From assembly GCA_029856125.1 (NCBI GenBank), contig JAHQWJ010000080.1, positions 1-64,000 of the forward strand: 64,000 nucleotides of DNA. The letters are read 5' to 3'. This stretch comes from Promethearchaeia archaeon (GTDB lineage: Archaea; Asgardarchaeota; Lokiarchaeia; Sigyniarchaeales; SOKP01). Below, one piece after another: positions 1-64,000 of the stretch. The notes under the pieces were generated by a model. It was not told the origin of the DNA. It saw only the letters and a list, made by a program, of their open reading frames with translations, and searched no databases. Position numbers and translations under genes: made by a program. Numbering within the stretch: position 1 is the first letter of the stretch; the number at the start of each line of letters is the position of its first letter.

Positions 1-2440
1 CATTTGAATTGCTAATCGATCTACCAGTAGTACGGTCCAGAAGCTCTCCTTCTATATTGAAAAATGTATTGCTGGCACCAATAGCTGTACGATTAACTTC
101 TCGAGGCGTTGGTCCTGAAAGTATATTTATTATTGGTTCTTCATTTAGTATAAAAAAAGAATGATTCTCCTCGATTCCTATCTTAGCATATAATAAATTA
201 GGTCCAGGTATCATTAGGTTATTTACAAAATAATTGTATGTAGCTACTCCATTACTGTCTGTAGTATTCGCACCTATTTGAATACCATTCCAAAAATCGA
301 AAAATTGGACATTTTGATTTGGTAGAGGATAATTGGTTTCGTTTACAACCTTGGCTTTTAAGATCAAATTAGTATATCTATTCACTACAGGGGAATTTAG
401 GTTATCTGAAGGAATGTCATTAATATAAAACCATACTTTTTTGACTATTCCTTTAGTAACATTAAAATCCATCCTGTTACTTGAATCGTTAACAAAACCT
501 GACGCGTTAACAAAACCTGATGGTATATACCAACTTCCGTTAGTATCTACTCTTAAATCGTATTGCCCTACTGAAACATTATACACATTAGTATCAATAT
601 TAAAATCTCCGTTTAAATCGGTAGCTGTACTAATGATATCAAATGGTGGGTCTCCAACTTTCACATTTGTACCCTTTTGAAGCAATATAAAATCTACTTC
701 AACCCCACTAACCCTTTGGTTGTTAACAGGATCGATTACAAAGCCTTGAATGTTAGTAGAAGTATCAATTGAGATATTTACTTCTTGGGGATTTACATTT
801 TGAAGATTAACTTGAATATCCCCATATACTGTATATGTAGTGTTGCCATTGACATCTGGATTATATTGCGCAAAAATGACGTGTGGACCGACAACTTGTA
901 AATCATCAATATTTACAATAATTGAAGCATTGCCATCTAGATTTGTGTTAGATTGGCCAATAGGCTGTAAAGAGGTTAAATCATAAAAAGAAATCATCGC
1001 ATCCTCTACAGGAGCACCATCAAGTGTTAATAAAGCTGTGAGATTTGCTGTAGCACCTCTATATCCTTCGGTAAAGTTTGAATTTAAGATGAGATTGTAA
1101 TTGGCTAAGCTAGGAGGAACACTTCCATAATTATCATAATAGACATCCATTTGGATCCACAGGCCATCACCACTTACATCTGTTGGAATATATATTTCCG
1201 CCCAATTATACATATTTTTATATTTTATTACAATAGTATTTTGGCCTGTACTATTGTCAATTAGCTCTTCAGCTAAAAAAGTGTTGAACCCATCAACAAA
1301 ACGGCTTGCTACGCCAAAGGCTCTTGAAAAAGCACAAAAAGCTGAAGTAAAATCGGACCAGTAACCCATTCCTTCTTCGAGAAACCACTCCACTTCATCA
1401 TATCCGTCTGGAGCTGGGTTGTATTGACTTGGGTCGGAAATTCTTATAAAATTATATTGCAGATAATTTCTAATTTTATCAGCAACAATGAAAGTATTGT
1501 CAGAACTTAAGATTGTTGCATTAATTTGATTGTAATGATAAGCAAAATCATTGTTATTGCTTATATACACATTTATTGTATCCCCTTTCAACTGTAAATA
1601 TTTGCTTTGTATAGGAATAGGAGTATATGAAGGTTCTATTGCCATTGCGTCTATTTCTGAACTAGTTGGTAAATCCAATCCAAACATTTCGTATGTCATA
1701 TTAACATCCTCCTCCATGCTAAAGTCAATATCGAGGGTTGTACAATTAAATTCGTCTTTATATAAAGCGGGTGTTCCTTGCATATTATTCGCTTGAACAC
1801 TATTTTCCATAATAAAAGGAGTAGGAAAAAGGTTTGGAATTACCATGGAATTTATACCAATACTGGGAGTAAGTGGTATTTGTAAAGTAAGGAGATCCTT
1901 ATCCCAATGTTTGGATAAATAATCAACATAGGTGTAATAAGAAGAGGGTGCTGTAGCAGCAGAAGAATGCCATCCATCTCCCGTATATTCGTCAAAACTT
2001 TCATATTTCCAAAATTTCGTTAAAATCTCATTGTAATCGTCATAATCGAATATTCTGAATACTTCAACTTCAGAGAACATAAGAGCTGCAAGGGCTTGTC
2101 CGTAATCGCCTAAGTCTAAATCGTCAATATCACCGTCGAACATATCTTCTAACGCATCTAATAGATCAGATAATTGGTCTGGTGTTAAAGAGAGATCAGA
2201 AAACATATCTTGAAAATCGGACATATTATAAGGAAAGGGGATTTGTGTAGGTATGCCATCCTCTTGCTCCGCTTCAGCTAACTCGTCACTTGGAAGGGGT
2301 CTTTGACTATCCCAAAGCAAACTAAAGAAGAATGTTGAAAAAGCAAACGCAAATACCAATAGTACTGCTGTAAGAATGATTTTAATTATTCTCTTTTTGT
2401 TTATTGCAGTAACTAATAATTCTTCACGAAATTCTGACAT
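1..2440 (-). CDS. Membrane-anchored transglutaminase-like (TgpA-type) domain protein with Ig-like beta-rich C-terminal domains; partial, runs off the window edge
   Basis: Absent from the ORF track (no stop inside the window). ATG at 2440: MSEFREELLVTAINKKRIIKIILTAVLLVFAFAFSTFFFSLLW (TM anchor), then EWFLEEGMGYWSDFTSAFCAFSRAFGVASRFVDGF...YNWAEIYIP...WIQMD (transglutaminase-like core), then TDxNG-type beta-rich repeats. Confidence 0.8.
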   Translation of the reverse strand, partial: MSEFREELLVTAINKKRIIKIILTAVLLVFAFAFSTFFFSLLWDSQRPLPSDELAEAEQEDGIPTQIPFPYNMSDFQDMFSDLSLTPDQLSDLLDALEDMFDGDIDDLDLGDYGQALAALMFSEVEVFRIFDYDDYNEILTKFWKYESFDEYTGDGWHSSAATAPSSYYTYVDYLSKHWDKDLLTLQIPLTPSIGINSMVIPNLFPTPFIMENSVQANNMQGTPALYKDEFNCTTLDIDFSMEEDVNMTYEMFGLDLPTSSEIDAMAIEPSYTPIPIQSKYLQLKGDTINVYISNNNDFAYHYNQINATILSSDNTFIVADKIRNYLQYNFIRISDPSQYNPAPDGYDEVEWFLEEGMGYWSDFTSAFCAFSRAFGVASRFVDGFNTFLAEELIDNSTGQNTIVIKYKNMYNWAEIYIPTDVSGDGLWIQMDVYYDNYGSVPPSLANYNLILNSNFTEGYRGATANLTALLTLDGAPVEDAMISFYDLTSLQPIGQSNTNLDGNASIIVNIDDLQVVGPHVIFAQYNPDVNGNTTYTVYGDIQVNLQNVNPQEVNISIDTSTNIQGFVIDPVNNQRVSGVEVDFILLQKGTNVKVGDPPFDIISTATDLNGDFNIDTNVYNVSVGQYDLRVDTNGSWYIPSGFVNASGFVNDSSNRMDFNVTKGIVKKVWFYINDIPSDNLNSPVVNRYTNLILKAKVVNETNYPLPNQNVQFFDFWNGIQIGANTTDSNGVATYNYFVNNLMIPGPNLLYAKIGIEENHSFFILNEEPIINILSGPTPREVNRTAIGASNTFFNIEGELLDRTTGRSISNSN
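487..520. repeat. In-frame tandem duplication, 18-bp period
   Basis: cgttaacaaaacctga at 487-502 and 505-520; encodes SGFVNA-SGFVND on the minus strand. Confidence 0.85.
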
Positions 2441-2622
2441 CTCTACTCTATTTTACCCTTAACTATTCCATTATAAGTTTGCAATATTAATTAAAATTAT
2501 AGTATAAATAATTTTCCTAATATTTCTGATTCATATGAAATATTGCTTAAAATGAATGGAGAAAGTAGTTAATGATGGAATTTTTCGAAAAATTAGATCA
2601 AAAAAAGATAGAATAAAAAAAA

Positions 2623-3429
2623 TTAAAATTCAAATCCACATTTCGTGCAGATACTTTTCTTAGCATATTGTGGTTTAGGAATATAACTTAATATTTTTGA
2701 TTTATCCTCAACTTCCTTAATAGCAAATCCTGTAGCCCCACAATTGGGACAAATTCTCCTTCCTGAGCCGAATCCAGCGTCAATATTAGGTGTAGCTGTA
2801 GATGGAGTAGAAGTTGTTGGTATTATTGGACTACTCCCAAATGTTGGACTTTGTGAAGTAATTCCTTGAGCCAAACTTGATGGCATAACTGCTTTTGGTT
2901 CTTTCAATTCTTGGATTCGTTTCTCTTTATAAGATACTTCTTCCTGTAATTTGCTAATTTGAGTTTGTAGGGGTCCAATTTGTTGTTGGAGGTTCATATT
3001 TTCTTGTTGAACTTGCTGTAGTTGATTTTGTAATTGAGGTAATTGTGCTAGTAGTTGAGCTTTTTCATTATTAATTTGAGTAATTTGATTCTGAAACCCT
3101 TCAATAGTTGTCTGAAAACTGTTGATTTGGTTATTTAATTGAACTATTTGGTTATCTTTACCTAAGATTTGTGAATTTAAATTTGCACATTGAGCATTTA
3201 CTTCACTCATCTGATTCTGTAATTGTCCTATGACATTATCCTTTTGTTGAACTTGAGATAGAGCTGTATTGTATTCTGCTTGTGAGGGACCACTTGGTAT
3301 AGTTGATTCGGGTTGATATACTGGAGGTTCAAACGAATTAGTCGGTGGAGGCATTGAGGGAGGCAGTGTTGGGGGTGGACCACGAGGTTTGTATTCTTCT
3401 TCTTCGTCTTTTTCATATTCGTCCGACAT
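2623..3429 (-). CDS. Pro-rich, Gln/Asn-rich coiled-coil protein with C-terminal zinc ribbon
   Basis: GPPPTLPPSMPPP at the N-terminus, about 120-aa heptad Q/N coiled coil, S/T/P linker, CPNCG...CTKCGFEF. Confidence 0.8.
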   Translation of the reverse strand: MSDEYEKDEEEEYKPRGPPPTLPPSMPPPTNSFEPPVYQPESTIPSGPSQAEYNTALSQVQQKDNVIGQLQNQMSEVNAQCANLNSQILGKDNQIVQLNNQINSFQTTIEGFQNQITQINNEKAQLLAQLPQLQNQLQQVQQENMNLQQQIGPLQTQISKLQEEVSYKEKRIQELKEPKAVMPSSLAQGITSQSPTFGSSPIIPTTSTPSTATPNIDAGFGSGRRICPNCGATGFAIKEVEDKSKILSYIPKPQYAKKSICTKCGFEF

Positions 3430-3544
3430 AATATTCTTCTCTTATGTTTATGCTTAATTATATCAATAATTGTAACTTTAATAGTGAATTTAGTTTATAA
3501 ACTATAGCACAAATGGGCATTATCTTAATGTTCTTTTTTAAAAA

Positions 3545-4642
3545 TTAAAAGCAATTCCAATGAGGGGTAAGACATTCTTTCAATTTAGGGATAACTTTAT
3601 TACTTACATAATTTAAAACATCATTATCGGATTTTCTAGCATTTTCTTCTATTAGTTCGTTTTCGCTGTCATCGAGAACTTGCAGGCAATTGTACACAGC
3701 TTTAGCTTGTTTATCAATTTCGTATCCACCTTCTAAAGTAATTAAAATTCGATTGTTAGCGTATTCTCCAGCTATTTCTTTGATTTTCTTCAAATAATTC
3801 GCTGGTCCTTGATACGTCCAACCCATATTAGTAAGTCTGTCTGTCCAGTGAGTATCAAATCCAGCAGATATTAGAAAAAATTCTGGTTTAAATTCCTGGC
3901 AAATGGGAGCGATTATTTCATTAAAAAATATTATATTAACATCATCAGAAGCTCTCGGAGGCATCGGAAAATTGATTATTTTTCCTTGCCCCCCCTCGTT
4001 TCCGATATCATTAATAAAACCAGTGCCTGGATAAAGTGTCCTACCATCCTGATGTGAGTCAAAAAAGACTACTTCACCGTTTTTGGAGCCATTGTAGAAA
4101 ATGTCCGAAGTCCCATTTCCCGCGTGACAATCCCAATCTATTATTGCCACTCTTTTTAATCCCTTTTCTTTAAGAAGATATTCAGCAGCAATCGCTACAT
4201 TGTTAAAAATGCAAAAACCCGCACATTTGTAAGAGTTTGAATGATGTCCAGGAGGTCTCACCGAAGCGAAAGCATTTTTAACCTTTCCAGCGATCATTTC
4301 GTCAATACCATTTAGATTTCCACCAACGCTATAAAGTGATGCTTCATATGTCTTAGCCGATACAGCTGTGTCCATATCAAGCTGCTGAATATGACCTGTA
4401 ATTTGAGATTTTTCACTAACTTCTTTTACTTGGTTAATTAAAGTCTCTTGGTGAACGTATTTGACTTGATCTTTAGTAGCTTTTCTAGGTCGAATTAACT
4501 TAAAGTTCGGATTTTCCAATACTTTTTTCTCATTTAAAAAATCCATAATTCCAATAAGCCTTTCGTGACTCTCGACATGCGTACCAATACGGTGGCTAAG
4601 ATAAATATCGTCATATATTAACCCAGTGGTCATTATAATCAA
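3545..4642 (-). CDS. Histone deacetylase family (class II/AcuC-like) Zn-dependent deacetylase
   Basis: RPPGHH, GFCIFNN, DWDCHAGNGT, YPGTG, SAGFD and LEGGY motifs; start may be ATG 4633. Confidence 0.95.
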   Translation of the reverse strand: MIIMTTGLIYDDIYLSHRIGTHVESHERLIGIMDFLNEKKVLENPNFKLIRPRKATKDQVKYVHQETLINQVKEVSEKSQITGHIQQLDMDTAVSAKTYEASLYSVGGNLNGIDEMIAGKVKNAFASVRPPGHHSNSYKCAGFCIFNNVAIAAEYLLKEKGLKRVAIIDWDCHAGNGTSDIFYNGSKNGEVVFFDSHQDGRTLYPGTGFINDIGNEGGQGKIINFPMPPRASDDVNIIFFNEIIAPICQEFKPEFFLISAGFDTHWTDRLTNMGWTYQGPANYLKKIKEIAGEYANNRILITLEGGYEIDKQAKAVYNCLQVLDDSENELIEENARKSDNDVLNYVSNKVIPKLKECLTPHWNCF

Positions 4643-4847
4643 TTAAATGTTTTTTAAAACTATTAAATAATGATTTTTCGTTATTCTTTAAAAAAGTTAC
4701 TATTTATTTAACTAACGAAACCTTCAAGTTTTTAATTAATTTAAAACATATTTTTTAGTTTGGATTTAATATATTTACGATTTTAATGTTTTTATTTTTA
4801 GTAGGGCTAAAGATATATATAGGGAAAAAATAAGTTGTTTATGTAGA

Positions 4848-5360
4848 ATGGTTTATCGTATCAAAGTCATTATAATAGGAGAGGCAGGAGTAGGCAAGAC
4901 TTCTTTAGTAAAAAAATTTGTATCCGGTCATTTTGCTCGAGATTATCGAACATCTATAGGTGCGAATTTATTTGTTAAAGAATTAAATTTAAACTCGGAC
5001 ATTAATGTCTCAATTCAAATTTGGGATATTGCTGGCCAAGAAAGATGGAAAAAAATGAGACATTTGTATTATAGGGGTGCTCACGGTGCTCTGATTGTTG
5101 GAGATCTCACGAGAGGAAATACTTTTGAACAATTAAAAGAGTTTTGGAATCAAGATCTCAAAAACTTTTGTGGAGAAATTCCTAAGATTTTAGTTGTAAA
5201 TAAGGTAGATATGGATTCCAATATTTCTAATAATGATATCGAAAAATTAGCTCAGATTATCAATGTAAAAGCAACAATTTTTACATCTGCCAAAAATGGT
5301 CAAAATGTTGAAAAAGCATTTCATCAAATAGCTGAAGAGATTGTTACACCTGAAGTATAG
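4848..5360 (+). CDS. Rab-like small GTPase
   Basis: GEAGVGKTS, TSIG, WDIAGQE, NKVD, TSAK; YYRGA RabF-like motif; no C-terminal Cys prenylation motif. Confidence 0.95.
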   Translation: MVYRIKVIIIGEAGVGKTSLVKKFVSGHFARDYRTSIGANLFVKELNLNSDINVSIQIWDIAGQERWKKMRHLYYRGAHGALIVGDLTRGNTFEQLKEFWNQDLKNFCGEIPKILVVNKVDMDSNISNNDIEKLAQIINVKATIFTSAKNGQNVEKAFHQIAEEIVTPEV

Positions 5361-5389
5361 AATAAATTTGTTAATTTAAAATCTAAGGG

Positions 5390-6391
5390 TTATACTTCAA
5401 TAACGAGTTTTATAAATTCTCTTTGACCAGGATCAAGATACTTTTCAAAAGCATGTTGAATGTCTTGAATAGGTATAATTTGAGATATAAACTTATTTGA
5501 ATTAATTTTATCCTGAGAAAAAAAATCTAAAGCGCAGAAAATATCCTCGCGATCGTGACCTAAAACACCTTTAATACTTACTTCCTTAGAATTCAATAGA
5601 AACATAGGAAATGAAACTTTCCCTTTAAAAACACCCTCCAGGATAACAGTCCCTCCTTTTTTTATTAAATCTATTGCCATTAATATAGACTTTTGATTTC
5701 CAGCGCAATCAAAAATGTAAGTTGGTTTTCCATTTCTTTTCAAAAACTTTTTAATTTTTGCTGGATTTGGAGGAAAAGATTCGTTTGCCCCAAATTCTTT
5801 TGCCTTTTCTCTTAAAAATTCTTGTGGCTCAATTGCGATGATATAATTAGGTTTTTTTTCTTTCAACAAATAACTTAAAAAACATAATCCAATATTTCCT
5901 GCTCCTATTATAATTATATTTTGGTTTTTAGTAATATTGGATAATTTTACAGCTCTACAAACATTAGCAAATGACTCAATCATCACTGCTTCTTTAGTTG
6001 AAACAGATTGAGGTATTTGGAATAAATATTTTCTTGGAACTTTTACGAATTCAGCAAATCCTCCATCTTTAAAAATCCCCATACCGTCTAATTGTCCTTG
6101 ATCGATATCTAAGGCAACATTTATTCCACAAACTTTATCTCCCAGTTTTATATCAGTAATATTAGAGCCGATTTCTACAACTTCCCCCGAAAATTCATGC
6201 CCCATTATTATAGGTGCCTGATACATCTTGAACTTATAATTAGTTATATCGCTTCCACAAATTCCACAATAATGCGTTTTTACGATTACATCCTCCTCTC
6301 CTGGAGAGGGTCTTGGATAATCCTCTCTATAATCAATTTTTTTTACATCAATAAATACTGCTGCTTTCATGATATTGTTTCTAAACATCAT
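5390..6391 (-). CDS. Zinc-binding (MDR family) alcohol/sugar dehydrogenase
   Basis: CGICGSD, GHEFSG, GAGNIG Rossmann motif; four-Cys structural Zn loop absent. Confidence 0.9.
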   Translation of the reverse strand: MMFRNNIMKAAVFIDVKKIDYREDYPRPSPGEEDVIVKTHYCGICGSDITNYKFKMYQAPIIMGHEFSGEVVEIGSNITDIKLGDKVCGINVALDIDQGQLDGMGIFKDGGFAEFVKVPRKYLFQIPQSVSTKEAVMIESFANVCRAVKLSNITKNQNIIIIGAGNIGLCFLSYLLKEKKPNYIIAIEPQEFLREKAKEFGANESFPPNPAKIKKFLKRNGKPTYIFDCAGNQKSILMAIDLIKKGGTVILEGVFKGKVSFPMFLLNSKEVSIKGVLGHDREDIFCALDFFSQDKINSNKFISQIIPIQDIQHAFEKYLDPGQREFIKLVIEV

Positions 6392-6447
6392 TTTTTGTTG
6401 ATAAAATCAATAGAATTAAATTATTCTCTTAATTTAAAAGTTTTAAA

Positions 6448-8634
6448 TTAATCTTTTAATAATGTATCTGCTGTTGTAAATAAGGGTAATTCAATTTTTT
6501 TTTTTGGTCTTCTTTTAGTTAAATCTTCCTCTGGATTTAATTGATTTAGATTGTTATAGTTATGAATTTTTTTTTTGTAAACATTTGGGTTTAATTCTCT
6601 TATGAATTGAGAGGTGTTTAACTCTCTTTGACCTTTCAAAACTTTAATACTTTTAGGTGATATTAAAAATAATCTATCTTTCGCTCTAGTAATCCCTACA
6701 TAAAATACTCTCCGTTCTTCCTCATATGCTAAAGAATTAATCTTAACCTTGCTCGATGGAAATAAATTATCAGATAACATCGGAATGAACACAATTTTCC
6801 ATTCTAATCCTTTTGCTCTATGGATTGTGGAAAGTGTCAATAATGATTGGTTGTCTATAGATGCTAAACCCACTTTTTTAGATTCAAAGGTGGATTTGTT
6901 CAGTGTTATAGCATCTAAAAAAATAGGGATAGAATCAAAATTTTGGGAATATATGCTTATCTGTTTTAGATCTTCTAAGCGATCTTGCCAATTGTCATAT
7001 TGAATTTTTAAGTATTTTCCTAATTGATGAATTAGTTTATTAATAACTTCATTAGGTTTGTTATATTTAAGAGATATAAAAAGTTTGTTTAAATGATCAA
7101 AAATTTCTTCTCTTACAAGCTTGGGAATTTTTAATTTACCTAAAATTGAAGAGAGGTTGTTATTTGAAATTAAATTTTCTAAAGGGTTGTTTTTAGCCGA
7201 TATCTTGTCGAAAATTTTAGAGGAAGTCTTTTTTCCAATACCTTGAAACAAAGTTAGTATTCTTGACCAAGAGATTTCATCTTGCGGATTTTGAACAATG
7301 CGTAAATGTGCTAGTAAATCTTTAACATGAGCTCTTTCAAAAAAGGATACCCCCGAGTGAACAACATAGGGAATTTTATATTTTTGCAATTCCAATTCTA
7401 TTCTTAATGAGTGATAACCAGCGCGGTACAAAACAGCAATATCATCTAAATCATATTCTTCAAATTTCAATTGATTTATCATATTAACTATAAATTCTGC
7501 TTGGTATTCATCAGACTCAGTTGAAACATGTATAGGTTTCATTCCATTTTTACGTGTAGTATGCATCTCTTTCTTATATTGAGAGAAGTTATGTTTTATT
7601 GAATTATTAGCTAAATCTAAAATTTCAGGAACACTACGATAATTGTATGTTATGGCATACCTTTTGCAATCCTTATATTTTTTCTCAAAATTCAATATAT
7701 TCTGAAAATTGGCGCCTCGAAACGCATAAATACTTTGAGCATCATCACCAACTGCCATTACATTATGTTCTGGATTTTGTTTTACAATTTTATAAATAAT
7801 CTCATCTTGAATATAGTTGGTGTCTTGATACTCGTCAACTAAAACGAATTTGATTTTCTTAGCTATTAATTTCGCTACAAATCTTTCATCTAATAGCCTA
7901 TTCCAGAAAACCAATAAATCGTCGAAATCCACTAAGCTATTTTCTGCTTTCTTAGTGCTATAAATTTTTAAGACATCTCGTAATTTCGCAATAACAGGAT
8001 CGCTATCAAAATGATTATATTTCCATTGAATGACCTCATTAATTGTCTTATTGCAGTTGATTGAAAACGATAAAATGGCTTTTGCCATTGAGGATGTAGG
8101 AAATTTTTCTTCGAGATCTTTTGCATCTGCTTTATCAATTGATAACTTCATTAATCCTTTTGCATCAGTTTCGTCCATAATTGTATAATTGGGTTTTAAT
8201 CCAAGCGTTTCTGCATACATCCTCAAAAATCGGCTAGCAATTGAGTGGAAAGTACCCGCCCATATACCCTTTGGTTTTTTTCCAAGTAACATTTCTACTC
8301 GTTTGAACATTTCTTTAGCGGCTTTATTCGTGAAAGTAACAAGCATTATTTCACTAGGTTTTACTCCTGATACTAAAAGTTTAGCAACAGAATAAACAAT
8401 AGTCCTTGTTTTTCCAGAACCAGCCCCTGCAATAACCAACATAGGGCCTTGAATGTTATTTACGATTTCAAATTGTTCTTCGTTTAAGTCTGCTTTAAAA
8501 TCAACTTTGTTGTATTCCTCGGTTATCTTCGGAGCTTCTCCATCATCTAAGGATTCAGCGTAAGTCTCATCGTAAAATTCAAAGACGAATTCTTCCACCT
8601 TTCTGAATTTATTACTGCTGTTCTGTAATTTCAT
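6448..8634 (-). CDS. uvrD: UvrD/PcrA SF1 ATP-dependent DNA helicase
   Basis: AGAGSGKT, TFTNKAA, VDEYQD, GDDAQSIYAFRGA, NYRS, STIHRAKGLEW, EERRVFYVGITRA. Confidence 0.95.
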   Translation of the reverse strand: MKLQNSSNKFRKVEEFVFEFYDETYAESLDDGEAPKITEEYNKVDFKADLNEEQFEIVNNIQGPMLVIAGAGSGKTRTIVYSVAKLLVSGVKPSEIMLVTFTNKAAKEMFKRVEMLLGKKPKGIWAGTFHSIASRFLRMYAETLGLKPNYTIMDETDAKGLMKLSIDKADAKDLEEKFPTSSMAKAILSFSINCNKTINEVIQWKYNHFDSDPVIAKLRDVLKIYSTKKAENSLVDFDDLLVFWNRLLDERFVAKLIAKKIKFVLVDEYQDTNYIQDEIIYKIVKQNPEHNVMAVGDDAQSIYAFRGANFQNILNFEKKYKDCKRYAITYNYRSVPEILDLANNSIKHNFSQYKKEMHTTRKNGMKPIHVSTESDEYQAEFIVNMINQLKFEEYDLDDIAVLYRAGYHSLRIELELQKYKIPYVVHSGVSFFERAHVKDLLAHLRIVQNPQDEISWSRILTLFQGIGKKTSSKIFDKISAKNNPLENLISNNNLSSILGKLKIPKLVREEIFDHLNKLFISLKYNKPNEVINKLIHQLGKYLKIQYDNWQDRLEDLKQISIYSQNFDSIPIFLDAITLNKSTFESKKVGLASIDNQSLLTLSTIHRAKGLEWKIVFIPMLSDNLFPSSKVKINSLAYEEERRVFYVGITRAKDRLFLISPKSIKVLKGQRELNTSQFIRELNPNVYKKKIHNYNNLNQLNPEEDLTKRRPKKKIELPLFTTADTLLKD

Positions 8635-8693
8635 CCCAATAATACAATTTAGTTTTGATTGAATTTAAAAAGGAATTGTTGTTTTAAGAGAAA

Positions 8694-10820
8694 TTAATCG
8701 TCCTTATAAGTAAATTTAATTGTGTTATTCCTTGGTTCGTAAAGAGTACCCTCTTTAACAAGTTCTTCCAAAGCATCTTTAATCCATTTTTCATCTAAAT
8801 CTTCTTCAAGCTCAAGAATTTGAATGACATTAATTTTTTCTAACGATTTCCAATTATTATCTTCAAATATTTCTTTTAATCTGGTAAGCATTTTATCAAG
8901 TTTAGTGATAGAGCTCCGAGATTGGCCAACTAGAATCCTGTCCATATCAATTTTTCCCGTACTTTCATCGTACCCTGTGTCTTTTAAATATCTTTTAAAT
9001 AATTTGATAATTTCTTCAACGTCACTTTTGAGGACTTTTTTCCTTAATGCCATTTTTGCATAGGCTTCACTCAATCGCACGAGAGCATCTAGATTTCTTG
9101 CTAAAATCGAAACAATTGCATCTTCACTGTCGTATTGACCTCGTAGTTTTAAATAGAATTCTTTAATTTTTTCCTTTGCTTCTTCAGTCAATACTGGAAG
9201 ACAACTCCTTCTTGCATGTTTAATGTATTTTTTTAAAAGTTCATCGTTAATAGGAGCTGATTTATTAGACTTACTATTTATATTATCCTTTGCTCCTTCC
9301 ATTGAATTTTGTAATATAAACTCTGCCATTTGTGCATCATTAACGGGATCTGGTTTATCCGTAACTATAAAAATTAAATCGAAACGAGATAAAAGTGAAG
9401 GTGGAAGATTAATATTTTGTGTTGGTGTTTTATAGCGATCATATCTTCCAGTGCGAGGATTTGCTGCCGCTATGATTGCTGTCTGGGCTTTTAAAGTAGC
9501 GACAATTCCTGCTTTAGCAATGCTAACTGTTTGTTGTTCCATTGCTTCGTGCAGAGCTGATCGATCTGAGGTATCCATTTTATCAAATTCATCGATGGCA
9601 GCGACCCCTCCATTAGCCAGAATAATGGCTCCTGCCTCAAGATTCATTTGACCTGTTTCGTTGTCTTTAATTACCGCAGCGGTTAAACCTACTGCCGTTG
9701 AACCTTTCCCGGAGGTATACAAGCCGCGAGGTGATATGTCTATTGCGCTTTTTAGAATCTCTGATTTACCAGTACCTGGATCCCCCACAAATAAAATATG
9801 TATATCTCCTCGCTTATATCCTCCTCCGGGTCGTAGCTTTCTAGTACCCCCAAATAAGCTTAATGCTGCAGCCAATTTCAAGTCACCTCTTCCATAAATA
9901 ACTGGAGATATGGACCTTGCTATTTTCTTTTGTATCATGGGTTCTTTTGATAATCTTTCAATCTCTTCTTTATCCTTTTTAGATAATTCGATAAGTCCTT
10001 CTGCTTTGTCTTCTGGATCGATGAAATTGACATCAATAAAAGTTTTGAAGAGTGTGCTATTCATACTTTTAGTAGATTGCGCTAAAACTGATTTAAATGT
10101 CCCCATTAAAGTAACCCTATCGCCCGGCTTTACAGTATCTACTAAATCGTAAGTTAATATTGCTTGAATCGCTCTAGGTATTCTACCAGGGGGCAAATCT
10201 TCTGGTATTTCTTGGATCATGACGCTTTGCCAATCTATAAATTCAGAATTTTTAGAAATAAGCCTGAAATCTGATTGAGATTTTGCTTTGCAGCGCGTAT
10301 TAGAACAAAATTTAGGCCATTTTATTCTAGAAGTAAGTTGTAAAACTTCAAATTTAGCACCACATGTCATACATTCGAACTCTGCTTTAATTAACTTTGG
10401 TCTTATCGTTGAACTCCTCACTAAAATTCCTTTAGTCCACACAAGACGATCTATGTTTTTTGCCCTTAAGCCTCTTAAAGCTATAAATAAGGGGCTCTTT
10501 TCGTCTTGGGTTGTTATTCTAACGAAGTAATCTTGATTATTTAGATTACCACCTTGAAATTTCAGGATGTTCTTGAAAGCATCAATAGCATCTTCTAAAA
10601 GGGAACTAGGATCTTTTCTTAAAAGCTCAGCAATTACAGAATCATAAGCTAATAAATCTTCGTAGGAAATAGTTAAAATGTTGCCACTTTTTGAAATTAC
10701 ATCATTAATCAAGTCTAGATATTTATATACTCCGGGTCTTTCTTCAAATAATCTAAAAAATTCTTCAAAATGTTGAATTTTGTGAATAGGTACACTAGGA
10801 CTGGACATTGGGGTTGTCAA
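8694..10820 (-). CDS. mcm: Replicative helicase MCM
   Basis: C4 Zn finger, GDPGTGKS, IDEFDKM, MEQQTVSIAKAG, SRFD, C-terminal winged helix; TTG start 7 nt after GGTG. Confidence 0.98.
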   Translation of the reverse strand: MTTPMSSPSVPIHKIQHFEEFFRLFEERPGVYKYLDLINDVISKSGNILTISYEDLLAYDSVIAELLRKDPSSLLEDAIDAFKNILKFQGGNLNNQDYFVRITTQDEKSPLFIALRGLRAKNIDRLVWTKGILVRSSTIRPKLIKAEFECMTCGAKFEVLQLTSRIKWPKFCSNTRCKAKSQSDFRLISKNSEFIDWQSVMIQEIPEDLPPGRIPRAIQAILTYDLVDTVKPGDRVTLMGTFKSVLAQSTKSMNSTLFKTFIDVNFIDPEDKAEGLIELSKKDKEEIERLSKEPMIQKKIARSISPVIYGRGDLKLAAALSLFGGTRKLRPGGGYKRGDIHILFVGDPGTGKSEILKSAIDISPRGLYTSGKGSTAVGLTAAVIKDNETGQMNLEAGAIILANGGVAAIDEFDKMDTSDRSALHEAMEQQTVSIAKAGIVATLKAQTAIIAAANPRTGRYDRYKTPTQNINLPPSLLSRFDLIFIVTDKPDPVNDAQMAEFILQNSMEGAKDNINSKSNKSAPINDELLKKYIKHARRSCLPVLTEEAKEKIKEFYLKLRGQYDSEDAIVSILARNLDALVRLSEAYAKMALRKKVLKSDVEEIIKLFKRYLKDTGYDESTGKIDMDRILVGQSRSSITKLDKMLTRLKEIFEDNNWKSLEKINVIQILELEEDLDEKWIKDALEELVKEGTLYEPRNNTIKFTYKDD

Positions 10821-10979
10821 ACGAGATCACCTTTATTATTACAATGATATACCCAAATTATTTTTGGTGATATTTTAATCCAATATATTAACGATTTAAG
10901 CTTATTAAGCAGTAAATAAAAATTGTCGGAAAAAAATAATAAGAGAGAATAAGTTTAGTGAAATACTCCACAGAAATAT

Positions 10980-13900
10980 CTAACCTTCTCTTAATTTATT
11001 TAGGATTTCGCAAATAATTTTATCTTGCGACATTTCACATCTAATTTTAAGCAAGGATATTACCCTCTTTTTTATTTTTTTATCTGTATATCTAACAGTT
11101 CGCCCCAAAATAATTGCTATTGATTGTTGTGTTTCTATAGTGGATTCATCGCTTAAATTTTTTAATAATTTTGAGAGCATTTTAGTTATACCCATTTGTT
11201 GGATGATTTTCACCATTACATCTACGGTCGTTGCTCTAACATCTTCTACTTCGTCTCCTAACAATGAAATAATATTCTGAAAAATTTTATCTATCTCTTC
11301 AAAGCTATAAATATTTAATAAATTAGCTGCTCCTTCTCTAACCTTAGGGTCTTCGTTCAATAGATTTTCTGAAACCTTCCCAAAGGGGATTTTGGATTCA
11401 GAAATTTCTTTAATTGACGAAAGAATTTTCATTGATGATCGCCGAACCCAACTTTTGTCGTCATCCATTAAACTTACTAAATTCTTAATAATTACTTCCT
11501 TGTCTTCAATAAACGGAATTAGATTCCCTAAACTTGCAACTGCAGCGTCACGTACAATCCATTCTTCGTCAATTAAAGCTTTGTTAATTAAAGCATTAAT
11601 AGTAGCCATCGGCAGAGTTTTTCCTATGTAACCTAAAATTTTCACGCTCGTTTCTCTAATGAATGAATCGGAATCTGATAAGTATTCTAAAACGAGAGGA
11701 ACAGATATAATATCCGGTAAATTTTTTGAAATTTCCAATATAGATTTGGTTAAAACAATTCTAACAGATAATTCTTGTTCAGGGAGAAATTGTAATAATT
11801 CTGCTATTACAGATTTTAATGCTACGGGTTTGGTTTTTGAAATTTTTGAAATTAAATGAGCGGTTTCTTTCTTTAGAACAACCTCATTTTCACCTTTAAA
11901 TATTCCTAATATTGAATCAATGGCTATCAAATCAGTGAAATCATCTATCAACCCATCCAGCGAAGAGATGATATTAATTTTTGTATCAAGATCTTCCGAA
12001 TTCAACTGATCAATTAGTTTTGGGATTAATTCATTAGGGTATTGTCTACATATCTTAATAATCGTTTGGGAAATAATACCTTTTGATATAAATTTTGTTT
12101 CATCTTTAATTCTGATTAATTTATCTAAAATTAGAGTTGGATTCTTCTTGAAGTTCTTAACTATAATATCTGAAATTCCCTTTTTTAATTCGGAATTGTT
12201 GAATTTTATGAATATTAATAAAGTTGTTAAGATTTTTTCAGGATTACTTTGCCATATTATACCCAATAGAGAAATAATACTATTTAACGAATCTAAATTT
12301 TCAGTATCAATTTGACTAATAATCTTTTCTAGATCGATGGACTTTGGTTCTTCGGCATAATATTTTTCTAGAGCTAAGACTGATGCAATCCTTACCTTTT
12401 CATCTGAATCGAGTAACCCTTCATAGAAAGGTGAGACAGGAATAGAATTCTTCTTAAAGTTCCCTATTTTAGAAATCACATCAAATATAGAAGCACGTAC
12501 CCTACTATTAGAATCATGCATCAAGGGAATTAATGTTTTAACAATATTGGAATCAAGTTTTTCTATATTAAGATTTTTCAAGTTTCGAATTGCCGCCGCT
12601 CTAATGTTTTGATTAGGGTGATGAATTTTATTTAGTAAGATTTCAGGTTTTACATTCAACTGTGTCGCTGATAGTATATTAAAAATTTCAGTTTGGACGA
12701 GGCTATTTGGATCGTTTAGTAAATTCATTAAATTTATGTCTTGAACTGAATCTTTTCCAATGTCGATTAATTTGGTTAACATTTTTAACCCTATCAATTT
12801 CATCCTCCACTCAGAATCTGATATTAGGTTTTTTATGATTTTTGTAGGTATTTTTTTTATTAACGAGTCTTCAGCTTGAAGAATTAATTCAGCAATAGGG
12901 ATGCTTTTATCATAATTAGGTGATTCAAGAGCGTCTACGATCCACGGTATAATTACCTCAGAGGCATCTTTCTCCAGTTTTTTTAATATTTGAATAGATA
13001 TTCTTCTTGAATTCGGATTGGGATCACATATTGCATCCAATAAGGAATTTTTGTACTCCCAATCGTCCAAAGAAATTTCTGATTTTAAAGGAATTCGCTC
13101 GTACATCATCATAAGGGTCTTCTCCGCGTGATCCCTAAGTAAAGGATCAGAACTTTTTATGAAGTTAAATAAAGGTATAACATCAAATGTTTGGCCGTAC
13201 TCAATAATCTTGGAATATTTAAGGTTTTTAGTAAAAGTATTAGTTTTTGACAAGATATAATAAGTTGTAAATGTAAGCATAAAAATTTCTTCTATTATAG
13301 CTGCCCAAGCAAACATAACAGAATTAGGAATAAGCTCAGCTGAAAGATTCCAATAATTAAAAGTTTCCGTTAATTTATCTATGTTAACTATTAAAAAATT
13401 TACTAGCACATTAATGCCAATAGCTGCCATTAAATAAGCTGCGAAATAGATATCGATCCCGCGATATTTAATTTTACGCCCCCAAAATCGCGTAAAATAG
13501 CCTATAATGCCAAATAGAAGAGTTACAAAAACAAAATAAGAAGTCATCGTAGAAAATGCAAGTGATCCTGAAAAGAAGTAAATTACTGTCTGAATTAATG
13601 AAATCCAGGCCCACACAAACACGAATATCATTAAACCTAACATTATATATGGTTTGGGATTTGAAATAAATTGTTTCATGCCTCTTTTGCTATCTTCGAA
13701 ATTTAGAAATATTGACCTTTTAATGTCAGGGATATGATAGTATTCGTTAGAAATTCCTGCTATATATCCCTTAGATCCATAAAAAGTAAGAATCATTAAA
13801 GGATACACAAGTAACCAGGAAATCCATATCATTAAAAATGGCAAGCCTGTAAAAGACAACAATAGAGGTGGTATGATAAATAAAATATATAAGAGAACTG

Positions 13901-14336
13901 CCATTAACACAGAGATAATCTTACTTTTAGAAAAATTAATAATTTTATTACTTATAAATTTGTGAAATGGAGTGAGTCCTTCGTCTAATTCGGAACTCAA
14001 AGCAATGAAAAGGAAATCAATCAACGGATAAAACGATATATATCCAATGCAAAAAGCAAAAGGAATTAGTAACGCAAGAGGGTTGATATTGGGGGGAGTT
14101 AAACTACTATTTTGCCAAAATTCGGGAGTTTTTACGGCAAAAATGAATGCCATAGCAATGACGATCATCACGCCTGCACCGAATATAAAGCCATATATTA
14201 AACATTGAAGGCGATCTCTAAGGCTAAATTCTCCTTTTTTAACCAAAGCTACTTGTTTATAGATTATGAAGAATCCTACAACGAATAAAAATAAAAAAAT
14301 TATAAAAAGAATAAGTTCAATAAGCAAATTATTCAC
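10980..14336 (-). CDS. Polytopic membrane protein fused to a long HEAT-repeat solenoid
   Basis: About 9-10 hydrophobic segments in aa 1-360; many LxDxxxxVR..A HEAT repeats in aa about 385-1118. Confidence 0.85.
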   Translation of the reverse strand: MNNLLIELILFIIFLFLFVVGFFIIYKQVALVKKGEFSLRDRLQCLIYGFIFGAGVMIVIAMAFIFAVKTPEFWQNSSLTPPNINPLALLIPFAFCIGYISFYPLIDFLFIALSSELDEGLTPFHKFISNKIINFSKSKIISVLMAVLLYILFIIPPLLLSFTGLPFLMIWISWLLVYPLMILTFYGSKGYIAGISNEYYHIPDIKRSIFLNFEDSKRGMKQFISNPKPYIMLGLMIFVFVWAWISLIQTVIYFFSGSLAFSTMTSYFVFVTLLFGIIGYFTRFWGRKIKYRGIDIYFAAYLMAAIGINVLVNFLIVNIDKLTETFNYWNLSAELIPNSVMFAWAAIIEEIFMLTFTTYYILSKTNTFTKNLKYSKIIEYGQTFDVIPLFNFIKSSDPLLRDHAEKTLMMMYERIPLKSEISLDDWEYKNSLLDAICDPNPNSRRISIQILKKLEKDASEVIIPWIVDALESPNYDKSIPIAELILQAEDSLIKKIPTKIIKNLISDSEWRMKLIGLKMLTKLIDIGKDSVQDINLMNLLNDPNSLVQTEIFNILSATQLNVKPEILLNKIHHPNQNIRAAAIRNLKNLNIEKLDSNIVKTLIPLMHDSNSRVRASIFDVISKIGNFKKNSIPVSPFYEGLLDSDEKVRIASVLALEKYYAEEPKSIDLEKIISQIDTENLDSLNSIISLLGIIWQSNPEKILTTLLIFIKFNNSELKKGISDIIVKNFKKNPTLILDKLIRIKDETKFISKGIISQTIIKICRQYPNELIPKLIDQLNSEDLDTKINIISSLDGLIDDFTDLIAIDSILGIFKGENEVVLKKETAHLISKISKTKPVALKSVIAELLQFLPEQELSVRIVLTKSILEISKNLPDIISVPLVLEYLSDSDSFIRETSVKILGYIGKTLPMATINALINKALIDEEWIVRDAAVASLGNLIPFIEDKEVIIKNLVSLMDDDKSWVRRSSMKILSSIKEISESKIPFGKVSENLLNEDPKVREGAANLLNIYSFEEIDKIFQNIISLLGDEVEDVRATTVDVMVKIIQQMGITKMLSKLLKNLSDESTIETQQSIAIILGRTVRYTDKKIKKRVISLLKIRCEMSQDKIICEILNKLREG

Positions 14337-14449
14337 GATATTTTTTGAAATATTAATAATTTAATACATTTATATTTCTGTAGCTTAAGATAAATTTAGT
14401 ACAATAAAGAATTGAATACTATTAAATATTAAATAAAGCGTGTTTTAAG

Positions 14450-15010
14450 TTGGAAAAAATTGTAGCAAAACTAGAAGATTCTTTAAATCGGGTAAATTTT
14501 ATTTTCAAAAACGAAGAAATCACTACTGAATGCATTGACGATTACAATCGTTTTTCCATACTAGGCGGAAATTTTGGTCCTTTTGAGAAAGGTGAAAAAT
14601 ACAACCTACCCTTTTTTGTTGCTCTCTCTCTTATAGAAAATAACATTCTTAAGATTGCAATAAACGAAAAATGCGATAATGTTGATGTCCAAAGATATGC
14701 TATAAGCGAACGAGATAATCAGATGCTTTTACAAAGAGATAACTTATATTTCTTAAATAAAATTAAGGAATTTAAGTTTTTCATCGAAAAAGAGGTAGAA
14801 GAAAAGAACAAACCAAAAATAAATTCGGATAGGTTTACATCATATTCAACAAATATTGTGGATAGCCGGCTTCTAAAATTGTTAAAATTAGCTAAATCTA
14901 ATCTATCTGTAGAAGATGAGAGGAGATTAACATCTTCTGAAATGATCCTGTTTAACAAACTGTCTGAGCTAATAAAAGGTTGGAGAACTTTTTTTTTAAA
15001 TAATAAATAG
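14450..15010 (+). CDS. GINS subunit, Gins23 (Psf2/Psf3-like, B-A domain order)
   Basis: N-terminal B domain GPFEKGEKYNLPFFVALSLIENN followed by a helical A domain ending LTSSEMILFNKLSELIKGWR; near mcm. Confidence 0.7.
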   Translation: MEKIVAKLEDSLNRVNFIFKNEEITTECIDDYNRFSILGGNFGPFEKGEKYNLPFFVALSLIENNILKIAINEKCDNVDVQRYAISERDNQMLLQRDNLYFLNKIKEFKFFIEKEVEEKNKPKINSDRFTSYSTNIVDSRLLKLLKLAKSNLSVEDERRLTSSEMILFNKLSELIKGWRTFFLNNK

Positions 15011-15023
15011 AAACGATATAATT

Positions 15024-15707
15024 TTAGAATTTAATCTCCTTTTTTCCATATTTTTTGAAGTAATTTTCAATATGGGTAATGACTATTGGATTAAGTTTTA
15101 ATTTCGGTAGTATATCTATTGCATCGCTCATTGAAAAATATTTTACGTCTTTATTGTTGAGGGCTTCTTCAACTGTAAAACCATCATCCCTAACCTCATT
15201 TCTATTCGTTAAACCAATAGCAGCTATAATATTCACATTAATTTTCGCTAAATCATCAATTGTATGAAGCATGGAACCTCCCGTGGTAGTTGTGTCTTCA
15301 ACTAATATCACATTCCCTTTGGGAACTCCAAGAAAAAACTTGTCCTTTAAATCACCGTGTTCCTTTGGTTTTCCCCGTCCCATCGATAGTGTATACATAC
15401 CTGACTTTATTTTCTTATCTTTGAACGCCCACTTATATTGGGTAATAATCCCTAATTTCGTTGCGCCTTCTGGAACCCCATAAAAGCAATCTGGTTTAAG
15501 ATTTAAATGTTTTACAAATAATAAAAGATAATCGCTAACCGAATTTAATAAAAAAACATCTTCGGCAACCGTTCTCCAATTCACATACCAGTACGATTTT
15601 CGACCTGATTTAAGCGTTATTGGCTCATCAAAAAATCCAATCACTCTATTTTTAATAATAAAATTATAAAAATTATTCTTTTCTAATTCCCAACTCATAT
15701 AATTCAA
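15024..15707 (-). CDS. pyrE: Orotate phosphoribosyltransferase
   Basis: TLKSGRKSYWY, KEHG loop, VILVEDTTTTGGS PRPP-binding motif. Confidence 0.9.
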   Translation of the reverse strand: MNYMSWELEKNNFYNFIIKNRVIGFFDEPITLKSGRKSYWYVNWRTVAEDVFLLNSVSDYLLLFVKHLNLKPDCFYGVPEGATKLGIITQYKWAFKDKKIKSGMYTLSMGRGKPKEHGDLKDKFFLGVPKGNVILVEDTTTTGGSMLHTIDDLAKINVNIIAAIGLTNRNEVRDDGFTVEEALNNKDVKYFSMSDAIDILPKLKLNPIVITHIENYFKKYGKKEIKF

Positions 15708-15708
15708 C

Positions 15709-16227
15709 TTATTCTTTTAAAACTAAATATTCTTTCCGAGCCTTTGCGTATTCTTCTCCATTAAGATTACCAGCTAAAAATAACTTTTCTTTTTCCTGCA
15801 TTATTTTTCTTTTTTCAGCTAATTCCTTCTTTCTTTCCGCTTTCCTAAATTTATCTATTATTGAATTGCTAAGGTTTTTTACTTCCTTAATATTCTTTTT
15901 TACTAATTTTTCTACATAAGGTTTTATTGGTTTAACCATTTCGATATTTTTTTTTGCTATTTCCTCAATTCTAACCAAAGCTTCATTAACTTCTTCAACA
16001 TTATCGCCATCAAGGACCTTAATTAACCCGGGAATAGCAACATCAGTAAGGACTTCATCAAGATATTTCTCTATTTCTTTTTTAAGTTTTGGATCGTTAT
16101 ATGAGTTCAGTTGATTATTGCGGATGTATTCAATAAAAATAAGTGGTAGCTCAATTGGCCATTCTTTCATCTTTTCCTTGTCGATGAGTTGTACAATTCC
16201 CCCATCTTTTTTATAAAAAATTTTCAA
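15709..16227 (-). CDS. Hypothetical helical protein (HEAT-like pair plus SHOCT-like C-terminus), abutting top6A
   Basis: AIPGLIKVLDGDNVEEVNEAL and GNLNGEEYAKARKEYL; zero-nt gap to top6A. Confidence 0.7.
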   Translation of the reverse strand: MKIFYKKDGGIVQLIDKEKMKEWPIELPLIFIEYIRNNQLNSYNDPKLKKEIEKYLDEVLTDVAIPGLIKVLDGDNVEEVNEALVRIEEIAKKNIEMVKPIKPYVEKLVKKNIKEVKNLSNSIIDKFRKAERKKELAEKRKIMQEKEKLFLAGNLNGEEYAKARKEYLVLKE

Positions 16228-17430
16228 TTATATCCAATCTCCAGTTGATAGTTTTTCAGGTATATATTGGTCTGTCAAAAATTCAAATCCAAAAGTTGAA
16301 AGAGCTTGAATTTCCGCTTTTACTTTTAATTTTAGAGCTAATTTAAGGTCTGTTTCCCAAGCTTTATTTTTTTTGACAAAATCTTCGTTTAACATCTCTT
16401 TAGTCCTCTTTATGTCTGTTTGATTCATGGGAATTGTACAATCGCTGGGGATTTTATATTTTTCCAAATCCCTAGTAAGTACACCTAGGAGTTTTATATC
16501 GGGAGTTGCTAAAAAAGGTGATTCATAACTTAAACGTTTAGATCCTCGTAAGTAAACTGAATGAATATAATGCCCATACGGGTCGCTATCAACTAAAGTA
16601 AAAACTGGCAACTGAAGTTCCTTATTAATCCTTCTTAGGAACATACGTGTAGCAATATCCGCGGCGCCCTTTGCTGTTAATATTATACAGGGATATTTCT
16701 TCCAAAATCTAGCTTCCGATAATCTTATCATTGCCGCGTCTTTTTCTAGAACTAAAATAAATTCTGCATCTGATTCAAGGATTTCAATATTATCAAGCAT
16801 TGGACTGATCGTCCAACCCCCACTTCCTAAACCTTCTAAATCAATTATATCATTCCTATCTCTAATTCTAAGGCGTCCAATGCATGATCCCTTAGCTGAA
16901 GCGACAATATGTGTTGAATTTCTAGTCGTATATAACATAGTAGCGACATCCTCAATACATTTGTCGCTATTCTTCTGATCTCCAAATAATTGAACTGATG
17001 AGTAAAAAATTTCTCTTTTTGTTGCGTGCATATCCTTGATCAATAATTCATTAACTTTCTCAAGTACTTTCATTAATCTTGTCATGTCAGCAACACTACC
17101 GAGCGAATGGAATTGTTTTTCCATGATCTGCTGCCCTAATAGTAGTAAATCATTTTCTTCGTCCCAGATAATATTTGCGCTCGTTCTCGAAGGTAATTTA
17201 ATGGAGGGCCTTCCATTTTCATAAATCATTTCTATTATGGAATCCGTTAATTTGTAAATACGATCTAAAGTTTCTTGCCTATTTAGATTGTCAATTTTAA
17301 CTGTATTTTCCGGTAGTTTCACTTCTTTTTTCTTTTCTTCTATACTCTTTTCCAAGTATTCATGAAAAAGCTTTTTAGCTGCTATAATATCCCATTTTTT
17401 ACTTTCAGTTTTACCCGACATTATTATCAC
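16228..17430 (-). CDS. top6A: DNA topoisomerase VI subunit A (Spo11-like)
   Basis: TKREIFY catalytic Tyr, LEKDA, DSDPYG TOPRIM motif, KAEIQAL. Confidence 0.97.
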   Translation of the reverse strand: MIIMSGKTESKKWDIIAAKKLFHEYLEKSIEEKKKEVKLPENTVKIDNLNRQETLDRIYKLTDSIIEMIYENGRPSIKLPSRTSANIIWDEENDLLLLGQQIMEKQFHSLGSVADMTRLMKVLEKVNELLIKDMHATKREIFYSSVQLFGDQKNSDKCIEDVATMLYTTRNSTHIVASAKGSCIGRLRIRDRNDIIDLEGLGSGGWTISPMLDNIEILESDAEFILVLEKDAAMIRLSEARFWKKYPCIILTAKGAADIATRMFLRRINKELQLPVFTLVDSDPYGHYIHSVYLRGSKRLSYESPFLATPDIKLLGVLTRDLEKYKIPSDCTIPMNQTDIKRTKEMLNEDFVKKNKAWETDLKLALKLKVKAEIQALSTFGFEFLTDQYIPEKLSTGDWI

Positions 17431-17431
17431 A

Positions 17432-20400
17432 CTATTTTAATTTCCAATGTTTTTTTCCCATCTTGGTTTCTATCATTACCAATCCCTTACGCTCCAATTC
17501 CTTCAGTTTTATTTGTAAAAAACGCGCATCCATCATATCCTTTATTTTCATTTTAAATATTAAAGCTGTTATTGGTTGCCAATCTTCAGATAAAGCATCT
17601 ATTATTTTCTCTGTAGTAATTATTGGTAATTGAGTTTGGGTTAGCACTGGTTTAAGTTGTTTAGCAGTAATTGTTGGTTCTGTTCTAATCGGCTGTTGAT
17701 GAATTATTTCACCCTTAGCAATTTGTAATTGTTTTCTTTTTTTGGCTAAGGTTCCCGGTGGAACTGGTTCGATTTTTAGAGGTAATTTCGCTACTTTGTC
17801 CACAGGGATTCTTTTTTCTGGTTTTCCTTTATCATAAAATTCTTGAATAAATTTTATAATTTCTAATTTCCGAGCTTTAGATGGTAGAGAAATGTTTCTT
17901 TCAACACAATATTCTTTTAGTTGATTAATAGTCCAGTTAAGAAGAGTTCTTTCGCTGAGAAATTCATCTTTCGTTTCTATTTTTTCAGGAATATCCTTTT
18001 TCTGAACGCCCGTGTCTTCCCAGTGAATCTCAACTTTTTTAGGTTCTAATTCAATAACTTCAATCTTTTCAGGTTCAGGTGGTTTCTTTTCTTTAATTTT
18101 TGGAGGTACTTTTACCCCAATTGCAGCTCTCATCAAGTTTTCCAATTCCTTTTCTGAAATTTTCCCCTTAAATTTCCCTTCTCCTTGTGATACGATATTA
18201 TAGGCACTTTGAACGAAGATTGGGATATACTTCTCAATTAAACCAGCTCTTTTCTCGCTCTTTCTAATATTTGCTTTACGATTAAGATATATTCTCAACC
18301 GCCTTCCTATGGCCTCAAGACAAAATTTAATCTCTTTAAGTAAATCTTCATCTTCAGCTAAAGCGTTTTTTGATTGCGATTTAAACATTAAATGAACGTA
18401 AGGTCCTGAAACATTTACGAGAAGTTTAATTGGACCTTTTGGTAGGTTATTATCAAACACATCTAATTTATAATTTTTCCAATTTACAGATTGAACTGCT
18501 TTAGTGATAGCACAATCAGCACTATCTCTTAACTTAGGAGTTCTATTAACGAATCTTGAGAGAACATCCCTGGAACGTTTTGGCGTATCAAGCTTCTTCG
18601 AATCATTACAATACGCCAATGCAGCTTCAACAACATATGCTAATCCTTTGCCCGAAGTAGGCGGTCTTGTTTCTGCACTTATAAAATCATCATCTTTTTT
18701 GTAAATTTCGGTGAAGAAATCAAATACTTCGCGATAAGAATCTTTCTGAACTTCTGTTGTAGAATTTAATTTTTTTTCAATTGTTTTCTGAAATTCTTCT
18801 GGTTCTAAATATTGATCTTTAATATCAATACTAACGAGAATTCTTGAGTTGAAATTTTTAACATCTTCAGGCGTGAGCGTAAAATCTTTTATTTCACTTT
18901 CTGTATGTATTTTTTTTTTATCTTGATCTCTCTTCAATTCTTCTTGAAGAATGTCAAAAGATGTTGTTACATTTTCAATAGGATCATCAAAATCATCAAT
19001 GTTCTCCGATATTTTAAGTCCTATTTCTTTAATCAGCGTATTTTCTAATACAATATCTCCAACTGGAATCGCTGTATCTGTTGGTGGTGACATATATTTG
19101 ACAGATTTAAAGGCATGAAATAGCGAGTTAAATTGGTTGTTAGTTAATTCAGAAGGTCTTACTTTAGAAATTTGAACTCCGTTGATTAAATCTTCCAGTT
19201 CTACACGATTTTTTAATTTTTTAGCCTCTATTAAGCCAGTATTATCTTTAAAAATCTTTTCTAACTCGTTTTTAATTTTTAATCTTTCTTGGAAAAGTCT
19301 ATCTACATTATTTAATAGATTACTAATTTCTTTTTCAATTTTTTTTATGTCTTTTTTTGTTTCAGATTTATCGATACGATTGTGAAGTTTTTTTATTTCT
19401 CTGTATAATCTTTCCAAATCTTTATCAAATTTGTTATGTTTATCAATAGATTCCCAGTATTTATTCTTCAATTCTTCTGAATCAATATTGTAGATAATCA
19501 ATTTGTCTCTAGGTTTTGTTGAACGGCCATAAACCCTTTTTTCATACTTAAAAAAGTATATCAGATCACTTCTTTTCACTACTTTGTTTATAAATCCATT
19601 TTTAAGTATCATTAGAGATGTTTTGTCTTCTAAGTTTCTTTCTGCAATTTTCAAAATCTCTTTTGCTAATTTTGAACTCATTCTCACGAAATTATCCTGT
19701 AAAAAAGCGGAGATTGTTAAATTTTCTGATTTTGTTAAGAGATCTTGTAAGTCACCAATATTAGTTGAAGAAGGGTGAGGTTTAGCATATTGTGGTTGTC
19801 TTGGGAAACTTGAGACTAACCGTCTATAAATCCATTCTTTTCCATATGGATCTATAAAAATAAGAGTTATGTGTGGATTCATTAAAGCCGTTTCTTTAAT
19901 GTATGTATCTACGAAACCACGAGTGTATTTTACATTTAAATAATTTAATTTGATATAAGTCCCGTGTAGAAATTTACTATCTACTTCTGTTGGACGAACT
20001 AAATATTTCTTTTCGTTTTTAGAGGTTGTAAAAAATTCTGAAACCGTGGCATAGAAAGAACCTTTAGATTTTGATACAGCTACTATAGGCTTTCCAGTTG
20101 TGTTTTGAGCGTCGCTAAAAGCGCTCGGAGCGCCAAAACCTTGACTTCCACGGGTTTGCTTCAATTCAAGACTTTTTGAAGAAGCTAGATACTTACCGAA
20201 TTTCCGCATGTCTCCTTTATGCATACCTATCCCATTATCAAAAATTTCGAATGTATAACTCATAACATTTTTCTGGGATAATTCCGATGTTAAAAAGGAA
20301 GCAGCTTCAGATTCTCTCATGCGAATAATAACAAGCGGTTCAATATTCACAATTGTCTCTACAGGTTGTATGATTTCATCCATATCTTCAATAATCCTTT

Positions 20401-20824
20401 TTACTTCTTCTTCTACTTCGATCTCTTCCTTATCGACAATTTCTCCAGATTCGTCTTCCTTATCTTTGGTTGAGTCTATTTCAGTGTTAGATGTTTCTGA
20501 AGGTGCTATTCCTACTTCTTGCATTAGAGCAAATTTAGCTTCATTTGACAGGGGTTGATCAATTTCATCCTTCTGCGCTTCTTGAAGAATCGATAAATTT
20601 TCTAAAGTTAATTCTTGATCGAGAGAAAATTGAGTTCGCGAATCGCCTTCTTGTAACTCCTTCCACTGAAACTCTTCAATAGCATCTAACGCATTATCTA
20701 GGAATTCAGAGGCGTATTGCTGATGTTTCCAAAAACCAAACTCAAAACCCACTAACTGAGTCCGCTTTCTCATAAATTGTGCTATCGTTCCTTGCTTTAT
20801 TCTGCCTTCTTCTTCAAAGGTAAT
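17432..20824 (-). CDS. top6B: DNA topoisomerase VI subunit B, enlarged (about 1130 aa) with insertions and C-terminal HeH-like and winged-helix domains
   Basis: EFLDNALDA, DNGIG, TRGSQGFG, HGT, KPHP, RFVNRTP, FKSQSK. The conserved N-terminal helix (GTIAQFMRK) begins upstream of ATG 20773; proposed ATT start at 20824, 8 nt after GGTG. Confidence 0.93.
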   Translation of the reverse strand: MTFEEEGRIKQGTIAQFMRKRTQLVGFEFGFWKHQQYASEFLDNALDAIEEFQWKELQEGDSRTQFSLDQELTLENLSILQEAQKDEIDQPLSNEAKFALMQEVGIAPSETSNTEIDSTKDKEDESGEIVDKEEIEVEEEVKRIIEDMDEIIQPVETIVNIEPLVIIRMRESEAASFLTSELSQKNVMSYTFEIFDNGIGMHKGDMRKFGKYLASSKSLELKQTRGSQGFGAPSAFSDAQNTTGKPIVAVSKSKGSFYATVSEFFTTSKNEKKYLVRPTEVDSKFLHGTYIKLNYLNVKYTRGFVDTYIKETALMNPHITLIFIDPYGKEWIYRRLVSSFPRQPQYAKPHPSSTNIGDLQDLLTKSENLTISAFLQDNFVRMSSKLAKEILKIAERNLEDKTSLMILKNGFINKVVKRSDLIYFFKYEKRVYGRSTKPRDKLIIYNIDSEELKNKYWESIDKHNKFDKDLERLYREIKKLHNRIDKSETKKDIKKIEKEISNLLNNVDRLFQERLKIKNELEKIFKDNTGLIEAKKLKNRVELEDLINGVQISKVRPSELTNNQFNSLFHAFKSVKYMSPPTDTAIPVGDIVLENTLIKEIGLKISENIDDFDDPIENVTTSFDILQEELKRDQDKKKIHTESEIKDFTLTPEDVKNFNSRILVSIDIKDQYLEPEEFQKTIEKKLNSTTEVQKDSYREVFDFFTEIYKKDDDFISAETRPPTSGKGLAYVVEAALAYCNDSKKLDTPKRSRDVLSRFVNRTPKLRDSADCAITKAVQSVNWKNYKLDVFDNNLPKGPIKLLVNVSGPYVHLMFKSQSKNALAEDEDLLKEIKFCLEAIGRRLRIYLNRKANIRKSEKRAGLIEKYIPIFVQSAYNIVSQGEGKFKGKISEKELENLMRAAIGVKVPPKIKEKKPPEPEKIEVIELEPKKVEIHWEDTGVQKKDIPEKIETKDEFLSERTLLNWTINQLKEYCVERNISLPSKARKLEIIKFIQEFYDKGKPEKRIPVDKVAKLPLKIEPVPPGTLAKKRKQLQIAKGEIIHQQPIRTEPTITAKQLKPVLTQTQLPIITTEKIIDALSEDWQPITALIFKMKIKDMMDARFLQIKLKELERKGLVMIETKMGKKHWKLK

Positions 20825-21047
20825 TTCAATTACACCAATCTGTTTTTTATCATTTAAACTCGATTATCAAATAATTTCATAAAAGATTTTTTAAGTATTA
20901 TAATTAATATTGCACGAAAAATCTAATACTTACGCAAATCAATCAATTTTACAGAATGTATTTGGTCAATCATTTTGAACAGAAATTGAATTACTATTTA
21001 AATCTTTTCTTTAATCGACAAAAAATTTTAAATAGTAGTAGAGATTT

Positions 21048-22325
21048 TTAATTTTCTTTTGATTGGTAATTATCTAAAGCCACATCAATGATTTTTGATG
21101 CTACATATCTTTTAGTATGCTTTTCGATATGAGTTATGTGTTTTTCTTTATTAATTATGTATACTTCATTATCTTTGCTATTGAAACCTATGTCTTCGCG
21201 ACCTACGTCGTTAGCAACTATAAGATCTGCTTCGGACTTTAAAAGTCGATTATAAGCACGATCAATTAATTCTGTTCTTGAAACATTCATTTCGGCTTTA
21301 AAAGCAATTACGAAAAGTTTGTAGTCTTTTCGTCGTGCTACTTTCAATATTTTAGGTGTTAGATGCATGGTAACATTCAGTTTTTCTACACTGTCTGAAG
21401 AAATTTTACCTTCTATGAAATCTACTGGTTTATAATCCGATACCGCTGCAGCAGATATAAATATATCGTAATTTGAGTATGAAAGTTCATCTTTTATCGT
21501 TTTAGTGAAATCATCAGCAGATTCCACATGAATAGTATTTATGTAATCAGGTATTTTTACCATGCATTCACCTGCAACTAGTAATACATCTGCACCTCTA
21601 GCAGAAGCCTCCTTAGCAAGTTCGATACCCATCCTTCCCGATGATTTATTGGATAAATATCGGATTGAATCAATAGCTTCGCGACTAGGACCAGCAGTGA
21701 TTAAAACTTTTTTACCTTCAAGATCTCTTGTAGTAATCAAAAGGTCTATTACTTTATCAATTATATCATCAACCTTTGCAATTTTAGCCTTTCCTTCAGA
21801 TAATCGTGGACCTAATACATTTATACCACATTCTTTCAATCTAGCGATATTTCTCTCTATAATAGGATGAAACATACTTGCATGCATAGCTGGAACTATT
21901 ACAATTGGTATAGAGGATCCAAATGCGGTTGAAACCACAGTAGTAACGGGTGTATCATCAATGCCATTTGCAATTTTAGAAATCGTATTTGCTGTGGCCG
22001 GAGAAACTAATATGATATCTGCTTTTCCGAAATGATTTGGTCTATCACCTGCTAAAAATACATGTTCAACTGCTCCAGTTAACTTAGTTATGACGGGATT
22101 TCCTGTTGCCCAATGCATTAAAGAAGGGTTTATCAATTCAGTAGCAGCTTTTGACATTGTAACAATTACTTCAGCACCTAAACGCATTAACTCTCTGGCA
22201 ATCATAGGAGAATTAATACATGCTACTGAGCCAGTTAAACACATACATATAGTTTTTCCCCTTAATATTGTTCCCTTGCTTTCGATAATATCTTTTGAGG
22301 GGTGTTTCATTAATTCGTTTACCAT
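21048..22325 (-). CDS. coaBC: Bifunctional phosphopantothenoylcysteine decarboxylase/ligase
   Basis: TGSVA, PATANTISKIANG, PAMH, TAGPSREAIDSIRYLSNKSSGRMG, AAVSDY, FKAE, ANDV. Confidence 0.97.
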   Translation of the reverse strand: MVNELMKHPSKDIIESKGTILRGKTICMCLTGSVACINSPMIARELMRLGAEVIVTMSKAATELINPSLMHWATGNPVITKLTGAVEHVFLAGDRPNHFGKADIILVSPATANTISKIANGIDDTPVTTVVSTAFGSSIPIVIVPAMHASMFHPIIERNIARLKECGINVLGPRLSEGKAKIAKVDDIIDKVIDLLITTRDLEGKKVLITAGPSREAIDSIRYLSNKSSGRMGIELAKEASARGADVLLVAGECMVKIPDYINTIHVESADDFTKTIKDELSYSNYDIFISAAAVSDYKPVDFIEGKISSDSVEKLNVTMHLTPKILKVARRKDYKLFVIAFKAEMNVSRTELIDRAYNRLLKSEADLIVANDVGREDIGFNSKDNEVYIINKEKHITHIEKHTKRYVASKIIDVALDNYQSKEN

Positions 22326-22503
22326 GGTTCTGCGATTAATATTAAATTATACTATTATTAAAAAATATGTTTAATTTAAAAATATTGCATTTCATTAACT
22401 CTCTTTGTAAAATGAGGGAACCTTTTATGATTAAGATATTGATAATATTAAATTATTAGTTTGTTCCGGGTCACGATGGCGTTTATGGTGAATTACAATT
22501 AAA

Positions 22504-24888
22504 TTAATTTTTCTCTTCAAACACATTTAGCTTTAAATTTAATTTATAAGCGAAATTTAAAATTTTGTTGAAGATTTCTTGGTTAATAGCGGTTTTCTTA
22601 TCTATTTTTAATATTTCCAATAATTGGCTCCCATAATAGGTTTTTATTAGCTCAGAAATCTGATAAGATAATTTATCATCCTGATTATCACGATAAACTT
22701 TTGCTTGTTCAAATTCTTCTTTTCTTATTTTTAGAATTTCATTCGAGTATTTAACAAAGGGGGTGTGTCGAATTTTTTTAAGATTAAATACCACGGTTGC
22801 TCCGATTTCCCTTAACTTAAGGATATCTTTCATAATCGAGTGTATTTTTTTCATTACTTTTTTTCTATATTCATGTAAGTCACTCTCTTCGTTGAGTAAC
22901 TCATGAAATATCTCAGGATAAGGTAAATCTAATCCTGAAAGTTCAGTTGTTAAATTTAATAAGATAATGAATTGACTCGCATTTTCTCTTGGGTGTTTTT
23001 TTAAAATATCGTAGATGTATCCTTTTTCTTTATTAATAAAGCGAAACAGGAATTTTCTAAAAGCTTTCGCGAATTTCCCGTAATTCGGTATAAAAGACCG
23101 ATTGGTATTATTTAAAACTTTATCATAAGCTTCGAAGGGGCTGATTTTTTTCTCGAGAACAGATGAAACTAAAGACAAAGGGTAATACCCTTCGATAAAA
23201 CTCATCCCTTTTTCTATGCTGCTTATAGCATCTTTGAAAGAACATTTTGTTATAATGTTTATTGTTCTAATTATATTTGTTCTAACAATATTTCCCTCAA
23301 TTTTTATAGGATTTTTCTGACAGAAACACAAATCAAATGGTTTTATATCGTGAAAAAGAGCTGTATTTTGATCAGGTATAACGATTCGCGCACCGTACGC
23401 ATTGACTAAACTACCTTGGCTAGGTTTACTCGCTAAATCCCATTCAATTATTGTTAGATCGTCTATACTTGAGTAACCTTGATCAACATCATAGTTATAT
23501 TCCGTAGGTTTACTTAACAATGAAAAAACATCAACAGTATTAATTTCGTATTTATTTTCTTCGCCCCAAAACTTTGTTTTATAGTAGAGAATATCATGAT
23601 AATTATGTAAATCATCTAAAAATAGGTCCTCAAATATTAAGTAATTTAAACCTATTTCTGAAGGTTTAATTATGGATTTCTTTACACCGTAGAACCCTAA
23701 GTGGTTTATCACATAATTATAAGCCGGGTTATTAAGGTTTTCCTTATCGTGATTAACTTCATAAGCATTACGTTTTTTCCGAAAATCTATTTTTGTTTTT
23801 TTAATGTTATATTTCTCCTTAAAATACCTTAAAAAAGCAAATTTCTTTAAATAGACCTTCTTTTCTAATTCTCTTGTTTCAGTTTTATAAATTTTATATT
23901 CTTCATAATACTGTTTTTTCGGAATTTCGAATACATCGAATTGTCTTTTCATCAACTTTAAAATGTCTAGTACAATAAAGTTATCAATTTCATCTAAAAA
24001 GTACTTCAACATTTTGTATTTAAAAGCATCGTAATCTTCTGATGTGATAATATCTTTAAATACCGGATTAAGGTCAGCTAGAATTTTATATTTTTTCTTA
24101 ACAAAATAGAAGGAAAAATATTTCTCGTTAAATTGGTTGGAGTTTGCCATCTTAACTAAGATAGAAATTAAAGAAACGACAAATGATTCTTTTTTAAATT
24201 CATAGTAATCTAAAATTTTGTCAATAAATTCAATAATTCGAAGTAGATCATAAAAAGTATAAATCGAAACTGATTTTAAAAACGATCTAAAGCCGTCTTC
24301 GATAATATTATCATAAGCGTTAAGATATAAGCCTAAATCGCTACTATAGGCGGATTGGAGAAATTCAAATAGTTCTAAGTAAAGATTGTTTTCTATAGCG
24401 GTCTTTAGATATTTTTCAATTATTGGCTCACAATCCTTGTTTTTAAAAATAGCCTTATTGAGATAATTCAAACCTTCAATACAATTATTACTTTCAATGG
24501 AAGTATTGGCTAGTTCTAAGTAATTTTTACTTTTTTTCTTAGAGCTATAGTCTTCAGATGTAAAGTTGAAATTATTAATTTTATTTAAGATTTTTTTTGA
24601 AATTGACGGTTCTACCATCAGTAGAAGAGTAATCAAGTGAGGACACGCCTTTTTATCGATATCCAACCCCGAAAAAAAGACATCACAATCATGAAAGATT
24701 TCATTTCTCCTCTCATCAATAATAAGATGATACTCGCGTTCTTCATCAAAAATGATTGCTCTTATCTCTATCGGATTTTCTTTTAACGAGATAATATTAA
24801 TTTTATTTATCGGGAACTTTACTGATTCATTATATCTTTCGACTCCGAATCTTTCAGATATTATTTCAGATATGGAATTTTTAGTCAT
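22504..24888 (-). CDS. Hypothetical protein with N-terminal SWIM-like Zn finger, last gene of the MoxR-VWA operon
   Basis: YHLIID...HDCDVF...KKACPHLITLL; 4-nt gap to the VWA gene. Confidence 0.7.
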   Translation of the reverse strand: MTKNSISEIISERFGVERYNESVKFPINKINIISLKENPIEIRAIIFDEEREYHLIIDERRNEIFHDCDVFFSGLDIDKKACPHLITLLLMVEPSISKKILNKINNFNFTSEDYSSKKKSKNYLELANTSIESNNCIEGLNYLNKAIFKNKDCEPIIEKYLKTAIENNLYLELFEFLQSAYSSDLGLYLNAYDNIIEDGFRSFLKSVSIYTFYDLLRIIEFIDKILDYYEFKKESFVVSLISILVKMANSNQFNEKYFSFYFVKKKYKILADLNPVFKDIITSEDYDAFKYKMLKYFLDEIDNFIVLDILKLMKRQFDVFEIPKKQYYEEYKIYKTETRELEKKVYLKKFAFLRYFKEKYNIKKTKIDFRKKRNAYEVNHDKENLNNPAYNYVINHLGFYGVKKSIIKPSEIGLNYLIFEDLFLDDLHNYHDILYYKTKFWGEENKYEINTVDVFSLLSKPTEYNYDVDQGYSSIDDLTIIEWDLASKPSQGSLVNAYGARIVIPDQNTALFHDIKPFDLCFCQKNPIKIEGNIVRTNIIRTINIITKCSFKDAISSIEKGMSFIEGYYPLSLVSSVLEKKISPFEAYDKVLNNTNRSFIPNYGKFAKAFRKFLFRFINKEKGYIYDILKKHPRENASQFIILLNLTTELSGLDLPYPEIFHELLNEESDLHEYRKKVMKKIHSIMKDILKLREIGATVVFNLKKIRHTPFVKYSNEILKIRKEEFEQAKVYRDNQDDKLSYQISELIKTYYGSQLLEILKIDKKTAINQEIFNKILNFAYKLNLKLNVFEEKN

Positions 24889-24892
24889 GGTT

Positions 24893-27394
24893 TTAAAATC
24901 TCGATTTGATAATCTCTGAGATAAGTTTGGGAAATTCGTTCCAATCTTTAATTGTCAAAAGTTGTCCTCCTGCTATTTTTACCATTCTTTGTGCTTCTTT
25001 TAAATTATAGGACGATTCTGGAGAAATTAACACGAAATCTACATTTAAAGAACGAAATTTTCTTAATTCTTCATTAGCTTGTTGAATATCATAAATTTCT
25101 GCATCAGTAAATAGAACATTTAATTTTTCGCGAGAACTAGAATGTTCTTTAAATTGTTTGTTTGCCCATTCTAAAGCACTTTGAAGCCGGGTACCCCCCT
25201 TAGCAGAAACCGTAAGCAGATCATCCGCTAATTTTTCCAAATCTACTTTTTCCGATAATTTCTTTAATACATGCGTATCTGATTCGAAAAAAGCAATACC
25301 AATTTCGTCTTTTCTCATGCCATATACTAACATCGTCACACAAATAGCCATATAAGCAAGCTTGTCTCCGGTCATAGAACCACTGATATCGAGTTCAAAA
25401 CAAAACGAACGCAATCCCTTCGCCGTTTCGTAAACATAAAAATCGTCGTAGTTGATGTGATCCAATTTCTTGCCTTTTTCTAAAAGGTTAAAGATTGTTT
25501 CTTCTAAATCTATATTCTCAAAATCATCCCCGATTGAATATGGTCTAACCAAATTAATAGGTATTGTCCCCGTTGTTGCGCTACCTAATCGTGCTCTGGA
25601 ATAGTAGACACCTAAATCAATTAACATTTTTTTTGCTAATTCTTTTACTTTAACTTTCACTTTTTCAGGTAAACTACTCCGATGAATAAACCATTGTTTA
25701 AGGAGGTTTTCGCCACTTCCAGCAGATAAACAAGATATTACTTTATCCTGCCCTTCTTTACCAGCAATTTTTTGCGCTCCTTTTAATGCCTCACTCATAT
25801 TGTAATGACCAATAGCAGCTAAGGCATCACGGTTATCGTTGGCTAATGCACTGCTTAGTAATTCTTTGATCCTTTCTTTATTTAGTTGATCTTGCAGTTG
25901 GTTAATCATATTGCTAATCCTTTGGAAATCGGCAATTTTTTCTTCAACCATTTTTTTTAATAGTTGATAATTAGGCTCAACAAGTTCAGATATATCCGCT
26001 TCTGACATGCCTAATTCTTCTCCAATTCTTTTAATATCATCAGTATTAGGGCTTAAACCAATTTTCCTTAAGAATTCAGTAGCATTTTTTAATTGATCTG
26101 GCGTATCACAAGCTTCTAATGTTTGAGACATTAAATCGGGCAATTTTTGGGATATTTTCTGACTACACTGAATATTTGGGCAGCTATTCATTAATTGCTG
26201 TATCTGATGGGAAAGAGATTTTAGAGCTTCGAACTCGATATTTTGATTGTTTGCCTCCTTTATGGCATTTTCAAGTGCTTGATTAAATAAATTATTCCAC
26301 GCTTTATTTGCTAAGGCATTTTTTGTCAAAGATTCTAATGAAAGATTCATTTGAGAATTTAAAGATTGCTGATCGAGCTTATTAAGTAACTCTTCTCTTA
26401 AATTTGTTCCAAAAAACTGATCTAGTGAGTCAGCTAGATTGAAATTATGCTCAAAGGAAGACTGGTTTAAGGAGTTATTTAGGATTTTTTCTTGATCAAA
26501 TTTAGGTGTTTCACCTAATGTTTTTGCTGCATTGAACAGTTGATCTAAATTATTAATCTGGTTTTGTAGTTGATTTTTAACTTGTTTTATCTGTTCTAGT
26601 ATATCTTGATTGTCTGATGTTTCCCCAATAAATTTTATTGATTTTAAAAGATCATCAAGCTTATTCGCATTAATTAACTTCGTTAAATCTTCTAGGATGT
26701 TTTGATCAGTGAGAGCCTTACTTGCAAGTTTTTCCCATTCTCGTAGGGATTCTTGCTGAATCAAGTCGTTTAAACCTAAATTAGAACCAGCTTTTAAATC
26801 CTCCGGACTCAATGAGTTAATTTTTTGTTCCAACCTTTTTTGTGCTTCCTGTATTAACTCTTCTAAAGAAGAAATCTCTTCTTTATACAATTCTGAGTCA
26901 TCATTGAAAAAATTTAAAGCAGATTTATAAGGCTCTTCTTCTCGTTTAGCGTTTAATTCGTCTAAAAATTCCTCTAGTTTTTGAATTTTATTCGTATCAA
27001 GCAATTTTGTAGCTTCGATTTCATCAATCATTTCTTGAAGCTTATCAAGTTCTGTTAATATGTCAGAATCTTCTAATTCTTCCCCAAATTCACCCTCTAA
27101 GTTATCATCTTCTTGAAAGAATGAATCCATCATATCCTTTTTATAATTAGGAAAGAGAATCTGAAAAGCTAAATCTTTTGCTAATTCTTGATTGTCTGGA
27201 AAAGAAGTCACTGTGCTTATTTCTATGTAATCGTTTGCAGTTACCACGCCTTTACGATAATATCTTGATAAGAGTAATTTAGGGATAGATAGAACTTGTC
27301 GAGAACTTGGTATCTGAACGATATCGCGATGTCTTCTCATCTTACGAATGAAATCTACAGCAAATTCACAAGGATTTTCTGGAAAAACGCCCAT
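24893..27394 (-). CDS. VWA (MIDAS) domain protein, MoxR partner (CoxE/ViaA-like)
   Basis: IDLEETI, LDISGSM, GGT, LFTDA; long helical middle region. Confidence 0.9.
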   Translation of the reverse strand: MGVFPENPCEFAVDFIRKMRRHRDIVQIPSSRQVLSIPKLLLSRYYRKGVVTANDYIEISTVTSFPDNQELAKDLAFQILFPNYKKDMMDSFFQEDDNLEGEFGEELEDSDILTELDKLQEMIDEIEATKLLDTNKIQKLEEFLDELNAKREEEPYKSALNFFNDDSELYKEEISSLEELIQEAQKRLEQKINSLSPEDLKAGSNLGLNDLIQQESLREWEKLASKALTDQNILEDLTKLINANKLDDLLKSIKFIGETSDNQDILEQIKQVKNQLQNQINNLDQLFNAAKTLGETPKFDQEKILNNSLNQSSFEHNFNLADSLDQFFGTNLREELLNKLDQQSLNSQMNLSLESLTKNALANKAWNNLFNQALENAIKEANNQNIEFEALKSLSHQIQQLMNSCPNIQCSQKISQKLPDLMSQTLEACDTPDQLKNATEFLRKIGLSPNTDDIKRIGEELGMSEADISELVEPNYQLLKKMVEEKIADFQRISNMINQLQDQLNKERIKELLSSALANDNRDALAAIGHYNMSEALKGAQKIAGKEGQDKVISCLSAGSGENLLKQWFIHRSSLPEKVKVKVKELAKKMLIDLGVYYSRARLGSATTGTIPINLVRPYSIGDDFENIDLEETIFNLLEKGKKLDHINYDDFYVYETAKGLRSFCFELDISGSMTGDKLAYMAICVTMLVYGMRKDEIGIAFFESDTHVLKKLSEKVDLEKLADDLLTVSAKGGTRLQSALEWANKQFKEHSSSREKLNVLFTDAEIYDIQQANEELRKFRSLNVDFVLISPESSYNLKEAQRMVKIAGGQLLTIKDWNEFPKLISEIIKSRF

Positions 27395-27412
27395 AAAATT
27401 ATTAGATACCTC

Positions 27413-28354
27413 CTACGAACCTAAAGTTTTGTGTATTATATTTTCAATTATATTTTCAACTTTTGTGCCCGGTTTTGGTTTGATTGAACCTAATAAAACA
27501 TGCTGCGTAACTTCTGAAAGATATTCATATACTGACACCTTTTCTTTTAGCTCTCCTTTTTTTTCTAAAGATCGTCTACGGCCTAAAAGTTTAGCGATGG
27601 CAATACCTGCTCTAATGGAGGCTGGTACCTCGATATCTATTTTATTTTTTCTTGTTTCGTTTATTATAGAATAAATTAGTTCTAATTCTGATTCTTCTAT
27701 TTCAAAATGTTCTGGTAAATTTATTCTGATAATATCGAGCTCAGTCGCCTTATCTGGATATGTTAATTTGATCCACACCTTAATTCTATCCTTCAATGCC
27801 TCAGATAATCGATGAGTTCCAGATAATTCTTCAGGGTTCATCGCAGAAATAAAAAAGAAATCTTTATCGGCTTTTATTCTTCCAAGGTGAGGAATGCTAA
27901 TAGATGCTTCCTCTAAGGGTTCTAATAGCGTATTTTGTGAATATTCTGTAGCTCTATTAATCTCATTTGCTAAAAACGTCCCACCCTCCAACATAGCTCT
28001 CAAAAGAGGTCCAGGATTGAACGCTTCTAACACAAACCCTTTTTTTAAAGTAATCGCTGGGTCGAAACTTCCAATGAAATGGCTTGGTTTTATTGATTCA
28101 TCAAGCGTTAACCAATTAAAATTCTTGTTTTTATCTTCTTTTGCTCTTAGCTTTGCAAAATATCGACACAGAATTGTTTTTCCAACTCCAGGAGGACCTA
28201 CCAGAGCAGGAAATAATCCCGTTGCCTCCGCATCTCTAAGTAATTCTAAAGCCTTTCCATACTGCCCTGTTAAGACAATATCAATTTGTTCTTCAGAAAT
28301 GTCCTTGATGAGTCGTTTATTGAATAATTCCTCAAATCTTTGTTTATCAATCAT
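27413..28354 (-). CDS. MoxR family AAA+ ATPase
   Basis: GPPGVGKT, GPLLRAM, LANEINRA, QNTLLEPLEE, MNP, LSEALKDR, ASIR. Confidence 0.93.
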   Translation of the reverse strand: MIDKQRFEELFNKRLIKDISEEQIDIVLTGQYGKALELLRDAEATGLFPALVGPPGVGKTILCRYFAKLRAKEDKNKNFNWLTLDESIKPSHFIGSFDPAITLKKGFVLEAFNPGPLLRAMLEGGTFLANEINRATEYSQNTLLEPLEEASISIPHLGRIKADKDFFFISAMNPEELSGTHRLSEALKDRIKVWIKLTYPDKATELDIIRINLPEHFEIEESELELIYSIINETRKNKIDIEVPASIRAGIAIAKLLGRRRSLEKKGELKEKVSVYEYLSEVTQHVLLGSIKPKPGTKVENIIENIIHKTLGS

Positions 28355-28449
28355 CGTAAAAATCTACTAGTTTAATTGATGTGTATAGTAATTATTAATT
28401 TTTAATCTATATTTTTATATAGTATAAATTTTGATACTTTGTTAGAAAT

Positions 28450-29274
28450 TTGACGCAAAAAACTCGTTCATATCCTTTTGTAAAGTGGGCTGGTGGTAAA
28501 CGGCAATTACTACCACAAATGGAGAAGTATTTTCCTAAACACTATAATAGATACATCGAGCCCTTTATTGGTGGTGGAGCTGTTTTTTTCCATTTGATTC
28601 CTGAAAATTCAATTATATCAGATAATAATCCCGATTTAATAAATTGCTATAAGGTTATAAAAGATGATGTAGAGCGCTTAATAAAATCTCTAAAGAAACA
28701 TATATACGAAAAGATTTACTATTATGAAATTCGAGCTCTCGACCGGGATGTTAAAAAATTTGCTGAACTATCAGATATTGAGAAAGCTTCACGATCCATT
28801 TATTTAAATAAAACCGGATACAACGGATTATATCGCGTTAACAGTAAAGGTCTCTTTAATGTTCCTTTCGGAAGACATAAAAATCCAAAAATATGTGACG
28901 AGACAAATTTAAGAAATGTTAGTCAAACTTTAAAGAAGGTTGAAATATTTCTGGGTTCTTTCGAAATCTGCTTAGATTTTGTTGAAAAAGATGATTTTAT
29001 ATACTTTGACCCCCCTTATTTTCCACTTTCTGACACTGCTTTATTTACAAGTTATACTAAAAATAGTTTTGATAAGTCTTCGCAATTAAAATTATTTGAA
29101 GTGTTTATGGAACTTAATGAAAGAGGGTGTAATCTAATGCTGAGTAATTCCTATTCCGAATTTATATTAGATTTGTATAAAGATTTTAAAATTATTACAT
29201 TGAAAGCTAAACGAAATATAAATAGTAATTCGCAGAAAAGGGGATTAATTAACGAAGTTTTAATTCTGAATTAA
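28450..29274 (+). CDS. Dam/DpnM-family DNA adenine methyltransferase (orphan)
   Basis: KWAGGKRQL, EPFIGGGAV, LNKTGYNGLYRVNSKG, DPPY, LSNS. Confidence 0.95.
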   Translation: MTQKTRSYPFVKWAGGKRQLLPQMEKYFPKHYNRYIEPFIGGGAVFFHLIPENSIISDNNPDLINCYKVIKDDVERLIKSLKKHIYEKIYYYEIRALDRDVKKFAELSDIEKASRSIYLNKTGYNGLYRVNSKGLFNVPFGRHKNPKICDETNLRNVSQTLKKVEIFLGSFEICLDFVEKDDFIYFDPPYFPLSDTALFTSYTKNSFDKSSQLKLFEVFMELNERGCNLMLSNSYSEFILDLYKDFKIITLKAKRNINSNSQKRGLINEVLILN

Positions 29275-29383
29275 GATATGTAATATTCGATTATAACAAC
29301 TTTTATTTAGATTTATGATTATATTAAGATTTAATACAAAGTGTTTATTCGACACTAGTAATTACGAATTTTGTTGATTTTTT

Positions 29384-31762
29384 ATGCAAGTAGAGCAAAT
29401 TTCTCCATCTGATTATAAGGATCGCAGTATAAGAATGAAAAAAGAAGTTATTTCCCAACCACATGAACTCTGTATAGAAAGAGCTAAACTTTTCACTGAG
29501 TCGTATAAAGCTACAAAGAATGAACCCCAAAACATTAGGTTTGCAAAAGCTATGTACCATTTATTGTCGAATATGACAATAAAAATACGGGAAGATGAAT
29601 TCGTTGTTGGGAATCGATGTACTAAATTTGTTGGAACACCCTTATATCCTGAAGTACGCGTTGATACAATTGAGCAAGATATAAACCTCTATAACAATCG
29701 AGAAACTCAACGGCTATTACTTTCAGATGACGATAAACAAATCATAATCGAAGAAATTATACCATATTGGAAAAACGAAGAAGAGACTACCAAATCCAGA
29801 TTTGACTCTTATTTAAATCCCGAATTAACCGATCTCATGCTAAATCTACTCTATATCGTGGATACTAACATTACTAACGGAACGGGACATTTCTTCCCTG
29901 GACATCATAATGTTTTAAAAGCGGGATTTAACGGCTTAATTCAAAAAGCAAGAGAAAAGATGAAAGAATTTTCGAAAGATCAAAAGAAGATGGACTTTTT
30001 GGAGTCAGTTATTATTGTTTTAGATGGTTCTAAAGAGTTTATTCAAAGATTCTCAATATTGGCAACTGAATTAGCAGAAAAAGAAGACGATCGTAATAGA
30101 AAAAAAGAGCTTTATGAAATTGCTGAAATTTGTTCTAATATCTCCGGTAACCCACCATCCTCATTTAAAGAAGCCCTTCAATTAATGTATTTCACTCACG
30201 TAATTGCGGGTCTCGAAGATGGAGGCTTTGCTATTAGTATAGGACGCATTGATCAAGTTCTCTATCCTTTTTATTTTGAGGATAAAAAAAAAGGAAATAT
30301 AACTGATGAAGAAATACAATTTTTAATTGAATGTTTTTACTTGAAACTTTCAACTCTATGGAATTATGTCCTCCATAAAGGAATTAGAGCTGCAGAAGGA
30401 CCGCCTCTTACTGCAAATTTGACGATAGGGGGCGTTGATGAGGATGGAAACGACGCTACTAATCAATTGTCGTATCTATTCTTAGATTCGTACAAAAAGC
30501 TAAAAACAGTCCAACCTACTTTTTCTGTTCGTATCCATAATAAATCTCCAGACGATTTAATTGTAAAAACAGGAGAAGCTATTAAATCAGGAGCTAGTAT
30601 TGCGTTGTTTAACGACGTTGTTATGATTCCAGGTCTTATAAATCTTGGTTACACTTTTGAAGATGCGCGTGAATATGCACCAATAGGGTGTGTAGAACCA
30701 GCACATACTTGTAAGTCTTTTGGATGTACAAACGCGACTCAGTTAAATATTGTGAAGTGTTTAGAATTAACTTTAAACAATGGGACAGATATGGCTACAA
30801 GAAGGGCATATGGCATTGAAAATACAAAAAATCTCTCCTCATACCAAGATTTATGGGACGAGTTTTCGAACCAACTTAGCTTTTTTGCTAAAAAATTAGT
30901 AGAAACAATGTCATTCCTTGAAAAAGCTATTGCTGAGCTCAATCCGCAACCCTTTTTATCCGCAACTATCGACGATTGCATTGAAAAGGGGTGTGATATC
31001 ACAAGTGGAGGCGCTAAATATGATTTTACTACGACTCAACTAATTGGTTTATCTACAGTTGTCGATTCTCTGGCTGTAATTAAAAAAATGGTTTACGAGG
31101 AAAAATTATTTTCTTTAGAAGAATTAATAAAGATAGTGTCAAAGAATTACCGAGGTACTTATAATGGGAAAAAGGGAGAAGAAATTAGGCAAATCTTTAT
31201 TAATAAAGTCCCTAAGTTTGGAAACGATAACGATTATGTCGACTTCATAGCTCGCGATGTAGCAGAATTGTTCTGTAAGGAAATTCTTAAACATAAAAAT
31301 TATAGAGGCGGAAAATATCATCCCGGAATTTATTCTACAGCTTTTCACATAGCATTTGGAGTTTTTACAGCGGCCTCCGCTGATGGAAGGAAGGCAAGAG
31401 AACCACTCTCAAATGGAGTTGGTCCAACCAACGGAAGGGATAAAAATGGTCCAACAGCGATACTTAATTCAATTATGAAGCTGGATAATGAGTTAATAAC
31501 TAATGGAAACTCAGTAATATTAGCTTTTCATCCAAACACACTAAAGATAGAATTGTTCCTTCCACTCATTAGAACCTATTTTGAAGAAAATGGAGGTTAT
31601 CACATTCAATTTAATGTAGTTGGAAAAGAAATTCTATGTGATGCTCAAATAAATCCAAAGGAATATCAAGGCTTAGTTGTACGGATCGCTGGTTATGCCG
31701 TATTGTTTACAGAATTATCTAAATCCGCACAAGACGAGATTATTGGTCGAACGGAGTTTTAA
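29384..31762 (+). CDS. Glycyl radical enzyme (PFL2/dehydratase-like), substrate unknown
   Basis: Single-Cys loop IGCVEP, PKFGND, ADGRKA, C-terminal VRIAGY glycyl loop. Confidence 0.93.
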   Translation: MQVEQISPSDYKDRSIRMKKEVISQPHELCIERAKLFTESYKATKNEPQNIRFAKAMYHLLSNMTIKIREDEFVVGNRCTKFVGTPLYPEVRVDTIEQDINLYNNRETQRLLLSDDDKQIIIEEIIPYWKNEEETTKSRFDSYLNPELTDLMLNLLYIVDTNITNGTGHFFPGHHNVLKAGFNGLIQKAREKMKEFSKDQKKMDFLESVIIVLDGSKEFIQRFSILATELAEKEDDRNRKKELYEIAEICSNISGNPPSSFKEALQLMYFTHVIAGLEDGGFAISIGRIDQVLYPFYFEDKKKGNITDEEIQFLIECFYLKLSTLWNYVLHKGIRAAEGPPLTANLTIGGVDEDGNDATNQLSYLFLDSYKKLKTVQPTFSVRIHNKSPDDLIVKTGEAIKSGASIALFNDVVMIPGLINLGYTFEDAREYAPIGCVEPAHTCKSFGCTNATQLNIVKCLELTLNNGTDMATRRAYGIENTKNLSSYQDLWDEFSNQLSFFAKKLVETMSFLEKAIAELNPQPFLSATIDDCIEKGCDITSGGAKYDFTTTQLIGLSTVVDSLAVIKKMVYEEKLFSLEELIKIVSKNYRGTYNGKKGEEIRQIFINKVPKFGNDNDYVDFIARDVAELFCKEILKHKNYRGGKYHPGIYSTAFHIAFGVFTAASADGRKAREPLSNGVGPTNGRDKNGPTAILNSIMKLDNELITNGNSVILAFHPNTLKIELFLPLIRTYFEENGGYHIQFNVVGKEILCDAQINPKEYQGLVVRIAGYAVLFTELSKSAQDEIIGRTEF

Positions 31763-31855
31763 TTGCATTCAAATGTAATTCATATATTTCTCGAATCAAA
31801 ATCACAAAAATTTTTAGTTTATCATTATTTTTTTATTGTATTAATTTGTTAAAAT

Positions 31856-31927
31856 GGGCCTGTAGATCAGTCGCAGATCGCTTGGTTCGCAATCAAGAGG
31901 TCACGGGTTCAATTCCCGTCAGGTCCA
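31856..31927 (+). tRNA. tRNA-Ala(CGC)
   Basis: GGGCCTG/CAGGTCC acceptor with G3:U70, anticodon arm CTTGG-TT CGC AA-TCAAG, T arm ACGGG-TTCAATT-CCCGT, discriminator A. Confidence 0.93.
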
Positions 31928-31948
31928 CTATTACTTTTAAAAAGAAAA

Positions 31949-32824
31949 TTAAATTGTATCTTCTCCAACTCCTAATTGTGATATCATCATTCTCTTGAGC
32001 TCCTCTTTGTTTTTAGGTAATCCAAACATATCCGCATATTTATCAGTTGTATTTAATTCTGCTGACCTTCCTTTTTTTACCGCTGTTATTAGATCGTTGT
32101 CCAAGAGATATTTCACATGCTCGTAAGCGCCACTTCCTCTTAATTTAATTACGGTTGACTTTAAAATTGGCTGTTTCAGAGCAATTACAGTAAGTGTTCT
32201 TAAATAGCGCTCAGCAATAGCACCACCTTTAGCGAATTTGGAAACTGTTTCTGTAAGTTCCGGTCTTAGCTGCATTTGATATTTTTCTCCAATTTGGGCG
32301 ACAATCAATGCGCCTTCACGGTCTAAATAGTCAAAAGCAACAACATTTACAAGTTCTTCTACTTCTTTTTTTGGGATTTCTAATTTAGTTGATAATTCTT
32401 CTACATCCAGAGGTCTACCAGCCGCATAAAGAGCGCCCTCTATTAGATTTCTCCGTAGAACATTTAATTGTAATTCTAATTCTTCTTTCGTGAGTTCTTT
32501 AGGTATATGAAATTCAACTGTATCATCTCCTATAACTTCAGTCTCTCGTTCGCTTAAGTTTTCTTCTGAGGGGTCGAGACTCGATGATTCTTCCCCCTCA
32601 ATATTTAATTCTTCTTCAATAAACTCTTGGAGATCTTCTTCTTCTTTAAAATCTTGTTTAGGAAAATCTTCTATGGTTTCTTTGGTTTCTAATTCGATCT
32701 CAATATCTTCTAAATTCCTTTCTTCTTGAGGAATTTCTTCGGGATTAGTCTCATCTAAAGGTTCTACTTCATTCGTTTCGGCTTCGTATTGATTTTCGTG
32801 TTCTTTTTCGTTATTTTCGTTCAG
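31949..32824 (-). CDS. scpB: SMC-Scp complex kite subunit ScpB with about 120-aa acidic N-terminal extension
   Basis: Frame open from CTG 32824 (7 nt after GGTG; in-frame TAG two codons upstream). Contains IEGALYAAGRPL and TLTVIALKQPI..RGS...HVKYL...TT..Y...FGL. The ORF track shows only the last 119 aa. Confidence 0.9.
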   Translation of the reverse strand: MNENNEKEHENQYEAETNEVEPLDETNPEEIPQEERNLEDIEIELETKETIEDFPKQDFKEEEDLQEFIEEELNIEGEESSSLDPSEENLSERETEVIGDDTVEFHIPKELTKEELELQLNVLRRNLIEGALYAAGRPLDVEELSTKLEIPKKEVEELVNVVAFDYLDREGALIVAQIGEKYQMQLRPELTETVSKFAKGGAIAERYLRTLTVIALKQPILKSTVIKLRGSGAYEHVKYLLDNDLITAVKKGRSAELNTTDKYADMFGLPKNKEELKRMMISQLGVGEDTI

Positions 32825-32853
32825 TTTCTATCACCAAAAATTAGGATTGTAAT

Positions 32854-33858
32854 TTAACTTTTTAAATTTATTGAGAAATCTTTAAAATCTTCGTCTTGAA
32901 ATAGTTCTAACTTATTCCCTGTTGAGAGGAACATTAAAGCTAAAAACATGCGAACAAAAGCGAACTTCTTACCTATGTCGCTTTTTTCTTCGATATTAAT
33001 AATTTCTGCCATGTCATAAAAGGAGGTTTCTTTATCGTCAAGTTTTATTTTAGTTTTTATTCTGTTAAACCAAGCGTTGTGTAACTCTTCTACAGTTTGT
33101 TCCTTCCCGCTAATGTGTTTTAAAAGTTCTTTTGGCAGTTGCGCTTTAGATTTTTTTTGAATTCGCTGTTCTTTTAATTCATCCCGTCTCATTCTTCTCC
33201 TTTTTAGTTTTTCTTTTTTTTGCATTGTCTCAATTATTGCAGATCTCATAGCGTCAAATAATTCGTCTTTAGTGGAGATTAACATTTTAGGCTGAATAGG
33301 TTGTGGTAAAGATTTGGGTATCGATCTACCGTGCCTTGCCCTGAATTGCGCCAATTCTTCCTTTTTCTGAATCTGTTCTTCATCCCGTATTATGCTAGAG
33401 ATTTTGTAGTGATGTAATACTGCCGAAGTTTTAAGCGCGATTCCAGCAATTTTATAATTAATTAAATCTTCATGAAGCATATTATTGAAGAATTTATCAA
33501 CTAATGAAGCTAGATCGTAAAAGGCTACATTTGATTCCTTCGCGACTTCGGGATCTAAAAGGCTTGAAAAAGGCGGTTTCTGCCAGAACTTTAATTCTAA
33601 CTTTTCTTTATGCAATAATGCGGGATCTTCTTCCTCGCCGGCGACTAACTCTTCTTCCAATACTTCTTCATCCATATCATCTTGAGTTCGGTCTACAAAT
33701 TCTGGATGTGAAGCGATCTTTTCTATAAGTTTAATAATTTCATTTTTTTTTGATTTAGACGGTATCTTTATGTTGTTTTTACTTGCAAATTCCCTAAGTT
33801 GCTTTACAGACCATTCTTTGAAGTTGTATTTTTTCTCTTCACTCTCATTTTCTGGAAC
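32854..33858 (-). CDS. scpA: Kleisin ScpA with N-terminal SAP/LEM/HeH-like extension
   Basis: N-kleisin DLASLVDKF...IAGIALKTSAVLHHYK and C-terminal WH FLALMFL...LELFQDEDF; between smc and scpB. Frame open 61 codons upstream of ATG 33675 to GTT 33858 (7 nt after GGTG); exact start uncertain (ATC 33861 or ATA 33864 possible). Confidence 0.85.
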   Translation of the reverse strand, partial: VPENESEEKKYNFKEWSVKQLREFASKNNIKIPSKSKKNEIIKLIEKIASHPEFVDRTQDDMDEEVLEEELVAGEEEDPALLHKEKLELKFWQKPPFSSLLDPEVAKESNVAFYDLASLVDKFFNNMLHEDLINYKIAGIALKTSAVLHHYKISSIIRDEEQIQKKEELAQFRARHGRSIPKSLPQPIQPKMLISTKDELFDAMRSAIIETMQKKEKLKRRRMRRDELKEQRIQKKSKAQLPKELLKHISGKEQTVEELHNAWFNRIKTKIKLDDKETSFYDMAEIINIEEKSDIGKKFAFVRMFLALMFLSTGNKLELFQDEDFKDFSINLKS

Positions 33859-33884
33859 GATTATACACCTTAAGTTTTTAATTT

Positions 33885-36800
33885 TTAATTTTCTTCAATA
33901 GTAGGAGGCACATCTGGAAGTTCGAGTAACCTTTTCGCTTCTTCTTCTAAATCGACACTAAAAATGTCGGTGATTCCGCTTTGTTGCATGGAAACACCGT
34001 ATATGCGATCTGCGTTAACTATATTCTCTTCACGATGACTTATCACCAAAAATTGCGCTTGTCTGGCAAATTCTTTAATTACCATACTTACTCTATGAAC
34101 ATTGGGACCATCTAAGGCAGCATCTATCTCGTCCATAATATAAAATGGCGCAGGATAAAATTCTTGAACCGCAAAAATAAATGACAAAGCAACGAGTGTT
34201 TTTTCTCCGCCACTCAATATTTCTAAACTGGAAATACGCTTCCCACGGGGTCTAGCTTCGATACTACATCCTCCTTCAAAAGGTTTATCTGGTCTATCGA
34301 GAATCATTTTTGCAGATCCCCCTGGTGAAAGCTTCTGAAATATTCGAGCAAACTCACGATTGATTTCGTGGTAAGCCTTCATGAATGTTCGAGTTTTTTC
34401 CAATTCAATTTTTTCAATAGCATCGAGAATTGCTTTTCTTTCACGTTGTATCGTTTGCCTTCTCATATCTATTTCGTCAAATCTCTCTTTTATAGTATCA
34501 TATTGCGTAATAGCTTTCAAGTTAACTGGTTCCAAAGCTTTTTTCTTGTTGGTAGCTGTAGAAATATCTGATTGTAATCCCGATTCTGAGAGCTCGTCAG
34601 TCACTACGGGCAAAGCACCGTAATCCTTCGATCTCTGATAAAAAGTTTCTATCTGATCTGTAGTAATAATCTTTTTTGATTCAAAATTGTTTAGTTTAGC
34701 ATTTTCCATTGAAAGATCAGAGCGTAGGTCGTTTATTAGTTTCTGATAATTTTTTTGTTTCTGCCAGGATATATCCTTTCCTTGAATCTGTTTATTAATT
34801 TCTTCCTGTTTTACATTCTTTTTGTCTTCTTCTTGTTTTAAATCAGTTTCAATGTTTTCAATATCTTTTACTATTAATTCTATTTGTTTCTCAGTTTCTT
34901 TGATGTCTTGGTTAAGAGAGATTATTTTTTGTTCTCGTTCTTTATTTTTATTTAATTCGTTTAATTTAGCTTGTATTTTTTGAAGATCTTTATTAAATTT
35001 ATTTAATTCTTTTTGAACTTTCTTTTGCGCTTCCAACTCTTTGTTTTTATCTTCTCTTAAAGCATCTATGACTAATTGGATTTCATTGACTTTCTTTTGT
35101 ACCTCATCTACTTGGGTATTAAAACCCTCCATGTCTTGAGCACACTGTTTAATATTTGCGTTAGCTTCCAAGTTTTCCTTAGTTAATTCTTCAATTGAAT
35201 TGATAACCATCATAACATTTTCAAGTGCCCTTAGGTTATCCATTGTACTCTCTAATTTTTTATTTTGGTTACCAATATGAGTTCTTAACTTTTCTGTATT
35301 CTCCCAAAACTTATTTTTTTCTAAAATTTGAGAATCGATTTTTACTGTTAAAGCTTCTTGTTCTAAATTGAGATTTGTAATGTTTTCTTCAGTGTTAATT
35401 ATAATATTTTTCTTATTTTCTATATTTGAATTTAATTCTTGGATATTATTCTCAATATCAATGATTTTTTCATAAAAATTTTGTATTCCCTGCAATTCTT
35501 GAAGTTTTTTATGCAAATCGTCTAATCCTTGCTGTTTTATTTCTATATTTTTCTTGATAGTAGAAACTTTATCCCAGTAGTCCTCTTTGAGTTGTTTTAC
35601 ATTGTTTATTTCTTCATTGAAATTTTCTTTTTGTTTTTCTCCTATAACAGTATTCCTCTGCTTAACCTCAGCTTCAGACTTTTCGATTTTCCCGACCAAT
35701 TCGGTGATTCTTTTATTAACTTCTTCTAATCTCTTATTAGTAACTGATAAATCGTCTGAATCATGCTTTTCTTGAGTATTTATCCGTGTTAAATCTTTTT
35801 CAATTTGGTTTAGATCCAGAGTTTGAGACGCAATATTTTCAGTGATCTCTTCAAGCTGTTTATATTGCTCTTGTGATTTTGACATAGTGAGTTTTCGCAA
35901 TGATAAGTATACATTCTCAAGAATTTCCATTAAATCTTGAACGAAGCTATCAAAAGTTGATGTAGATTGTTGAATTTCTACGTCAGCACTTTCCTTTACA
36001 GAATCAATTAACTGATCTATCGTTGTGTCAACATTCTCAGTAAAAAGAGTTAATGTCTGAAGTATAGACTTAAGAGTTTCAGACATTTCAGCAACCTCTG
36101 ATTTTTGTTCCGCTTCTGCTTCAGCTTCAGAGCTTACATCTTCAACCGTCTTCATAATATCGATAATATCAAGGACAAATTGTTTAAAGTTAACCCCTGA
36201 CGTCTCAATTGCCTCAGCATTAGACTGTTGAATGTTGCTCTTGATAGATTCGACGGAAATATTGATATTCTGAGTGAGCATGTTCAGTATTTGCAGGATT
36301 CCTGTTATATCTTCAGTATTTCTTTCGTATTCTTTTTCTGTATTTTCAATTTTAGCTAATAAATTATTTTTTTCAGTAGTTAGCTCTCCTATTCGTCTTT
36401 GAATATTATCTTTTCTTTTATTAAGCCCTTCTGATTCAGAGCTATTTTTAGTTAAATTTGCGTTTAGAGTTGACGATTTTAATTCTAAATCTTGTTTTTC
36501 CCTCTCAAGATTGGTCGATTCTTTTTTTAATAGATTTAACCTCGTATTAATATTATCAATTTTGGTTCTGTTATCATTAATTTCTGATTCAATAGAATCT
36601 TGTTTCATTAACAATAATTCTAATTCTTGTTCATTTTTTCTATAAATAGAATCTTCATCTTTTAATTGTTGTCGATAACTGTTTAATTCATTAGTTAGAG
36701 TATCTTTTTCCCTTAATAGCTCTTTTAACGCCTCTTCTGTGTCTTTCCCTTTACTTAATTCTTTGATTTTTTCTTCAGTTTTGATTTTATCTACATTCAA

Positions 36801-38354
36801 CTTTTCTATCCTATCGGAGTTCATCTTAATCTCTGTAGTTAGTGACGATAACATAGATTTGAAATCTGCAGACTTTGAATTAAGATTGTTCTTATCTTCT
36901 TGTAGGGTTACGATAATTTTCTCTAGATCTTGTTGATTTTCGTTCTCTTTTGAGATTTTTATATTTAAGTCATTAATTTCTTTTCTTGTTGCTTCAGCCT
37001 CACTCTTTGTATTAGCTATTGCATCTTCAATGCTTTCTGATTCTCCTTTTAATTTGCTAAGATCCAGTTCTAATTTCTGTTTTTTTTCTTCGTTTTTTTT
37101 AATATTCTTTTTCAGAATTTTAATTTGAGCTTTATTCGATGAAATACTTTGCTTTATAACGGAGATTTCTCCATTAAATCCTGTTTTTCCATCGTTTTGT
37201 TCTTTAATTTTTGCGTCAATGTCAGCTTGTTTTTGGTGTTTACTTTCTATTTCTGCTTTTGATGCTTCAATTTGACTTTCTGTATCTGCTACAACTTTCA
37301 TTTCTGATTCAATTAAAGAATCAAATGTTTGGCCTTCATCAAGAACCATCTGCAATTTTTCCAAAGTATTAATTTCTTGAGAAATTTTTTCAATTGACTT
37401 ATTTGCGAGGGTTAAAGACGTTTTATTTGAAGATTGTTGCGTTTTAAGTTGAGTGATTTTTTCAGTGATGATTTCTCTTTCTTTTTCTTTTTCAGTTATG
37501 TTTTTTTGTATATTTTCCATAACTAATGATTCTTGTTTTAAAATATCATCTTGTCTTGTTAATTTTTCTTTTAATTCTTCTAAGATTGTATTAGATTCTT
37601 CAATACTTTTTTCTAGATCATTTTCTTCCTTCCTTAATTTCTCTATCTTTAATGCTATCAATTGAGCGTTGTATAAGTCGATTTGTTCATCTAACTCTTT
37701 CCATGCCAAAGCATCATTCTTTTCTTTTTCTACTTTTTTTAATTGAGAGGAAACTTCTTTGAAAATTGCTTCAAATTGGCCTAGATCTCTTTCAGCCTTT
37801 TCTAGTTCCTTCATAGTTCCATCCTTCATTTCATCGTATTTCTGTAGGCCAATAAGATCTTCTATAAATATTCTGCGTGCTACCGGATTCATGTGAGTTA
37901 ATTCTACGATTTTCCCTTGTAGAACGAATTGATTACTTCCATCAGGATCTACATTTGCAGCTGCAAGAGCATTAAGAATCTGAGTTCTAGTAGATTTTTT
38001 GCCGTTCATTTTATATCCTCCGCCCCCTCCTCGTTGAATTGTTCGAGTAACTTCGAATGTTTCTGTTCCACCTGGGAAAATTTCCTCTGAGTTATCGAAA
38101 TATAATGTGACCGAAGCTCTGTTTGAAGGGTTTTTACCTCGGGATCCCGCAAAAATCAAATCTTCAAGACTCTTAGCTCTCATAGTTTTTTTGCTCAGTC
38201 TACCTAAAGCAAATGTTAAAGCGTCAATAATGTTAGATTTTCCTGCGCCGTTAGGGCCTACTATACAAGTAAATCCGCTCGAAAGCCTAAGAGTAACAGT
38301 TCTGTCACCGAATGATTTAAATCCGGTCATAGAAATTTTTTTGATGTAGGTCAA
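33885..38354 (-). CDS. smc: SMC protein (1489 aa) lacking a canonical hinge domain
   Basis: GFKSF, GPNGAGKSNIIDA, Q-loop VLQGKI, PVNLKAI, LSGGEK, PAPFYIMDEIDAALD, ISH. Confidence 0.95.
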   Translation of the reverse strand: MTYIKKISMTGFKSFGDRTVTLRLSSGFTCIVGPNGAGKSNIIDALTFALGRLSKKTMRAKSLEDLIFAGSRGKNPSNRASVTLYFDNSEEIFPGGTETFEVTRTIQRGGGGGYKMNGKKSTRTQILNALAAANVDPDGSNQFVLQGKIVELTHMNPVARRIFIEDLIGLQKYDEMKDGTMKELEKAERDLGQFEAIFKEVSSQLKKVEKEKNDALAWKELDEQIDLYNAQLIALKIEKLRKEENDLEKSIEESNTILEELKEKLTRQDDILKQESLVMENIQKNITEKEKEREIITEKITQLKTQQSSNKTSLTLANKSIEKISQEINTLEKLQMVLDEGQTFDSLIESEMKVVADTESQIEASKAEIESKHQKQADIDAKIKEQNDGKTGFNGEISVIKQSISSNKAQIKILKKNIKKNEEKKQKLELDLSKLKGESESIEDAIANTKSEAEATRKEINDLNIKISKENENQQDLEKIIVTLQEDKNNLNSKSADFKSMLSSLTTEIKMNSDRIEKLNVDKIKTEEKIKELSKGKDTEEALKELLREKDTLTNELNSYRQQLKDEDSIYRKNEQELELLLMKQDSIESEINDNRTKIDNINTRLNLLKKESTNLEREKQDLELKSSTLNANLTKNSSESEGLNKRKDNIQRRIGELTTEKNNLLAKIENTEKEYERNTEDITGILQILNMLTQNINISVESIKSNIQQSNAEAIETSGVNFKQFVLDIIDIMKTVEDVSSEAEAEAEQKSEVAEMSETLKSILQTLTLFTENVDTTIDQLIDSVKESADVEIQQSTSTFDSFVQDLMEILENVYLSLRKLTMSKSQEQYKQLEEITENIASQTLDLNQIEKDLTRINTQEKHDSDDLSVTNKRLEEVNKRITELVGKIEKSEAEVKQRNTVIGEKQKENFNEEINNVKQLKEDYWDKVSTIKKNIEIKQQGLDDLHKKLQELQGIQNFYEKIIDIENNIQELNSNIENKKNIIINTEENITNLNLEQEALTVKIDSQILEKNKFWENTEKLRTHIGNQNKKLESTMDNLRALENVMMVINSIEELTKENLEANANIKQCAQDMEGFNTQVDEVQKKVNEIQLVIDALREDKNKELEAQKKVQKELNKFNKDLQKIQAKLNELNKNKEREQKIISLNQDIKETEKQIELIVKDIENIETDLKQEEDKKNVKQEEINKQIQGKDISWQKQKNYQKLINDLRSDLSMENAKLNNFESKKIITTDQIETFYQRSKDYGALPVVTDELSESGLQSDISTATNKKKALEPVNLKAITQYDTIKERFDEIDMRRQTIQRERKAILDAIEKIELEKTRTFMKAYHEINREFARIFQKLSPGGSAKMILDRPDKPFEGGCSIEARPRGKRISSLEILSGGEKTLVALSFIFAVQEFYPAPFYIMDEIDAALDGPNVHRVSMVIKEFARQAQFLVISHREENIVNADRIYGVSMQQSGITDIFSVDLEEEAKRLLELPDVPPTIEEN

Positions 38355-38471
38355 TTTTGAATCGCCATTTCATTCATTCTTTTATAAAATAAAGTATGAT
38401 TTCATCTATTTATATACTCGGGATATGAATGTTAGGATTCTTGTTTTTAATATTTTTTAAAATAAAAAAAA

Positions 38472-39656
38472 TTAGTGTTTGGTGAAAATAGCATCCATGA
38501 TAGGCTTTAGTTGCTTTGGGTTTATAACCATAAAGTAGTAATCGTAATTCAAGACATTGTCGTTAAAGTATCGAAAATTATTTATATCATTTTTTTTTGA
38601 AGCGTTTAATATCCCGATATTGCGTAAATTAACGATTAAATGCTTAAATTCCTCTATATCCTTTGTATAATCTAATGATTCACATGTTACATGATACAAT
38701 TCTCTTAATTCCCCGATAGTTATATAAAGATTTGCTTTTTTTAGAAAATAATTAGATAAATTATCCAGAAAAATCAGGTTTAACAGATCTGATTCTGAGA
38801 TATAGCTTATCATACTAAATTCATCTGTAATTTGAAGCGTGTCAAATTGGCTTTGAAGAATATCATAAATCTCGAACTTTTTTAAAGTCATTTTTTGATT
38901 TAAAACAGGATAAAGCTCTCTCAAAATTTCAATACCTTTTCCTGGAACAGGTACGTGGTGCTCGAAAATTAAATCAGTAATTAAATCTATTAACTCTTTA
39001 TCGATTTCATTGAAGAACGCCAAAGAAATTCTTTGCTTTATAATATCGTTAAGCTCGGAGAATGAAAAGTAGTCTAATTTCTTTTTAAAGTCAAATTCGC
39101 TCAAAATCTCCAGGATTGACGATCTTAATACTTGATTACCAGTAGATATTACGTTAATTTTGTTTTCTTTGCCGTATTTTAAAAATTTTCTAAAAGTCTC
39201 TGGTTGTATGTGTTCAATATTATTAAACACTAGAGTTATATTATGATCTACTTTTCTACATACAAGCTTAAACAAGTTCCATAAATCCAAGATAGAAGAA
39301 TTTAGAAACGAATTATAATCAAAATTGATGTTCTTTTTCCTTCCAACTTCAGCTATTAACGAAACTAATATCTCTTCCACAGTTTTTTCAGCGCAATCAA
39401 TTTGGATTTTTATAAGTTCAGTATTTAAAGTAGAAATATCGTTCAAGACCTTGTTTACAATAACTTTTTTCCCAATTCCTTGTAAACCAGAAAATAATAT
39501 ATTTAGTTGAAATTCATCTAGTATTGAATCTTTAAGAATTGAATAAAGCGATTTTTCTTCTGATTTTCGATGTAATATTTTAGGGGGGATATATGATTGA
39601 TCAAATAACGCTCTTGGACCAACGAATTCACTATTTATCCTTTGTGGAGAAATCAT
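38472..39656 (-). CDS. Orc1/Cdc6-like protein with degenerate ATPase motifs
   Basis: LFDQSYIPPKILHR N-terminal motif, GLQGIGKK (Walker A), LVFNNIE (Walker B), YFSFSELNDIIKQR, C-terminal winged helix. Confidence 0.8.
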   Translation of the reverse strand: MISPQRINSEFVGPRALFDQSYIPPKILHRKSEEKSLYSILKDSILDEFQLNILFSGLQGIGKKVIVNKVLNDISTLNTELIKIQIDCAEKTVEEILVSLIAEVGRKKNINFDYNSFLNSSILDLWNLFKLVCRKVDHNITLVFNNIEHIQPETFRKFLKYGKENKINVISTGNQVLRSSILEILSEFDFKKKLDYFSFSELNDIIKQRISLAFFNEIDKELIDLITDLIFEHHVPVPGKGIEILRELYPVLNQKMTLKKFEIYDILQSQFDTLQITDEFSMISYISESDLLNLIFLDNLSNYFLKKANLYITIGELRELYHVTCESLDYTKDIEEFKHLIVNLRNIGILNASKKNDINNFRYFNDNVLNYDYYFMVINPKQLKPIMDAIFTKH

Positions 39657-39823
39657 TTTATTTTTTATTTTTTATTTTTTATTATTAGTTTAAAAATTTA
39701 TATTTAAACCCCCCGGGAGATGGGTCATTGGATCTAAAACTGCTCAAATTTAAATTTGAAATTCACTCTGCAAATTGATAAAAAATTAGAACCAATTTTA
39801 AGAAAAGTTTATGTCTTTCTTAT

Positions 39824-40639
39824 TTAATTAGTTTTTCTTATGATAATTTCATTTTTTTCTATAACTTCTTTAAATCTCAATTTTCTCAGTTTTTTTGGAA
39901 ATGCTAAATCAATCTCATCATATATGTATCCACTCGAATCAATGGGGCCTTCAATTACCCTTAGTTTTGAAGGTGATATAAAATCTTTTTCAAACGATAT
40001 TATTTTACTATTTCCTGGGAATTTCCTTTTCATTATAGTTCCAAAAGTGTTACATGCTACAACTGGTATCCTATTTTCTAGAGCTCGAGTTTTTAAATAT
40101 GTTTTCCAATTTAACATCCCCTCTACACTGATTTGCGTAGGAGAAAACAATAAATCAGCCCCGCTTTCTGCAGCTAACCTAGGGGTTTCAAAAAACGCCA
40201 TGTCAAAACAAATTAAAATTGTAAAACTGATTTTTTTAAATGAAAAAACTATTAATTCTTTACCTGGTTCAAAGTTAAGCTTTTCATATGAATAAAGGTG
40301 TATTTTATCTTGTCTATAAATCTCATCTCCATTATTATCAAAGAAATAGCTAGTGATTCTCGGTTTAACCGTATCTTTTCTTTTTTCCCACAGAGCTCCT
40401 GATATTATACCTATTCCGTATTCTTTTGCTAAATTTTTTATAAATTTATAAGTACTTCCCCTTTCTTTTTGAATGTTAAGTTCTTTTTCATTAATAGGTG
40501 ATATCCATCTTTCTGGTAAACATATAATATCACAATTATTGTGGTGTTTAATAAGAGAATTCAATATTTTTTCAACTTCAGAATAACTTTTATCTATTTT
40601 GGGTAAAATTTCTGGTTGAATACAAGCAAGACGTATCAT
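39824..40639 (-). CDS. Carbon-nitrogen hydrolase (nitrilase/amidase superfamily)
   Basis: Glu-Lys-Cys triad: CLPE, DKIHL, ICFD; RALEN. Confidence 0.92.
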   Translation of the reverse strand: MIRLACIQPEILPKIDKSYSEVEKILNSLIKHHNNCDIICLPERWISPINEKELNIQKERGSTYKFIKNLAKEYGIGIISGALWEKRKDTVKPRITSYFFDNNGDEIYRQDKIHLYSYEKLNFEPGKELIVFSFKKISFTILICFDMAFFETPRLAAESGADLLFSPTQISVEGMLNWKTYLKTRALENRIPVVACNTFGTIMKRKFPGNSKIISFEKDFISPSKLRVIEGPIDSSGYIYDEIDLAFPKKLRKLRFKEVIEKNEIIIRKTN

Positions 40640-41394
40640 TAGGCTTTTCCGATATAAAATTTTTTATTTATTTCATTGATAATATTAAAAAGTTCGTCTA
40701 GCCTTGAAATTTCATAATCAGGTTTGTTTTCCTCAGAAATGGTTTCACCTGTAACATGGATATCATATTTTCCACCACGATGTATGTAAACGCTATGGAT
40801 TTTATTAGATTTAGCAGGTATTATATCTTTGTATAGGTTATCTCCAACATAAAGTGTTTCGTGTCCCTTTACCTTAAATTTCTTTAAACAATAAGAAAAT
40901 AGTTCAGGATTTGGTTTTCTAATTCCAATTTCGTCAGATATTACGACTAAATCAATTAAATCGTCTATTCCAAGGCGTAAAATCTTCTCATATTGTTTGA
41001 TAGGAATTCCATCCGTTATAATAGCAGTTTTAATTGAAGATTTTTTAAGTTTTTCCAAGCAGTTTAAAACATCATCGTAAAGTTGAATATGCTTAATTTT
41101 TTGACTATGGTAAGCCATTACCGCTACTGTGATATATCTAATTTGCTCATTAAAATTTATCGCGTAATTTTCATGCTGGTTTAATCTCCTAATAAAGTAA
41201 TTGTAGTGCTTTGAAGAATTAGAACCATATTCAGCGACGATTTCTTGGATTAAGATCAAGGCTTTTTGCCTCTTAATTTTTAAACCTAAGCTTATCATCG
41301 CATCTATACCCTTAATTCTTGCTCTTTGAGAAAGACCTGTTGAATCGAAAAGGCAGTCATCGAGGTCGAATCCTACAAGTTTTATAGGGCACAT
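40639..41394 (-). CDS. HAD superfamily hydrolase (YjjG-like)
   Basis: FDLDDCL, ITDG, RKP, VGDNLYKD. Confidence 0.93.
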   Translation of the reverse strand: MCPIKLVGFDLDDCLFDSTGLSQRARIKGIDAMISLGLKIKRQKALILIQEIVAEYGSNSSKHYNYFIRRLNQHENYAINFNEQIRYITVAVMAYHSQKIKHIQLYDDVLNCLEKLKKSSIKTAIITDGIPIKQYEKILRLGIDDLIDLVVISDEIGIRKPNPELFSYCLKKFKVKGHETLYVGDNLYKDIIPAKSNKIHSVYIHRGGKYDIHVTGETISEENKPDYEISRLDELFNIINEINKKFYIGKA

Positions 41395-41544
41395 AAGCTC
41401 TTAGGAAAAACCTTAAATTACATTTAATTGAAATAAATTTATTTATTTTTACGAATATATAACCTTTAATATTAATTTATTCTATGTAAAACTGAAATTA
41501 GTTTGAAGAGATTTTTAAAACTATATATAACGGAGATTCGTTAA

Positions 41545-42705
41545 TTGAAACCAATTGTCGCATTATCTTATTTTCATCGAAAGATTGGTCCACTAGTGTT
41601 TTATTCATATCCTGAAAATATGCTAGGTGAACAACTTTCAACGAGAATAGCGAATATAATGGATCAAACAGTAAGCGAAGGATTTTTTACTCATTCTTTT
41701 GAACAAAATATCTCAAACAACTATTATTTTGAAATTCATTCTGATTGGGCTCGTGGAAATAAGGAAATGTTAATGGTCTCTATAATTTTTGATCAACAAA
41801 TAAATTTGGAAATAGAGCAAAATGTAAACATCTTATGCACTGAATTTCTTGAAAAATTGCTCTCTAATGAGGAAATTTTCACTGCGTTTTATGTAAATGA
41901 TATAAATAATTTTGAGGAACAAGACAAAGACCTTATCTATAAAAACAATTCTTTAATAAAATTATGGGTTAAGGAATTATATTGGGCAGCACTTGAAGAT
42001 ACAAGAGAAAAAAGCGAGGAAGAGAAGATTGCCACATTATTAAATAAAAGACATGTTTTTTTAATGTTAAAGAAACTTTCAAAAGGCCCAATTGCTTTAG
42101 ATGGATTAAGAGAATGGTATAACACCGCGTTTCCAAAATTAGATTTTAAAGAGTTAATCGACACTTTAGTCTCCAAACAGTTTATTTTCATAAATCAAAT
42201 TGGGATTGTAGAAAAGTACGTGTTATTATTGAAGGAAGTTAATGCTGAAAGAATACCCCCCGATAGCGTAATTGAATATATTGATGAAAATCCCGATTTA
42301 ATTGAACTTGAACTAATTGAATTATTACTTCCAAAAGTACAAGAGTATTTTAGTATTTATGAAAATAAAAATCAAAAAGAATTGGAGGAAGATACATTCG
42401 CTTTATTTCAAATTGTTTCTGATCCAAAAAAATACAATCTGCTATCAGAATTAAGAAATGGGCTAATTTCAAAAGATAAATTACCAAAATTAGTCTCAAA
42501 AAGAGCACTTGACCACCTCAACTCTTCATTGTCCTTCCTAAAAAAATATGATGTAATTGAAGAATTAAAATATAAAGACGAACGATATATTTTTTTAAAA
42601 ACTGATATTCAGATCAGTACGGCCTTTCCCGAGTATTTGAGAAAATCGTTGCCTCAGGAATCTAAGCCAGTAATTGCAAAAAAGTATAAACCAAAAGGAG
42701 ATTAG
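41545..42705 (+). CDS. Longin/uDENN-like (NPRL2-like) domain protein with C-terminal winged-helix-like segments
   Basis: N-terminal VALSYFHRKIGPLVFYSYPE and DWARGNKEMLMVSI; two HTH-like C-terminal segments. Confidence 0.65.
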   Translation: MKPIVALSYFHRKIGPLVFYSYPENMLGEQLSTRIANIMDQTVSEGFFTHSFEQNISNNYYFEIHSDWARGNKEMLMVSIIFDQQINLEIEQNVNILCTEFLEKLLSNEEIFTAFYVNDINNFEEQDKDLIYKNNSLIKLWVKELYWAALEDTREKSEEEKIATLLNKRHVFLMLKKLSKGPIALDGLREWYNTAFPKLDFKELIDTLVSKQFIFINQIGIVEKYVLLLKEVNAERIPPDSVIEYIDENPDLIELELIELLLPKVQEYFSIYENKNQKELEEDTFALFQIVSDPKKYNLLSELRNGLISKDKLPKLVSKRALDHLNSSLSFLKKYDVIEELKYKDERYIFLKTDIQISTAFPEYLRKSLPQESKPVIAKKYKPKGD

Positions 42706-42711
42706 GATTCT

Positions 42712-42963
42712 ATGAGTAAGGAGGAAGAATCTCTTCAAGATTTAAAATGCTTACTTGGGAACATGGGTATTGAAATATTTTTCGCAATCGAAAAGGGAGC
42801 AAAAGATTATGAAAGTATGAAATTATTCTCAGGATTACCAATGGCTTGCATTAAAGGACGGGTACCGGTTCTCCTCGAATTAAAACTCGTAAAAAAAGAT
42901 ATCGAGGGTTATATTTTAACGAAAAAGGGTTTGAGCTTTAAGAAAAAGATCGAAAACGATTAA
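42712..42963 (+). CDS. Small winged-helix protein
   Basis: SGLPMACIKGRVPVLLELKLV...YILTKKG pattern; 6 nt downstream of the longin gene. Confidence 0.7.
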   Translation: MSKEEESLQDLKCLLGNMGIEIFFAIEKGAKDYESMKLFSGLPMACIKGRVPVLLELKLVKKDIEGYILTKKGLSFKKKIEND

Positions 42964-42969
42964 TCAATA

Positions 42970-43054
42970 AATTTAAATTTCAGTTTGGGGCGACAGCGTC
43001 ATCGCTTTGAGCAAAGCTCTTTCGATTGTCATAAGTTCATCATTAATTTAAATT
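42970..43054 (-). ncRNA. Box C/D methylation guide sRNA, predicted target 23S rRNA P-loop G2251 equivalent
   Basis: C box ATGATGA 43043-43037, C' box GCGATGA 43005-42999, D box CTGA 42983-42980, 10-bp terminal stem (aatttaaatt at both ends); D guide CGCTGTCGCCCCAAA. Confidence 0.8.
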
Positions 43055-43063
43055 CTTATTTCT

Positions 43064-43609
43064 TTATAATTCACCGTCAGTTAAATTTTTTTTCCTAGGG
43101 AATTTCCTTTCGTAATATCCTGGCGTTTTTAAACCACCAGATTCAAGAATTAATTCTTTTAATCCCCCCTCTTCCTTTAAACGGTTTTTTATTCTGTGAT
43201 AATCCATGGGACTTAATTTTTTTTGTTCTAAAAGAAAGTCCAATATTTTTAAAGCATCCTTGGTTTCTGTGCATCTTCTGAGGAAGTCAATAACTCTAGG
43301 ATTTTTTAAATCTTCGCAATAGGGTTCTTTTGGAAGCCCTAGAATCTCTGCTTGTTCCGGCTCGATATCATCACCCACTCCTTCGATCTTGAGAGTTTTT
43401 TTTTTAACAGATAATTCATGCATTAATTGAGGGAATTGAGCCTCTAAATCGCTTTTATCGTATGAAAGGTTCAATCCCTCTTCATCGCTAATTTCAAGGT
43501 TTTTCTTCAATTTAATTTCTAGAGTATTTTTCACTTTGTTTTCTTCTTCTTTTTCTTTCATTTCCTTATTTGCTATTTTATTTTTTCTGATATTTTTCTT
43601 ATTTTCCAT
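43064..43609 (-). CDS. DUF2095-like archaeal protein
   Basis: FPQLMHEL...PRVIDFLRRC...ALKILDFL...KTPGYYER. Confidence 0.75.
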   Translation of the reverse strand: MENKKNIRKNKIANKEMKEKEEENKVKNTLEIKLKKNLEISDEEGLNLSYDKSDLEAQFPQLMHELSVKKKTLKIEGVGDDIEPEQAEILGLPKEPYCEDLKNPRVIDFLRRCTETKDALKILDFLLEQKKLSPMDYHRIKNRLKEEGGLKELILESGGLKTPGYYERKFPRKKNLTDGEL

Positions 43610-43763
43610 GTTCCAAGTGATAACACATTCAAGGTTGTATTAGGTATAATTATAAATTTAAAACTATAAAATTATCGACAATCATATAAAAAGATGAAAT
43701 AATAAAATTAATTAATTTTCCATTATTTCAACATTTATTATACTATTGGAGTTTGCTTAAATC

Positions 43764-44348
43764 TTGAAGTCTGGATATAGTTATGTGAAAGATACATTCG
43801 AAAAACACGAAACTGGATATCAAACTAATCACTGGAATAGAGGAATTGAATATAGAAAAGGAAAGTCTATCGAACGAGTTGAAAAACCGACTAAATTGCA
43901 TAGAGCACGTACTTTAGGGTATAAGGCAAAACAAGGATATGTGGTTGTTCGAGCTAGAATCCGAAAAGGTGGGATGCATAAAGTTAGACCTAAAAGAGGG
44001 AGAAAACCTCGAGCAATGGGTGTTTCTAAGTACACAACTGGTAAAAATTTACAATGGGTAGCTGAAGAACGCGTACAGCGAAAATATCCAAATTTAGAGG
44101 TTCTGAATAGCTATAAAGTATATGCCGATGGAAGGAATTGGTACTACGAAGTTATTATGGTGGACAAGAATCATCCAGTTATTAAATCAGACCCAAAAAT
44201 TAATTGGATTTGCGAACCTCAACACACAAGAAGAGTAACTCGTGGTTTATCTGCTTCTGGAAAGAAAGCACGTGGATTAAATAAGAAGGGATGGGGTTCT
44301 GAAAAAACTCGACCAAGCTTAGGTGCTAATAAGGGGCGTGGCAAGTAA
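43764..44348 (+). CDS. rpl15e: 50S ribosomal protein L15e
   Basis: RVEKPTK..RARTLGYKAKQG, VAEER, NLEVLNSY, RGLSASGKKARGL. Confidence 0.98.
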   Translation: MKSGYSYVKDTFEKHETGYQTNHWNRGIEYRKGKSIERVEKPTKLHRARTLGYKAKQGYVVVRARIRKGGMHKVRPKRGRKPRAMGVSKYTTGKNLQWVAEERVQRKYPNLEVLNSYKVYADGRNWYYEVIMVDKNHPVIKSDPKINWICEPQHTRRVTRGLSASGKKARGLNKKGWGSEKTRPSLGANKGRGK

Positions 44349-44456
44349 CTTTTAATTTTAACACTTACTCCTCTTAAAAAAGTTCTAATTTTTACTTCAA
44401 AACTTTAATAATTATAGGAAACTTTGATATTTTGATCTAATTTTTCTGATGAAATC

Positions 44457-44663
44457 TTGAGATTGTTCAATATGGAGCTAGATAATTTTGCTAGAGATTA
44501 TATTTTTTTAGGATTGCGGATCAACAAACATATCAATGGATATGTTGAACATTATTATGGTCCTCCCAAAAAAAAAAGAATGATGGTTTCTCATCAAGAG
44601 AAACTTACGGAACTGCATCTCCTGCGTGTGGCATGTTTGTTTTCACCATATACATTACTTTAA
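44457..44663 (+). pseudogene. Probable truncated gene remnant
   Basis: Protein-like start MELDNFARDYIFLGLRINKHINGYVEHYYGPP runs into an A-run at about 44567-44577, then loses coding character. Confidence 0.5.
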
Positions 44664-44883
44664 AAATCTAATTACTTACAATAAAAATTCAAAAAAGACA
44701 TATTAAAACAACACCATTTTTACTGAAATAATATTAAGTGAGAAGTAATTAATACCACAAAGTTATCCCTTGTCTTATCTACTTAGTAATAAAAGTAAAA
44801 TTTTAATTAATTGCAAATTATTTAATTATATTAAAACAAAATAATATATTTTTTTAGAACTCAGGACTCGTAGCCTAGCATGG

Positions 44884-44912
44884 CTGTTTTTACTCCAGTA
44901 TAAATGGTGTAA
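44884..44912 (+). other. tRNA intron in D loop (position 19/20), 29 nt
   Basis: BHB: exon helix CCTA/TAGG, central helix GCAT/GTGT, bulges GGC and AAA. Confidence 0.85.
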
Positions 44913-44953
44913 ATAGGGCGTCGGACTTCTAATCCGAATGTCGCAGGTTCGAA

Positions 44954-44984
44954 ATTATGAATTAAAAAATAATTCAAACGAATA
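44954..44984 (+). other. tRNA intron in T loop (position 59/60), 31 nt
   Basis: BHB: exon helix GCAGG/CCTGC, central helix TTCG/CGAA, bulges AAA and TAT, intron stem TGAATTA/TAATTCA. Confidence 0.9.
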
Positions 44985-45181
44985 TCCTGCCGGGTCCGCT
45001 TAATTTCAAAATAAGAATATTATATATGGCTTGAACTCATCGTAAGCAGGTGATTTAAGTCTAAAGGATAAATCTTTTCTACAAAAATTAATAAATCATT
45101 AATATGAGTTTTTTTTTATATTTGATGCATATTAGATAATAAATTAATATTTTTGAATAACCTTTATGAACCAAGAATTCC

Positions 45182-45907
45182 ATGCTAAAGAAAAAATTAT
45201 TTATTCATCAAAATATCCCATATGCCTTTAACTGGAATATCGTACACCATAAACAAAAAATTTCCCCTAAGAACCCTTATCGAGAGGAATTTAAAAACTT
45301 AGGTTCTTATTTTAAGAAGATTTACCAAGGGACCATACCGAATGAGTTATTCAATATACGGAACCTTCCGCGCGTCTCGCAATTTAAGATCAGAGGATTG
45401 AAACCCGCCTTTATAAATAGTTTTAGTAAAAGTTTAATTCGAGAGGGAAAAATAACGCATTATGGTTCAGATTCAAAATTACCTAATTATGCCAATAATG
45501 TTTATGAAAATTTTAGAATTAATGAAATTGGTAAAAAACCTGGACACGAACCGATTCTAAAGAATATTTTAATCAAAGATAGCAATTCTGTTGCGATTGA
45601 AATACCCATATGGAAAAAAATTGATAATAAAGTAATAACCGGACATATTGATCTTATCCAAATTGAAAATAATCTCGTCAAGGTAATAGATTATAAACCA
45701 GAAGGAAAATTTATGATTTCTCTACCACAAGTTGCCACATATGGTCTTTTAATTAAGTCTATGTTCAATTTACATAAAATTAAGTGCGTTTCCTTTAATA
45801 AGAAGGAGGCTTGGGAATACGATCCAGATATTTTATTGTCTGATGTTAAAAACTACTTAATCTCACAGAGAATTAACAATAGAAATTGGGAAGATTTCTT
45901 GATATAG
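45182..45907 (+). CDS. PD-(D/E)XK (RecB-like) nuclease
   Basis: AIEIPIW...TGHIDLI...VIDYKP...QVATY. Confidence 0.85.
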   Translation: MLKKKLFIHQNIPYAFNWNIVHHKQKISPKNPYREEFKNLGSYFKKIYQGTIPNELFNIRNLPRVSQFKIRGLKPAFINSFSKSLIREGKITHYGSDSKLPNYANNVYENFRINEIGKKPGHEPILKNILIKDSNSVAIEIPIWKKIDNKVITGHIDLIQIENNLVKVIDYKPEGKFMISLPQVATYGLLIKSMFNLHKIKCVSFNKKEAWEYDPDILLSDVKNYLISQRINNRNWEDFLI

Positions 45908-45914
45908 GTAAAAT

Positions 45915-46187
45915 CTACTTCATTTTTGTTTTAGCTTTTTGGATTGATTTATTACGCCCCTCTTCTTTTGGAATGACATATCTTCGAAGTAATAAGTAAC
46001 TTATAATAATACCAATAACTTCAATGGTAATTCCAGCAAAAGCAATTATAGTTCCATTAAAACCAATAAATCTTAGGTATATTGCAAAACCTAAGCCAGA
46101 AATTGTAAGTCCTACTAGAAGTATTCCAATTAAAATCTGTGAAAACGAAGATTTTATGAATCCTAATTCCTTTTTAAACCAAGACAT
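45915..46187 (-). CDS. Small two-TM membrane protein
   Basis: Two hydrophobic helices and a basic tail. Confidence 0.7.
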   Translation of the reverse strand: MSWFKKELGFIKSSFSQILIGILLVGLTISGLGFAIYLRFIGFNGTIIAFAGITIEVIGIIISYLLLRRYVIPKEEGRNKSIQKAKTKMK

Positions 46188-46264
46188 AAGTAAATCAAAT
46201 TAATTAATAGAGTTTTAGTATAAAATTCTAAGTAAAGTAAATAATATTAATTTTAAAATTTTTG

Positions 46265-48676
46265 TTATTTTTTCGTTTTCTTCTTAAATTTGTAATAGAG
46301 AGTTTTATCTAGGATATTCCCAATTTTTTTGGCAATATCGTTGGAAATTTTGTAGCGTTCTCCTTCTATCATCTCTTTAATTTCTTCAGGATTCGGAGGT
46401 CGATTTAGCCTCTCAGAAAGTATATTATTAGTAAAAGCAGCTATTTCATGTTCTATTCTTTCTATATTGGGTAATTTCATATCTGGAACGAGGGATTTAA
46501 TTTTTTCGACCGCAAACAAATAAAACTCGCAGAATTTAGAAAAAATATCACCCTTTAATCCACTATGTAACTGAATTTGTTCGGTAAGTGTTTTTGTATC
46601 TTTTTCGCTCCAATAAAATTGACGTGGATTCATTCCACGGCGGCTAATTCCCATTAAATTTGATGTAATTTTACGTTCAATCCAATTAAATGTGCTTTCA
46701 TGACGTAATTTAATCAATTCTTTTTTCTTATCGTCCTTTATTTTCTTTTTTTCTACATTCGCACTTTCAATTTTAAGTTTTTCTAATTCTGCTAATTCTT
46801 CAAATCTTTTTATTAGATCGTAAGCTATACAATAGGATACAGGAGATACTAAATCCGCTCTTAGTTTTAAAGGTGATATGTCTTTATAAACATAACTTTC
46901 TTGGCTCTTTAACTCTGTCATACTTTCTTTCAGAGTTTTTATCTTCAAACGTGATAATATAAAACCATTTACAAGAAAAACTTGATTAACAGCATTAAAA
47001 ATTACTGCTAGTTCTTTTTGTCTTTTCATAATTCTCTCGATACTTAATTCCTCCAGTTTAACTTGAACCCAATCTTCAATACCTTTGTTTTCAATAACCG
47101 TCATTAGAGCCCGGGAGTAGATCGCCTTATCATTTGAAATAATACCATACAATTCTATTATCCTACTTAATTGTCTTAGAATTTTCGACAATAAATTGTA
47201 AAATAAATCTGTTACTATATTACTTAGTATCTCATCATAGTCAAGAAGAAGAATTATTTGAGAGTAATTGCTTAAATTCAAACCTTGAAAGAAAATCTTG
47301 TCGATAGTTTGTTTTTTCCTTACAAACTCTCTCAGATCGTTTATAGAAAATCCAGTTTTATTTTCTAAAATATCCCATAACTCGTCATATTCTGTTTCAT
47401 TTCTATAGAGAATTTTAAATAAATCAAATTCAACATTATCAGCAACTTTTGTAATAAATTTCTCAAGATACGGAAATTTCATGCTACATAATGCTTTTTT
47501 TGCCACATTGATCAAATTTTTTTGATTGTCATTTAATAGGATTAGATCTTGTTTTTTTATATTATATCTTATCATGCTTTTCTGTACATTTTCAGCTAAC
47601 TCATAATCAACATTCATTAAGTGTAAGGTATCCTTAATTCCTCTTTTATTAAGTAAAAAAATAGCATCCTCAAAACTTGATTCATTTAAACTTTGAAGGA
47701 AGTAGATAAAATCATTTGGATTTTTTTTTAACTGCTTAATTAGAGCAATTTTTAATTCTGAAAGAATATTATTTTCAAATTCATCATATTTTAGATCTTC
47801 TTTAAACGCGTTTTCAATTGATTTGATAGTTTCTTTTTTTAAATTATTCCCTTCGATAAAAGTTTTTAATCCAGATATAGATATAGGGAATTTATTTAAT
47901 TCATATTCCATTATGCGCTTTTTTATCATCCGGATAGGCATTGTTTGGATTTGTAATTCCTTATAGGATTTAAATTCAAATTGGTTTTGCATCCTCTCAA
48001 TTATTCTATTTAGAGTAAAAACTTCAATGAATTGGTCTTCCTTCTCTTCCTTTTCTAATTGTTCTTCAATTGGAAGCGAGATGCCTTTAAACGCAGCGCT
48101 TTCTTCTAAAATTTCCTGTTTTATGATTTCATTTAAGCCAATAATATCTCCTACAAAATCGTAAAAATAATAGGATGGTGATTTGGATATAATGTTCAAT
48201 AGTTCTCGTTCAATTTGAATTTCAATATCCTCTATTCTTTTTCTTCTCTGAGATTGTTGTAGACTACCTAGCCTGTCTTCTATTAACAAAGATATGAACA
48301 TATTTTCTAAATTAATAATTTCATCAAATAGAGCTCTTTCTAATTCAAAAGAATTTTTTAAAAAAGTCTCAACTTCTTCCATTAGAATCTGTTTCTCTTC
48401 CATTTCAAGTTGTTTAGTCGAATCAACTGTCAACTTGTTAGTATCTAAAGATTCATCTACTTTTATACCCATATAATGATACAAATGAACTGCTGCAGTA
48501 GCGATTAGAAGAGAGCGTAAGGTAGGTTCTTTACGAATCAATTCGAAAATTTTTTCTTTATCAGCTTCTCTTTTCAAATGGGAAATTATTAAATCTACAG
48601 TCTGAAAAAACCTAGAGGCACTTTCAGTCGCTGTTGATTTTCTTTTTACTCCGCTTATCATAAATTTTTTATCCAC
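46265..48676 (-). CDS. Large alpha-helical hypothetical protein
   Basis: 803-aa ORF with genome-typical composition and no recognised motif; true start may be ATG 48661, overlapping the upstream stop. Confidence 0.8.
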   Translation of the reverse strand: MDKKFMISGVKRKSTATESASRFFQTVDLIISHLKREADKEKIFELIRKEPTLRSLLIATAAVHLYHYMGIKVDESLDTNKLTVDSTKQLEMEEKQILMEEVETFLKNSFELERALFDEIINLENMFISLLIEDRLGSLQQSQRRKRIEDIEIQIERELLNIISKSPSYYFYDFVGDIIGLNEIIKQEILEESAAFKGISLPIEEQLEKEEKEDQFIEVFTLNRIIERMQNQFEFKSYKELQIQTMPIRMIKKRIMEYELNKFPISISGLKTFIEGNNLKKETIKSIENAFKEDLKYDEFENNILSELKIALIKQLKKNPNDFIYFLQSLNESSFEDAIFLLNKRGIKDTLHLMNVDYELAENVQKSMIRYNIKKQDLILLNDNQKNLINVAKKALCSMKFPYLEKFITKVADNVEFDLFKILYRNETEYDELWDILENKTGFSINDLREFVRKKQTIDKIFFQGLNLSNYSQIILLLDYDEILSNIVTDLFYNLLSKILRQLSRIIELYGIISNDKAIYSRALMTVIENKGIEDWVQVKLEELSIERIMKRQKELAVIFNAVNQVFLVNGFILSRLKIKTLKESMTELKSQESYVYKDISPLKLRADLVSPVSYCIAYDLIKRFEELAELEKLKIESANVEKKKIKDDKKKELIKLRHESTFNWIERKITSNLMGISRRGMNPRQFYWSEKDTKTLTEQIQLHSGLKGDIFSKFCEFYLFAVEKIKSLVPDMKLPNIERIEHEIAAFTNNILSERLNRPPNPEEIKEMIEGERYKISNDIAKKIGNILDKTLYYKFKKKTKK

Positions 48677-50982
48677 TCTCTATAAACTTCCTTAAAATTG
48701 TCTGCAATATCATATTTTGCTTTATTGTGCCAGTATTTAAACTCAAAAACATGAAATAAGTCAGCGTTGAATAAGTCAATTTCTTCCGCAGTTAGTTCTT
48801 GTTTCAAAATCAAAGAAACTGGCCGAGGTATTAATTTTGAGAAATAACTGAGCTCCTTTTCCTTTACGTAATTATAAAATGTGTTCTGTTCATCAATACT
48901 AAGATATTTTTCAGGAGTGATTTTTTCTTGTTCAACTTTATATAAGTTAATTTCTTTTTCAACTTTATTTTGTACATACTTTGGAAATTCAGTTTTGATA
49001 CCAATACAAAACACATACTGTTTATAGAAATCTATTAAAATTTCTTTTTCTATGTCATTCGAAATTCTTAAAATATATTTGTCTAAAAATTTGAGGAACG
49101 TTTCTGGTTCTTGTTCGTCTGATTCTCGTTCTTCTAAATATTTTATAAATTCAAACAATGTTTCGTCTAAAGACCAATCTCGTATTTCTTCAATACTAAA
49201 AAAATTTTTAGCATAATCCTTTATCCATTCTAATATATATGTTTTCCAAGTTAAATTTATCGCTCCTATCCGCTTTTCTAAGAAACGATGGAATCTATTT
49301 GCAAAAGTTACTGGATCACTAATTTCTCCATCTGGTTCTTCTTTAAGAAAGCGATTTATCGTAGTATATCTCAGAATATAACTTAATAAATATTTTAATT
49401 CATCTGAGAAATGCTCAAATTTCTTTATATGTGAGTATATTAATTTTGAATCTTTTTCCATTTGGATTTCGGCGAAGGCAATTAAGTCACTAATGCTTAA
49501 ATTAATGCTATTAAAGAACGATTTGATGTTGTTATTTACTAACTTTTTAAATTCTTTGTTCAATACATCTTCGTTATAGGTACCAACTTTTAACAATACA
49601 ATTGGATTAATCTCTATCTGCGATATTAAATGTTGTTCGAATTTACTCAAAATATTTTGCCCTAAATTTTTAGAAGGTTTTTGTTCATTTTCAAATTTTT
49701 CGTGTAAAATTCTAATAAAGTGATAGGTCATGGTATTTAATCGATGGCGAGATAAGTATCGTGGAAACGAGTTTCTAATACAATTAATACTATTTTTAAC
49801 GACTTCTGCAAAGTAATTTATTACTGAATGTAATTCACTTGCCCTCAGCTTTCCTTCACTTATAATTGATAGAGTCATTGAACTTACAGCTAACTTGCTG
49901 ACATCCCTATAAAAATCAAGATTTTCTTCAGATTTGTCAATTATAAATGAGTTATATTTTTCTAACAACTCCGAGACATTCCCCAATTCGCCAGTTGTTA
50001 GGAAGTTCTTAGAAATTTTTAAAAAATTATCAACTTTGATATTTAAATCAGTTAACATCTTTTCCATATAAGAAATAATTTCGACACCAGAGAAGAGTTC
50101 TTGGTTTTTACTAAAACTTTCCTCGATTTTAGCAACAAAATATGATATAATTTTCTCTTGGATGTCATCTATTGTCCCAGTATTAGCTAATTTAAGTAAA
50201 TTGGTTCCTAGGATTAGTGTTTTTTCAACAATAAAATTTGCACTAGGCTCTGAAATAGCATATTTAAGGTGATCTATTGTTGACTTTCCAATATATGGCG
50301 ATTTTAGGCGATCATATTTTTGATCAGAAAATTTAATCTCAATGGGGCTTTTGTTCCAAAGATAATCTACATCCGTTCTTATAGATCCATAAGTAGACAA
50401 CATTCCTTTTTCAGTTGGTAAAGAAACACTTAAGCCTATTAGTTTTTTATTCCATTTATCCTCAATCAAATCTCCATAAAGTTTTTTGCTAAATCGAGTA
50501 GCAAATTTATTATAAACCTGAATTTTTTTTTGATGTTCTAATAATGGATGATTAGAAAACTCTTCTATTTCATAAAATAATTTACTTATATGATTAATTG
50601 ATTCTCTTGATTTGTGTGGATCTAAATATCCTGTTTCCGGTTTTAAAGCAAGTAATAAACTTTCACATTCCTTGTATTTACCGGGAATGAGTACCATCGA
50701 TTTTGGGTAAATATTCATTTGAGCGTCTTTTTGGTCGAAATTATACAATTCAAATTCTATTGAAAATACTTCAGAACCAGCAAAATCCCTCAGCATAGCA
50801 TTATACATTCGAAGATATGTTATTACCTCCTTAGAAAGCTCGTTAACCATTTCTTTAGTTAGTTTTCCAGGTCCTATTACATCTCCCGCTATTAAATCTG
50901 TTGGGCTAGAGTACCCAAAAATTAAAGAAAATTGAAAATTAATAGACTCACGTGTCGTTATCATAATTTCGTTTTTTTTCAA
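48658..50982 (-). CDS. Large hypothetical protein, coupled to the downstream gene
   Basis: 774-aa ORF, no recognised motif. Confidence 0.8.
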   Translation of the reverse strand: MKKNEIMITTRESINFQFSLIFGYSSPTDLIAGDVIGPGKLTKEMVNELSKEVITYLRMYNAMLRDFAGSEVFSIEFELYNFDQKDAQMNIYPKSMVLIPGKYKECESLLLALKPETGYLDPHKSRESINHISKLFYEIEEFSNHPLLEHQKKIQVYNKFATRFSKKLYGDLIEDKWNKKLIGLSVSLPTEKGMLSTYGSIRTDVDYLWNKSPIEIKFSDQKYDRLKSPYIGKSTIDHLKYAISEPSANFIVEKTLILGTNLLKLANTGTIDDIQEKIISYFVAKIEESFSKNQELFSGVEIISYMEKMLTDLNIKVDNFLKISKNFLTTGELGNVSELLEKYNSFIIDKSEENLDFYRDVSKLAVSSMTLSIISEGKLRASELHSVINYFAEVVKNSINCIRNSFPRYLSRHRLNTMTYHFIRILHEKFENEQKPSKNLGQNILSKFEQHLISQIEINPIVLLKVGTYNEDVLNKEFKKLVNNNIKSFFNSINLSISDLIAFAEIQMEKDSKLIYSHIKKFEHFSDELKYLLSYILRYTTINRFLKEEPDGEISDPVTFANRFHRFLEKRIGAINLTWKTYILEWIKDYAKNFFSIEEIRDWSLDETLFEFIKYLEERESDEQEPETFLKFLDKYILRISNDIEKEILIDFYKQYVFCIGIKTEFPKYVQNKVEKEINLYKVEQEKITPEKYLSIDEQNTFYNYVKEKELSYFSKLIPRPVSLILKQELTAEEIDLFNADLFHVFEFKYWHNKAKYDIADNFKEVYREWIKNL

Positions 50983-51199
50983 ATCTATTTTTATAAAAGA
51001 TAAAAATCATACATTTTAACCTTTAGCAATAGATTTTTTTTTAGCGTTTTGTGTTTTACTGCTTATCATTATTTTTCTATTATTAATTAATAATTGTGGA
51101 GAAGAAAAAATAAAGAAATAAAAAGTATCAATATTATATTAATAATACTTAAGTGAAGTAAAACCTCAAATAGTATTCTACCGTGGATGGTGATATGGA

Positions 51200-51607
51200 T
51201 TGGAGTTTGGTACAGACCTTGGAATTGGGCCCGATGAAATCGAAAAAATAAGTCCTCAAATTACTTTTATCACTTCAAACGCGGATATTGAAGCTATCGC
51301 TCTTGTGAGCTTGGAAGGTTATCAGATCGCTTTTTCAGCCCTTCCACAATATCAAGTTGACGGAGATCAGTTTTGTGGGCTAGCAAGTGCATTATTAATG
51401 ACTGGAAGTTCAACAATTAAAACACTATTTCAAGAAGATTTAAGTGAAATAATTGTGAGAGCTGAGAATGGTTATGTAATTGTAAGCAACGCAGGGCGTC
51501 TAGTAATCGTGTGTGCAGGAACGCTCATTGATACATTGATGAAAACTGTTAAAGTAATGAGGGTTGCTGCAAAGAATTTAGCTATGATTTTTGAACAAAA
51601 ACAATAA
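51200..51607 (+). CDS. Roadblock/LC7 (MglB-like) domain protein
   Basis: IEAIALVSLEG, LASALL, EIIVRAENGYVIV; TTG start 7 nt after GGTG. Confidence 0.9.
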   Translation: MEFGTDLGIGPDEIEKISPQITFITSNADIEAIALVSLEGYQIAFSALPQYQVDGDQFCGLASALLMTGSSTIKTLFQEDLSEIIVRAENGYVIVSNAGRLVIVCAGTLIDTLMKTVKVMRVAAKNLAMIFEQKQ

Positions 51608-51686
51608 AATCTGATTTTTTATTGAAGAATAAGTTTATAATGCTTCAAAAATACTTCTATAAATATACATTTTATGGTTAAAATCG

Positions 51687-51758
51687 ATGTTTACTAAAAT
51701 AAACCTCCTTAAATGTTGGCATGGACTATGGCGTTTTAAAACGCTCTTTCAACGGTAA
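51687..51758 (+). CDS. Putative Trp leader peptide MFTKINLLKCWHGLWRFKTLFQR
   Basis: 23-codon uORF with two TGG codons, ending 151 nt upstream of trpB2; TATA-like boxes at 51634-51641 and 51658-51665. Confidence 0.55.
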   Translation: MFTKINLLKCWHGLWRFKTLFQR

Positions 51759-51909
51759 AACCATAAATTTTGCTCTGACTACTTTTTAACATCATTTTTT
51801 AATAACAAGCATTGCACCTGCAATCAAGCATTATTATTATTGATTTCCAATTTTAAGATGAGACATCATTTAAATTTGATGATGAAAAAATAGTAAAAAG
51901 GAAATAAGT

Positions 51910-53310
51910 ATGACAGATTTTTATAATACAAGAATTTTACTTGAACCAAATGAAATACCAAAGGAGTGGGTTAATATCGTACCAGATTTACCTGCTCCCA
52001 TGACGCCCTTAATAAATCCCATGGATGGGAAACCTGCACCTCCTGAGCTTGCATTTGCGATATTTCCAAAGGAATGTGTACTTCAGGAAGTCTCTCAAGA
52101 ACCTACAATTCAAATTCCTAAGGAATTAAGGGAGCTTTATGTTAGATCTTATCGGCCAACACCGCTTCATAGAGCATATGGTTTAGAGAAAGAACTTGGA
52201 ATTGAAGGTGAAGATATCAAAATTTTCTATAAAAATGAATCGGTTTCTCCCACTGGATCTCACAAACCAAACACAGCTCTAGCTCAAGCTTACTATTCTA
52301 AAAGAGACGGGGTCGATGAATTGATAACCGAAACAGGAGCGGGTCAATGGGGTTCTGCTTTATCTTACGGCTGTAATTTGTTTGACATTAAGTGTACTGT
52401 TTACATGGTGAGAGCTAGCTTTATCCAAAAACCAGGAAGAAAAATACTGATGAGAGCTTTTAATGGTCAAGTTCATGCAAGCCCTTCAAAATTGACAGAC
52501 TCTGGAAAATATTATTATGAACAAGACCCAGATCATCCAGGAAGTTTAGGAATTGCTATATCTGAAGCGGTTGAACATAGTATGAGAAGTGAGAAGTCGA
52601 GATATTCTTTAGGTAGCGTTGTGAATTTCGTTCTTTTACATCAAACTATCATAGGACAAGAGGTTAAAGCACAACTACAAAAAGTTAACGCTAAACCTGA
52701 TGTTCTGGTTGGATGTATGGGAGGAGGGTCTAATTTAGGAGGTCTAATGATTCCTTTCGCGAAAGATAAATTAGATGGAAAATATCCTGATTTAGAGATC
52801 GTGGGAGTAGAACCCAGAGCTTGCCCAAGTGTCAACAAAGGAGAATATAGATGGGACTACGGAGATTCTGCTAAAAAAGCTCCAATTTTAAAAATGTATA
52901 CATTAGGCCATAATTTTATTCCAAGCCCAATTCATTCAGGAGGATTACGATATCATGGAATGGCTCCAATAATTTCGATATTGGCGAAAAAGAAAATAAT
53001 GTCCTCAGTCATGCATCACCAAACTGAAGTTATTGGATCAGGTTTACTTTTTGCGAAAACAGAAGGGATTCTGCCTGCGCCTGAAGCCGCCCACGCAATA
53101 AAAGAAGCGATTGATCAAGCGTTAAGAGCAAAAGAAAACTCCGAAAAGAAAACAATCGTTTTCTGCTTAAGTGGACACGGATTTTTTGATTTATTAGCAT
53201 ATAAGGAATATATGGTTGGTAATTTAGTAGATTACGAACTACCAAATGTTGAGATTCAAAAGGCTTTAAGCGCGCCAGATATGCCTAGTATTGACGAAAC
53301 TCGGTTTTAA
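51910..53310 (+). CDS. trpB2: Tryptophan synthase beta chain, stand-alone TrpB2 type
   Basis: RPTPLHRA, GSHKPNTA (PLP Lys), TETGAGQWGSAL, GSLGIAISEA, GGGSN, GGLRYHG, LSGHG. Confidence 0.96.
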   Translation: MTDFYNTRILLEPNEIPKEWVNIVPDLPAPMTPLINPMDGKPAPPELAFAIFPKECVLQEVSQEPTIQIPKELRELYVRSYRPTPLHRAYGLEKELGIEGEDIKIFYKNESVSPTGSHKPNTALAQAYYSKRDGVDELITETGAGQWGSALSYGCNLFDIKCTVYMVRASFIQKPGRKILMRAFNGQVHASPSKLTDSGKYYYEQDPDHPGSLGIAISEAVEHSMRSEKSRYSLGSVVNFVLLHQTIIGQEVKAQLQKVNAKPDVLVGCMGGGSNLGGLMIPFAKDKLDGKYPDLEIVGVEPRACPSVNKGEYRWDYGDSAKKAPILKMYTLGHNFIPSPIHSGGLRYHGMAPIISILAKKKIMSSVMHHQTEVIGSGLLFAKTEGILPAPEAAHAIKEAIDQALRAKENSEKKTIVFCLSGHGFFDLLAYKEYMVGNLVDYELPNVEIQKALSAPDMPSIDETRF

Positions 53311-53325
53311 ATAAAACATATAGCA

Positions 53326-53352
53326 TTTTTATAATTTTTTTTTTTTATTTTT
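53326..53352 (+). terminator. Oligo-T archaeal terminator-like tract after trpB2
   Basis: Three T runs, including one of more than 10 nt, just after the stop codon. Confidence 0.5.
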
Positions 53353-53404
53353 AATAAAGATTTTAAAATTTCTCAGATAATATCTAGAAGAAAACATAAA
53401 GAGA

Positions 53405-54499
53405 TTGTTATTTTTGGATACACTATCTATTATAATTACTAGTATTCTATATTTATATGGCTTGATTTCGCTTTATACTGCTTTTTTAGCAAAAAAAAGA
53501 AACGAAAAAGGGGCTTTCATTAATAACCTTGTAAATTCATTAATCCTCATTGTTAGCATTACAATTAATTTATTGATAAATTCTCTAAATATTTCTAATA
53601 TTGGGTTTATAGTATTTCCTTTTGACATATTTATGATAATTTTTATCATTTTTTTCTTACCTCATTTTTTATTATCTGTGAATAGAGAAAAAAGAAAAGT
53701 TAGATTAGAAGAGAAGCATACAGAAGAAGAAAATTCCAATTTGACTGAGGAACTACCTTTTAAATACGAACTTTACAGAAAATTAACTCATTTAGTAGTC
53801 TTAGGAATCGCTTTTTTCTATTTTACGCTTGGATTTTTAGTTCAAAATATTTTTATTTATATTCTAGAGCTTTTCCCTAATATTGTTTCTGAGTTCTTCT
53901 TCTCAATCTATAATATTGAAACTAACAAAATGATCTTTACTCAATATTTGGTAGTTTTTTTAGTTGGAGTATCTTTAATTGGGCTACTTACAGCAGATTT
54001 TATTAGAATTTTAAAACCAAACCTTTACCCTTTAAAACCAATTAACCGAATTCTTAGGAAAAAGGAGCGGCATATGAGATTAGGTCCACATATTTCTATG
54101 GGGATTGGTTGTTTTTCAATTATAATAATGTATGGCCCTTTTCAGCCTATTGGGCCAATTATTATATGTATTTCGATGACTATGTCTATTTTTGGAGATA
54201 TGGCTGCTAATTTGGTTGGAAGAAAATTCGGGCATAACAACATTCGAAAAACAAAAAAGACTTATGAGGGATTAATTGCTGGAATGAGCATAGCATACAT
54301 CTCAGGAATTATTACCATGCTATTTATAAATCAAATATATCCAATTAACCTTTTAAGTTTAATAATTCTTCCCGCTATTGGTACTCTTTTGATAGGATTT
54401 ATAGACTTCTTAGATTTGGATGTTGATGATAATTTATCATATAATTTTATGCTTTCAACTACTCTTTTCGTTATTTCTTTATTCATTTTAGGTTTATAA
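53405..54499 (+). CDS. CTP-dependent polyprenol/diacylglycerol kinase family membrane protein (Sec59/Dgk1/phytol kinase-like)
   Basis: ELYRKLTHL, FGDMAANLVGRKFG...KKTYEG, DDNL; multiple TM segments. Confidence 0.85.
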   Translation: MLFLDTLSIIITSILYLYGLISLYTAFLAKKRNEKGAFINNLVNSLILIVSITINLLINSLNISNIGFIVFPFDIFMIIFIIFFLPHFLLSVNREKRKVRLEEKHTEEENSNLTEELPFKYELYRKLTHLVVLGIAFFYFTLGFLVQNIFIYILELFPNIVSEFFFSIYNIETNKMIFTQYLVVFLVGVSLIGLLTADFIRILKPNLYPLKPINRILRKKERHMRLGPHISMGIGCFSIIIMYGPFQPIGPIIICISMTMSIFGDMAANLVGRKFGHNNIRKTKKTYEGLIAGMSIAYISGIITMLFINQIYPINLLSLIILPAIGTLLIGFIDFLDLDVDDNLSYNFMLSTTLFVISLFILGL

Positions 54500-54554
54500 A
54501 TTGAAGGATGTTATTAGCAAAATTTTTCAATCACAAAATTTTATTTAAAAGAAC

Positions 54555-55058
54555 ATGAGCGAAGAAAAATTAAAAATAGATAAAATAAAGAAAGGGACAG
54601 TTATTGACCATATTGATGGCGGTTACGCTTTAACCATTCTGAATTTAACTGGACTTGGAGAATCTCCTAATCTAATGACAATTGGTGTTAATGTTTCTTC
54701 AAAGAAATACAATAAAAAAGATATTATTAAAATTGAAGGTGTTTTTCTCAATCAAATTCAACTTCAGCAAATTTCGATCCTTTCTCCAAACTCAAAGATA
54801 TCCTTGATTGAAGATTATAAAGTAATTGAAAAAAAGAAAGTGAAACTCCCAGATATTATCAAAAGTCTTATTTTATGTCGAAGTAATACATGTATTTCAA
54901 ATTCTGGTGAACCCATTGATACAGAATTTAATGTTTTAGAAGAAAAACCATTGAAAATTCAATGTGTGTATTGCAACAGGATATATAAATTGGATGAAAT
55001 CGTTTTCAGTTCTAAAGAAAAAATTGAAAAAAGAGTAAAACAATCAATCAAACTGTAA
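54555..55058 (+). CDS. pyrI: Aspartate carbamoyltransferase regulatory chain
   Basis: GTVIDHI, KKDIIKIE, CRSNTCIS...CVYC. Confidence 0.95.
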   Translation: MSEEKLKIDKIKKGTVIDHIDGGYALTILNLTGLGESPNLMTIGVNVSSKKYNKKDIIKIEGVFLNQIQLQQISILSPNSKISLIEDYKVIEKKKVKLPDIIKSLILCRSNTCISNSGEPIDTEFNVLEEKPLKIQCVYCNRIYKLDEIVFSSKEKIEKRVKQSIKL

Positions 55059-55064
55059 AAAATT

Positions 55065-55484
55065 TTAGATAAAAGCTAAAAAGGTATGGGTAACTACCGT
55101 AACGAGCATAAATAACAAGAAAAATATGCCTATACCTGGTTTAATTATATTTTTCCAATTCCATTCTTCTTTATCGTATTGATATTTTAAGATAATAAAA
55201 CTAACAAAAAACGGAGTTAAAAACCAAAAACACAACATCCAAATAAACAACCCTAAACCCGAATATACTGGTAAAATCCCGAAAAACAACCTTCCTAATA
55301 AACCACTTAGCACTGCAGTAATTGCCCTAATCCAATAAAGTTTTGTTTCCTTCTCAAGCCGTATGTCAATCTTTTTTGTTGATTTTTTATCAATGTTAAT
55401 TTCTTGTTCAGGCTGTGATTTTCTCTTCTCTTTTATAAGTTTTTGCCGTTCTTTTTTAATGTTAATTCTTTTTGGTTTGGGCAT
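55065..55484 (-). CDS. EMC6/RAB5IF-like three-TM membrane protein
   Basis: LYWIRAITAVLSGLLG...GIGIFFLLF pattern, basic N-terminus. Confidence 0.55.
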   Translation of the reverse strand: MPKPKRINIKKERQKLIKEKRKSQPEQEINIDKKSTKKIDIRLEKETKLYWIRAITAVLSGLLGRLFFGILPVYSGLGLFIWMLCFWFLTPFFVSFIILKYQYDKEEWNWKNIIKPGIGIFFLLFMLVTVVTHTFLAFI

Positions 55485-55636
55485 AATTAGTATTATTAAT
55501 ATTATTTTTTTTATTAAAATTTTGAAATTTACACAGAGTATAAATTATATTTGTATCTGTGAAAAATGGAAAAATAGAAAAAAATGAATGCATGATTAAT
55601 AAATAAGAAAGCAATAATTTTTAACGATAATGCAAA

Positions 55637-57697
55637 ATGAAGAAAAATATTAAATTTTCAAATTTTGATGTATTTGCAGTTACAAAAGAATTAGGAACTG
55701 TTCTCCCTCATGGAAAAATTGATAATATTTATGAAATTGATGGGGAATTATTAATTTTAAAAATAAAAACACTACAAAACGAGAAAAAGAATTTAATTAT
55801 AAAAAACGATTCTCGTTTAAATTTTACTAACTTTAACTACCCGATTCCAAAATATCCCTCACAGTATATAATGTCTCTAAGAAAGTACCTTAAAAATAGG
55901 AGAATTTTATCTGTTAGTCAACATAACTTTGATAGAATTATTATCTTCGAAATAAGTAATATGGAGGGAAATTCATGGAAATTTATTGTTGAACTATTTA
56001 ACAAAGGTAATTATATTCTGCTTGATGAAAATAACATCGTTAAAATCGCAAAAAGTTATAGTAAATACAGAGATAGGGACATTTTAGCTAATAGACAATA
56101 TACTTTTCCTAGTTCTCGTGGCAAAGATTTTCTTAACCTTTCTCAAATCGATTTTAATGAAACAGTAAGTAATTTAGAAGATGAAATCGTTAGAATCCTT
56201 GCAAGAAATATTAATATCTCAGGAACAATCTCAGAAGAAATATGCCTTAGGGCGGGAGTTGATAAAAAGCGATCAGGAAGTGATCTTACTCCCCTAGAAC
56301 TAGATGCTCTATTTAATTCCTTTAAAAAATTAAGAAATGAATTACTTTTTGGGGAAATGAAGGCACAAATTGTATTCAACGAACAGGATGAACAAACTTC
56401 AGTTATACCTTTTGATTTAAAGCTTTACAAGGATAATAAAGTTCAGTACTTCAATTCCTTTAATGAAGCTGTTGATATGTTCTTCTCTAAACTAGATTCT
56501 AACAAAATTCTTTCGCCCAAAGATCAAGCCGTTAATCAAAAAATAAAATCTCAAGAAAAAATATTAAAAAACCAACTAGAATACCTTGAAGAGCTAAAAA
56601 TAAAAAAAAAATTGTACTATGATCATGGTGCCTTTATATATGCTAATTTCAACACTTTTAATAAATTATTTAGTGGAATTAAAGAAGCAAAAGAAAAAGG
56701 CTATTCTATACAGGAAATAAACACGAAACTAACAGATGCTAAAAGCGAAAAATTTGAAGATTTGGATATTTTTGTTAAAATTTTAACTGCAACTAGACAA
56801 ATAGTAATATTAATTGATAAAAATGAAGTTTACTTGGATTTAAACAAAAGTGTTGGAGAAAATGCAAATATGATTTATTCGAAAGGCAAAAAGGCTGAGA
56901 AAAAATTAAAGGGAACCCTTCCAGCGATTCAAAAAACAGAAGAAAATATTAGAAAGCTAAAAATTAAGAGAGAATCTATCGAATTAGATATTGATTTTCT
57001 AGTAAGGAAACCACAAAAGAAATGGTATGAAAAATTTAGATGGTTTACTTCTTCCGATGAATTTCTAATTATAGGTGGACGAGACGCTAGCTCAAACGAA
57101 ACGATATTTAAAAAATATATAGAACCCAACGATATAATTTTTCACACAAACTTTCCTGGGTCCCCCCTTACTGTAATAAAGAATCCAGAAAATAAACAAA
57201 TACCTGAAAAGTCAATAAAAGAAGCCGCAAACTTTGTAGCTAGCTATTCAGTAGCGTGGAAAGAAAATTGGGGTATTGTTGATGTATTTTATGTGTTTGC
57301 TGATCAAATTTCTAAAACGCCACCTACAGGTGAATATTTACCAAAAGGTAGTTTCATGATTTTAGGGAAAAAAAATTTAATCAAGGGGGCCAAAACCGAA
57401 ATTGGGCTTAGGTTAAATTTTCTTGAAATAAAAAACGAAAGCGCTTCTGATTCTAAATTATTCTATCCTCAAGTACTGTATGAACCTCTTAATACAATTA
57501 ATAATAAAGAAAGCAATTTAATAATAGTTAAGCCCTCAAAATCAGGGAAAACAAAGGGACAGATAGCAAAAGAGATCAAAACATATTTTCTTAACAATTC
57601 AGAAGCAGAGAAGAAAAAATGGGTTAAAATTTTACCTATAGACGATATAATACTAGTCTTACCTACAGGTAAATCTAAAATTAATGTTCCCCGTTAA
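55637..57697 (+). CDS. rqcH: Ribosome quality control factor Rqc2/NEMF (RqcH)
   Basis: LRKYL...FDRI, ELFNKGN, WYEKFRWF.SS, GGRDA..NE, SKTPPTGEYL.KGSFMI.G. Confidence 0.95.
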   Translation: MKKNIKFSNFDVFAVTKELGTVLPHGKIDNIYEIDGELLILKIKTLQNEKKNLIIKNDSRLNFTNFNYPIPKYPSQYIMSLRKYLKNRRILSVSQHNFDRIIIFEISNMEGNSWKFIVELFNKGNYILLDENNIVKIAKSYSKYRDRDILANRQYTFPSSRGKDFLNLSQIDFNETVSNLEDEIVRILARNINISGTISEEICLRAGVDKKRSGSDLTPLELDALFNSFKKLRNELLFGEMKAQIVFNEQDEQTSVIPFDLKLYKDNKVQYFNSFNEAVDMFFSKLDSNKILSPKDQAVNQKIKSQEKILKNQLEYLEELKIKKKLYYDHGAFIYANFNTFNKLFSGIKEAKEKGYSIQEINTKLTDAKSEKFEDLDIFVKILTATRQIVILIDKNEVYLDLNKSVGENANMIYSKGKKAEKKLKGTLPAIQKTEENIRKLKIKRESIELDIDFLVRKPQKKWYEKFRWFTSSDEFLIIGGRDASSNETIFKKYIEPNDIIFHTNFPGSPLTVIKNPENKQIPEKSIKEAANFVASYSVAWKENWGIVDVFYVFADQISKTPPTGEYLPKGSFMILGKKNLIKGAKTEIGLRLNFLEIKNESASDSKLFYPQVLYEPLNTINNKESNLIIVKPSKSGKTKGQIAKEIKTYFLNNSEAEKKKWVKILPIDDIILVLPTGKSKINVPR

Positions 57698-58425
57698 TTT
57701 CCTCTTATTATCTTAAGATTATGACAATCATCAAATAATATACCATCTATCTGGTTATCAATTAATTTGTTTATTACTTGTAGAGGTTGTTTATAACCCA
57801 AAAAGCCCCAAGCAAGTGACTTAATATCGTTAACACGGCATATCTTTATAAATTGATTAGAAATTAAATCTGATCGAAGATTTATCATATCCGGAAGATT
57901 TTTAAGTTTTTTTCGATGACCTTTTTCTATAAATTGCTTTAAATTTAAACCTCTACCTTTAGTCATGTTAAAACATGTTCTTATCGGTTTAAATGCTTCC
58001 TTATATCTTTTTAATTTATTAATATATCTTCCACTTATTATACAATTCTTTAGAACACCTCTTTTATCTATTAAATCTAATACTTCTTTTTCAATTCCAT
58101 CATCTTTCAAGTGTATTATAAACTGCGTTTTATCTGTTAAGTAATCTATAGCTTCTTCTAAAAGGGGGATTTTTTGGTTTCTTATTTTTGTCTTAAGATT
58201 TTTAACATCGTTATAAGTTAAATTTTTTAATACTCCTTTACCATTAGTGGTCCTGGTTAATGTAATATCGTGAAAAACGATTAACTTTCTATCTTTTGTT
58301 CTTCTAACGTCAAGTTCTATGCAATTTGCTCCAGATTTAATTGCAATATCGAACGCTTCTAATGTGTTTTCATCGTAATCTACTAAAGTGCCTCTATGGC
58401 CAATAAAAAGTGTAATTTTTTTCAT
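57694..58425 (-). CDS. Glycerophosphodiester phosphodiesterase
   Basis: GHRG...ENTLEAF, ELDV, HD..L.RTT. Confidence 0.92.
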   Translation of the reverse strand: MKKITLFIGHRGTLVDYDENTLEAFDIAIKSGANCIELDVRRTKDRKLIVFHDITLTRTTNGKGVLKNLTYNDVKNLKTKIRNQKIPLLEEAIDYLTDKTQFIIHLKDDGIEKEVLDLIDKRGVLKNCIISGRYINKLKRYKEAFKPIRTCFNMTKGRGLNLKQFIEKGHRKKLKNLPDMINLRSDLISNQFIKICRVNDIKSLAWGFLGYKQPLQVINKLIDNQIDGILFDDCHNLKIIRGN

Positions 58426-58458
58426 TAAAAGAAATAAATTTTAAGAATATAAATTTTG

Positions 58459-58875
58459 TTAGTTTTCTTGAACTAAAAACAAGTAAACTATTATTATTAA
58501 TAGGCCTATTAGACTGAAAGAAAAAACTATAGAATCTCTAAAAGATTGGATTAAAGAAAAGATAAAAATAAGCACAATTAACTTCAAATCTAATGGTTTA
58601 CCAGTTAATTCCTTATAATTTCCGATACTAATCATCATAAAAATGAAGAAAAATAGGATTACTAGAACCTTAACAGTGATATCTAGAGTTTGCAACAGGA
58701 TGGTTTCGCGTGCAAACAGAGATAGATAACCACCGTTTAATAAAATTGATATTATTAATAGTATTCCGGCAATAATGGCTGATAGTATGACTGAACGATG
58801 AGCAGATTTTTCTTTTAATTTGGGTTTTCTTTTGACCGTTCCTGATTTTAAATTTTCTTTTTTTATTTTTGACAT
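58459..58875 (-). CDS. Small four-TM membrane protein
   Basis: Basic N-terminus and four hydrophobic segments. Confidence 0.75.
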   Translation of the reverse strand: MSKIKKENLKSGTVKRKPKLKEKSAHRSVILSAIIAGILLIISILLNGGYLSLFARETILLQTLDITVKVLVILFFFIFMMISIGNYKELTGKPLDLKLIVLIFIFSLIQSFRDSIVFSFSLIGLLIIIVYLFLVQEN

Positions 58876-58884
58876 GCTAGCACA

Positions 58885-59706
58885 TTAACTCCTAATTCTT
58901 TCGATTTCTTTCTTAAGTCGTGTAATTCGATAGATATAATAAGCAAAAAATGCTCCAATCGTAGAAAAAATGACAATTGTGGAGATTGACATCAAAAGCT
59001 CACCAATAGGTAATTTGGGGGCTCCGGGGGGGTATTGCAAATCGATAGAAATAATATTCGCAATAATAATTCCAATGGGATAGTCTGTAGATTTACCGAA
59101 TATTATCTTAAAGTTAAATGTATCACCATAGTCTAATTCTACATCCTCTATACCACCTTCGAGATTTTCAACAGGCATGGAAAACTCATAAGTTATTTGA
59201 TTTCCCTCTAATTTCGCAGCTCCATCACCGTCAGGATTCATGTCTCCATAATAACCCGTATCGTTAATATAATAATCTAAATAACTATAACTGTTCGTTG
59301 ACATGTTTGAAAATTGAACAATTTTAGCATCAGTGAAGTCCAAATCTGCATCCCAATCTGCAATTAAAATCCCAAGAAATTCTTTATCGAATTCACTAGA
59401 GCTATGATCGTCGAAATCAAATCGAGCTAAAATATATAAGTTTGGTTCAGCTTGTATAACCCATAGTTCAATAGGTAAACCATCGCTTTGGTTTAATAAA
59501 TCAGGAAATAGCTCAATTTCTAACTTTTCCGCTGAATCCCATTCGCCTGTGGCACCATCAACAACGCCGTCTATAACAGGTGCTGTTCCAAATCCCACAT
59601 CAATCTCAATTGGAGTCCCATAGCTTTTTTCAATGAGGAATGCTGAACTTACAAGTATCTGAGCAATGAAGATGAAAATAATAATGGTTGTTGTGTGTTT
59701 TTTCAC
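58885..59706 (-). CDS. Secreted, C-terminally anchored protein with CBM9/DOMON-like domain
   Basis: Signal-like N-terminus, APVIDGVVD...EWDSA, NLYI, YEFSMP, C-terminal TM helix. Confidence 0.7.
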   Translation of the reverse strand: MKKHTTTIIIFIFIAQILVSSAFLIEKSYGTPIEIDVGFGTAPVIDGVVDGATGEWDSAEKLEIELFPDLLNQSDGLPIELWVIQAEPNLYILARFDFDDHSSSEFDKEFLGILIADWDADLDFTDAKIVQFSNMSTNSYSYLDYYINDTGYYGDMNPDGDGAAKLEGNQITYEFSMPVENLEGGIEDVELDYGDTFNFKIIFGKSTDYPIGIIIANIISIDLQYPPGAPKLPIGELLMSISTIVIFSTIGAFFAYYIYRITRLKKEIERIRS

Positions 59707-59909
59707 TTTTATATAGCCACTTTTTTATCATTAAGCGATAGTTCAATTTTACTTTTAATTAAAGAAACTTAATAAAGTTGATAATTAAAATTGAATTTAA
59801 TATTTTTTCTTTGTCTTAGCAAATTATGAGGATTTTCAATCAAAAATTTTTGGGATTTCCTTTGTGAAGAAGAGATAGTACTCTTTTCAATATTTAAAGA
59901 ACTTTCATT

Positions 59910-60359
59910 TTATGAAAGATAATTAGGTAATAGAACGCTGCAATTGAATTTGTTTAAATAAGTTACAATATAATTTATCAAGCGTTTTATATCATGTTTA
60001 GTTTCAAGAATATTACTATTATTATATTCTGCGAATTCCTTTGGTCCAATTGCAATTAACAGCCCCGATAGATCTTTCTCTCTCTTAATAAAAAGCCAAA
60101 AAGGATTTTTTTTTTCACTATCTTTAATTAGGAGTAGCATCCATGGATTTAAAGTCCATTCTTTAGAATCGGGTCCGATTACTTTTTCTATAGCATGCCC
60201 TGTAGAATATTTTTTAGTTATTTTTATAGCTTTTACTAACCGGTTAAAGTAGGACCGTTTCAGTTTTAAATATCCTTTGAAATAAGACTTGGCGTCGTAG
60301 AGTTCTAATTCATTACTTGTTCCATCTGCGAATTTCAGATCAATTTTCCAAGTACTCAT
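59910..60359 (-). CDS. Hypothetical protein, co-oriented with the RNase P genes
   Basis: 149-aa ORF, 22 nt downstream of pop5. Confidence 0.75.
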   Translation of the reverse strand: MSTWKIDLKFADGTSNELELYDAKSYFKGYLKLKRSYFNRLVKAIKITKKYSTGHAIEKVIGPDSKEWTLNPWMLLLIKDSEKKNPFWLFIKREKDLSGLLIAIGPKEFAEYNNSNILETKHDIKRLINYIVTYLNKFNCSVLLPNYLS

Positions 60360-60381
60360 ATTAAATCCAAATAATTTTTCT

Positions 60382-60762
60382 TTAGCTTATTTCCATAATT
60401 TGAATATCTTTATTATTCTTATTATTTCTATCCAAAAATAATTTTTTAGTAATTTGAATACTACGAATAGTCCCGGATGTTTTTATAGGAGAAAAAACGA
60501 TTTTATTACCAGATATTTCAGTGATTAATGTCAAAGCGGATATCACGACTTCTTTTGTTTGATGAGAACATCTTATAATTCCAAAACCTTCTAAAAAATT
60601 AATATCAACCAACCACAATCCTACTCTGCTAGCTTCTTTTAAGCCAAAATACTTCCATAGGGATGCCCATATCGAATTTAGAATCTCTTGATTATTCAAA
60701 TGTTTAATATGTTCCGATATCACTTTAAATAGGATATACCTATGACGTTCATTTTTTACGAC
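60382..60762 (-). CDS. rnp2: RNase P subunit Pop5/Rpp14
   Basis: ERHRYILFKV (upstream of the track GTG 60723), GIIRCSH, KTSGTIR; proposed GTC start at 60762, 7 nt after GGTG. Confidence 0.88.
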   Translation of the reverse strand, partial: VVKNERHRYILFKVISEHIKHLNNQEILNSIWASLWKYFGLKEASRVGLWLVDINFLEGFGIIRCSHQTKEVVISALTLITEISGNKIVFSPIKTSGTIRSIQITKKLFLDRNNKNNKDIQIMEIS

Positions 60763-61487
60763 TACTCTTCACCCTGATTTATTATTTTTACTCCCGATTC
60801 TATGAAATTTCTATCTTGACGCATTTGTACTCGATTTAGAAGAGAAATTACATTTTTAGAGAAACAATTTTTAGCTCGCAGCATTGAAATGCCTAAAAGG
60901 GTATGACAAACGCTAATTAAAGCTCGAGGATGTCGTATTGAATAAAGATCGTCAAAATTTCCGCTTATGATATAGTTTGCATTTAATTTATTAGCGAGTT
61001 GTACGCCTCGGTAAAGATTTCTTAGATTTTTGGACTGTAATGATTTATTTTTTACCATTATTGAAGCGAGCGAAAATTCGATAAACGACTTATTCTGTTT
61101 GGTAAGAGAAATTACACCTGGAAAAATCGTTTTGAGTACAGCCTGCTCTGAAAACGAGATTAAGTCCACTCTGGAATCTTTAGCAGCCTGAATTTGAATT
61201 TTTTTATCTGGAGATTCAACCACTATAATGTTGGATGATTGTCCAATTCCTTTGAGTTTCTTAATTAGGCTTTCTAGATTTTTTGGATTAATATTAGTAC
61301 GATATTTAACATTTATATTTGTGATCTCTTCTATTCTTCTTTTTAAATCTGGTTGTATTTTTTCTCTATTATTTTCAAGCTCTACAATCACATTTTGAAC
61401 CCCTAATAATTTACAAAAATGTAACTTCTGCTCAATTTCCTTGAAGTTGTTAGTTTTTACCCTTAACCTTGATTCAAAATATGACAA
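60762..61487 (-). CDS. rnp3: RNase P subunit Rpp30
   Basis: A.KDSRVDLI, IEFSL, IISGN...IRHPRAL; adjacent to pop5. Confidence 0.88.
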   Translation of the reverse strand: MSYFESRLRVKTNNFKEIEQKLHFCKLLGVQNVIVELENNREKIQPDLKRRIEEITNINVKYRTNINPKNLESLIKKLKGIGQSSNIIVVESPDKKIQIQAAKDSRVDLISFSEQAVLKTIFPGVISLTKQNKSFIEFSLASIMVKNKSLQSKNLRNLYRGVQLANKLNANYIISGNFDDLYSIRHPRALISVCHTLLGISMLRAKNCFSKNVISLLNRVQMRQDRNFIESGVKIINQGEE

Positions 61488-61607
61488 TCAGATCTTAACC
61501 TCTAATTTCAGATCGGGATTTATCTGTAGCGTTTTCGATGTTTTAAGTGTTCTTAAATAAAAAAAAATTTATTAGAATAAATATTTTACATGTTATATAT
61601 GTTATAA

Positions 61608-62906
61608 GTGGTTCTATTGGCTAATAAACGAAAGCTTTCTGATATAAAGAAAAAAATTCATAACGGCAATGCAAATGTTCTTACTGCTCAGGAATTTATC
61701 AGTCGCATTGAAAAGGGAGAAAACTTTAAGTTTGAAGACATTGATGTGATTACGACCGCCACTAAAGGTCTAATGAGTGGAATTATGGGGGTATTTTCCT
61801 TTAGATTAGCACCCCCAAAAACCTTAAGAAAATTTACTGAAATCACCCTAAACGGAATCTCAGCTTTTCCTGGACCGTGCCCCAATGAGTATTTAGGAAT
61901 TGCTGATCTAATTGTTTACGGTACTGCTCAAAGTCATTCAAGAGAAAATTATTGTGGAGGATCCTTGTTTAGAGAACTAGTGGAAGGAAAACCCATCTCC
62001 ATCCATGCTAAAAGCAGTGAGGGAAATATTATCGATATGGATTTAACATTAAAAGAGATGCAATTTGCAAAACTTATGGGGACTCGTCAAGCGATAAAAA
62101 ATTACAATGCGATGCTTAACTGCGAAACATTTCAAGTAGATACTATATTTTCTTGTCTTCCTTTTGAACCTAATAAGTCAGAATTAACATTTTCTGGCTG
62201 TGGTGCTCTAAATCCTTTTCAAAACGATCCTAATTTCCGGACTTTTGGAGTGGGATCCCCACTCTTAGTTAATGGAGCTCAAGGGTATTTGATGGGACCA
62301 GGAACGCGAAATTATATCGCAAAACCTAATATGATGACAATCGCCCCCATGGATCAAATGAAGCCGGAATATTTGGGAGCTTTTAAAACTTCTTATGGAT
62401 TAGAACCCATATGCTCAATAGCTATTCCCATACCTATATTAACCGACAAAATTTTTGATGACATTGTCAAATCAGACAAAGATGTTAATTTAACGATTTT
62501 AAGTCTCGTAGGACGTGAAAAAGTTGGAGAGATCACTTATGCAGATGTATGGGATAATAATTTCGTAATGAAGTTTAACCCTAAAGCGTGTAGTAAAGGA
62601 TATAAGTGTAAAGTTATAGACAACTGCCCTACAAATGCTTTTATTATAAGAGAGGGATTAATCTCAGCAATTGATAGAGCTAGATGTTTTAATTGCGGAA
62701 ATTGTGCGAAGTTATGTCCCGACGCTTTTAGTATGGACTTAAAATCAATTCAGTATGAAGGAAAGGAAATTCCCGTTGTTTTAAGGCAATCTGATAGGGC
62801 AGGAGCTATCATGCTAGCTGAGGAACTTAAACAACAGATTCTAAAAGAGGAATTTCAGTTAAAAAAGCCAACTGGAATGCTAGATTTTGCTGAAAAATTA
62901 AAATAG
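61608..62906 (+). CDS. DUF39/homocysteine-biosynthesis-like Fe-S protein (methanogenesis marker 16 type)
   Basis: DVITTATKGLMSG, GPCPNEYLG, FSGCG.LNP, C-terminal CFNCGNC..CP, RQSDR. Confidence 0.8.
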   Translation: MVLLANKRKLSDIKKKIHNGNANVLTAQEFISRIEKGENFKFEDIDVITTATKGLMSGIMGVFSFRLAPPKTLRKFTEITLNGISAFPGPCPNEYLGIADLIVYGTAQSHSRENYCGGSLFRELVEGKPISIHAKSSEGNIIDMDLTLKEMQFAKLMGTRQAIKNYNAMLNCETFQVDTIFSCLPFEPNKSELTFSGCGALNPFQNDPNFRTFGVGSPLLVNGAQGYLMGPGTRNYIAKPNMMTIAPMDQMKPEYLGAFKTSYGLEPICSIAIPIPILTDKIFDDIVKSDKDVNLTILSLVGREKVGEITYADVWDNNFVMKFNPKACSKGYKCKVIDNCPTNAFIIREGLISAIDRARCFNCGNCAKLCPDAFSMDLKSIQYEGKEIPVVLRQSDRAGAIMLAEELKQQILKEEFQLKKPTGMLDFAEKLK

Positions 62907-62936
62907 CATCAAATCGAGATTAAAGGTGAATTCTAA

Positions 62937-63380
62937 ACGACTGATATCAAATTAGATAAATTTGATCAAATTGGGATTGTAGTTAATAATATTGAAAAAG
63001 CGGCTCAAATGTATCGAAAGCTTTTTAACTTTAAAGGGAACATAAATATCGTTGAACAGAGCGCAACCGTTAACTACAAGGGAAAAGATGTGACCTTTAA
63101 CATGAAAAAAATTATGCAGTTCTTTGGAGGCAAACAATTTGAAATCGTTGAAGTAGTTGATGCAACTGGTCCCAATCTTTACTCGGAGTTTATAGCAGAG
63201 GGAAATACTGGCTTACACCACTTAGGTATTTACACAAAAAACGCTGAAGAATTAATTGAACAATTTAAACAACAATTTGATGTGGAAACCGCTCAAGTGG
63301 GAAAATTGGGTAAGTTAACTTTTACTTACTTAGACACTAAAGAGATTCTAGGATATTACATTGAAATCCTTGAGTTTTAA
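62937..63380 (+). CDS. VOC/glyoxalase (methylmalonyl-CoA epimerase-like) protein
   Basis: DQIGIVVNNIEKA lies upstream of the track ATG 63009; QFEIVE, GLHHLG, IEILE. Proposed ACG start at 62937, 8 nt after GGTG and directly after an in-frame TAA. Confidence 0.88.
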   Translation, partial: TTDIKLDKFDQIGIVVNNIEKAAQMYRKLFNFKGNINIVEQSATVNYKGKDVTFNMKKIMQFFGGKQFEIVEVVDATGPNLYSEFIAEGNTGLHHLGIYTKNAEELIEQFKQQFDVETAQVGKLGKLTFTYLDTKEILGYYIEILEF

Positions 63381-63445
63381 CATTAAACTATTGGTTTCTG
63401 TTCTTATGTAATAAAGTTTATTTTTAATTTATAATACTTTAATTT

Positions 63446-64000
63446 ATGTCAAAACAAAATACTAATCCGTTAGACGGGGGAGATTTGGTTGTGAAAAGCC
63501 TCCTTAAAGAGGGAATCACTAAAATTTTCGGTCTCGTTGGCGGAGAATTATTAAGGATTTATGACGCTATAGAACGATATGGTCGAGAAGAGGGCATAGA
63601 TACTGTAATGGTTCGCCATGAACAAGCGGCTGGACACATGGCAGACGCTTGGGCGCGCGCTACAGGGAAATTAGGTGTTTGTTTAGGGACTGCGGGGCCT
63701 GGCGTTACTCATCTTGTGCCAGCTGTGGCTACGGCGTGGGCAGATTCAATCCCACTTCTTGTTATTGGAGCTCAGATAGGAAGGATGTTTGATGATACGG
63801 GTATTCTCCAGGGAGGCTTAGATCAAATGAAATTAATGGAGCCGATTACAAAAGCGCAGATATCAGTTGAAGAACCTTACGAAATTCCAAGAGCAGTACA
63901 AAGAGCTATTAAAGTTGCGATGTCAGGTCGAAGAGGTCCTGTTTTTCTAGAATTTCGAGAAACCGCTCTTGTTAGAAAAGCTTCAGAGGATGACCTTAAG
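63446..64000 (+). CDS. ThDP-dependent enzyme, acetolactate synthase large subunit family; partial
   Basis: GGDLVVKSL..EG...FGLVGG, VRHEQAAGHMADAWAR.TG, GPG, A.ADSIP, GPV; runs off the window. Confidence 0.92.
   Translation, partial: MSKQNTNPLDGGDLVVKSLLKEGITKIFGLVGGELLRIYDAIERYGREEGIDTVMVRHEQAAGHMADAWARATGKLGVCLGTAGPGVTHLVPAVATAWADSIPLLVIGAQIGRMFDDTGILQGGLDQMKLMEPITKAQISVEEPYEIPRAVQRAIKVAMSGRRGPVFLEFRETALVRKASEDDLK

Follow-up and report, generated by a model that had tools for sequence, protein, structure and literature searches.

Probable non-canonical start codons positioned by Shine-Dalgarno sites in a family of Lokiarchaeia

The closest described counterparts of the starts reported here are bacterial near-cognate starts guided by a Shine-Dalgarno (SD) site, such as AUU in Escherichia coli infC and pcnB (bioRxiv 10.1101/063800) and those of infC, ccpN, cvfC1 and citZ in Staphylococcus aureus (PMC13009471); in Deinococcus, dnaA starts at ATC and rpsL at CTG (PMC2830850). 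Reviews describe archaea as starting at AUG, GUG or UUG, and SDs as rare in Lokiarchaea (PMC7531240, PMC12993045). Near-cognate codons account for ~30% of 160 putative alternative start sites in Haloferax volcanii (PMC7261190), and the Asgard tubulin AtubA of Kariarchaeaceae likely starts at ATT after a ribosome-binding site, its deposited protein lacking the first strand (PMC13394414). This is the one Asgard ATT start found in the openly accessible literature, within which genome-wide non-canonical starts in Lokiarchaeia were not found. Mitochondria start at ATN, GTG and TTG (NCBI tables 2, 4 and 5); their mRNAs are mostly leaderless and their machinery is reduced.

We analysed a window of 64,000 nucleotides from the genome of an uncultured lokiarchaeon (positions 1 to 64,000 of contig JAHQWJ010000080.1), in which five genes have a candidate start other than ATG, GTG or TTG shortly after a GGTG SD, and compared it with the remainder of the genome and with relatives. 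Like bacterial infC, pcnB and ccpN, these genes and others across the genome have a non-canonical codon such as ATT, ATA, ATC or CTG in frame at the optimal distance from an SD complementary to 16S rRNA, with a conserved coding start and ATG in orthologues, and are missed by gene finders; as in Deinococcus, a ribosomal protein gene is among them. They depart from that class in number and in codon range. Bacteria have 2-4 such genes per genome whereas at least 50-60 (~10% of strong-SD genes) occur here, and the bacterial restriction to one-mismatch table 11 codons does not hold, as two-mismatch GTT, GTC, GTA and TTA are also used, plus ACG (GTH at 9/54 sites of a strict set, beside at least 59-63 ATH sites genome-wide). 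The SD is ordinary here rather than extended, and the machinery is that of aIF1 and aIF2, with IF3 absent. AtubA was described as a single gene in Heimdallarchaeia and termed rare, with no description of a genome-wide pattern, whereas here the pattern is genome-wide. Archaeal ribosomes have been seen at near-cognate codons in Haloferax, as would be the case here; however, the Haloferax sites are secondary, were excluded from analysis and belong to a mostly leaderless organism, whereas here the codon is the sole start of conserved genes. Third-position tolerance with the middle U kept is shared with mitochondria, but here positioning falls to an SD and the cell is free-living, with a complete factor set, and the sites, being defined by an SD, are not of the mitochondrial leaderless type.

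Five window genes and their orthologues

All five candidate codons have the position, frame and GGTG spacing claimed in an earlier note on this DNA. On the minus strand, top6B (topoisomerase VI subunit B; 17432..20824, 1130 codons) would start at ATT 20824, 8 nt after GGTG at 20836-20833; scpB (31949..32824, 291 codons) at CTG 32824, 7 nt after a GGTGAT that begins at 32835; scpA (32854..33858, 334 codons) at GTT 33858, 7 nt after GGTG at 33869-33866; and pop5, encoding an RNase P protein (60382..60762, 126 codons), at GTC 60762, 7 nt after a GGTGA that begins at 60773. On the plus strand, a VOC/glyoxalase-family gene (62937..63380, 147 codons) would start at ACG 62937, 8 nt after a GGTGA that begins at 62925. 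Two control genes, a putative mcm (708 codons) and a putative roadblock in the earlier note's naming, do have TTG at 7 nt after GGTG, at 10818..10831 (minus strand) and 51189..51202 (plus strand), respectively. Each candidate frame is bounded by an upstream in-frame stop (at 13, 1, 12, 2 and 0 codons for top6B, scpB, scpA, pop5 and VOC, respectively), and the first downstream ATG, GTG or TTG follows after 17, 172, 61, 13 and 24 codons in the same order. The SD pairs more strongly before the proposed starts (energies of -5.4 to -8.8) than before the canonical codons further downstream (-0.8 to -4.0).

That coding sequence precedes the canonical codons, as the note had held, is borne out by domains and conservation. 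The ScpB Pfam domain spans residues 127-277 and thus begins ahead of the first TTG, codon 173; the Pop5 and glyoxalase Pfam domains both begin at residue 8, and a Rho_N/Ish1-like Pfam domain occupies residues 13-46 of ScpA, all upstream of the first canonical codon. In top6B, the 17 additional N-terminal codons are conserved among 30 orthologues. No ScpA model in Pfam or NCBIfam matched, and the name scpA rests on synteny, the gene lying between smc and scpB; an in-frame ATC at 33861, 4 nt after the SD, is a possible start in place of GTT. In pop5, the G of GTC doubles as the final base of the TAG stop of rpp30 upstream, and a one-mismatch codon is absent ahead of the conserved motif in the source genome.

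The letters themselves recur. Contigs of runs from 4 studies (one possibly the source sample) have zero differing letters at the top6B, scpB and scpA sites, and other ENA, JGI and Logan assemblies carry the same codon in 10/10 cases for ACG, 8/8 for GTC, 6/6 for GTT and 6/6 for CTG. ATG at these sites, which the earlier note had said would point to consensus errors, was not seen, and assembly errors are refuted as the cause. The frames are intact and under purifying selection (36 synonymous versus 8 non-synonymous differences in the part of the scpB domain upstream of TTG) and the genes are single-copy, in a source genome of 3.69 Mb with 32.7% GC and a CheckM-type contamination of 6%.

The start columns of orthologues differ among the five genes. 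The top6B column has ATT in about 21/30 orthologues and ATG or GTG in most others, and in two genomes ATT immediately follows an in-frame stop. Across the family, scpA has ATT, ATA or ATC in most genomes, GTT or GTA in three and ATG in two, at 6-7 nt after the SD. For pop5, GTC stands 7 nt after GGTG in three genomes of the same genus, with ATA, ATC, GTG or ATG elsewhere and canonical starts in sister families. The nearest relatives have TTG or ATG in the scpB column, and one has ATT; CTG is found in the source species alone. VOC is canonical in 23/23 orthologues, and relatives 95-96% identical have ATG in identical context. Relatives are non-independent samples; read as such, these columns indicate that the non-canonical sites of top6B, scpA and pop5 are old and family-wide, and that the scpB CTG and the VOC ACG are recent and species-private. 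The five window codons form an atypical mix, as ATT, ATA and ATC dominate genome-wide.

Distribution across the genome and among lineages

Genes were called with a dicodon model, and an SD was taken as a match of at least 5 bases near a 5' end. In the source genome, 601 SDs are served by ATG, GTG or TTG at 4-12 nt and 150 are not. Tabulated genome-wide, as the earlier note had suggested, the in-frame codon at 6-8 nt from these unserved SDs shows a clear non-canonical excess: it is ATT, ATA or ATC (36, 20 and 7 times) in 63/150 (42%), compared with 17/300 (5.7%) out of frame (p = 2e-20) and 53/450 (11.8%) in frame 2-4 codons on (p = 2e-14). A second gene model gives ATH at 59/132 unserved SDs alongside 491 canonical SD-led starts. 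When the set is limited to SDs with a GGTG core and an extension of at least 10 codons, a restriction chosen after the first test, 48/54 sites are non-canonical (ATH 33, GTH 9, ACG 3, TTA 2, CTG 1) against 50/270 controls; GTH alone accounts for 9/54 against 4/270 (p = 2e-5). At some GTH and TTA sites, an ATC or ATT at 3-5 nt is an alternative start.

ATG tolerates a spacing of 5-11 nt, but TTG, GTG and non-canonical codons cluster at 6-8 nt, with a peak at 7, which suggests that position replaces codon identity. Ser, Pro, Thr or Ala follows ATH in 59% of cases but an internal Ile codon in 22% (p = 6e-10). Enrichment of these four residues is typical of the second residues of proteins. The non-canonical sites are distributed over 40 contigs and, background-subtracted, amount to at least 50-60 genes, or ~2% of all genes and ~10% of those with a strong SD. 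This is a floor, since the test does not pick up genes with a weak SD, for instance top6B and aIF1. The anti-SD at the 3' end of 16S rRNA, encoded on the window's contig (position 104186), is intact and complementary to these SDs.

Affected genes include those for uS4 (ATC), eS28, ATP synthase subunit D, MvhD, TusA and a ubiquitin-family protein, as well as two Ras-family GTPases, in which the domain begins as early as residue 5-6 and ATG first occurs at 80 and 98. The single-copy eS28 gene has zero ATG, GTG or TTG in its 83 codons; by pattern search, TTA at 7 nt is retained in seven genomes of the genus over a variable spacer, which lacks ATC in two of them. In uS4, pop5, scpB and VOC, ATG and non-canonical codons switch between close relatives.

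A frame-blind genome-wide count of GGTG-N(n)-ATH proved powerless, and lineages were therefore compared on selected regions. Pooled loci of the source's Lokiarchaeia family, an ascertained sample, have ATH at 17/24. In a separate sister family, home of cultured species, genome G032 has 4/11 (13/55 with weaker SD, p = 0.035) and G194 0/7. Outside Lokiarchaeia the excess was not seen, with 8/160 pooled over 50-400 kb samples of other Asgard families, Bathyarchaeia, Thermoplasmata, Woesearchaeota and Methanomicrobia, and the Methanococci samples contain zero orphan SDs. Low GC is ruled out as the sole cause by controls of 31% GC, which have 1 case to 131 canonical SD starts. Strong in the source's family, the trait is weaker in the sister family and unseen elsewhere in samples of 50-400 kb.

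Initiation machinery

Inspection of the initiation factors and initiator tRNA, which the earlier note had raised as a place to look, found tRNAi, aIF1, aIF1A and aIF2-beta present and ordinary in appearance, apart from the start of the aIF1 gene and some aIF1 residues described below. The tRNAi gene has its normal identity elements (A1-U72, three G-C pairs, CAU anticodon), and aIF1 with its basic loop, aIF1A, aIF2-beta and the 16S G1338-A1339 motif are present and ordinary-looking. Loss of aIF1, aIF1A or aIF2-beta and an altered tRNAi gene or G1338/A1339 are accordingly rejected as causes. Read-through of TGA is unneeded, as many orthologues close the frame upstream with TAA or TAG. Nor is the SD's own GTG needed as a start, being at 1 nt or in another frame.

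A canonical start is missing from the aIF1 gene itself in 29/29 genomes of the source family, 1/5 of the sister family and 13/44 other Asgard genomes, as opposed to 0/68 sampled archaea outside Asgard (ATG in 68/68). In the source family it has ATT, ATC or ATA at ~10 nt after a weak SD, and in several genomes in-frame stops force this start; Thorarchaeia have CTG or GTG, and further Asgard families CTG or ATA. Genome G030 has ATA at aIF1, and at aIF1A G194 has ATT where G032 has ATG; G032 in turn has ATA at a PIN-domain gene. Lokiarchaeial aIF1 is changed at four positions conserved elsewhere, with three more changes in most of the source family; the sister family, with a weaker excess or none, has these substitutions too. 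Archaeal aIF1, which depends on the SD, is known to destabilise complexes formed on codons other than AUG (PMC6237735), and low or altered aIF1 is a candidate cause. It is insufficient by itself, because Thorarchaeia, whose aIF1 starts at CTG yet in which a genome-wide excess was not seen (1/10), and the sister family have these aIF1 traits without a matching excess. In a noisy pattern search that matched other families too, the uS9 tail of the source family ended in Phe-Arg in place of Tyr-Arg; the corresponding residue influences start selection in yeast (PMC6344880). The aIF1 start, the aIF1 substitutions and the uS9 tail are thus leads, none of which matches the distribution of the trait exactly.

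A fidelity factor with a weak start of its own has precedents in the autoregulation of infC, at AUU or AUA, and of eIF1, at an AUG in poor context (cited in PMC13009471, PMC6237735). The aIF1 gene resembles them in its weak start, conserved in 29/29 genomes of the family, and may be subject to a similar feedback. In bacteria the autoregulation of infC coexists with strict checking, whereas here it would coexist with many non-canonical starts.

Interpretation and consequences

The codon at 6-8 nt after GGTG falls in the column where relatives have ATG, and we are confident that the proposed non-canonical codons represent real translation starts. It is also probable that, in the source's Lokiarchaeia family, the SD measures out the start like a ruler and proofreading of the start codon is relaxed. 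SD pairing would bring the codon into the 30S P site; pairing of the middle U alone, or of two of the three bases, would then suffice for an ordinary Met-tRNAi (CAU) to be accepted, and the protein would begin with Met despite its non-canonical codon. Proofreading by aIF1, aIF1A and aIF2 would be set lower than in other archaea, and in SD-led genes ATG could drift near-neutrally, often to ATT, ATA or ATC and sometimes to GTH, TTA, ACG or CTG. The level or form of aIF1 could set the stringency, its own gene starting at ATT with long spacing, perhaps under an infC-type feedback. In E. coli, AUA, AUC, AUU and CUG give 1-2% of AUG output and other codons <1% (10.1101/063800). Ribosomal proteins are needed at one per ribosome, so their starts should work far better than these levels, from which we infer that checking is relaxed. 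Of the earlier note's proposal, SD-positioned initiation is supported and holds family-wide, and relaxed codon checking is probable. A wider version, in which nearly every NUN codon after an SD, two-mismatch GUC, GUU and UUA included, can serve with an efficiency sufficient for ribosomal proteins and stringency comes from an aIF1 feedback loop, built on a non-AUG start found in several Asgard classes and similar to the eIF1 autoregulation of eukaryotes, is conceivable but somewhat doubtful.

Real but weak starts selected to restrain or regulate particular proteins under ordinary proofreading, as for S. aureus ccpN and cvfC1 or E. coli pcnB, are an unlikely explanation of the whole set. Such starts give ~10% of AUG output in S. 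aureus (PMC13009471), and retention of the non-canonical start in most of the family for scpA, top6B and aIF1 suggests selection there. However, uS4, eS28 and ATP synthase subunit D would have to be restrained as well, about one in ten strong-SD genes is affected, and the switching of uS4, pop5, scpB and VOC between ATG and other codons among close relatives is not what a brake would lead one to expect. An eS28 gene devoid of canonical codons and a uS4 gene at ATC suggest that these starts work reasonably well, which argues against a general brake, and the limitation of complex-subunit dosage put forward in the earlier note does not hold as a rule; selection for a weak start is likely at aIF1 and a small number of other genes.

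The dominance of third-position variants (ATT 36, ATA 20, ATC 7) is what a modified initiator anticodon might produce, and ACG is a single C-to-U edit away from AUG, so that the codons could be cognate after all or be edited to AUG in the mRNA. Mitochondria use 5-formyl-C34 as an initiator anticodon modification. We regard both options as very unlikely here, as no single editing chemistry would turn all of ATT, ATA, ATC, GTC, TTA and CTG into AUG and the genomic tRNAi is CAU with normal identity elements, although a modification would be invisible in DNA. Ribosomes leaving an upstream gene might instead restart at any nearby codon, and indeed pop5 GTC shares one base with the rpp30 stop, like the GTG or ATG of its relatives, while scpA, scpB and VOC start 26-30 nt after upstream stops. 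A start overlapping or close to the upstream stop, as reinitiation would have it, was found at pop5 only; top6B lies 224 nt from its neighbour, and a same-strand upstream stop within 40 nt occurs in 25% of ATH-started genes versus 47% of SD-led ATG genes. Reinitiation is thus a highly improbable general account and may help at pop5 alone. Least credible of all is an artefact, whether through errors of assembly, genes in decay or a true start at a canonical codon downstream: the private VOC ACG and scpB CTG could be recent, mildly harmful mutations, and the genome carries its 6% contamination, but identical letters in other assemblies and studies, intact single-copy frames under purifying selection, the spread over 40 contigs and an eS28 gene without any downstream canonical codon all stand against it.

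In practice, annotation is affected. Standard gene finders shorten such proteins, and public proteins of the family are truncated or absent, as the earlier note had anticipated: public calls give Pop5 113 residues rather than 126, VOC 123 rather than 147, ScpA 273 rather than 334 and ScpB 108 rather than 291; eS28 is not callable and the small GTPases lose the half with the P-loop. Such truncation bears on the comparative genomics of Asgard archaea, on phylogenomic markers and on expression constructs. For the organism itself, relaxed starts would be efficient enough for ribosomal proteins, and a cell in which about one in ten strong-SD genes has a non-canonical start, within the group nearest to eukaryotes, would offer a natural way to test how start fidelity is enforced in the initiation system of archaea and eukaryotes.

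Start codons of translation genes

The aIF1/SUI1 gene of the genome under study begins with ATT at position 118620 of contig C84 (1426 in locus L001), and its start is non-canonical throughout the lokiarchaeial family to which this genome belongs and in several further Asgard families, Thorarchaeia using CTG (loci L032-L081, L202-L281 and L327-L350). ATG is the start in 68 of 68 non-Asgard archaea sampled. We consider aIF1/SUI1 a candidate for autoregulation like that of bacterial infC. Some Asgard families have an aIF1 that lacks the zinc knuckle, and a few members of the family studied here carry two aIF1 copies (for both observations, L032, L046, L051, L058, L060 and L343; G006, G088 and G143).

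For the ribosomal protein eS28 (contig C12, 49239-49487, L391), the entire frame is devoid of ATG, GTG and TTG; the start is probably TTA, which is conserved across the genus, or ATC. The aIF1A gene of G194, a sister-family genome, has ATT at the position of the ATG in G032, and its first canonical codon occurs only at codon 34 (L355). The C-terminal end of uS9 is Phe-Arg rather than Tyr-Arg in the family, the Tyr being retained in the sister family and Thorarchaeia (L364, L365).

ATG genes without a Shine-Dalgarno site

Across the whole genome, ATG genes without a Shine-Dalgarno site display a peak of A at -3 (58% versus about 44%) together with G at +4, a Kozak-like context. A TATA-like peak, though weak, also lies 26-32 nt upstream in these genes. 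This pattern suggests that some mRNAs are leaderless.

tRNA genes, Top6B and the presumed ScpA

Many tRNAs of this genome were detected only when introns were permitted in the search. A tRNA-Ala(CGC) gene (31856-31928) immediately follows scpB, and the same contig carries three copies of tRNA-Leu(TAG) (C84:111342-116235).

Top6B (17432-20824) has 1130 residues, about twice the family model of 539 positions, with long insertions. Its gene is unbroken here; in G111 a frame-shifting 29-nt insertion that folds as a hairpin splits top6B after codon 36 (contig C199, about 31663-31692, L161), and the gene is split alike in G006, G021, G168, G174, G179, G188, G175 and G164. The insertion is possibly a short archaeal bulge-helix-bulge intron within an mRNA.

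No ScpA model was matched by the presumed ScpA (32854-33858). At its N-terminus lies a Rho_N/Ish1-like helical domain that may bind DNA. It is this domain that the truncated annotation loses.

Follow-up and report, generated by a model that had tools for sequence, protein, structure and literature searches.

The window analyzed here is the whole 64,000-nucleotide stretch of contig JAHQWJ010000080.1 (assembly GCA_029856125.1) of a Promethearchaeia archaeon. Its minus strand carries a long SMC gene with an adjoining pair of scpA- and scpB-like genes:

33885..38354, minus strand, long hinge-less SMC gene, an open reading frame of 1489 aa with a TTG start
32854..33675, minus strand, kleisin ScpA-like gene directly 3' of the SMC gene, with a weak Pfam SMC_ScpA match (E 0.005)
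31949..32827, minus strand, ScpB (kite) reading frame, with PF04079 at 31994-32446 (E 1.6e-33)

The SMC gene product is a condensin-type SMC ATPase without a hinge. Pfam SMC_N matched it in split form across aa 3-1462 (147 bits), and the translation contains GPNGAGKS (Walker A), LSGGEK (signature motif), and FYIMDEIDAALD (Walker B). An ABC-type head is assembled from both termini and matched the solved Pyrococcus Smc head 5xei with an E-value of 4.6e-118. The NCBIfam model SMC_prok_B scored 567.6 bits at a cut-off of 567.35, and SMC_prok_A scored 590.6 bits at a cut-off of 729.4. Scores of the Rad50 models lay far under their cut-offs, and no Cys that could belong to the CxxC zinc hook of Rad50/SbcC was present at the tip (aa 660-860). 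Given that some genera have both the long hinge-less SMC and a canonical one, the former is a paralogue and not the standard SMC; it was seen in a single order of its phylum. The original prediction was silent on both the missing hinge and the paralogue status. In a head-domain tree, the long proteins and a shorter class, hereafter the mid class, formed sister clades; the clade uniting them (SH-aLRT 100) stood next to canonical archaeal SMC. The ScpA-like gene downstream of the SMC gene was the sole ScpA-like match of the genome, the frame at 31949..32827 was its only ScpB, and genomes with both SMC types carried two ScpB genes, each adjoining one SMC. The ScpA and ScpB genes are dedicated to the hinge-less SMC.

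The position of the hinge is taken by a different element:

35835..36374, minus strand, aa 661-840, tip, a conserved all-helical hairpin replacing the hinge (family identity, AF2)

SMC_hinge (PF06470) did not match the long SMC even at E<=1, nor did it match anything in the whole genome (99% completeness) or among about 130 homologues, and the tip showed no similarity to a canonical hinge profile (E 0.39). Within the family the tip was highly conserved, with 84-92% identity at aa 691-720 and 781-840, and it contained 2 Gly and 0 Pro in 181 aa. AF2 modeled it as a plain helical hairpin, whose apex is an acidic linker at aa ~748-754 (749-754 or 748-751 in the two models), the modeled apex having a pLDDT of just 50-72. 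A Foldseek search of the tip model against the PDB had no hit at E<=0.001; chemoreceptor hairpins and fragments of SMC arms ranked highest, which says only "helical hairpin." Complex prediction with two tip copies (aa 630-872) gave a score of 0.00, a value that speaks neither for nor against a tip dimer.

The arms flanking this tip had been proposed to consist of tandem segments, and every sequence landmark named for them was present at the spacing given. In the C-arm, KEDYW (aa 923-927), KNKFW (1013-1017), KNKEL (1103-1107), and KDISW (1193-1197) recur exactly 90 aa apart; each of the four units has Leu at +24, and two of them have KII at +36. The Gly-containing breaks noted every 97-98 aa in the N-arm are DEGQTF (339-344), KGESESI (436-442), and KGKDT (535-539), each with SS 36-37 aa upstream. 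Motif numbers in the original prediction refer to the final residue of each motif.

Self-similarity beyond the heptad background, as had also been anticipated, was detected by lag scans, hhalign, and shuffling. In family-profile tests, the repeat on the C-strand (aa ~876-1235) was 90 aa long and that on the N-strand (aa ~242-660) 97-98 aa. For the C-arm, lag 90 ranked first (z 3.6) and lag 180 second in a single-sequence BLOSUM lag scan, and a profile of 123 homologues gave z 5.1-5.7 at lag 90 and z 3.2-3.4 at lag 180; for the N-arm, the same profile gave z 4.2-4.4 at lag 195. As a control, 7-residue blocks were permuted, which preserves heptads and composition. None of 400 such shuffles reached the lag-90 signal (z 10), and the N-arm lags 97/98, which ranked top with a ±1 band, were reached in none of 150 (z 11). 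By hhalign self-alignment, aa 964-1222 matched aa 876-1132 in the C profile (257 columns, E 1e-14), and aa 339-660 matched aa 242-562 in the N profile (320 columns, E 1.5e-14), with the remaining shifts at E 0.004-0.16. The family profile was required here, as self-comparison from one sequence was marginal (E 4e-4 and 0.015). Unit-to-unit identity was 14-27%, and a search at the DNA level found no tandem repeats with periods of 270 or 291-294 nt; thus, the repeats are old. Arm length was near-invariant within the family, with 11 insert columns in 1500 among 123 sequences.

Canonical Asgard SMC arms of similar profile diversity reached at best E 3e-5 in hhalign, and their lag scans showed lags 7/14/21 only, which were high in every SMC arm tested. 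A faint shift of ~90 aa in the canonical N-arm (hhalign E 4.5e-5) had no lag-scan support. hhalign E-values are unreliable for coiled coils, as a broad canonical profile (Neff 6) reached E 1e-12 at arbitrary shifts. Their use as sole evidence was therefore dropped, and the argument for repeats is based on the lag statistics, the shuffles, and the pattern of indels. That N-arm and C-arm units are homologous was likewise considered and abandoned: the best E-value was 1.3e-6, and since the long N-arm against the canonical C-arm gave an equal value, this similarity is background and no claim is made. Profile alignment of the long against the canonical SMC produced many scattered gaps and was uninformative for locating insertions.

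The units were delimited by hhalign self-alignment and unit stacking, supplemented as indicated:

37341..37631, minus strand, aa 242-338, module N1, best match mid-class unit n1
37047..37340, minus strand, aa 339-436, module N2, opening with loop DEGQTF
36753..37046, minus strand, aa 437-534, module N3, opening with loop GESES (AF2 break 437-441)
36459..36752, minus strand, aa 535-632, module N4, opening with loop KGKDT (AF2 break 534-539)
35460..35729, minus strand, aa 876-965, module C1 (W927), also from lag 90
35190..35459, minus strand, aa 966-1055, module C2 (W1017)
34920..35189, minus strand, aa 1056-1145, module C3 (L1107)
34650..34919, minus strand, aa 1146-1235, module C4 (W1197)

AF2 returned an all-helical hairpin with a single apex at aa ~750 and a joint-like break near the head (pLDDT 75). 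Helices of 92-209 residues ran unbroken, with no turns inside units, and helix breaks of 5-9 residues occurred in the N-strand only, at aa 335-343, 437-441, and 534-539, in keeping with the regular loop on one strand that had been foreseen. The heptad phase was unbroken inside units. On the N-strand it shifted at the start of N2, by about +95 degrees, and in N4 at aa 536-545; these shifts at aa ~340 and ~540 set a super-period of 195 aa, and the N repeat signal had faded by about aa 660. On the C-strand the phase shifted every 90 aa, at aa ~955-975 for C2 (AF2 kink at aa 956), ~1045-1065 for C3 (kink at aa 1046), and ~1135-1150 for C4.

The lengths of hinge-less proteins were discrete and not continuous, as the original prediction had it. 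About 120 clusters spanned 1464-1489 aa and another 9 spanned 1290-1304 aa; no complete protein of the clade had a length between 1304 and 1464 aa. Steps of about 188 aa had been expected, and the two classes differed in three places, by a single gap of 97 aa in the N-arm, a single gap of 88 aa in the C-arm, and 12 aa in the tip linker. Profile-profile alignment and, as an independent method, MAFFT placed the same two blocks:

36594..36884, minus strand, aa 491-587, N-arm 97-aa block missing from the 1290-1304-aa class (a clean 97-column gap in MAFFT; its position is ambiguous, as it lies inside a tandem repeat)
35454..35717, minus strand, aa 880-967, C-arm 88-aa block missing from the 1290-1304-aa class

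The distance from the first to the last conserved Trp anchor was 270 aa in long proteins and 180 aa in those of the mid class. The mid class has the same periods, ~97 on the N-strand (E 3e-7) and 87-90 on the C-strand (E 5e-9). In unit-by-unit profile scores, N2 and N3, the closest N pair, mapped about equally to the single mid-class unit n2, and C1 and C2, the closest C pair, mapped to c1; C4 was the orthologue of c3. C2 was the orthologue of c1 and was nearer to it (score 95) than to C1 (58-65), and C1 was after C2 nearest to c1. The arms thus show an internal tandem repeat whose copy number varies between relatives.

These data are probably best explained by an arm of four paired modules that arose by tandem duplication. 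In the model, the hinge-less SMC doubles back on itself to form a single long hairpin of antiparallel helices whose apex lies at aa ~750. Each module would join ~90 helical residues of the C-strand to 97-98 aa of the N-strand, that is, ~92 helical residues and a loop of 5-9 residues, and the four modules, quasi-equivalent to one another, would be chained along the arm. Judging from the modeled apex and residue counting, the unit boundaries likely to face each other are N4/C1, N3/C2, N2/C3, and N1/C4. Both strands would be interrupted at each module end, the N-strand by a loop and the C-strand by a heptad phase shift of the one-residue type. A module may correspond to about one superhelical turn, and the N-strand breaks may act as joints. 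The 1480-aa and 1297-aa classes lie exactly one module per strand apart, about 13 nm of coiled coil; arm length would therefore change in whole modules only. The direction of this change may be gain or loss, both of which are compatible with the tree and the unit scores: each of the two classes is monophyletic with respect to the other, which leaves the tree without polarity, and because C2 is nearer to c1 than to C1, the mid class may just as well have lost a module as the long class gained one. Against this explanation, the closest pairs, N2/N3 and C1/C2, are not opposite one another in the proposed pairing (N3 faces C2, but N2 faces C3), and it has to invoke two separate events as well as heterologous pairing.

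It is improbable, though worth weighing, that the periodicity is convergent and arose without duplication, through a structural or binding constraint that repeats every ~90/98 aa, such as superhelical pitch, rod-rod packing of two arms, or periodic ScpA/ScpB or DNA contacts. The low identity between units would fit such a constraint, as would the N-arm versus C-arm profile E-value of 1e-6, which equals the cross-arm background and shows the reach of generic coiled-coil similarity; moreover, tropomyosin and myosin rods have long-range periodic patterns without clear duplication (PMC5344682). However, length classes one unit apart on each strand, with clean gaps, are the footprint of unit gain or loss, and C1/C2 and N2/N3 are far closer than the other pairs and map to single mid-class units. 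Furthermore, canonical SMC arms are under the same structural constraints and lack such a lag.

We regard as very unlikely a reading in which the N and C halves are two independent repeat rods made of serial helical bundles, as in spectrin. Its appeal lies in the unit of 90-98 aa, near the length of a spectrin repeat (~106 aa), and in the regular loops of the N half, but the long unbroken AF2 helices, the continuous heptad phase within units, and a C half without loops argue against it, and the two head halves have to meet, as in all SMCs. That heptads and a K/E/N/I-rich composition merely mimic repeats is hardly credible: lags 7/14/21 do score high in all SMC arms tested and a generic coiled-coil profile yields E 1e-12 at arbitrary shifts, but neither 90 nor 97 is a multiple of 7, heptad-preserving shuffles never matched the signal, alternative shifts within the same profile stayed at E>=0.004, and the period recurs in the independent mid class.

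From helix lengths, the head-to-tip reach was computed as about 69 nm in the mid class and 83 nm in the long class, against ~50 nm for the canonical SMC, so that matched natural proteins are available for testing arm length and periodic discontinuities in DNA loading and loop extrusion. The repeats and classes suggest how arms change length without non-functional intermediate lengths. That SMC arms in general lengthen by whole paired modules, because any N-strand unit can pair with any C-strand unit through quasi-equivalence, is a more speculative extension, which we consider doubtful; paired-module addition would then be the evolutionary mechanism behind quantised SMC arm lengths. On that extension, the Lokiarchaeial/Sigynarchaeial hinge-less clade would hold natural three- and four-module versions of one motor, and the relation of arm length or joint number to loop-extrusion step size or reach would become directly testable. 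In addition, Asgard archaea, the prokaryotes most closely related to eukaryotes, are documented here to carry a full additional SMC-ScpAB set that lacks the hinge; no description of this set was found in the literature searched.

Among known systems, prokaryotic Smc-ScpAB (Pyrococcus, Bacillus) shares the head motifs, the head match, and the adjoining scpA/scpB-like genes, as well as a long antiparallel coiled-coil arm, which is predicted for the hinge-less SMC. Unlike prokaryotic Smc, the latter has no hinge and is about 300 aa longer, with about 555 helical residues per strand versus about 340 in canonical Smc, and compared with canonical Asgard SMC, it alone has tandem arm repeats. The cytoplasmic hairpin of chemoreceptors (MCP) resembles the modeled hinge-less SMC in being long, helical, and antiparallel and in having a conserved tip, and an MCP hairpin (2ch7, E 0.007) was among the weak best structural matches of the tip model, a value that is not significant and implies no homology. 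MCP length classes, as Alexander and Zhulin reportedly found in 2007, differ by symmetric insertions in both hairpin strands. Their steps are pairs of heptads, however, and not ~90-aa units, and MCPs have no ATPase heads.

Tropomyosin and the myosin rod also have quasi-repeats far longer than a heptad. Skip residues in the myosin rod recur at regular long intervals of about 196 aa, to which the 195-aa super-period of the hinge-less N-strand can be likened. The seven units of tropomyosin have been discussed in the context of SMC arms (PMC5344682). In these proteins, two parallel chains form the coiled coil and the repeats correspond to partners in binding or packing, whereas the hinge-less SMC is predicted to have an intramolecular antiparallel arm belonging to a DNA motor. 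Hinge-less SMC variants also exist in marine Actinobacteria (PMC12153180); they are bacterial, and arm repeats or length classes are not described for them in that report.

A further parallel is the functional period of SMC arms, given in the original prediction as about 90 residues and published as 91 aa, the spacing of the only arm lengths that function (Burmann et al. 2017, Mol Cell; PMC5344682). Natural arm lengths follow ~100-aa steps with modes at 341, 423, and 515 aa, a periodicity that the same authors called puzzling (PMC5344682), and the N-arms compared here are about 335 aa long in canonical SMC, 420 aa in the mid class, and 520 aa in the long class. In that study the length constraint came from engineered constructs and length statistics of hinge-bearing SMCs, and sequence repeats were not reported; in the hinge-less SMC, by contrast, the length quantum can be seen in the sequence itself, as a module that repeats, and two natural classes lie one module apart on each strand. 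A change of arm length in whole modules, as proposed for the hinge-less SMC, would be what corresponds in nature to the 91-aa period and the ~100-aa steps (PMC5344682).

The protein under study carries an SMC head formed by its two termini, with the Pfam SMC_N match split across aa 3-1462. Among solved structures, the best relatives of this head were the Smc heads of Pyrococcus and Bacillus (E 4.6e-118), with Smc5/6 and Rad50 well behind; judged by sequence, the termini are a bona fide SMC head. Matches to the SMC hinge (PF06470) were not found in the 1489-aa protein at E<=1, across the whole window genome (99% complete), or in any of the ~130 homologue clusters. The central segment, with 2 Gly and no Pro among its 181 aa, did not resemble a canonical hinge profile (E 0.39). 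The gene and the segment that replaces the hinge are located as follows.

Window 33885-38354, minus strand: hinge-less SMC gene, 1489-aa ORF.
Window 35835-36374 (aa 661-840): tip, an all-helical conserved hairpin replacing the hinge.

The tip hairpin surrounds an acidic linker of variable length (aa ~743-754).

Tandem segments of about 90 and 98 aa had been proposed for the two arms in the original prediction, on the basis of short recurring motifs. KEDYW, KNKFW, KNKEL, and KDISW were all found in the C-arm, ending at aa 927, 1017, 1107, and 1197; all four units have Leu at +24, and two of them have KII at +36. In the N-arm, 3/3 Gly-containing motifs had SS 36-37 aa upstream. Self-similarity above the heptad background, also predicted, was borne out by profile lags, block shuffles, and hhalign self-alignment. 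In a BLOSUM lag scan of the single C-arm sequence, lag 90 scored highest, followed by lag 180. When a near gap-free family alignment of 123 homologues (11 insert columns in 1500) was used, the C-arm profile gave z 5.1-5.7 at lag 90 and 3.2-3.4 at lag 180, and the N-arm profile peaked at lag 195 (z 4.2-4.4). The observed lag-90 value was reached in 0/400 permutations of 7-residue blocks, which keep heptads and composition (z 10). With a ±1 band to allow for the alternation between 97 and 98, these two lags were highest in the N-arm and were reached in 0/150 shuffles (z 11). In hhalign self-alignments, aa 964-1222 of the C-arm aligned with 876-1132 (257 columns, shift 88-90), and aa 339-660 of the N-arm with 242-562 (320 columns, shift 97-98); both off-diagonal alignments were long and nearly ungapped. 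Second-order alignments occurred at shifts 180 and 195, and every other shift gave E>=0.004. Canonical Asgard SMC arms of similar profile diversity displayed heptad lags only, with no dominant long period. Since a very broad canonical profile yielded E 1e-12 at arbitrary shifts, hhalign E-values were not relied on alone. Cross-arm comparisons had a background of ~E 1e-6, and N-unit versus C-unit similarity was no better; it thus does not speak for a common origin of the two unit types. No repeat was found at the DNA level and the units were mutually 14-27% identical, so the arm repeats are, on this sequence divergence, old.

An AlphaFold2 model of aa 150-1340 (pLDDT 75) was all-helical, with a turn at aa 749-754 inside the variable acidic linker; modelling aa 640-870 on their own with a more diverse alignment likewise produced a simple hairpin, whose apex fell at aa 748-751. 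The N-strand helix was broken at aa 335-343, 437-441, and 534-539, which are exactly the Gly motifs listed in the original prediction, whereas the C-strand had single-residue kinks only (aa 910-912, 956, and 1046), in agreement with the expectation of a regular loop on one strand. A further joint-like break lay near the head (aa 1246-1256). Fourier analysis of hydrophobic periodicity revealed C-strand heptad phase shifts of ~+100 degrees that recur every 90 aa (aa ~955-975, ~1045-1065, and ~1135-1150). In the N-strand, phase shifts occurred at aa ~340 and ~540, with none at ~439, which accounts for the 195-aa super-period of that strand. Designating the N-strand units of 97-98 aa as N1-N4 and the C-strand units of 90 aa as C1-C4, we measured the distance of each unit from the apex in helical residues and obtained 119-216 for N4 and 125-214 for C1, 211-303 for N3 and 215-304 for C2, 304-396 for N2 and 305-394 for C3, and 393-489 for N1 and 395-484 for C4. 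On these distances, unit boundaries on the two strands would coincide, with N4/C1, N3/C2, N2/C3, and N1/C4 as putative pairs. One module may equal one superhelical turn, and the helix breaks may function as joints.

Discrete length steps had likewise been predicted. With the central segment as query, a search of 1.84 billion cluster representatives retrieved only 34 clusters, among them full-length members of 1464-1487 aa (the long class) and one of 1296 aa labelled Sigynarchaeota; an additional search found 9 clusters of 1290-1304 aa (the mid class). Within the length ranges searched, there were no complete proteins between ~1305 and 1463 aa and no members longer or shorter by further steps. 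Profile-profile comparison placed the two classes in one alignment with only three gaps of at least 3 aa. The N-arm gap spans 97 aa, the C-arm gap 88 aa, and the third, of 12 aa, falls in the acidic linker of the tip. Both arm gaps recurred cleanly in an independent MAFFT alignment. The first and last conserved Trp anchors of the C-arm were separated by 270 aa in long-class proteins versus 180 aa in the mid class, and the internal periods of the mid class matched those of the long class. In the head-domain tree, the classes were sister clades inside one strongly supported clade adjoining canonical archaeal SMCs.

Within the protein, unit-by-unit profile scores were highest for the pairs C1/C2 (58-65) and N2/N3 (57-59). 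The mid-class unit c1 matched C2 (95) and next C1 (46), and n2 matched N2 and N3 equally (66-71). These relationships fit a separation of the classes by one duplication per strand. Because C2 is nearer to c1 than to C1 and each class is monophyletic with respect to the other, a module gained by the long class would look the same as one lost by the mid class. The duplicated pairs do not exactly face each other, which implies two separate events and an ability of a duplicated N unit to pair with a duplicated C unit other than its original partner. The observation in the original prediction was confirmed, and its proposal that the arm was built by duplicating segments is supported by both the off-diagonal repeats and the discrete lengths.

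The long form occurred in 23/25 genomes sampled in the window's family and in 2/2 from another family of its order, whereas this query found it in 0/124 sampled genomes representing the phylum's 25 other families. Paralogues were compared in the following genomes.

G040, G147, G144, and G089 versus G000 (the window's genome) and G008: pattern of genera g4, g6, and g7 versus that of g1, g2, g3, and g5.
L022 and L024, in relatives: third SMC-family paralogue, weak hinge match.

Genera g4, g6, and g7 (sister family) carry, alongside the long form, a canonical SMC of 1196 aa that matches the hinge strongly and has an ScpB of its own, whereas g1 (the window's genus), g2, g3, and g5 show besides the long form only the weak-hinge third paralogue of ~1150-1170 aa. 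In the window genome, only the N-terminal head of the latter is visible (L003, G000:C122:18955-19290), as a contig end truncates it, and the long protein is the only condensin-type SMC found. Directly downstream of smc lie a weak ScpA-like gene and then a clear ScpB gene, the sole such matches genome-wide.

Window 31949-32827, minus strand: ScpB reading frame, open over 292 codons.

Since some genera also possess a canonical SMC with its own ScpB, the long protein is a paralogue that has a kleisin/kite set dedicated to it. The first ATG/GTG/TTG of the ScpB frame falls within the conserved domain, leaving a called ORF of just 119 aa, and the Pfam match begins ~46 codons upstream of that start, following an acidic extension; this points to a putative non-canonical start codon or coupling to scpA. 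Directly upstream of smc, the product of window 38472-39656 (minus strand) had Cdc6_C and AAA_22 matches so weak (E ~0.008-0.01) that it may be a divergent Orc1/Cdc6-like protein. In addition, four proteins of ~1000-1180 aa (P0145, P0147, P0149, and P0154), without ATPase head or Pfam match and most with lysine-rich tails, resembled the tip segment over their N-terminal ~200 aa (BLAST E 1e-11 to 1e-16), which could be a shared module or mere coiled-coil similarity. A 48-codon fragment with a stop codon (L017, G008:C63:34961-35107), 83% identical to the long SMC C-terminus, lay ~13 kb from the intact long SMC gene in a related genome.

The literature library that was searched contained no account of repeat-built SMC arms or of the present hinge-less Asgard clade. 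The only reports of hinge-less SMCs concern marine Actinobacteria (PMC12153180). The pipeline of Burmann et al. 2017 demanded a hinge match (PMC5344682), and thus the hinge-less clade would have been missed. Those authors found that a resized B. subtilis Smc arm is functional only at lengths with a 91-aa period, near the ~99-aa superhelical period (PMC5344682), consistent with the ~90 residues given in the original prediction. Sequence repeats are present here, whereas none were reported in that work (PMC5344682). The N-arm lengths of ~335 aa (canonical), ~420 aa (mid), and ~520 aa (long) coincide with natural arm-length modes from that study, which comprise 238, 341, and 515 aa plus two minor modes, 163 and 423 aa (PMC5344682).

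Follow-up and report, generated by a model that had tools for sequence, protein, structure and literature searches.

Ribosome-mediated attenuation is a textbook bacterial mechanism, and the locus described here raises the question of whether an Asgard archaeon, from the closest known relatives of eukaryotes, senses tryptophan in a comparable way. The stretch of DNA analyzed, referred to as the window, is 64,000 nucleotides of contig JAHQWJ010000080.1 of a Promethearchaeia archaeon; in it, a 302-bp spacer (51608-51909) separates a Roadblock/LC7-domain gene (51200-51607, a PF03259 match) from the gene for TrpB2 (51910-53310). An earlier note on this DNA had proposed that the spacer is a tryptophan attenuator, and the uORF, Trp codons, inverted repeat (51731-51744), CCATA segment (51761-51765), T-tracts and stems that it described are all where it had placed them. 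Its central claim, that a Trp-codon leader senses Trp through the ribosome, gains strong support from the comparative data presented below, and we consider it highly probable that the element is a Trp-sensing leader. The features on which the argument begins are as follows.

51628-51640, + strand: predicted archaeal promoter P1, with BRE-like AATAAG at 51628-51633 and TATA box TTTATAA at 51634-51640
51687-51758, + strand: leader ORF of 23 codons plus stop, from ATG 51687 to TAA 51756-51758, MFTKINLLKCWHGLWRFKTLFQR
51899-51904, + strand: Shine-Dalgarno-like AGGAAA of trpB2, complementary to the 16S 3' end ...CCUCCU
51910-53310, + strand: trpB2, a stand-alone TrpB-like PLP enzyme of 466 aa, the putatively regulated gene

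TrpB2 matches both NF009057 (635.7 bits, cut-off 366) and TIGR01415 (591.8 bits, cut-off 518.85) over its full length, and its gene is the only TrpB-like gene in the whole genome (assembly of 3.69 Mb, 99% complete). Searches of this 99%-complete assembly for TrpA, indole-3-glycerol-phosphate synthase (IGPS, TrpC) and chorismate-binding (TrpE) genes found none; each of these searches recovered its target in 14 of 14 control genomes. TrpB2 thus stands alone, since TrpA, TrpC and TrpE were not found, and because trpB2 is the sole Trp-pathway gene detected in the genome, a Trp-starvation signal would be physiologically sensible at this locus. Judging by TrpB2 enzymes in general, this one most plausibly forms Trp from salvaged indole. 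ARAGORN, run on the assembly, did not find a tRNA-Trp, whose acceptor end had been considered as a possible pairing partner for the UGGC motif of the uORFs.

The leader ORF is short and carries two Trp codons near its stop, W11 (51717-51719) and W15 (51729-51731), and is probably translated. A GGT at -13 to -11 from its ATG, within the 5' arm of helix H1 described below, has the spacing of the trpB2 Shine-Dalgarno sequence in relatives and could serve the uORF as a weak ribosome-binding site; at trpB2 itself, AAAGGAA is invariant across the 11 closest leaders, and the 16S 3' end of the genome reads GGATCACCTCCT. Local G+C of the spacer DNA is 25-39%, that of the genome about 33%.

Judged from its own genome, the uORF is unremarkable. 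An ORF of at most 40 codons with two Trp within five codons is present in 66 of 2322 intergenic strand-regions (2.8%), a count based on crudely called intergenic regions of the whole assembly; the chance of 1-2% per ORF given in the earlier note is about right as a figure, but it ignored this multiplicity. The other two-Trp leader candidates that were checked, ahead of the genes for aEF-2, Kae1, a flavodiiron protein and an unknown product, were set aside as chance occurrences, and a WSWSW frame seen twice was rejected, being part of the coding sequence of a molybdopterin oxidoreductase where two contig ends overlap. A simple scan of the genome for leaders specific for other amino acids gave none that was convincing. 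The significance of the uORF comes instead from its conservation in relatives.

Trp-codon frames upstream of trpB2 in relatives

TrpB2 is present in 129 of 154 genomes of the same order, and we examined 88 trpB2 upstream regions of that order; the genomes compared are related, so that all counts in this analysis overstate independence. A short frame whose Trp codons come shortly before the stop, typically MATxxxxxWRWQWPWR* (asterisks denote stops), recurs in these 88 regions, and the association with trpB2 holds for the large majority of the loci. Within the genus, nearly every one of the 37 loci examined has a Trp-rich uORF at about -230 to -150, the Roadblock-spacer-trpB2 order is kept wherever it can be checked, and the spacer is alignable end to end. 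The uORF reads MVTENFDFCWQWPWRS in the sister clade, MATDKNSFWRWQWPWRF or MLTEKMTFWRWQWQWRS in more distant species of the genus, and, for example, MATVNNLAWRWQWAWRWR in other genera of the family. When the 69 different uORF tails are compared, 52 have three to six Trp codons among their last 13 codons. Eleven of the 13 genera of the family that were sampled have the frame; it is absent from two genera and part of a third (g15, g16 and part of g21), where trpB2 is still there and the spacer is reduced in length or retains no more than a remnant.

Beyond the family, three further families of the order (f2, f3 and f4) have a two-Trp version, ...W(A/P)W(H/Q/R)*, located further upstream, and two Trp codons are the norm in f2. 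Family f2 includes two genomes assembled as single contigs (4.4 and 6.0 Mb), whose uORFs end ...AWHSL* and ...AWPWH*. Comparable frames also occur beyond the order, in seven or eight of 20 sampled Asgard families. The frame persists between families even though the flanking sequence has diverged past alignment, and it stays open even though the N-terminal codons of the uORF vary. A test that does not presuppose an ORF gave the same picture: at 66 loci with TGGNNNTGG at -460 to -100, an in-frame ATG before any stop is found in the Trp frame at 49 loci versus 3 and 7 in the other two frames, and a stop no more than four codons past the last Trp is found in the Trp frame at 59 of the 66 versus 0 and 4.

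The leader ORFs are also found at Trp-synthesis genes other than a lone trpB2. The earlier note had suggested looking for conserved Trp-containing uORFs before trpB2 or trp genes in other Asgard genomes, and such uORFs exist, up to a full trp operon: two relatives from other families with the complete operon trpD-trpC(F)-trpB-trpA-trpE (confirmed by Pfam) have a Trp-rich uORF of its own upstream, with tails ...GHFWFWWAWRL* (209 nt before trpD) and ...NNSWTIWAWRL* (132 nt before trpD), and the same two genomes have a further Trp uORF before trpB2. Within the window's genus, one genome carries a pair of trpB2 paralogues, and a leader ORF precedes each (L038, L039). That the frames go with Trp synthesis and not with a single gene neighborhood is, to our reading of the comparison, the strongest argument for Trp sensing.

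The window itself carries a derived form. Its uORF is homologous to the CWQWPWRS* and WRWQWPWRF* uORFs of relatives, from which it differs by an in-frame 3-nt indel that sets its clade apart from the sister clade, and the six genomes of its clade share a common version with two Trp codons, separated by three codons, versus 3-5 within the last 10 codons in relatives. The middle Trp codon has been lost in this clade; in the window genome an out-of-frame TGG persists, and this is the TGG of the overlapping MLAWTMAF frame, which the earlier note had pointed out, and which is indeed present, though unique to this genome. A change in the loop of hairpin H2 abolished the original stop, and the frame is extended by 7 codons to end exactly at the foot of H1. 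The sequences suggest that the clade's version is both derived and weakened relative to the 3-5-Trp leaders of its relatives.

Helices and U-rich sequence of the leader

The TATA box of the predicted promoter places the start of transcription at about 51662-51668 (near 51664), assuming the usual archaeal spacing. A TATA-like heptamer (TTTATAA, TTTTTAA or TTTTTAT) is found in 63 of 65 leaders of the family, and the distance from TATA box to the H1 5' arm is 38-46 nt in most of them and 40 nt here. From the conserved TATA box and the covarying helices we infer that the leader is co-transcribed with trpB2. The following elements make up the domain around the uORF.

51671-51679, + strand: H1 5' arm, TTTATGGTT, which covaries with 51759-51767 and is paired in both the MFE and centroid folds
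51731-51744, + strand: H2 hairpin, GCGTT(TT)/(AA)AACGC, the palindrome GCGTTTTAAAACGC, followed by TCTTTC
51759-51767, + strand: H1 3' arm, AACCATAAA, directly after the uORF stop and followed by TTTT (51768-51771)
51768-51800, + strand: U-rich stretch with T4 (51768-51771), T5 (51783-51787) and T6 (51795-51800), candidate archaeal oligo-U termination or pause signals

RNAalifold applied to the 65 family leaders recovered two helices, H1 and H2. H1 joins sequence about 10 nt ahead of the uORF start codon to sequence just past the uORF, with the consensus ATGGTTTA paired with TAAACCAT, and so brackets the uORF; covariation is seen at pair 9/118 (GC 32, AU 16, GU 6) and at pair 6/121 (AU 34, UA 9). 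In H2, as found in the family, the last Trp-Arg codons pair with sequence past the stop (GGCGTT with AACGCC), the stop lying in the loop in most lineages; in the window the 5' arm begins at the last base of the W15 codon. For H2 (columns 79-84 with 94-99), 89.9% of the alignment cells are paired, and pair 82/96 (GC 48, CG 4, AU 3) and pair 81/97 (CG 51, UA 5) covary. Taken together over a 61-sequence alignment, H1 and H2 have 85.7% of cells paired, versus 30-46% in slid controls, and 45 double-change cells, versus 17 ± 3.3 in shuffles (0 of 500). Several genera have a register-shifted H2 built from new sequence (TTGGC/GCCAA, GGTC/GACC, GCAT/ATGC, GTGTT/AACAC), which would represent extra covariation that a fixed-column count overlooks. 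The pairing of CCATA with TTTATGGTT and the hairpin at W15, both of which the earlier note had predicted, thus correspond to the covarying helices H1 and H2; the alternative partner that it gave for CCATA, namely TATGG at W15, is not conserved, and CCTTGG stands there in the sister clade. The structural case rests on this covariation because single-sequence z-scores are weak: the fold of the window leader is no better than that of shuffles (z = -0.68), and fold windows at the stop have a median z of -0.79 versus -0.05.

The U-rich sequence is specific to the transcribed strand. Between H1 and module C, a conserved element further downstream, a run of at least five T is present in 51 of the 65 leaders versus a run of at least five A in 9 of 65, and this region is 49% T versus 29% A; the T-tracts noted earlier in the window are thus part of a strand-specific conserved feature. 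In the window's leader the first U-tract of at least five begins 16 nt past H1. Family f2 has a 12-bp hairpin (GCTCTAAG.../...CTTAGAGC) whose 5' arm lies immediately against the stop codon, and U4-U5 comes 6-8 nt past this hairpin. A scan of 51550-51960 for bacterial-type terminators, uninformative for archaea, gave no G+C-rich hairpin with a directly following U-run; instead, U3-U5 comes after H2 and UUUU after H1, and T5 and T6 lie further on. The earlier note's suggestion of alternative structures was followed by folding and comparison, which yielded neither a mutually exclusive fold nor a conserved antiterminator, H1 and H2 being the only conserved helices of the uORF domain.

Three more elements lie between the U-tracts and trpB2.

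51811-51824, + strand: H3 hairpin, ATTGCA-CC-TGCAAT, a candidate by comparison within the genus
51828-51860, + strand: module C, GCATTA...ATTGATTTCCAAT...AAGATG, an outer helix and an inner hairpin conserved across the family
51864-51884, + strand: H5 hairpin, CATCAT (51864-51869) with ATGATG (51879-51884), a candidate just upstream of the trpB2 ribosome-binding site

In the genus the stem of H3 is kept, with G-U variants, while its loop varies (CC, TC, TT, TA); unrelated hairpins occupy its position in other genera. Module C has 83.4% of its alignment cells paired versus 26-45% when slid, and both partners have changed in 8 of its 10 pairs (0 of 500 shuffles). It is unique in the genome, where a lone look-alike is inside a coding region. 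Because module C is retained in species that have lost the uORF, it appears to be a separate element that acts independently. A second promoter within it, at a TATA-like A/T-rich segment after CCAAT, is less likely, as this segment is part of a covarying helix and H5 straddles the start that it would predict. H5 has a compensatory variant, CATCT/AGATG, in leader L010, and takes the forms CACATC/GATGTG, CACAT/ATGTG and ACATT/AATGT in other genera, with loops of 1-9 nt.

Proposed mechanism and its alternatives

Comparison among genomes shows the uORF with its frame and Trp codons, the two helices H1 and H2, the TATA box and the strand bias of the U-tracts, and the presence of a leader ORF whose Trp codons are within reach, for a ribosome, of the 5' arm of a conserved hairpin is likewise well supported by the alignments. 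From these elements we propose the following mechanism. A structured 5' leader of trpB2, roughly 245 nt long, would be transcribed from the TATA box at 51634-51640, and the translated ORF 51687-51758 in its first domain would act as the sensor by means of its Trp codons. When charged tRNA-Trp is scarce, a ribosome would wait at the UGG at 51717 or 51729, where it would cover the 5' arm of H2 and sit inside H1, so that the compact H1/H2 fold is blocked, H1 probably being hindered and H2 kept open; RNA polymerase would then read on into trpB2. When Trp is plentiful, the ribosome would reach the stop and leave, the domain would fold, and the folded domain together with the U-tracts (51768-51771, 51783-51787, 51795-51800) would stop or abort most transcripts before trpB2. 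Starvation for Trp would in this way raise the level of the sole enzyme that forms Trp, a TrpB2 that probably salvages indole. This full sequence of events, from Trp sensing by the leader peptide to abortion of transcription by the folded helices and U-tracts, is in our judgment probable, though held with less assurance than the identity of the leader. The output that we favor, premature termination or pausing at the U-tracts, is preferred on the basis of the strand bias, the hairpin-plus-U layout of f2 and the lack of a predicted effect on the trpB2 start. A caveat to the model is that a terminating ribosome also covers H2 and, in the window's clade, H1 as well; stalled and finished states would therefore differ in dwell time, not in kind. 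Archaeal polymerases, moreover, are not known to depend on hairpins for termination, which weighs against a part for the folded H1/H2 domain in it. As to the wider claim, that Asgard (Loki-type) archaea couple the speed of Trp-uORF translation to oligo-U termination by a eukaryote-like RNA polymerase, we put the chances at about even.

The same Trp-codon sensor could in principle act on another output, namely initiation of trpB2 translation or stability or processing of the mRNA, a reading that fits a long structured leader whose further covarying elements, module C and H5, come just before the ribosome-binding site, in a spacer where a bacterial-type terminator was not found and in a domain of life whose termination is understood to do without hairpins. 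Occlusion of the start site, which the earlier note had offered as a second possible output, was explored by masking the Trp codons in thermodynamic folding of the 65 leaders and gained no support: accessibility of the trpB2 ribosome-binding site was 0.50 versus 0.51, and module C was unchanged. A long-range pairing of the conserved CATTGGA (after H2) with TCCAAT (in module C) was discarded, with no covariation and about zero predicted probability. With module C outlasting the uORF, and the strand-specific U-tracts left unexplained, we regard an output other than termination as unlikely. Less likely still is that the window's uORF is a decaying, non-regulating relic and trpB2 is constitutive or under separate control at module C. 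Decay would account for the reduced number of Trp codons, the stop shifted by 7 codons and the outright loss of the uORF in other genera, and also for the U-run after H2, which is broken in the window genome (TCTTTC) and intact in the other five genomes of the clade (TTTTTC). Against it, all six clade genomes keep the TATA box, H1, H2, both UGG codons, the start codon and the open frame, and the 246-nt leader is 92-94% identical within the clade versus 80-83% at trpB2 4-fold synonymous sites (58-69% versus 41-50% in comparison with the sister clade), which suggests that the leader of this clade is under constraint; two Trp codons are moreover normal in family f2 and are sufficient in the E. 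coli trp leader.

Two further readings dispense with regulation by a translating ribosome. In 197 of 234 cases UGG is followed by C, giving UGGC repeats and an alternating W-R/Q/P/H peptide, although the window's genome is about 33% G+C; such a constraint beyond coding, in a leader that is structured throughout, could point to a repeat with 6-nt spacing that is bound by a TRAP-like regulator, or to a riboswitch-like RNA, unread by ribosomes. The start and stop signals are nonetheless specific to one frame, indels are in-frame, the N-terminal codons vary while the frame stays open, and the number of motifs and their register to H2 differ between lineages, and with neither a TRAP gene (PF02081) in the genome nor an Rfam match we consider this reading very improbable. 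The most improbable, in our estimation, is that the uORF encodes a functional Trp/Arg-rich micropeptide that merely neighbors trpB2. The alternating pattern of W with R, Q or P is conserved, and WRWQWPWR resembles indolicidin-like or (RW)n cationic peptides; however, the window's version has lost this pattern (CWHGLWRFKTLFQR), the length and N-terminus are not conserved, an export signal is not evident, the stop codon is inside a covarying hairpin, and the uORF is always in leaders of Trp-synthesis genes, including an unrelated trp operon. The preferred reading thus remains that of a Trp-codon leader read by ribosomes, with termination at the U-tracts as its favored output.

Relation to known systems

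Full-text searches for published archaeal leader-peptide attenuation, for regulation of TrpB2 and for Asgard leader peptides returned bacterial work and general statements only. If the proposal is true, archaea exploit transcription-translation coupling for metabolite sensing, and do so in the closest prokaryotic relatives of eukaryotes, with an architecture of their own, in which a helix brackets the uORF, UGGC is repeated and another conserved RNA module is present. The element would then be a compact natural system in which to study the effect of a stalled ribosome on a Pol II-related archaeal polymerase and on U-tract termination, and a cis-regulatory handle for the few cultured Asgard strains. 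A controlled stand-alone TrpB2 in a genome with no de novo Trp pathway would, in addition, point to regulated salvage of indole from the surroundings or from partners.

Several systems that sense Trp or other amino acids by other means share features with this leader. TrpY of Methanothermobacter reportedly represses trpEGCFBAD and trpB2; the class of gene (trpB2) and the signal (Trp) are the same, but TrpY is a DNA-binding repressor at the promoter, whereas here a translated frame would be part of a transcribed, covarying RNA. The Bacillus TRAP leader and T-box riboswitches likewise sense Trp or tRNA-Trp at the RNA level in trp leaders; here, in contrast, there is no TRAP gene (PF02081), there are no (G/U)AG repeats and there is no T-box match, and sensing would be by way of the translating ribosome. 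A TnaC-type arrest peptide was considered and rejected, as the 69 uORF tails have no conserved Asp or terminal Pro at fixed spacing and the downstream gene is biosynthetic. The fungal arginine attenuator peptide and the GCN4 uORFs work through scanning ribosomes or through an arrest in which the peptide responds to the free amino acid. As in those cases, translation of a uORF would report amino-acid status and set expression of the downstream ORF; unlike them, codon-level sensing of starvation in a prokaryote-type, probably transcription-coupled setting is likelier here.

Closer parallels are found among bacterial leader ORFs. Comparative genomics has predicted Trp- and Cys-type attenuators in actinobacteria (PMC1262725), and polycysteine leaderless sORFs have been described in mycobacteria (bioRxiv 10.1101/834739). 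Like the present element, the actinobacterial leader ORFs are defined as conserved short ORFs, enriched in one amino acid, before matching synthesis genes, and their mechanism is ribosome-dependent and does not always involve a classic terminator, as is also proposed here. The mycobacterial sORFs differ in that they are leaderless and bacterial, with a different transcription machinery, whereas the archaeal uORF is predicted to have roughly 20 nt of leader before it, including a weak GGU.

The classic comparison is with the trpL, his, leu, thr and phe attenuators of bacteria. The element would work like these leader-peptide attenuators, yet it is not a member of their family, since no model matches it (Rfam Trp_leader, RF00513, has no match in the spacer at E up to 10 and none genome-wide, and none of the Rfam families, including T-box, matches the spacer), it has no terminator/antiterminator pair, and the transcription machinery is different. 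Unlike trpL it is archaeal, and the 1:2/2:3/3:4 scheme and a conserved antiterminator were not found in it; its Trp codons alternate with C-starting codons and are not in tandem, a long-range helix brackets the whole uORF, and the gene downstream is a lone trpB2, unaccompanied in its genome by the other genes of the pathway. What it shares with the bacterial attenuators is a short ORF in the 5' leader of amino-acid synthesis genes, control codons beside or inside a hairpin arm with U-rich sequence downstream, and, as in E. coli trpL (...KGWWRTS*), a cluster of Trp codons just before the stop, which ends ...WQWPWRS* in the sister clade.

Genomic setting of the trpB2 leader

The leader ahead of trpB2 has a fixed neighbour on its upstream side:

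51200-51607, Roadblock/LC7 gene, upstream neighbour of the trpB2 leader

This gene lies constantly 5' of the trpB2 leader in those genomes of the genus that were examined, and other genera of the family share the arrangement. Within the genus its protein is 86-97% identical; a functional link between the Roadblock/LC7 gene and trpB2 is not obvious. The 3' end of the 16S rRNA (...GGATCACCTCCT), encoded on the same contig beyond the window (C84, near position 104148), is compatible with the ribosome-binding sites of trpB2, which read AGGAAA in the window's genome and GGTGA or GGTAA in relatives.

Two of the leaders compared, L038 and L039, belong to trpB2 paralogues of one same-genus genome, which are situated 15 kb apart on opposite strands of one contig (C50) and have one Trp-rich leader ORF each, MATGNYYFWQWPWSWL and MATEKNTFWRWQWPWRF. 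In the relative G016, the trpB2 behind leader L007 is otherwise full-length (88% identity) and contains one in-frame TGA, which may reflect an error in sequencing, a pseudogene or recoding.

ARAGORN finds only 17 tRNAs in the whole genome from which the window comes; allowing for introns raises the number to about 29. Neither search finds a tRNA-Trp; the tRNA genes of this genome are likely intron-rich or split. Two other contigs of the assembly, C148 and C150, carry the same molybdopterin-oxidoreductase-like gene stretch at one end of each; this is an assembly overlap, and the contigs could be joined.

Trp codons in the leader ORFs and their loss

A bias is evident directly 3' of the Trp codons in the uORF tails of leaders L001-L090: C follows 197 of the 234 codons. 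This gives rise to the UGGC repeats and the W-R/Q/P/H alternation seen in these tails despite genomes of roughly 30% G+C. Codon context, pairing and nascent-chain effects are ideas for its cause.

The Trp uORF has been lost from two genera and from some members of another (L052-L056, L059-L062, L047, L049 and L050), with the Roadblock-trpB2 synteny retained. L050 still has CATTGG and a remnant of the 3' arm of H2, the hairpin that starts at the last Trp codon. These leaders are natural "deletion mutants" that can be used for comparison.

A conserved block before the ribosome-binding site

The block of highest conservation in the trpB2 leader across the family lies between the U-tracts and the trpB2 ribosome-binding site:

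51828-51860, + strand, module C, GCATTA-N-ATTGAnTTCCAAT-N-TAATGA; at the equivalent position in L002-L090

Module C occurs once in the window's genome, its outer and inner helices both covary, and species without the uORF still retain it. The module may serve as an RNA motif, as a protein site or as an operator; its two UGA motifs, on opposite strands, might suggest a K-turn-like fold.
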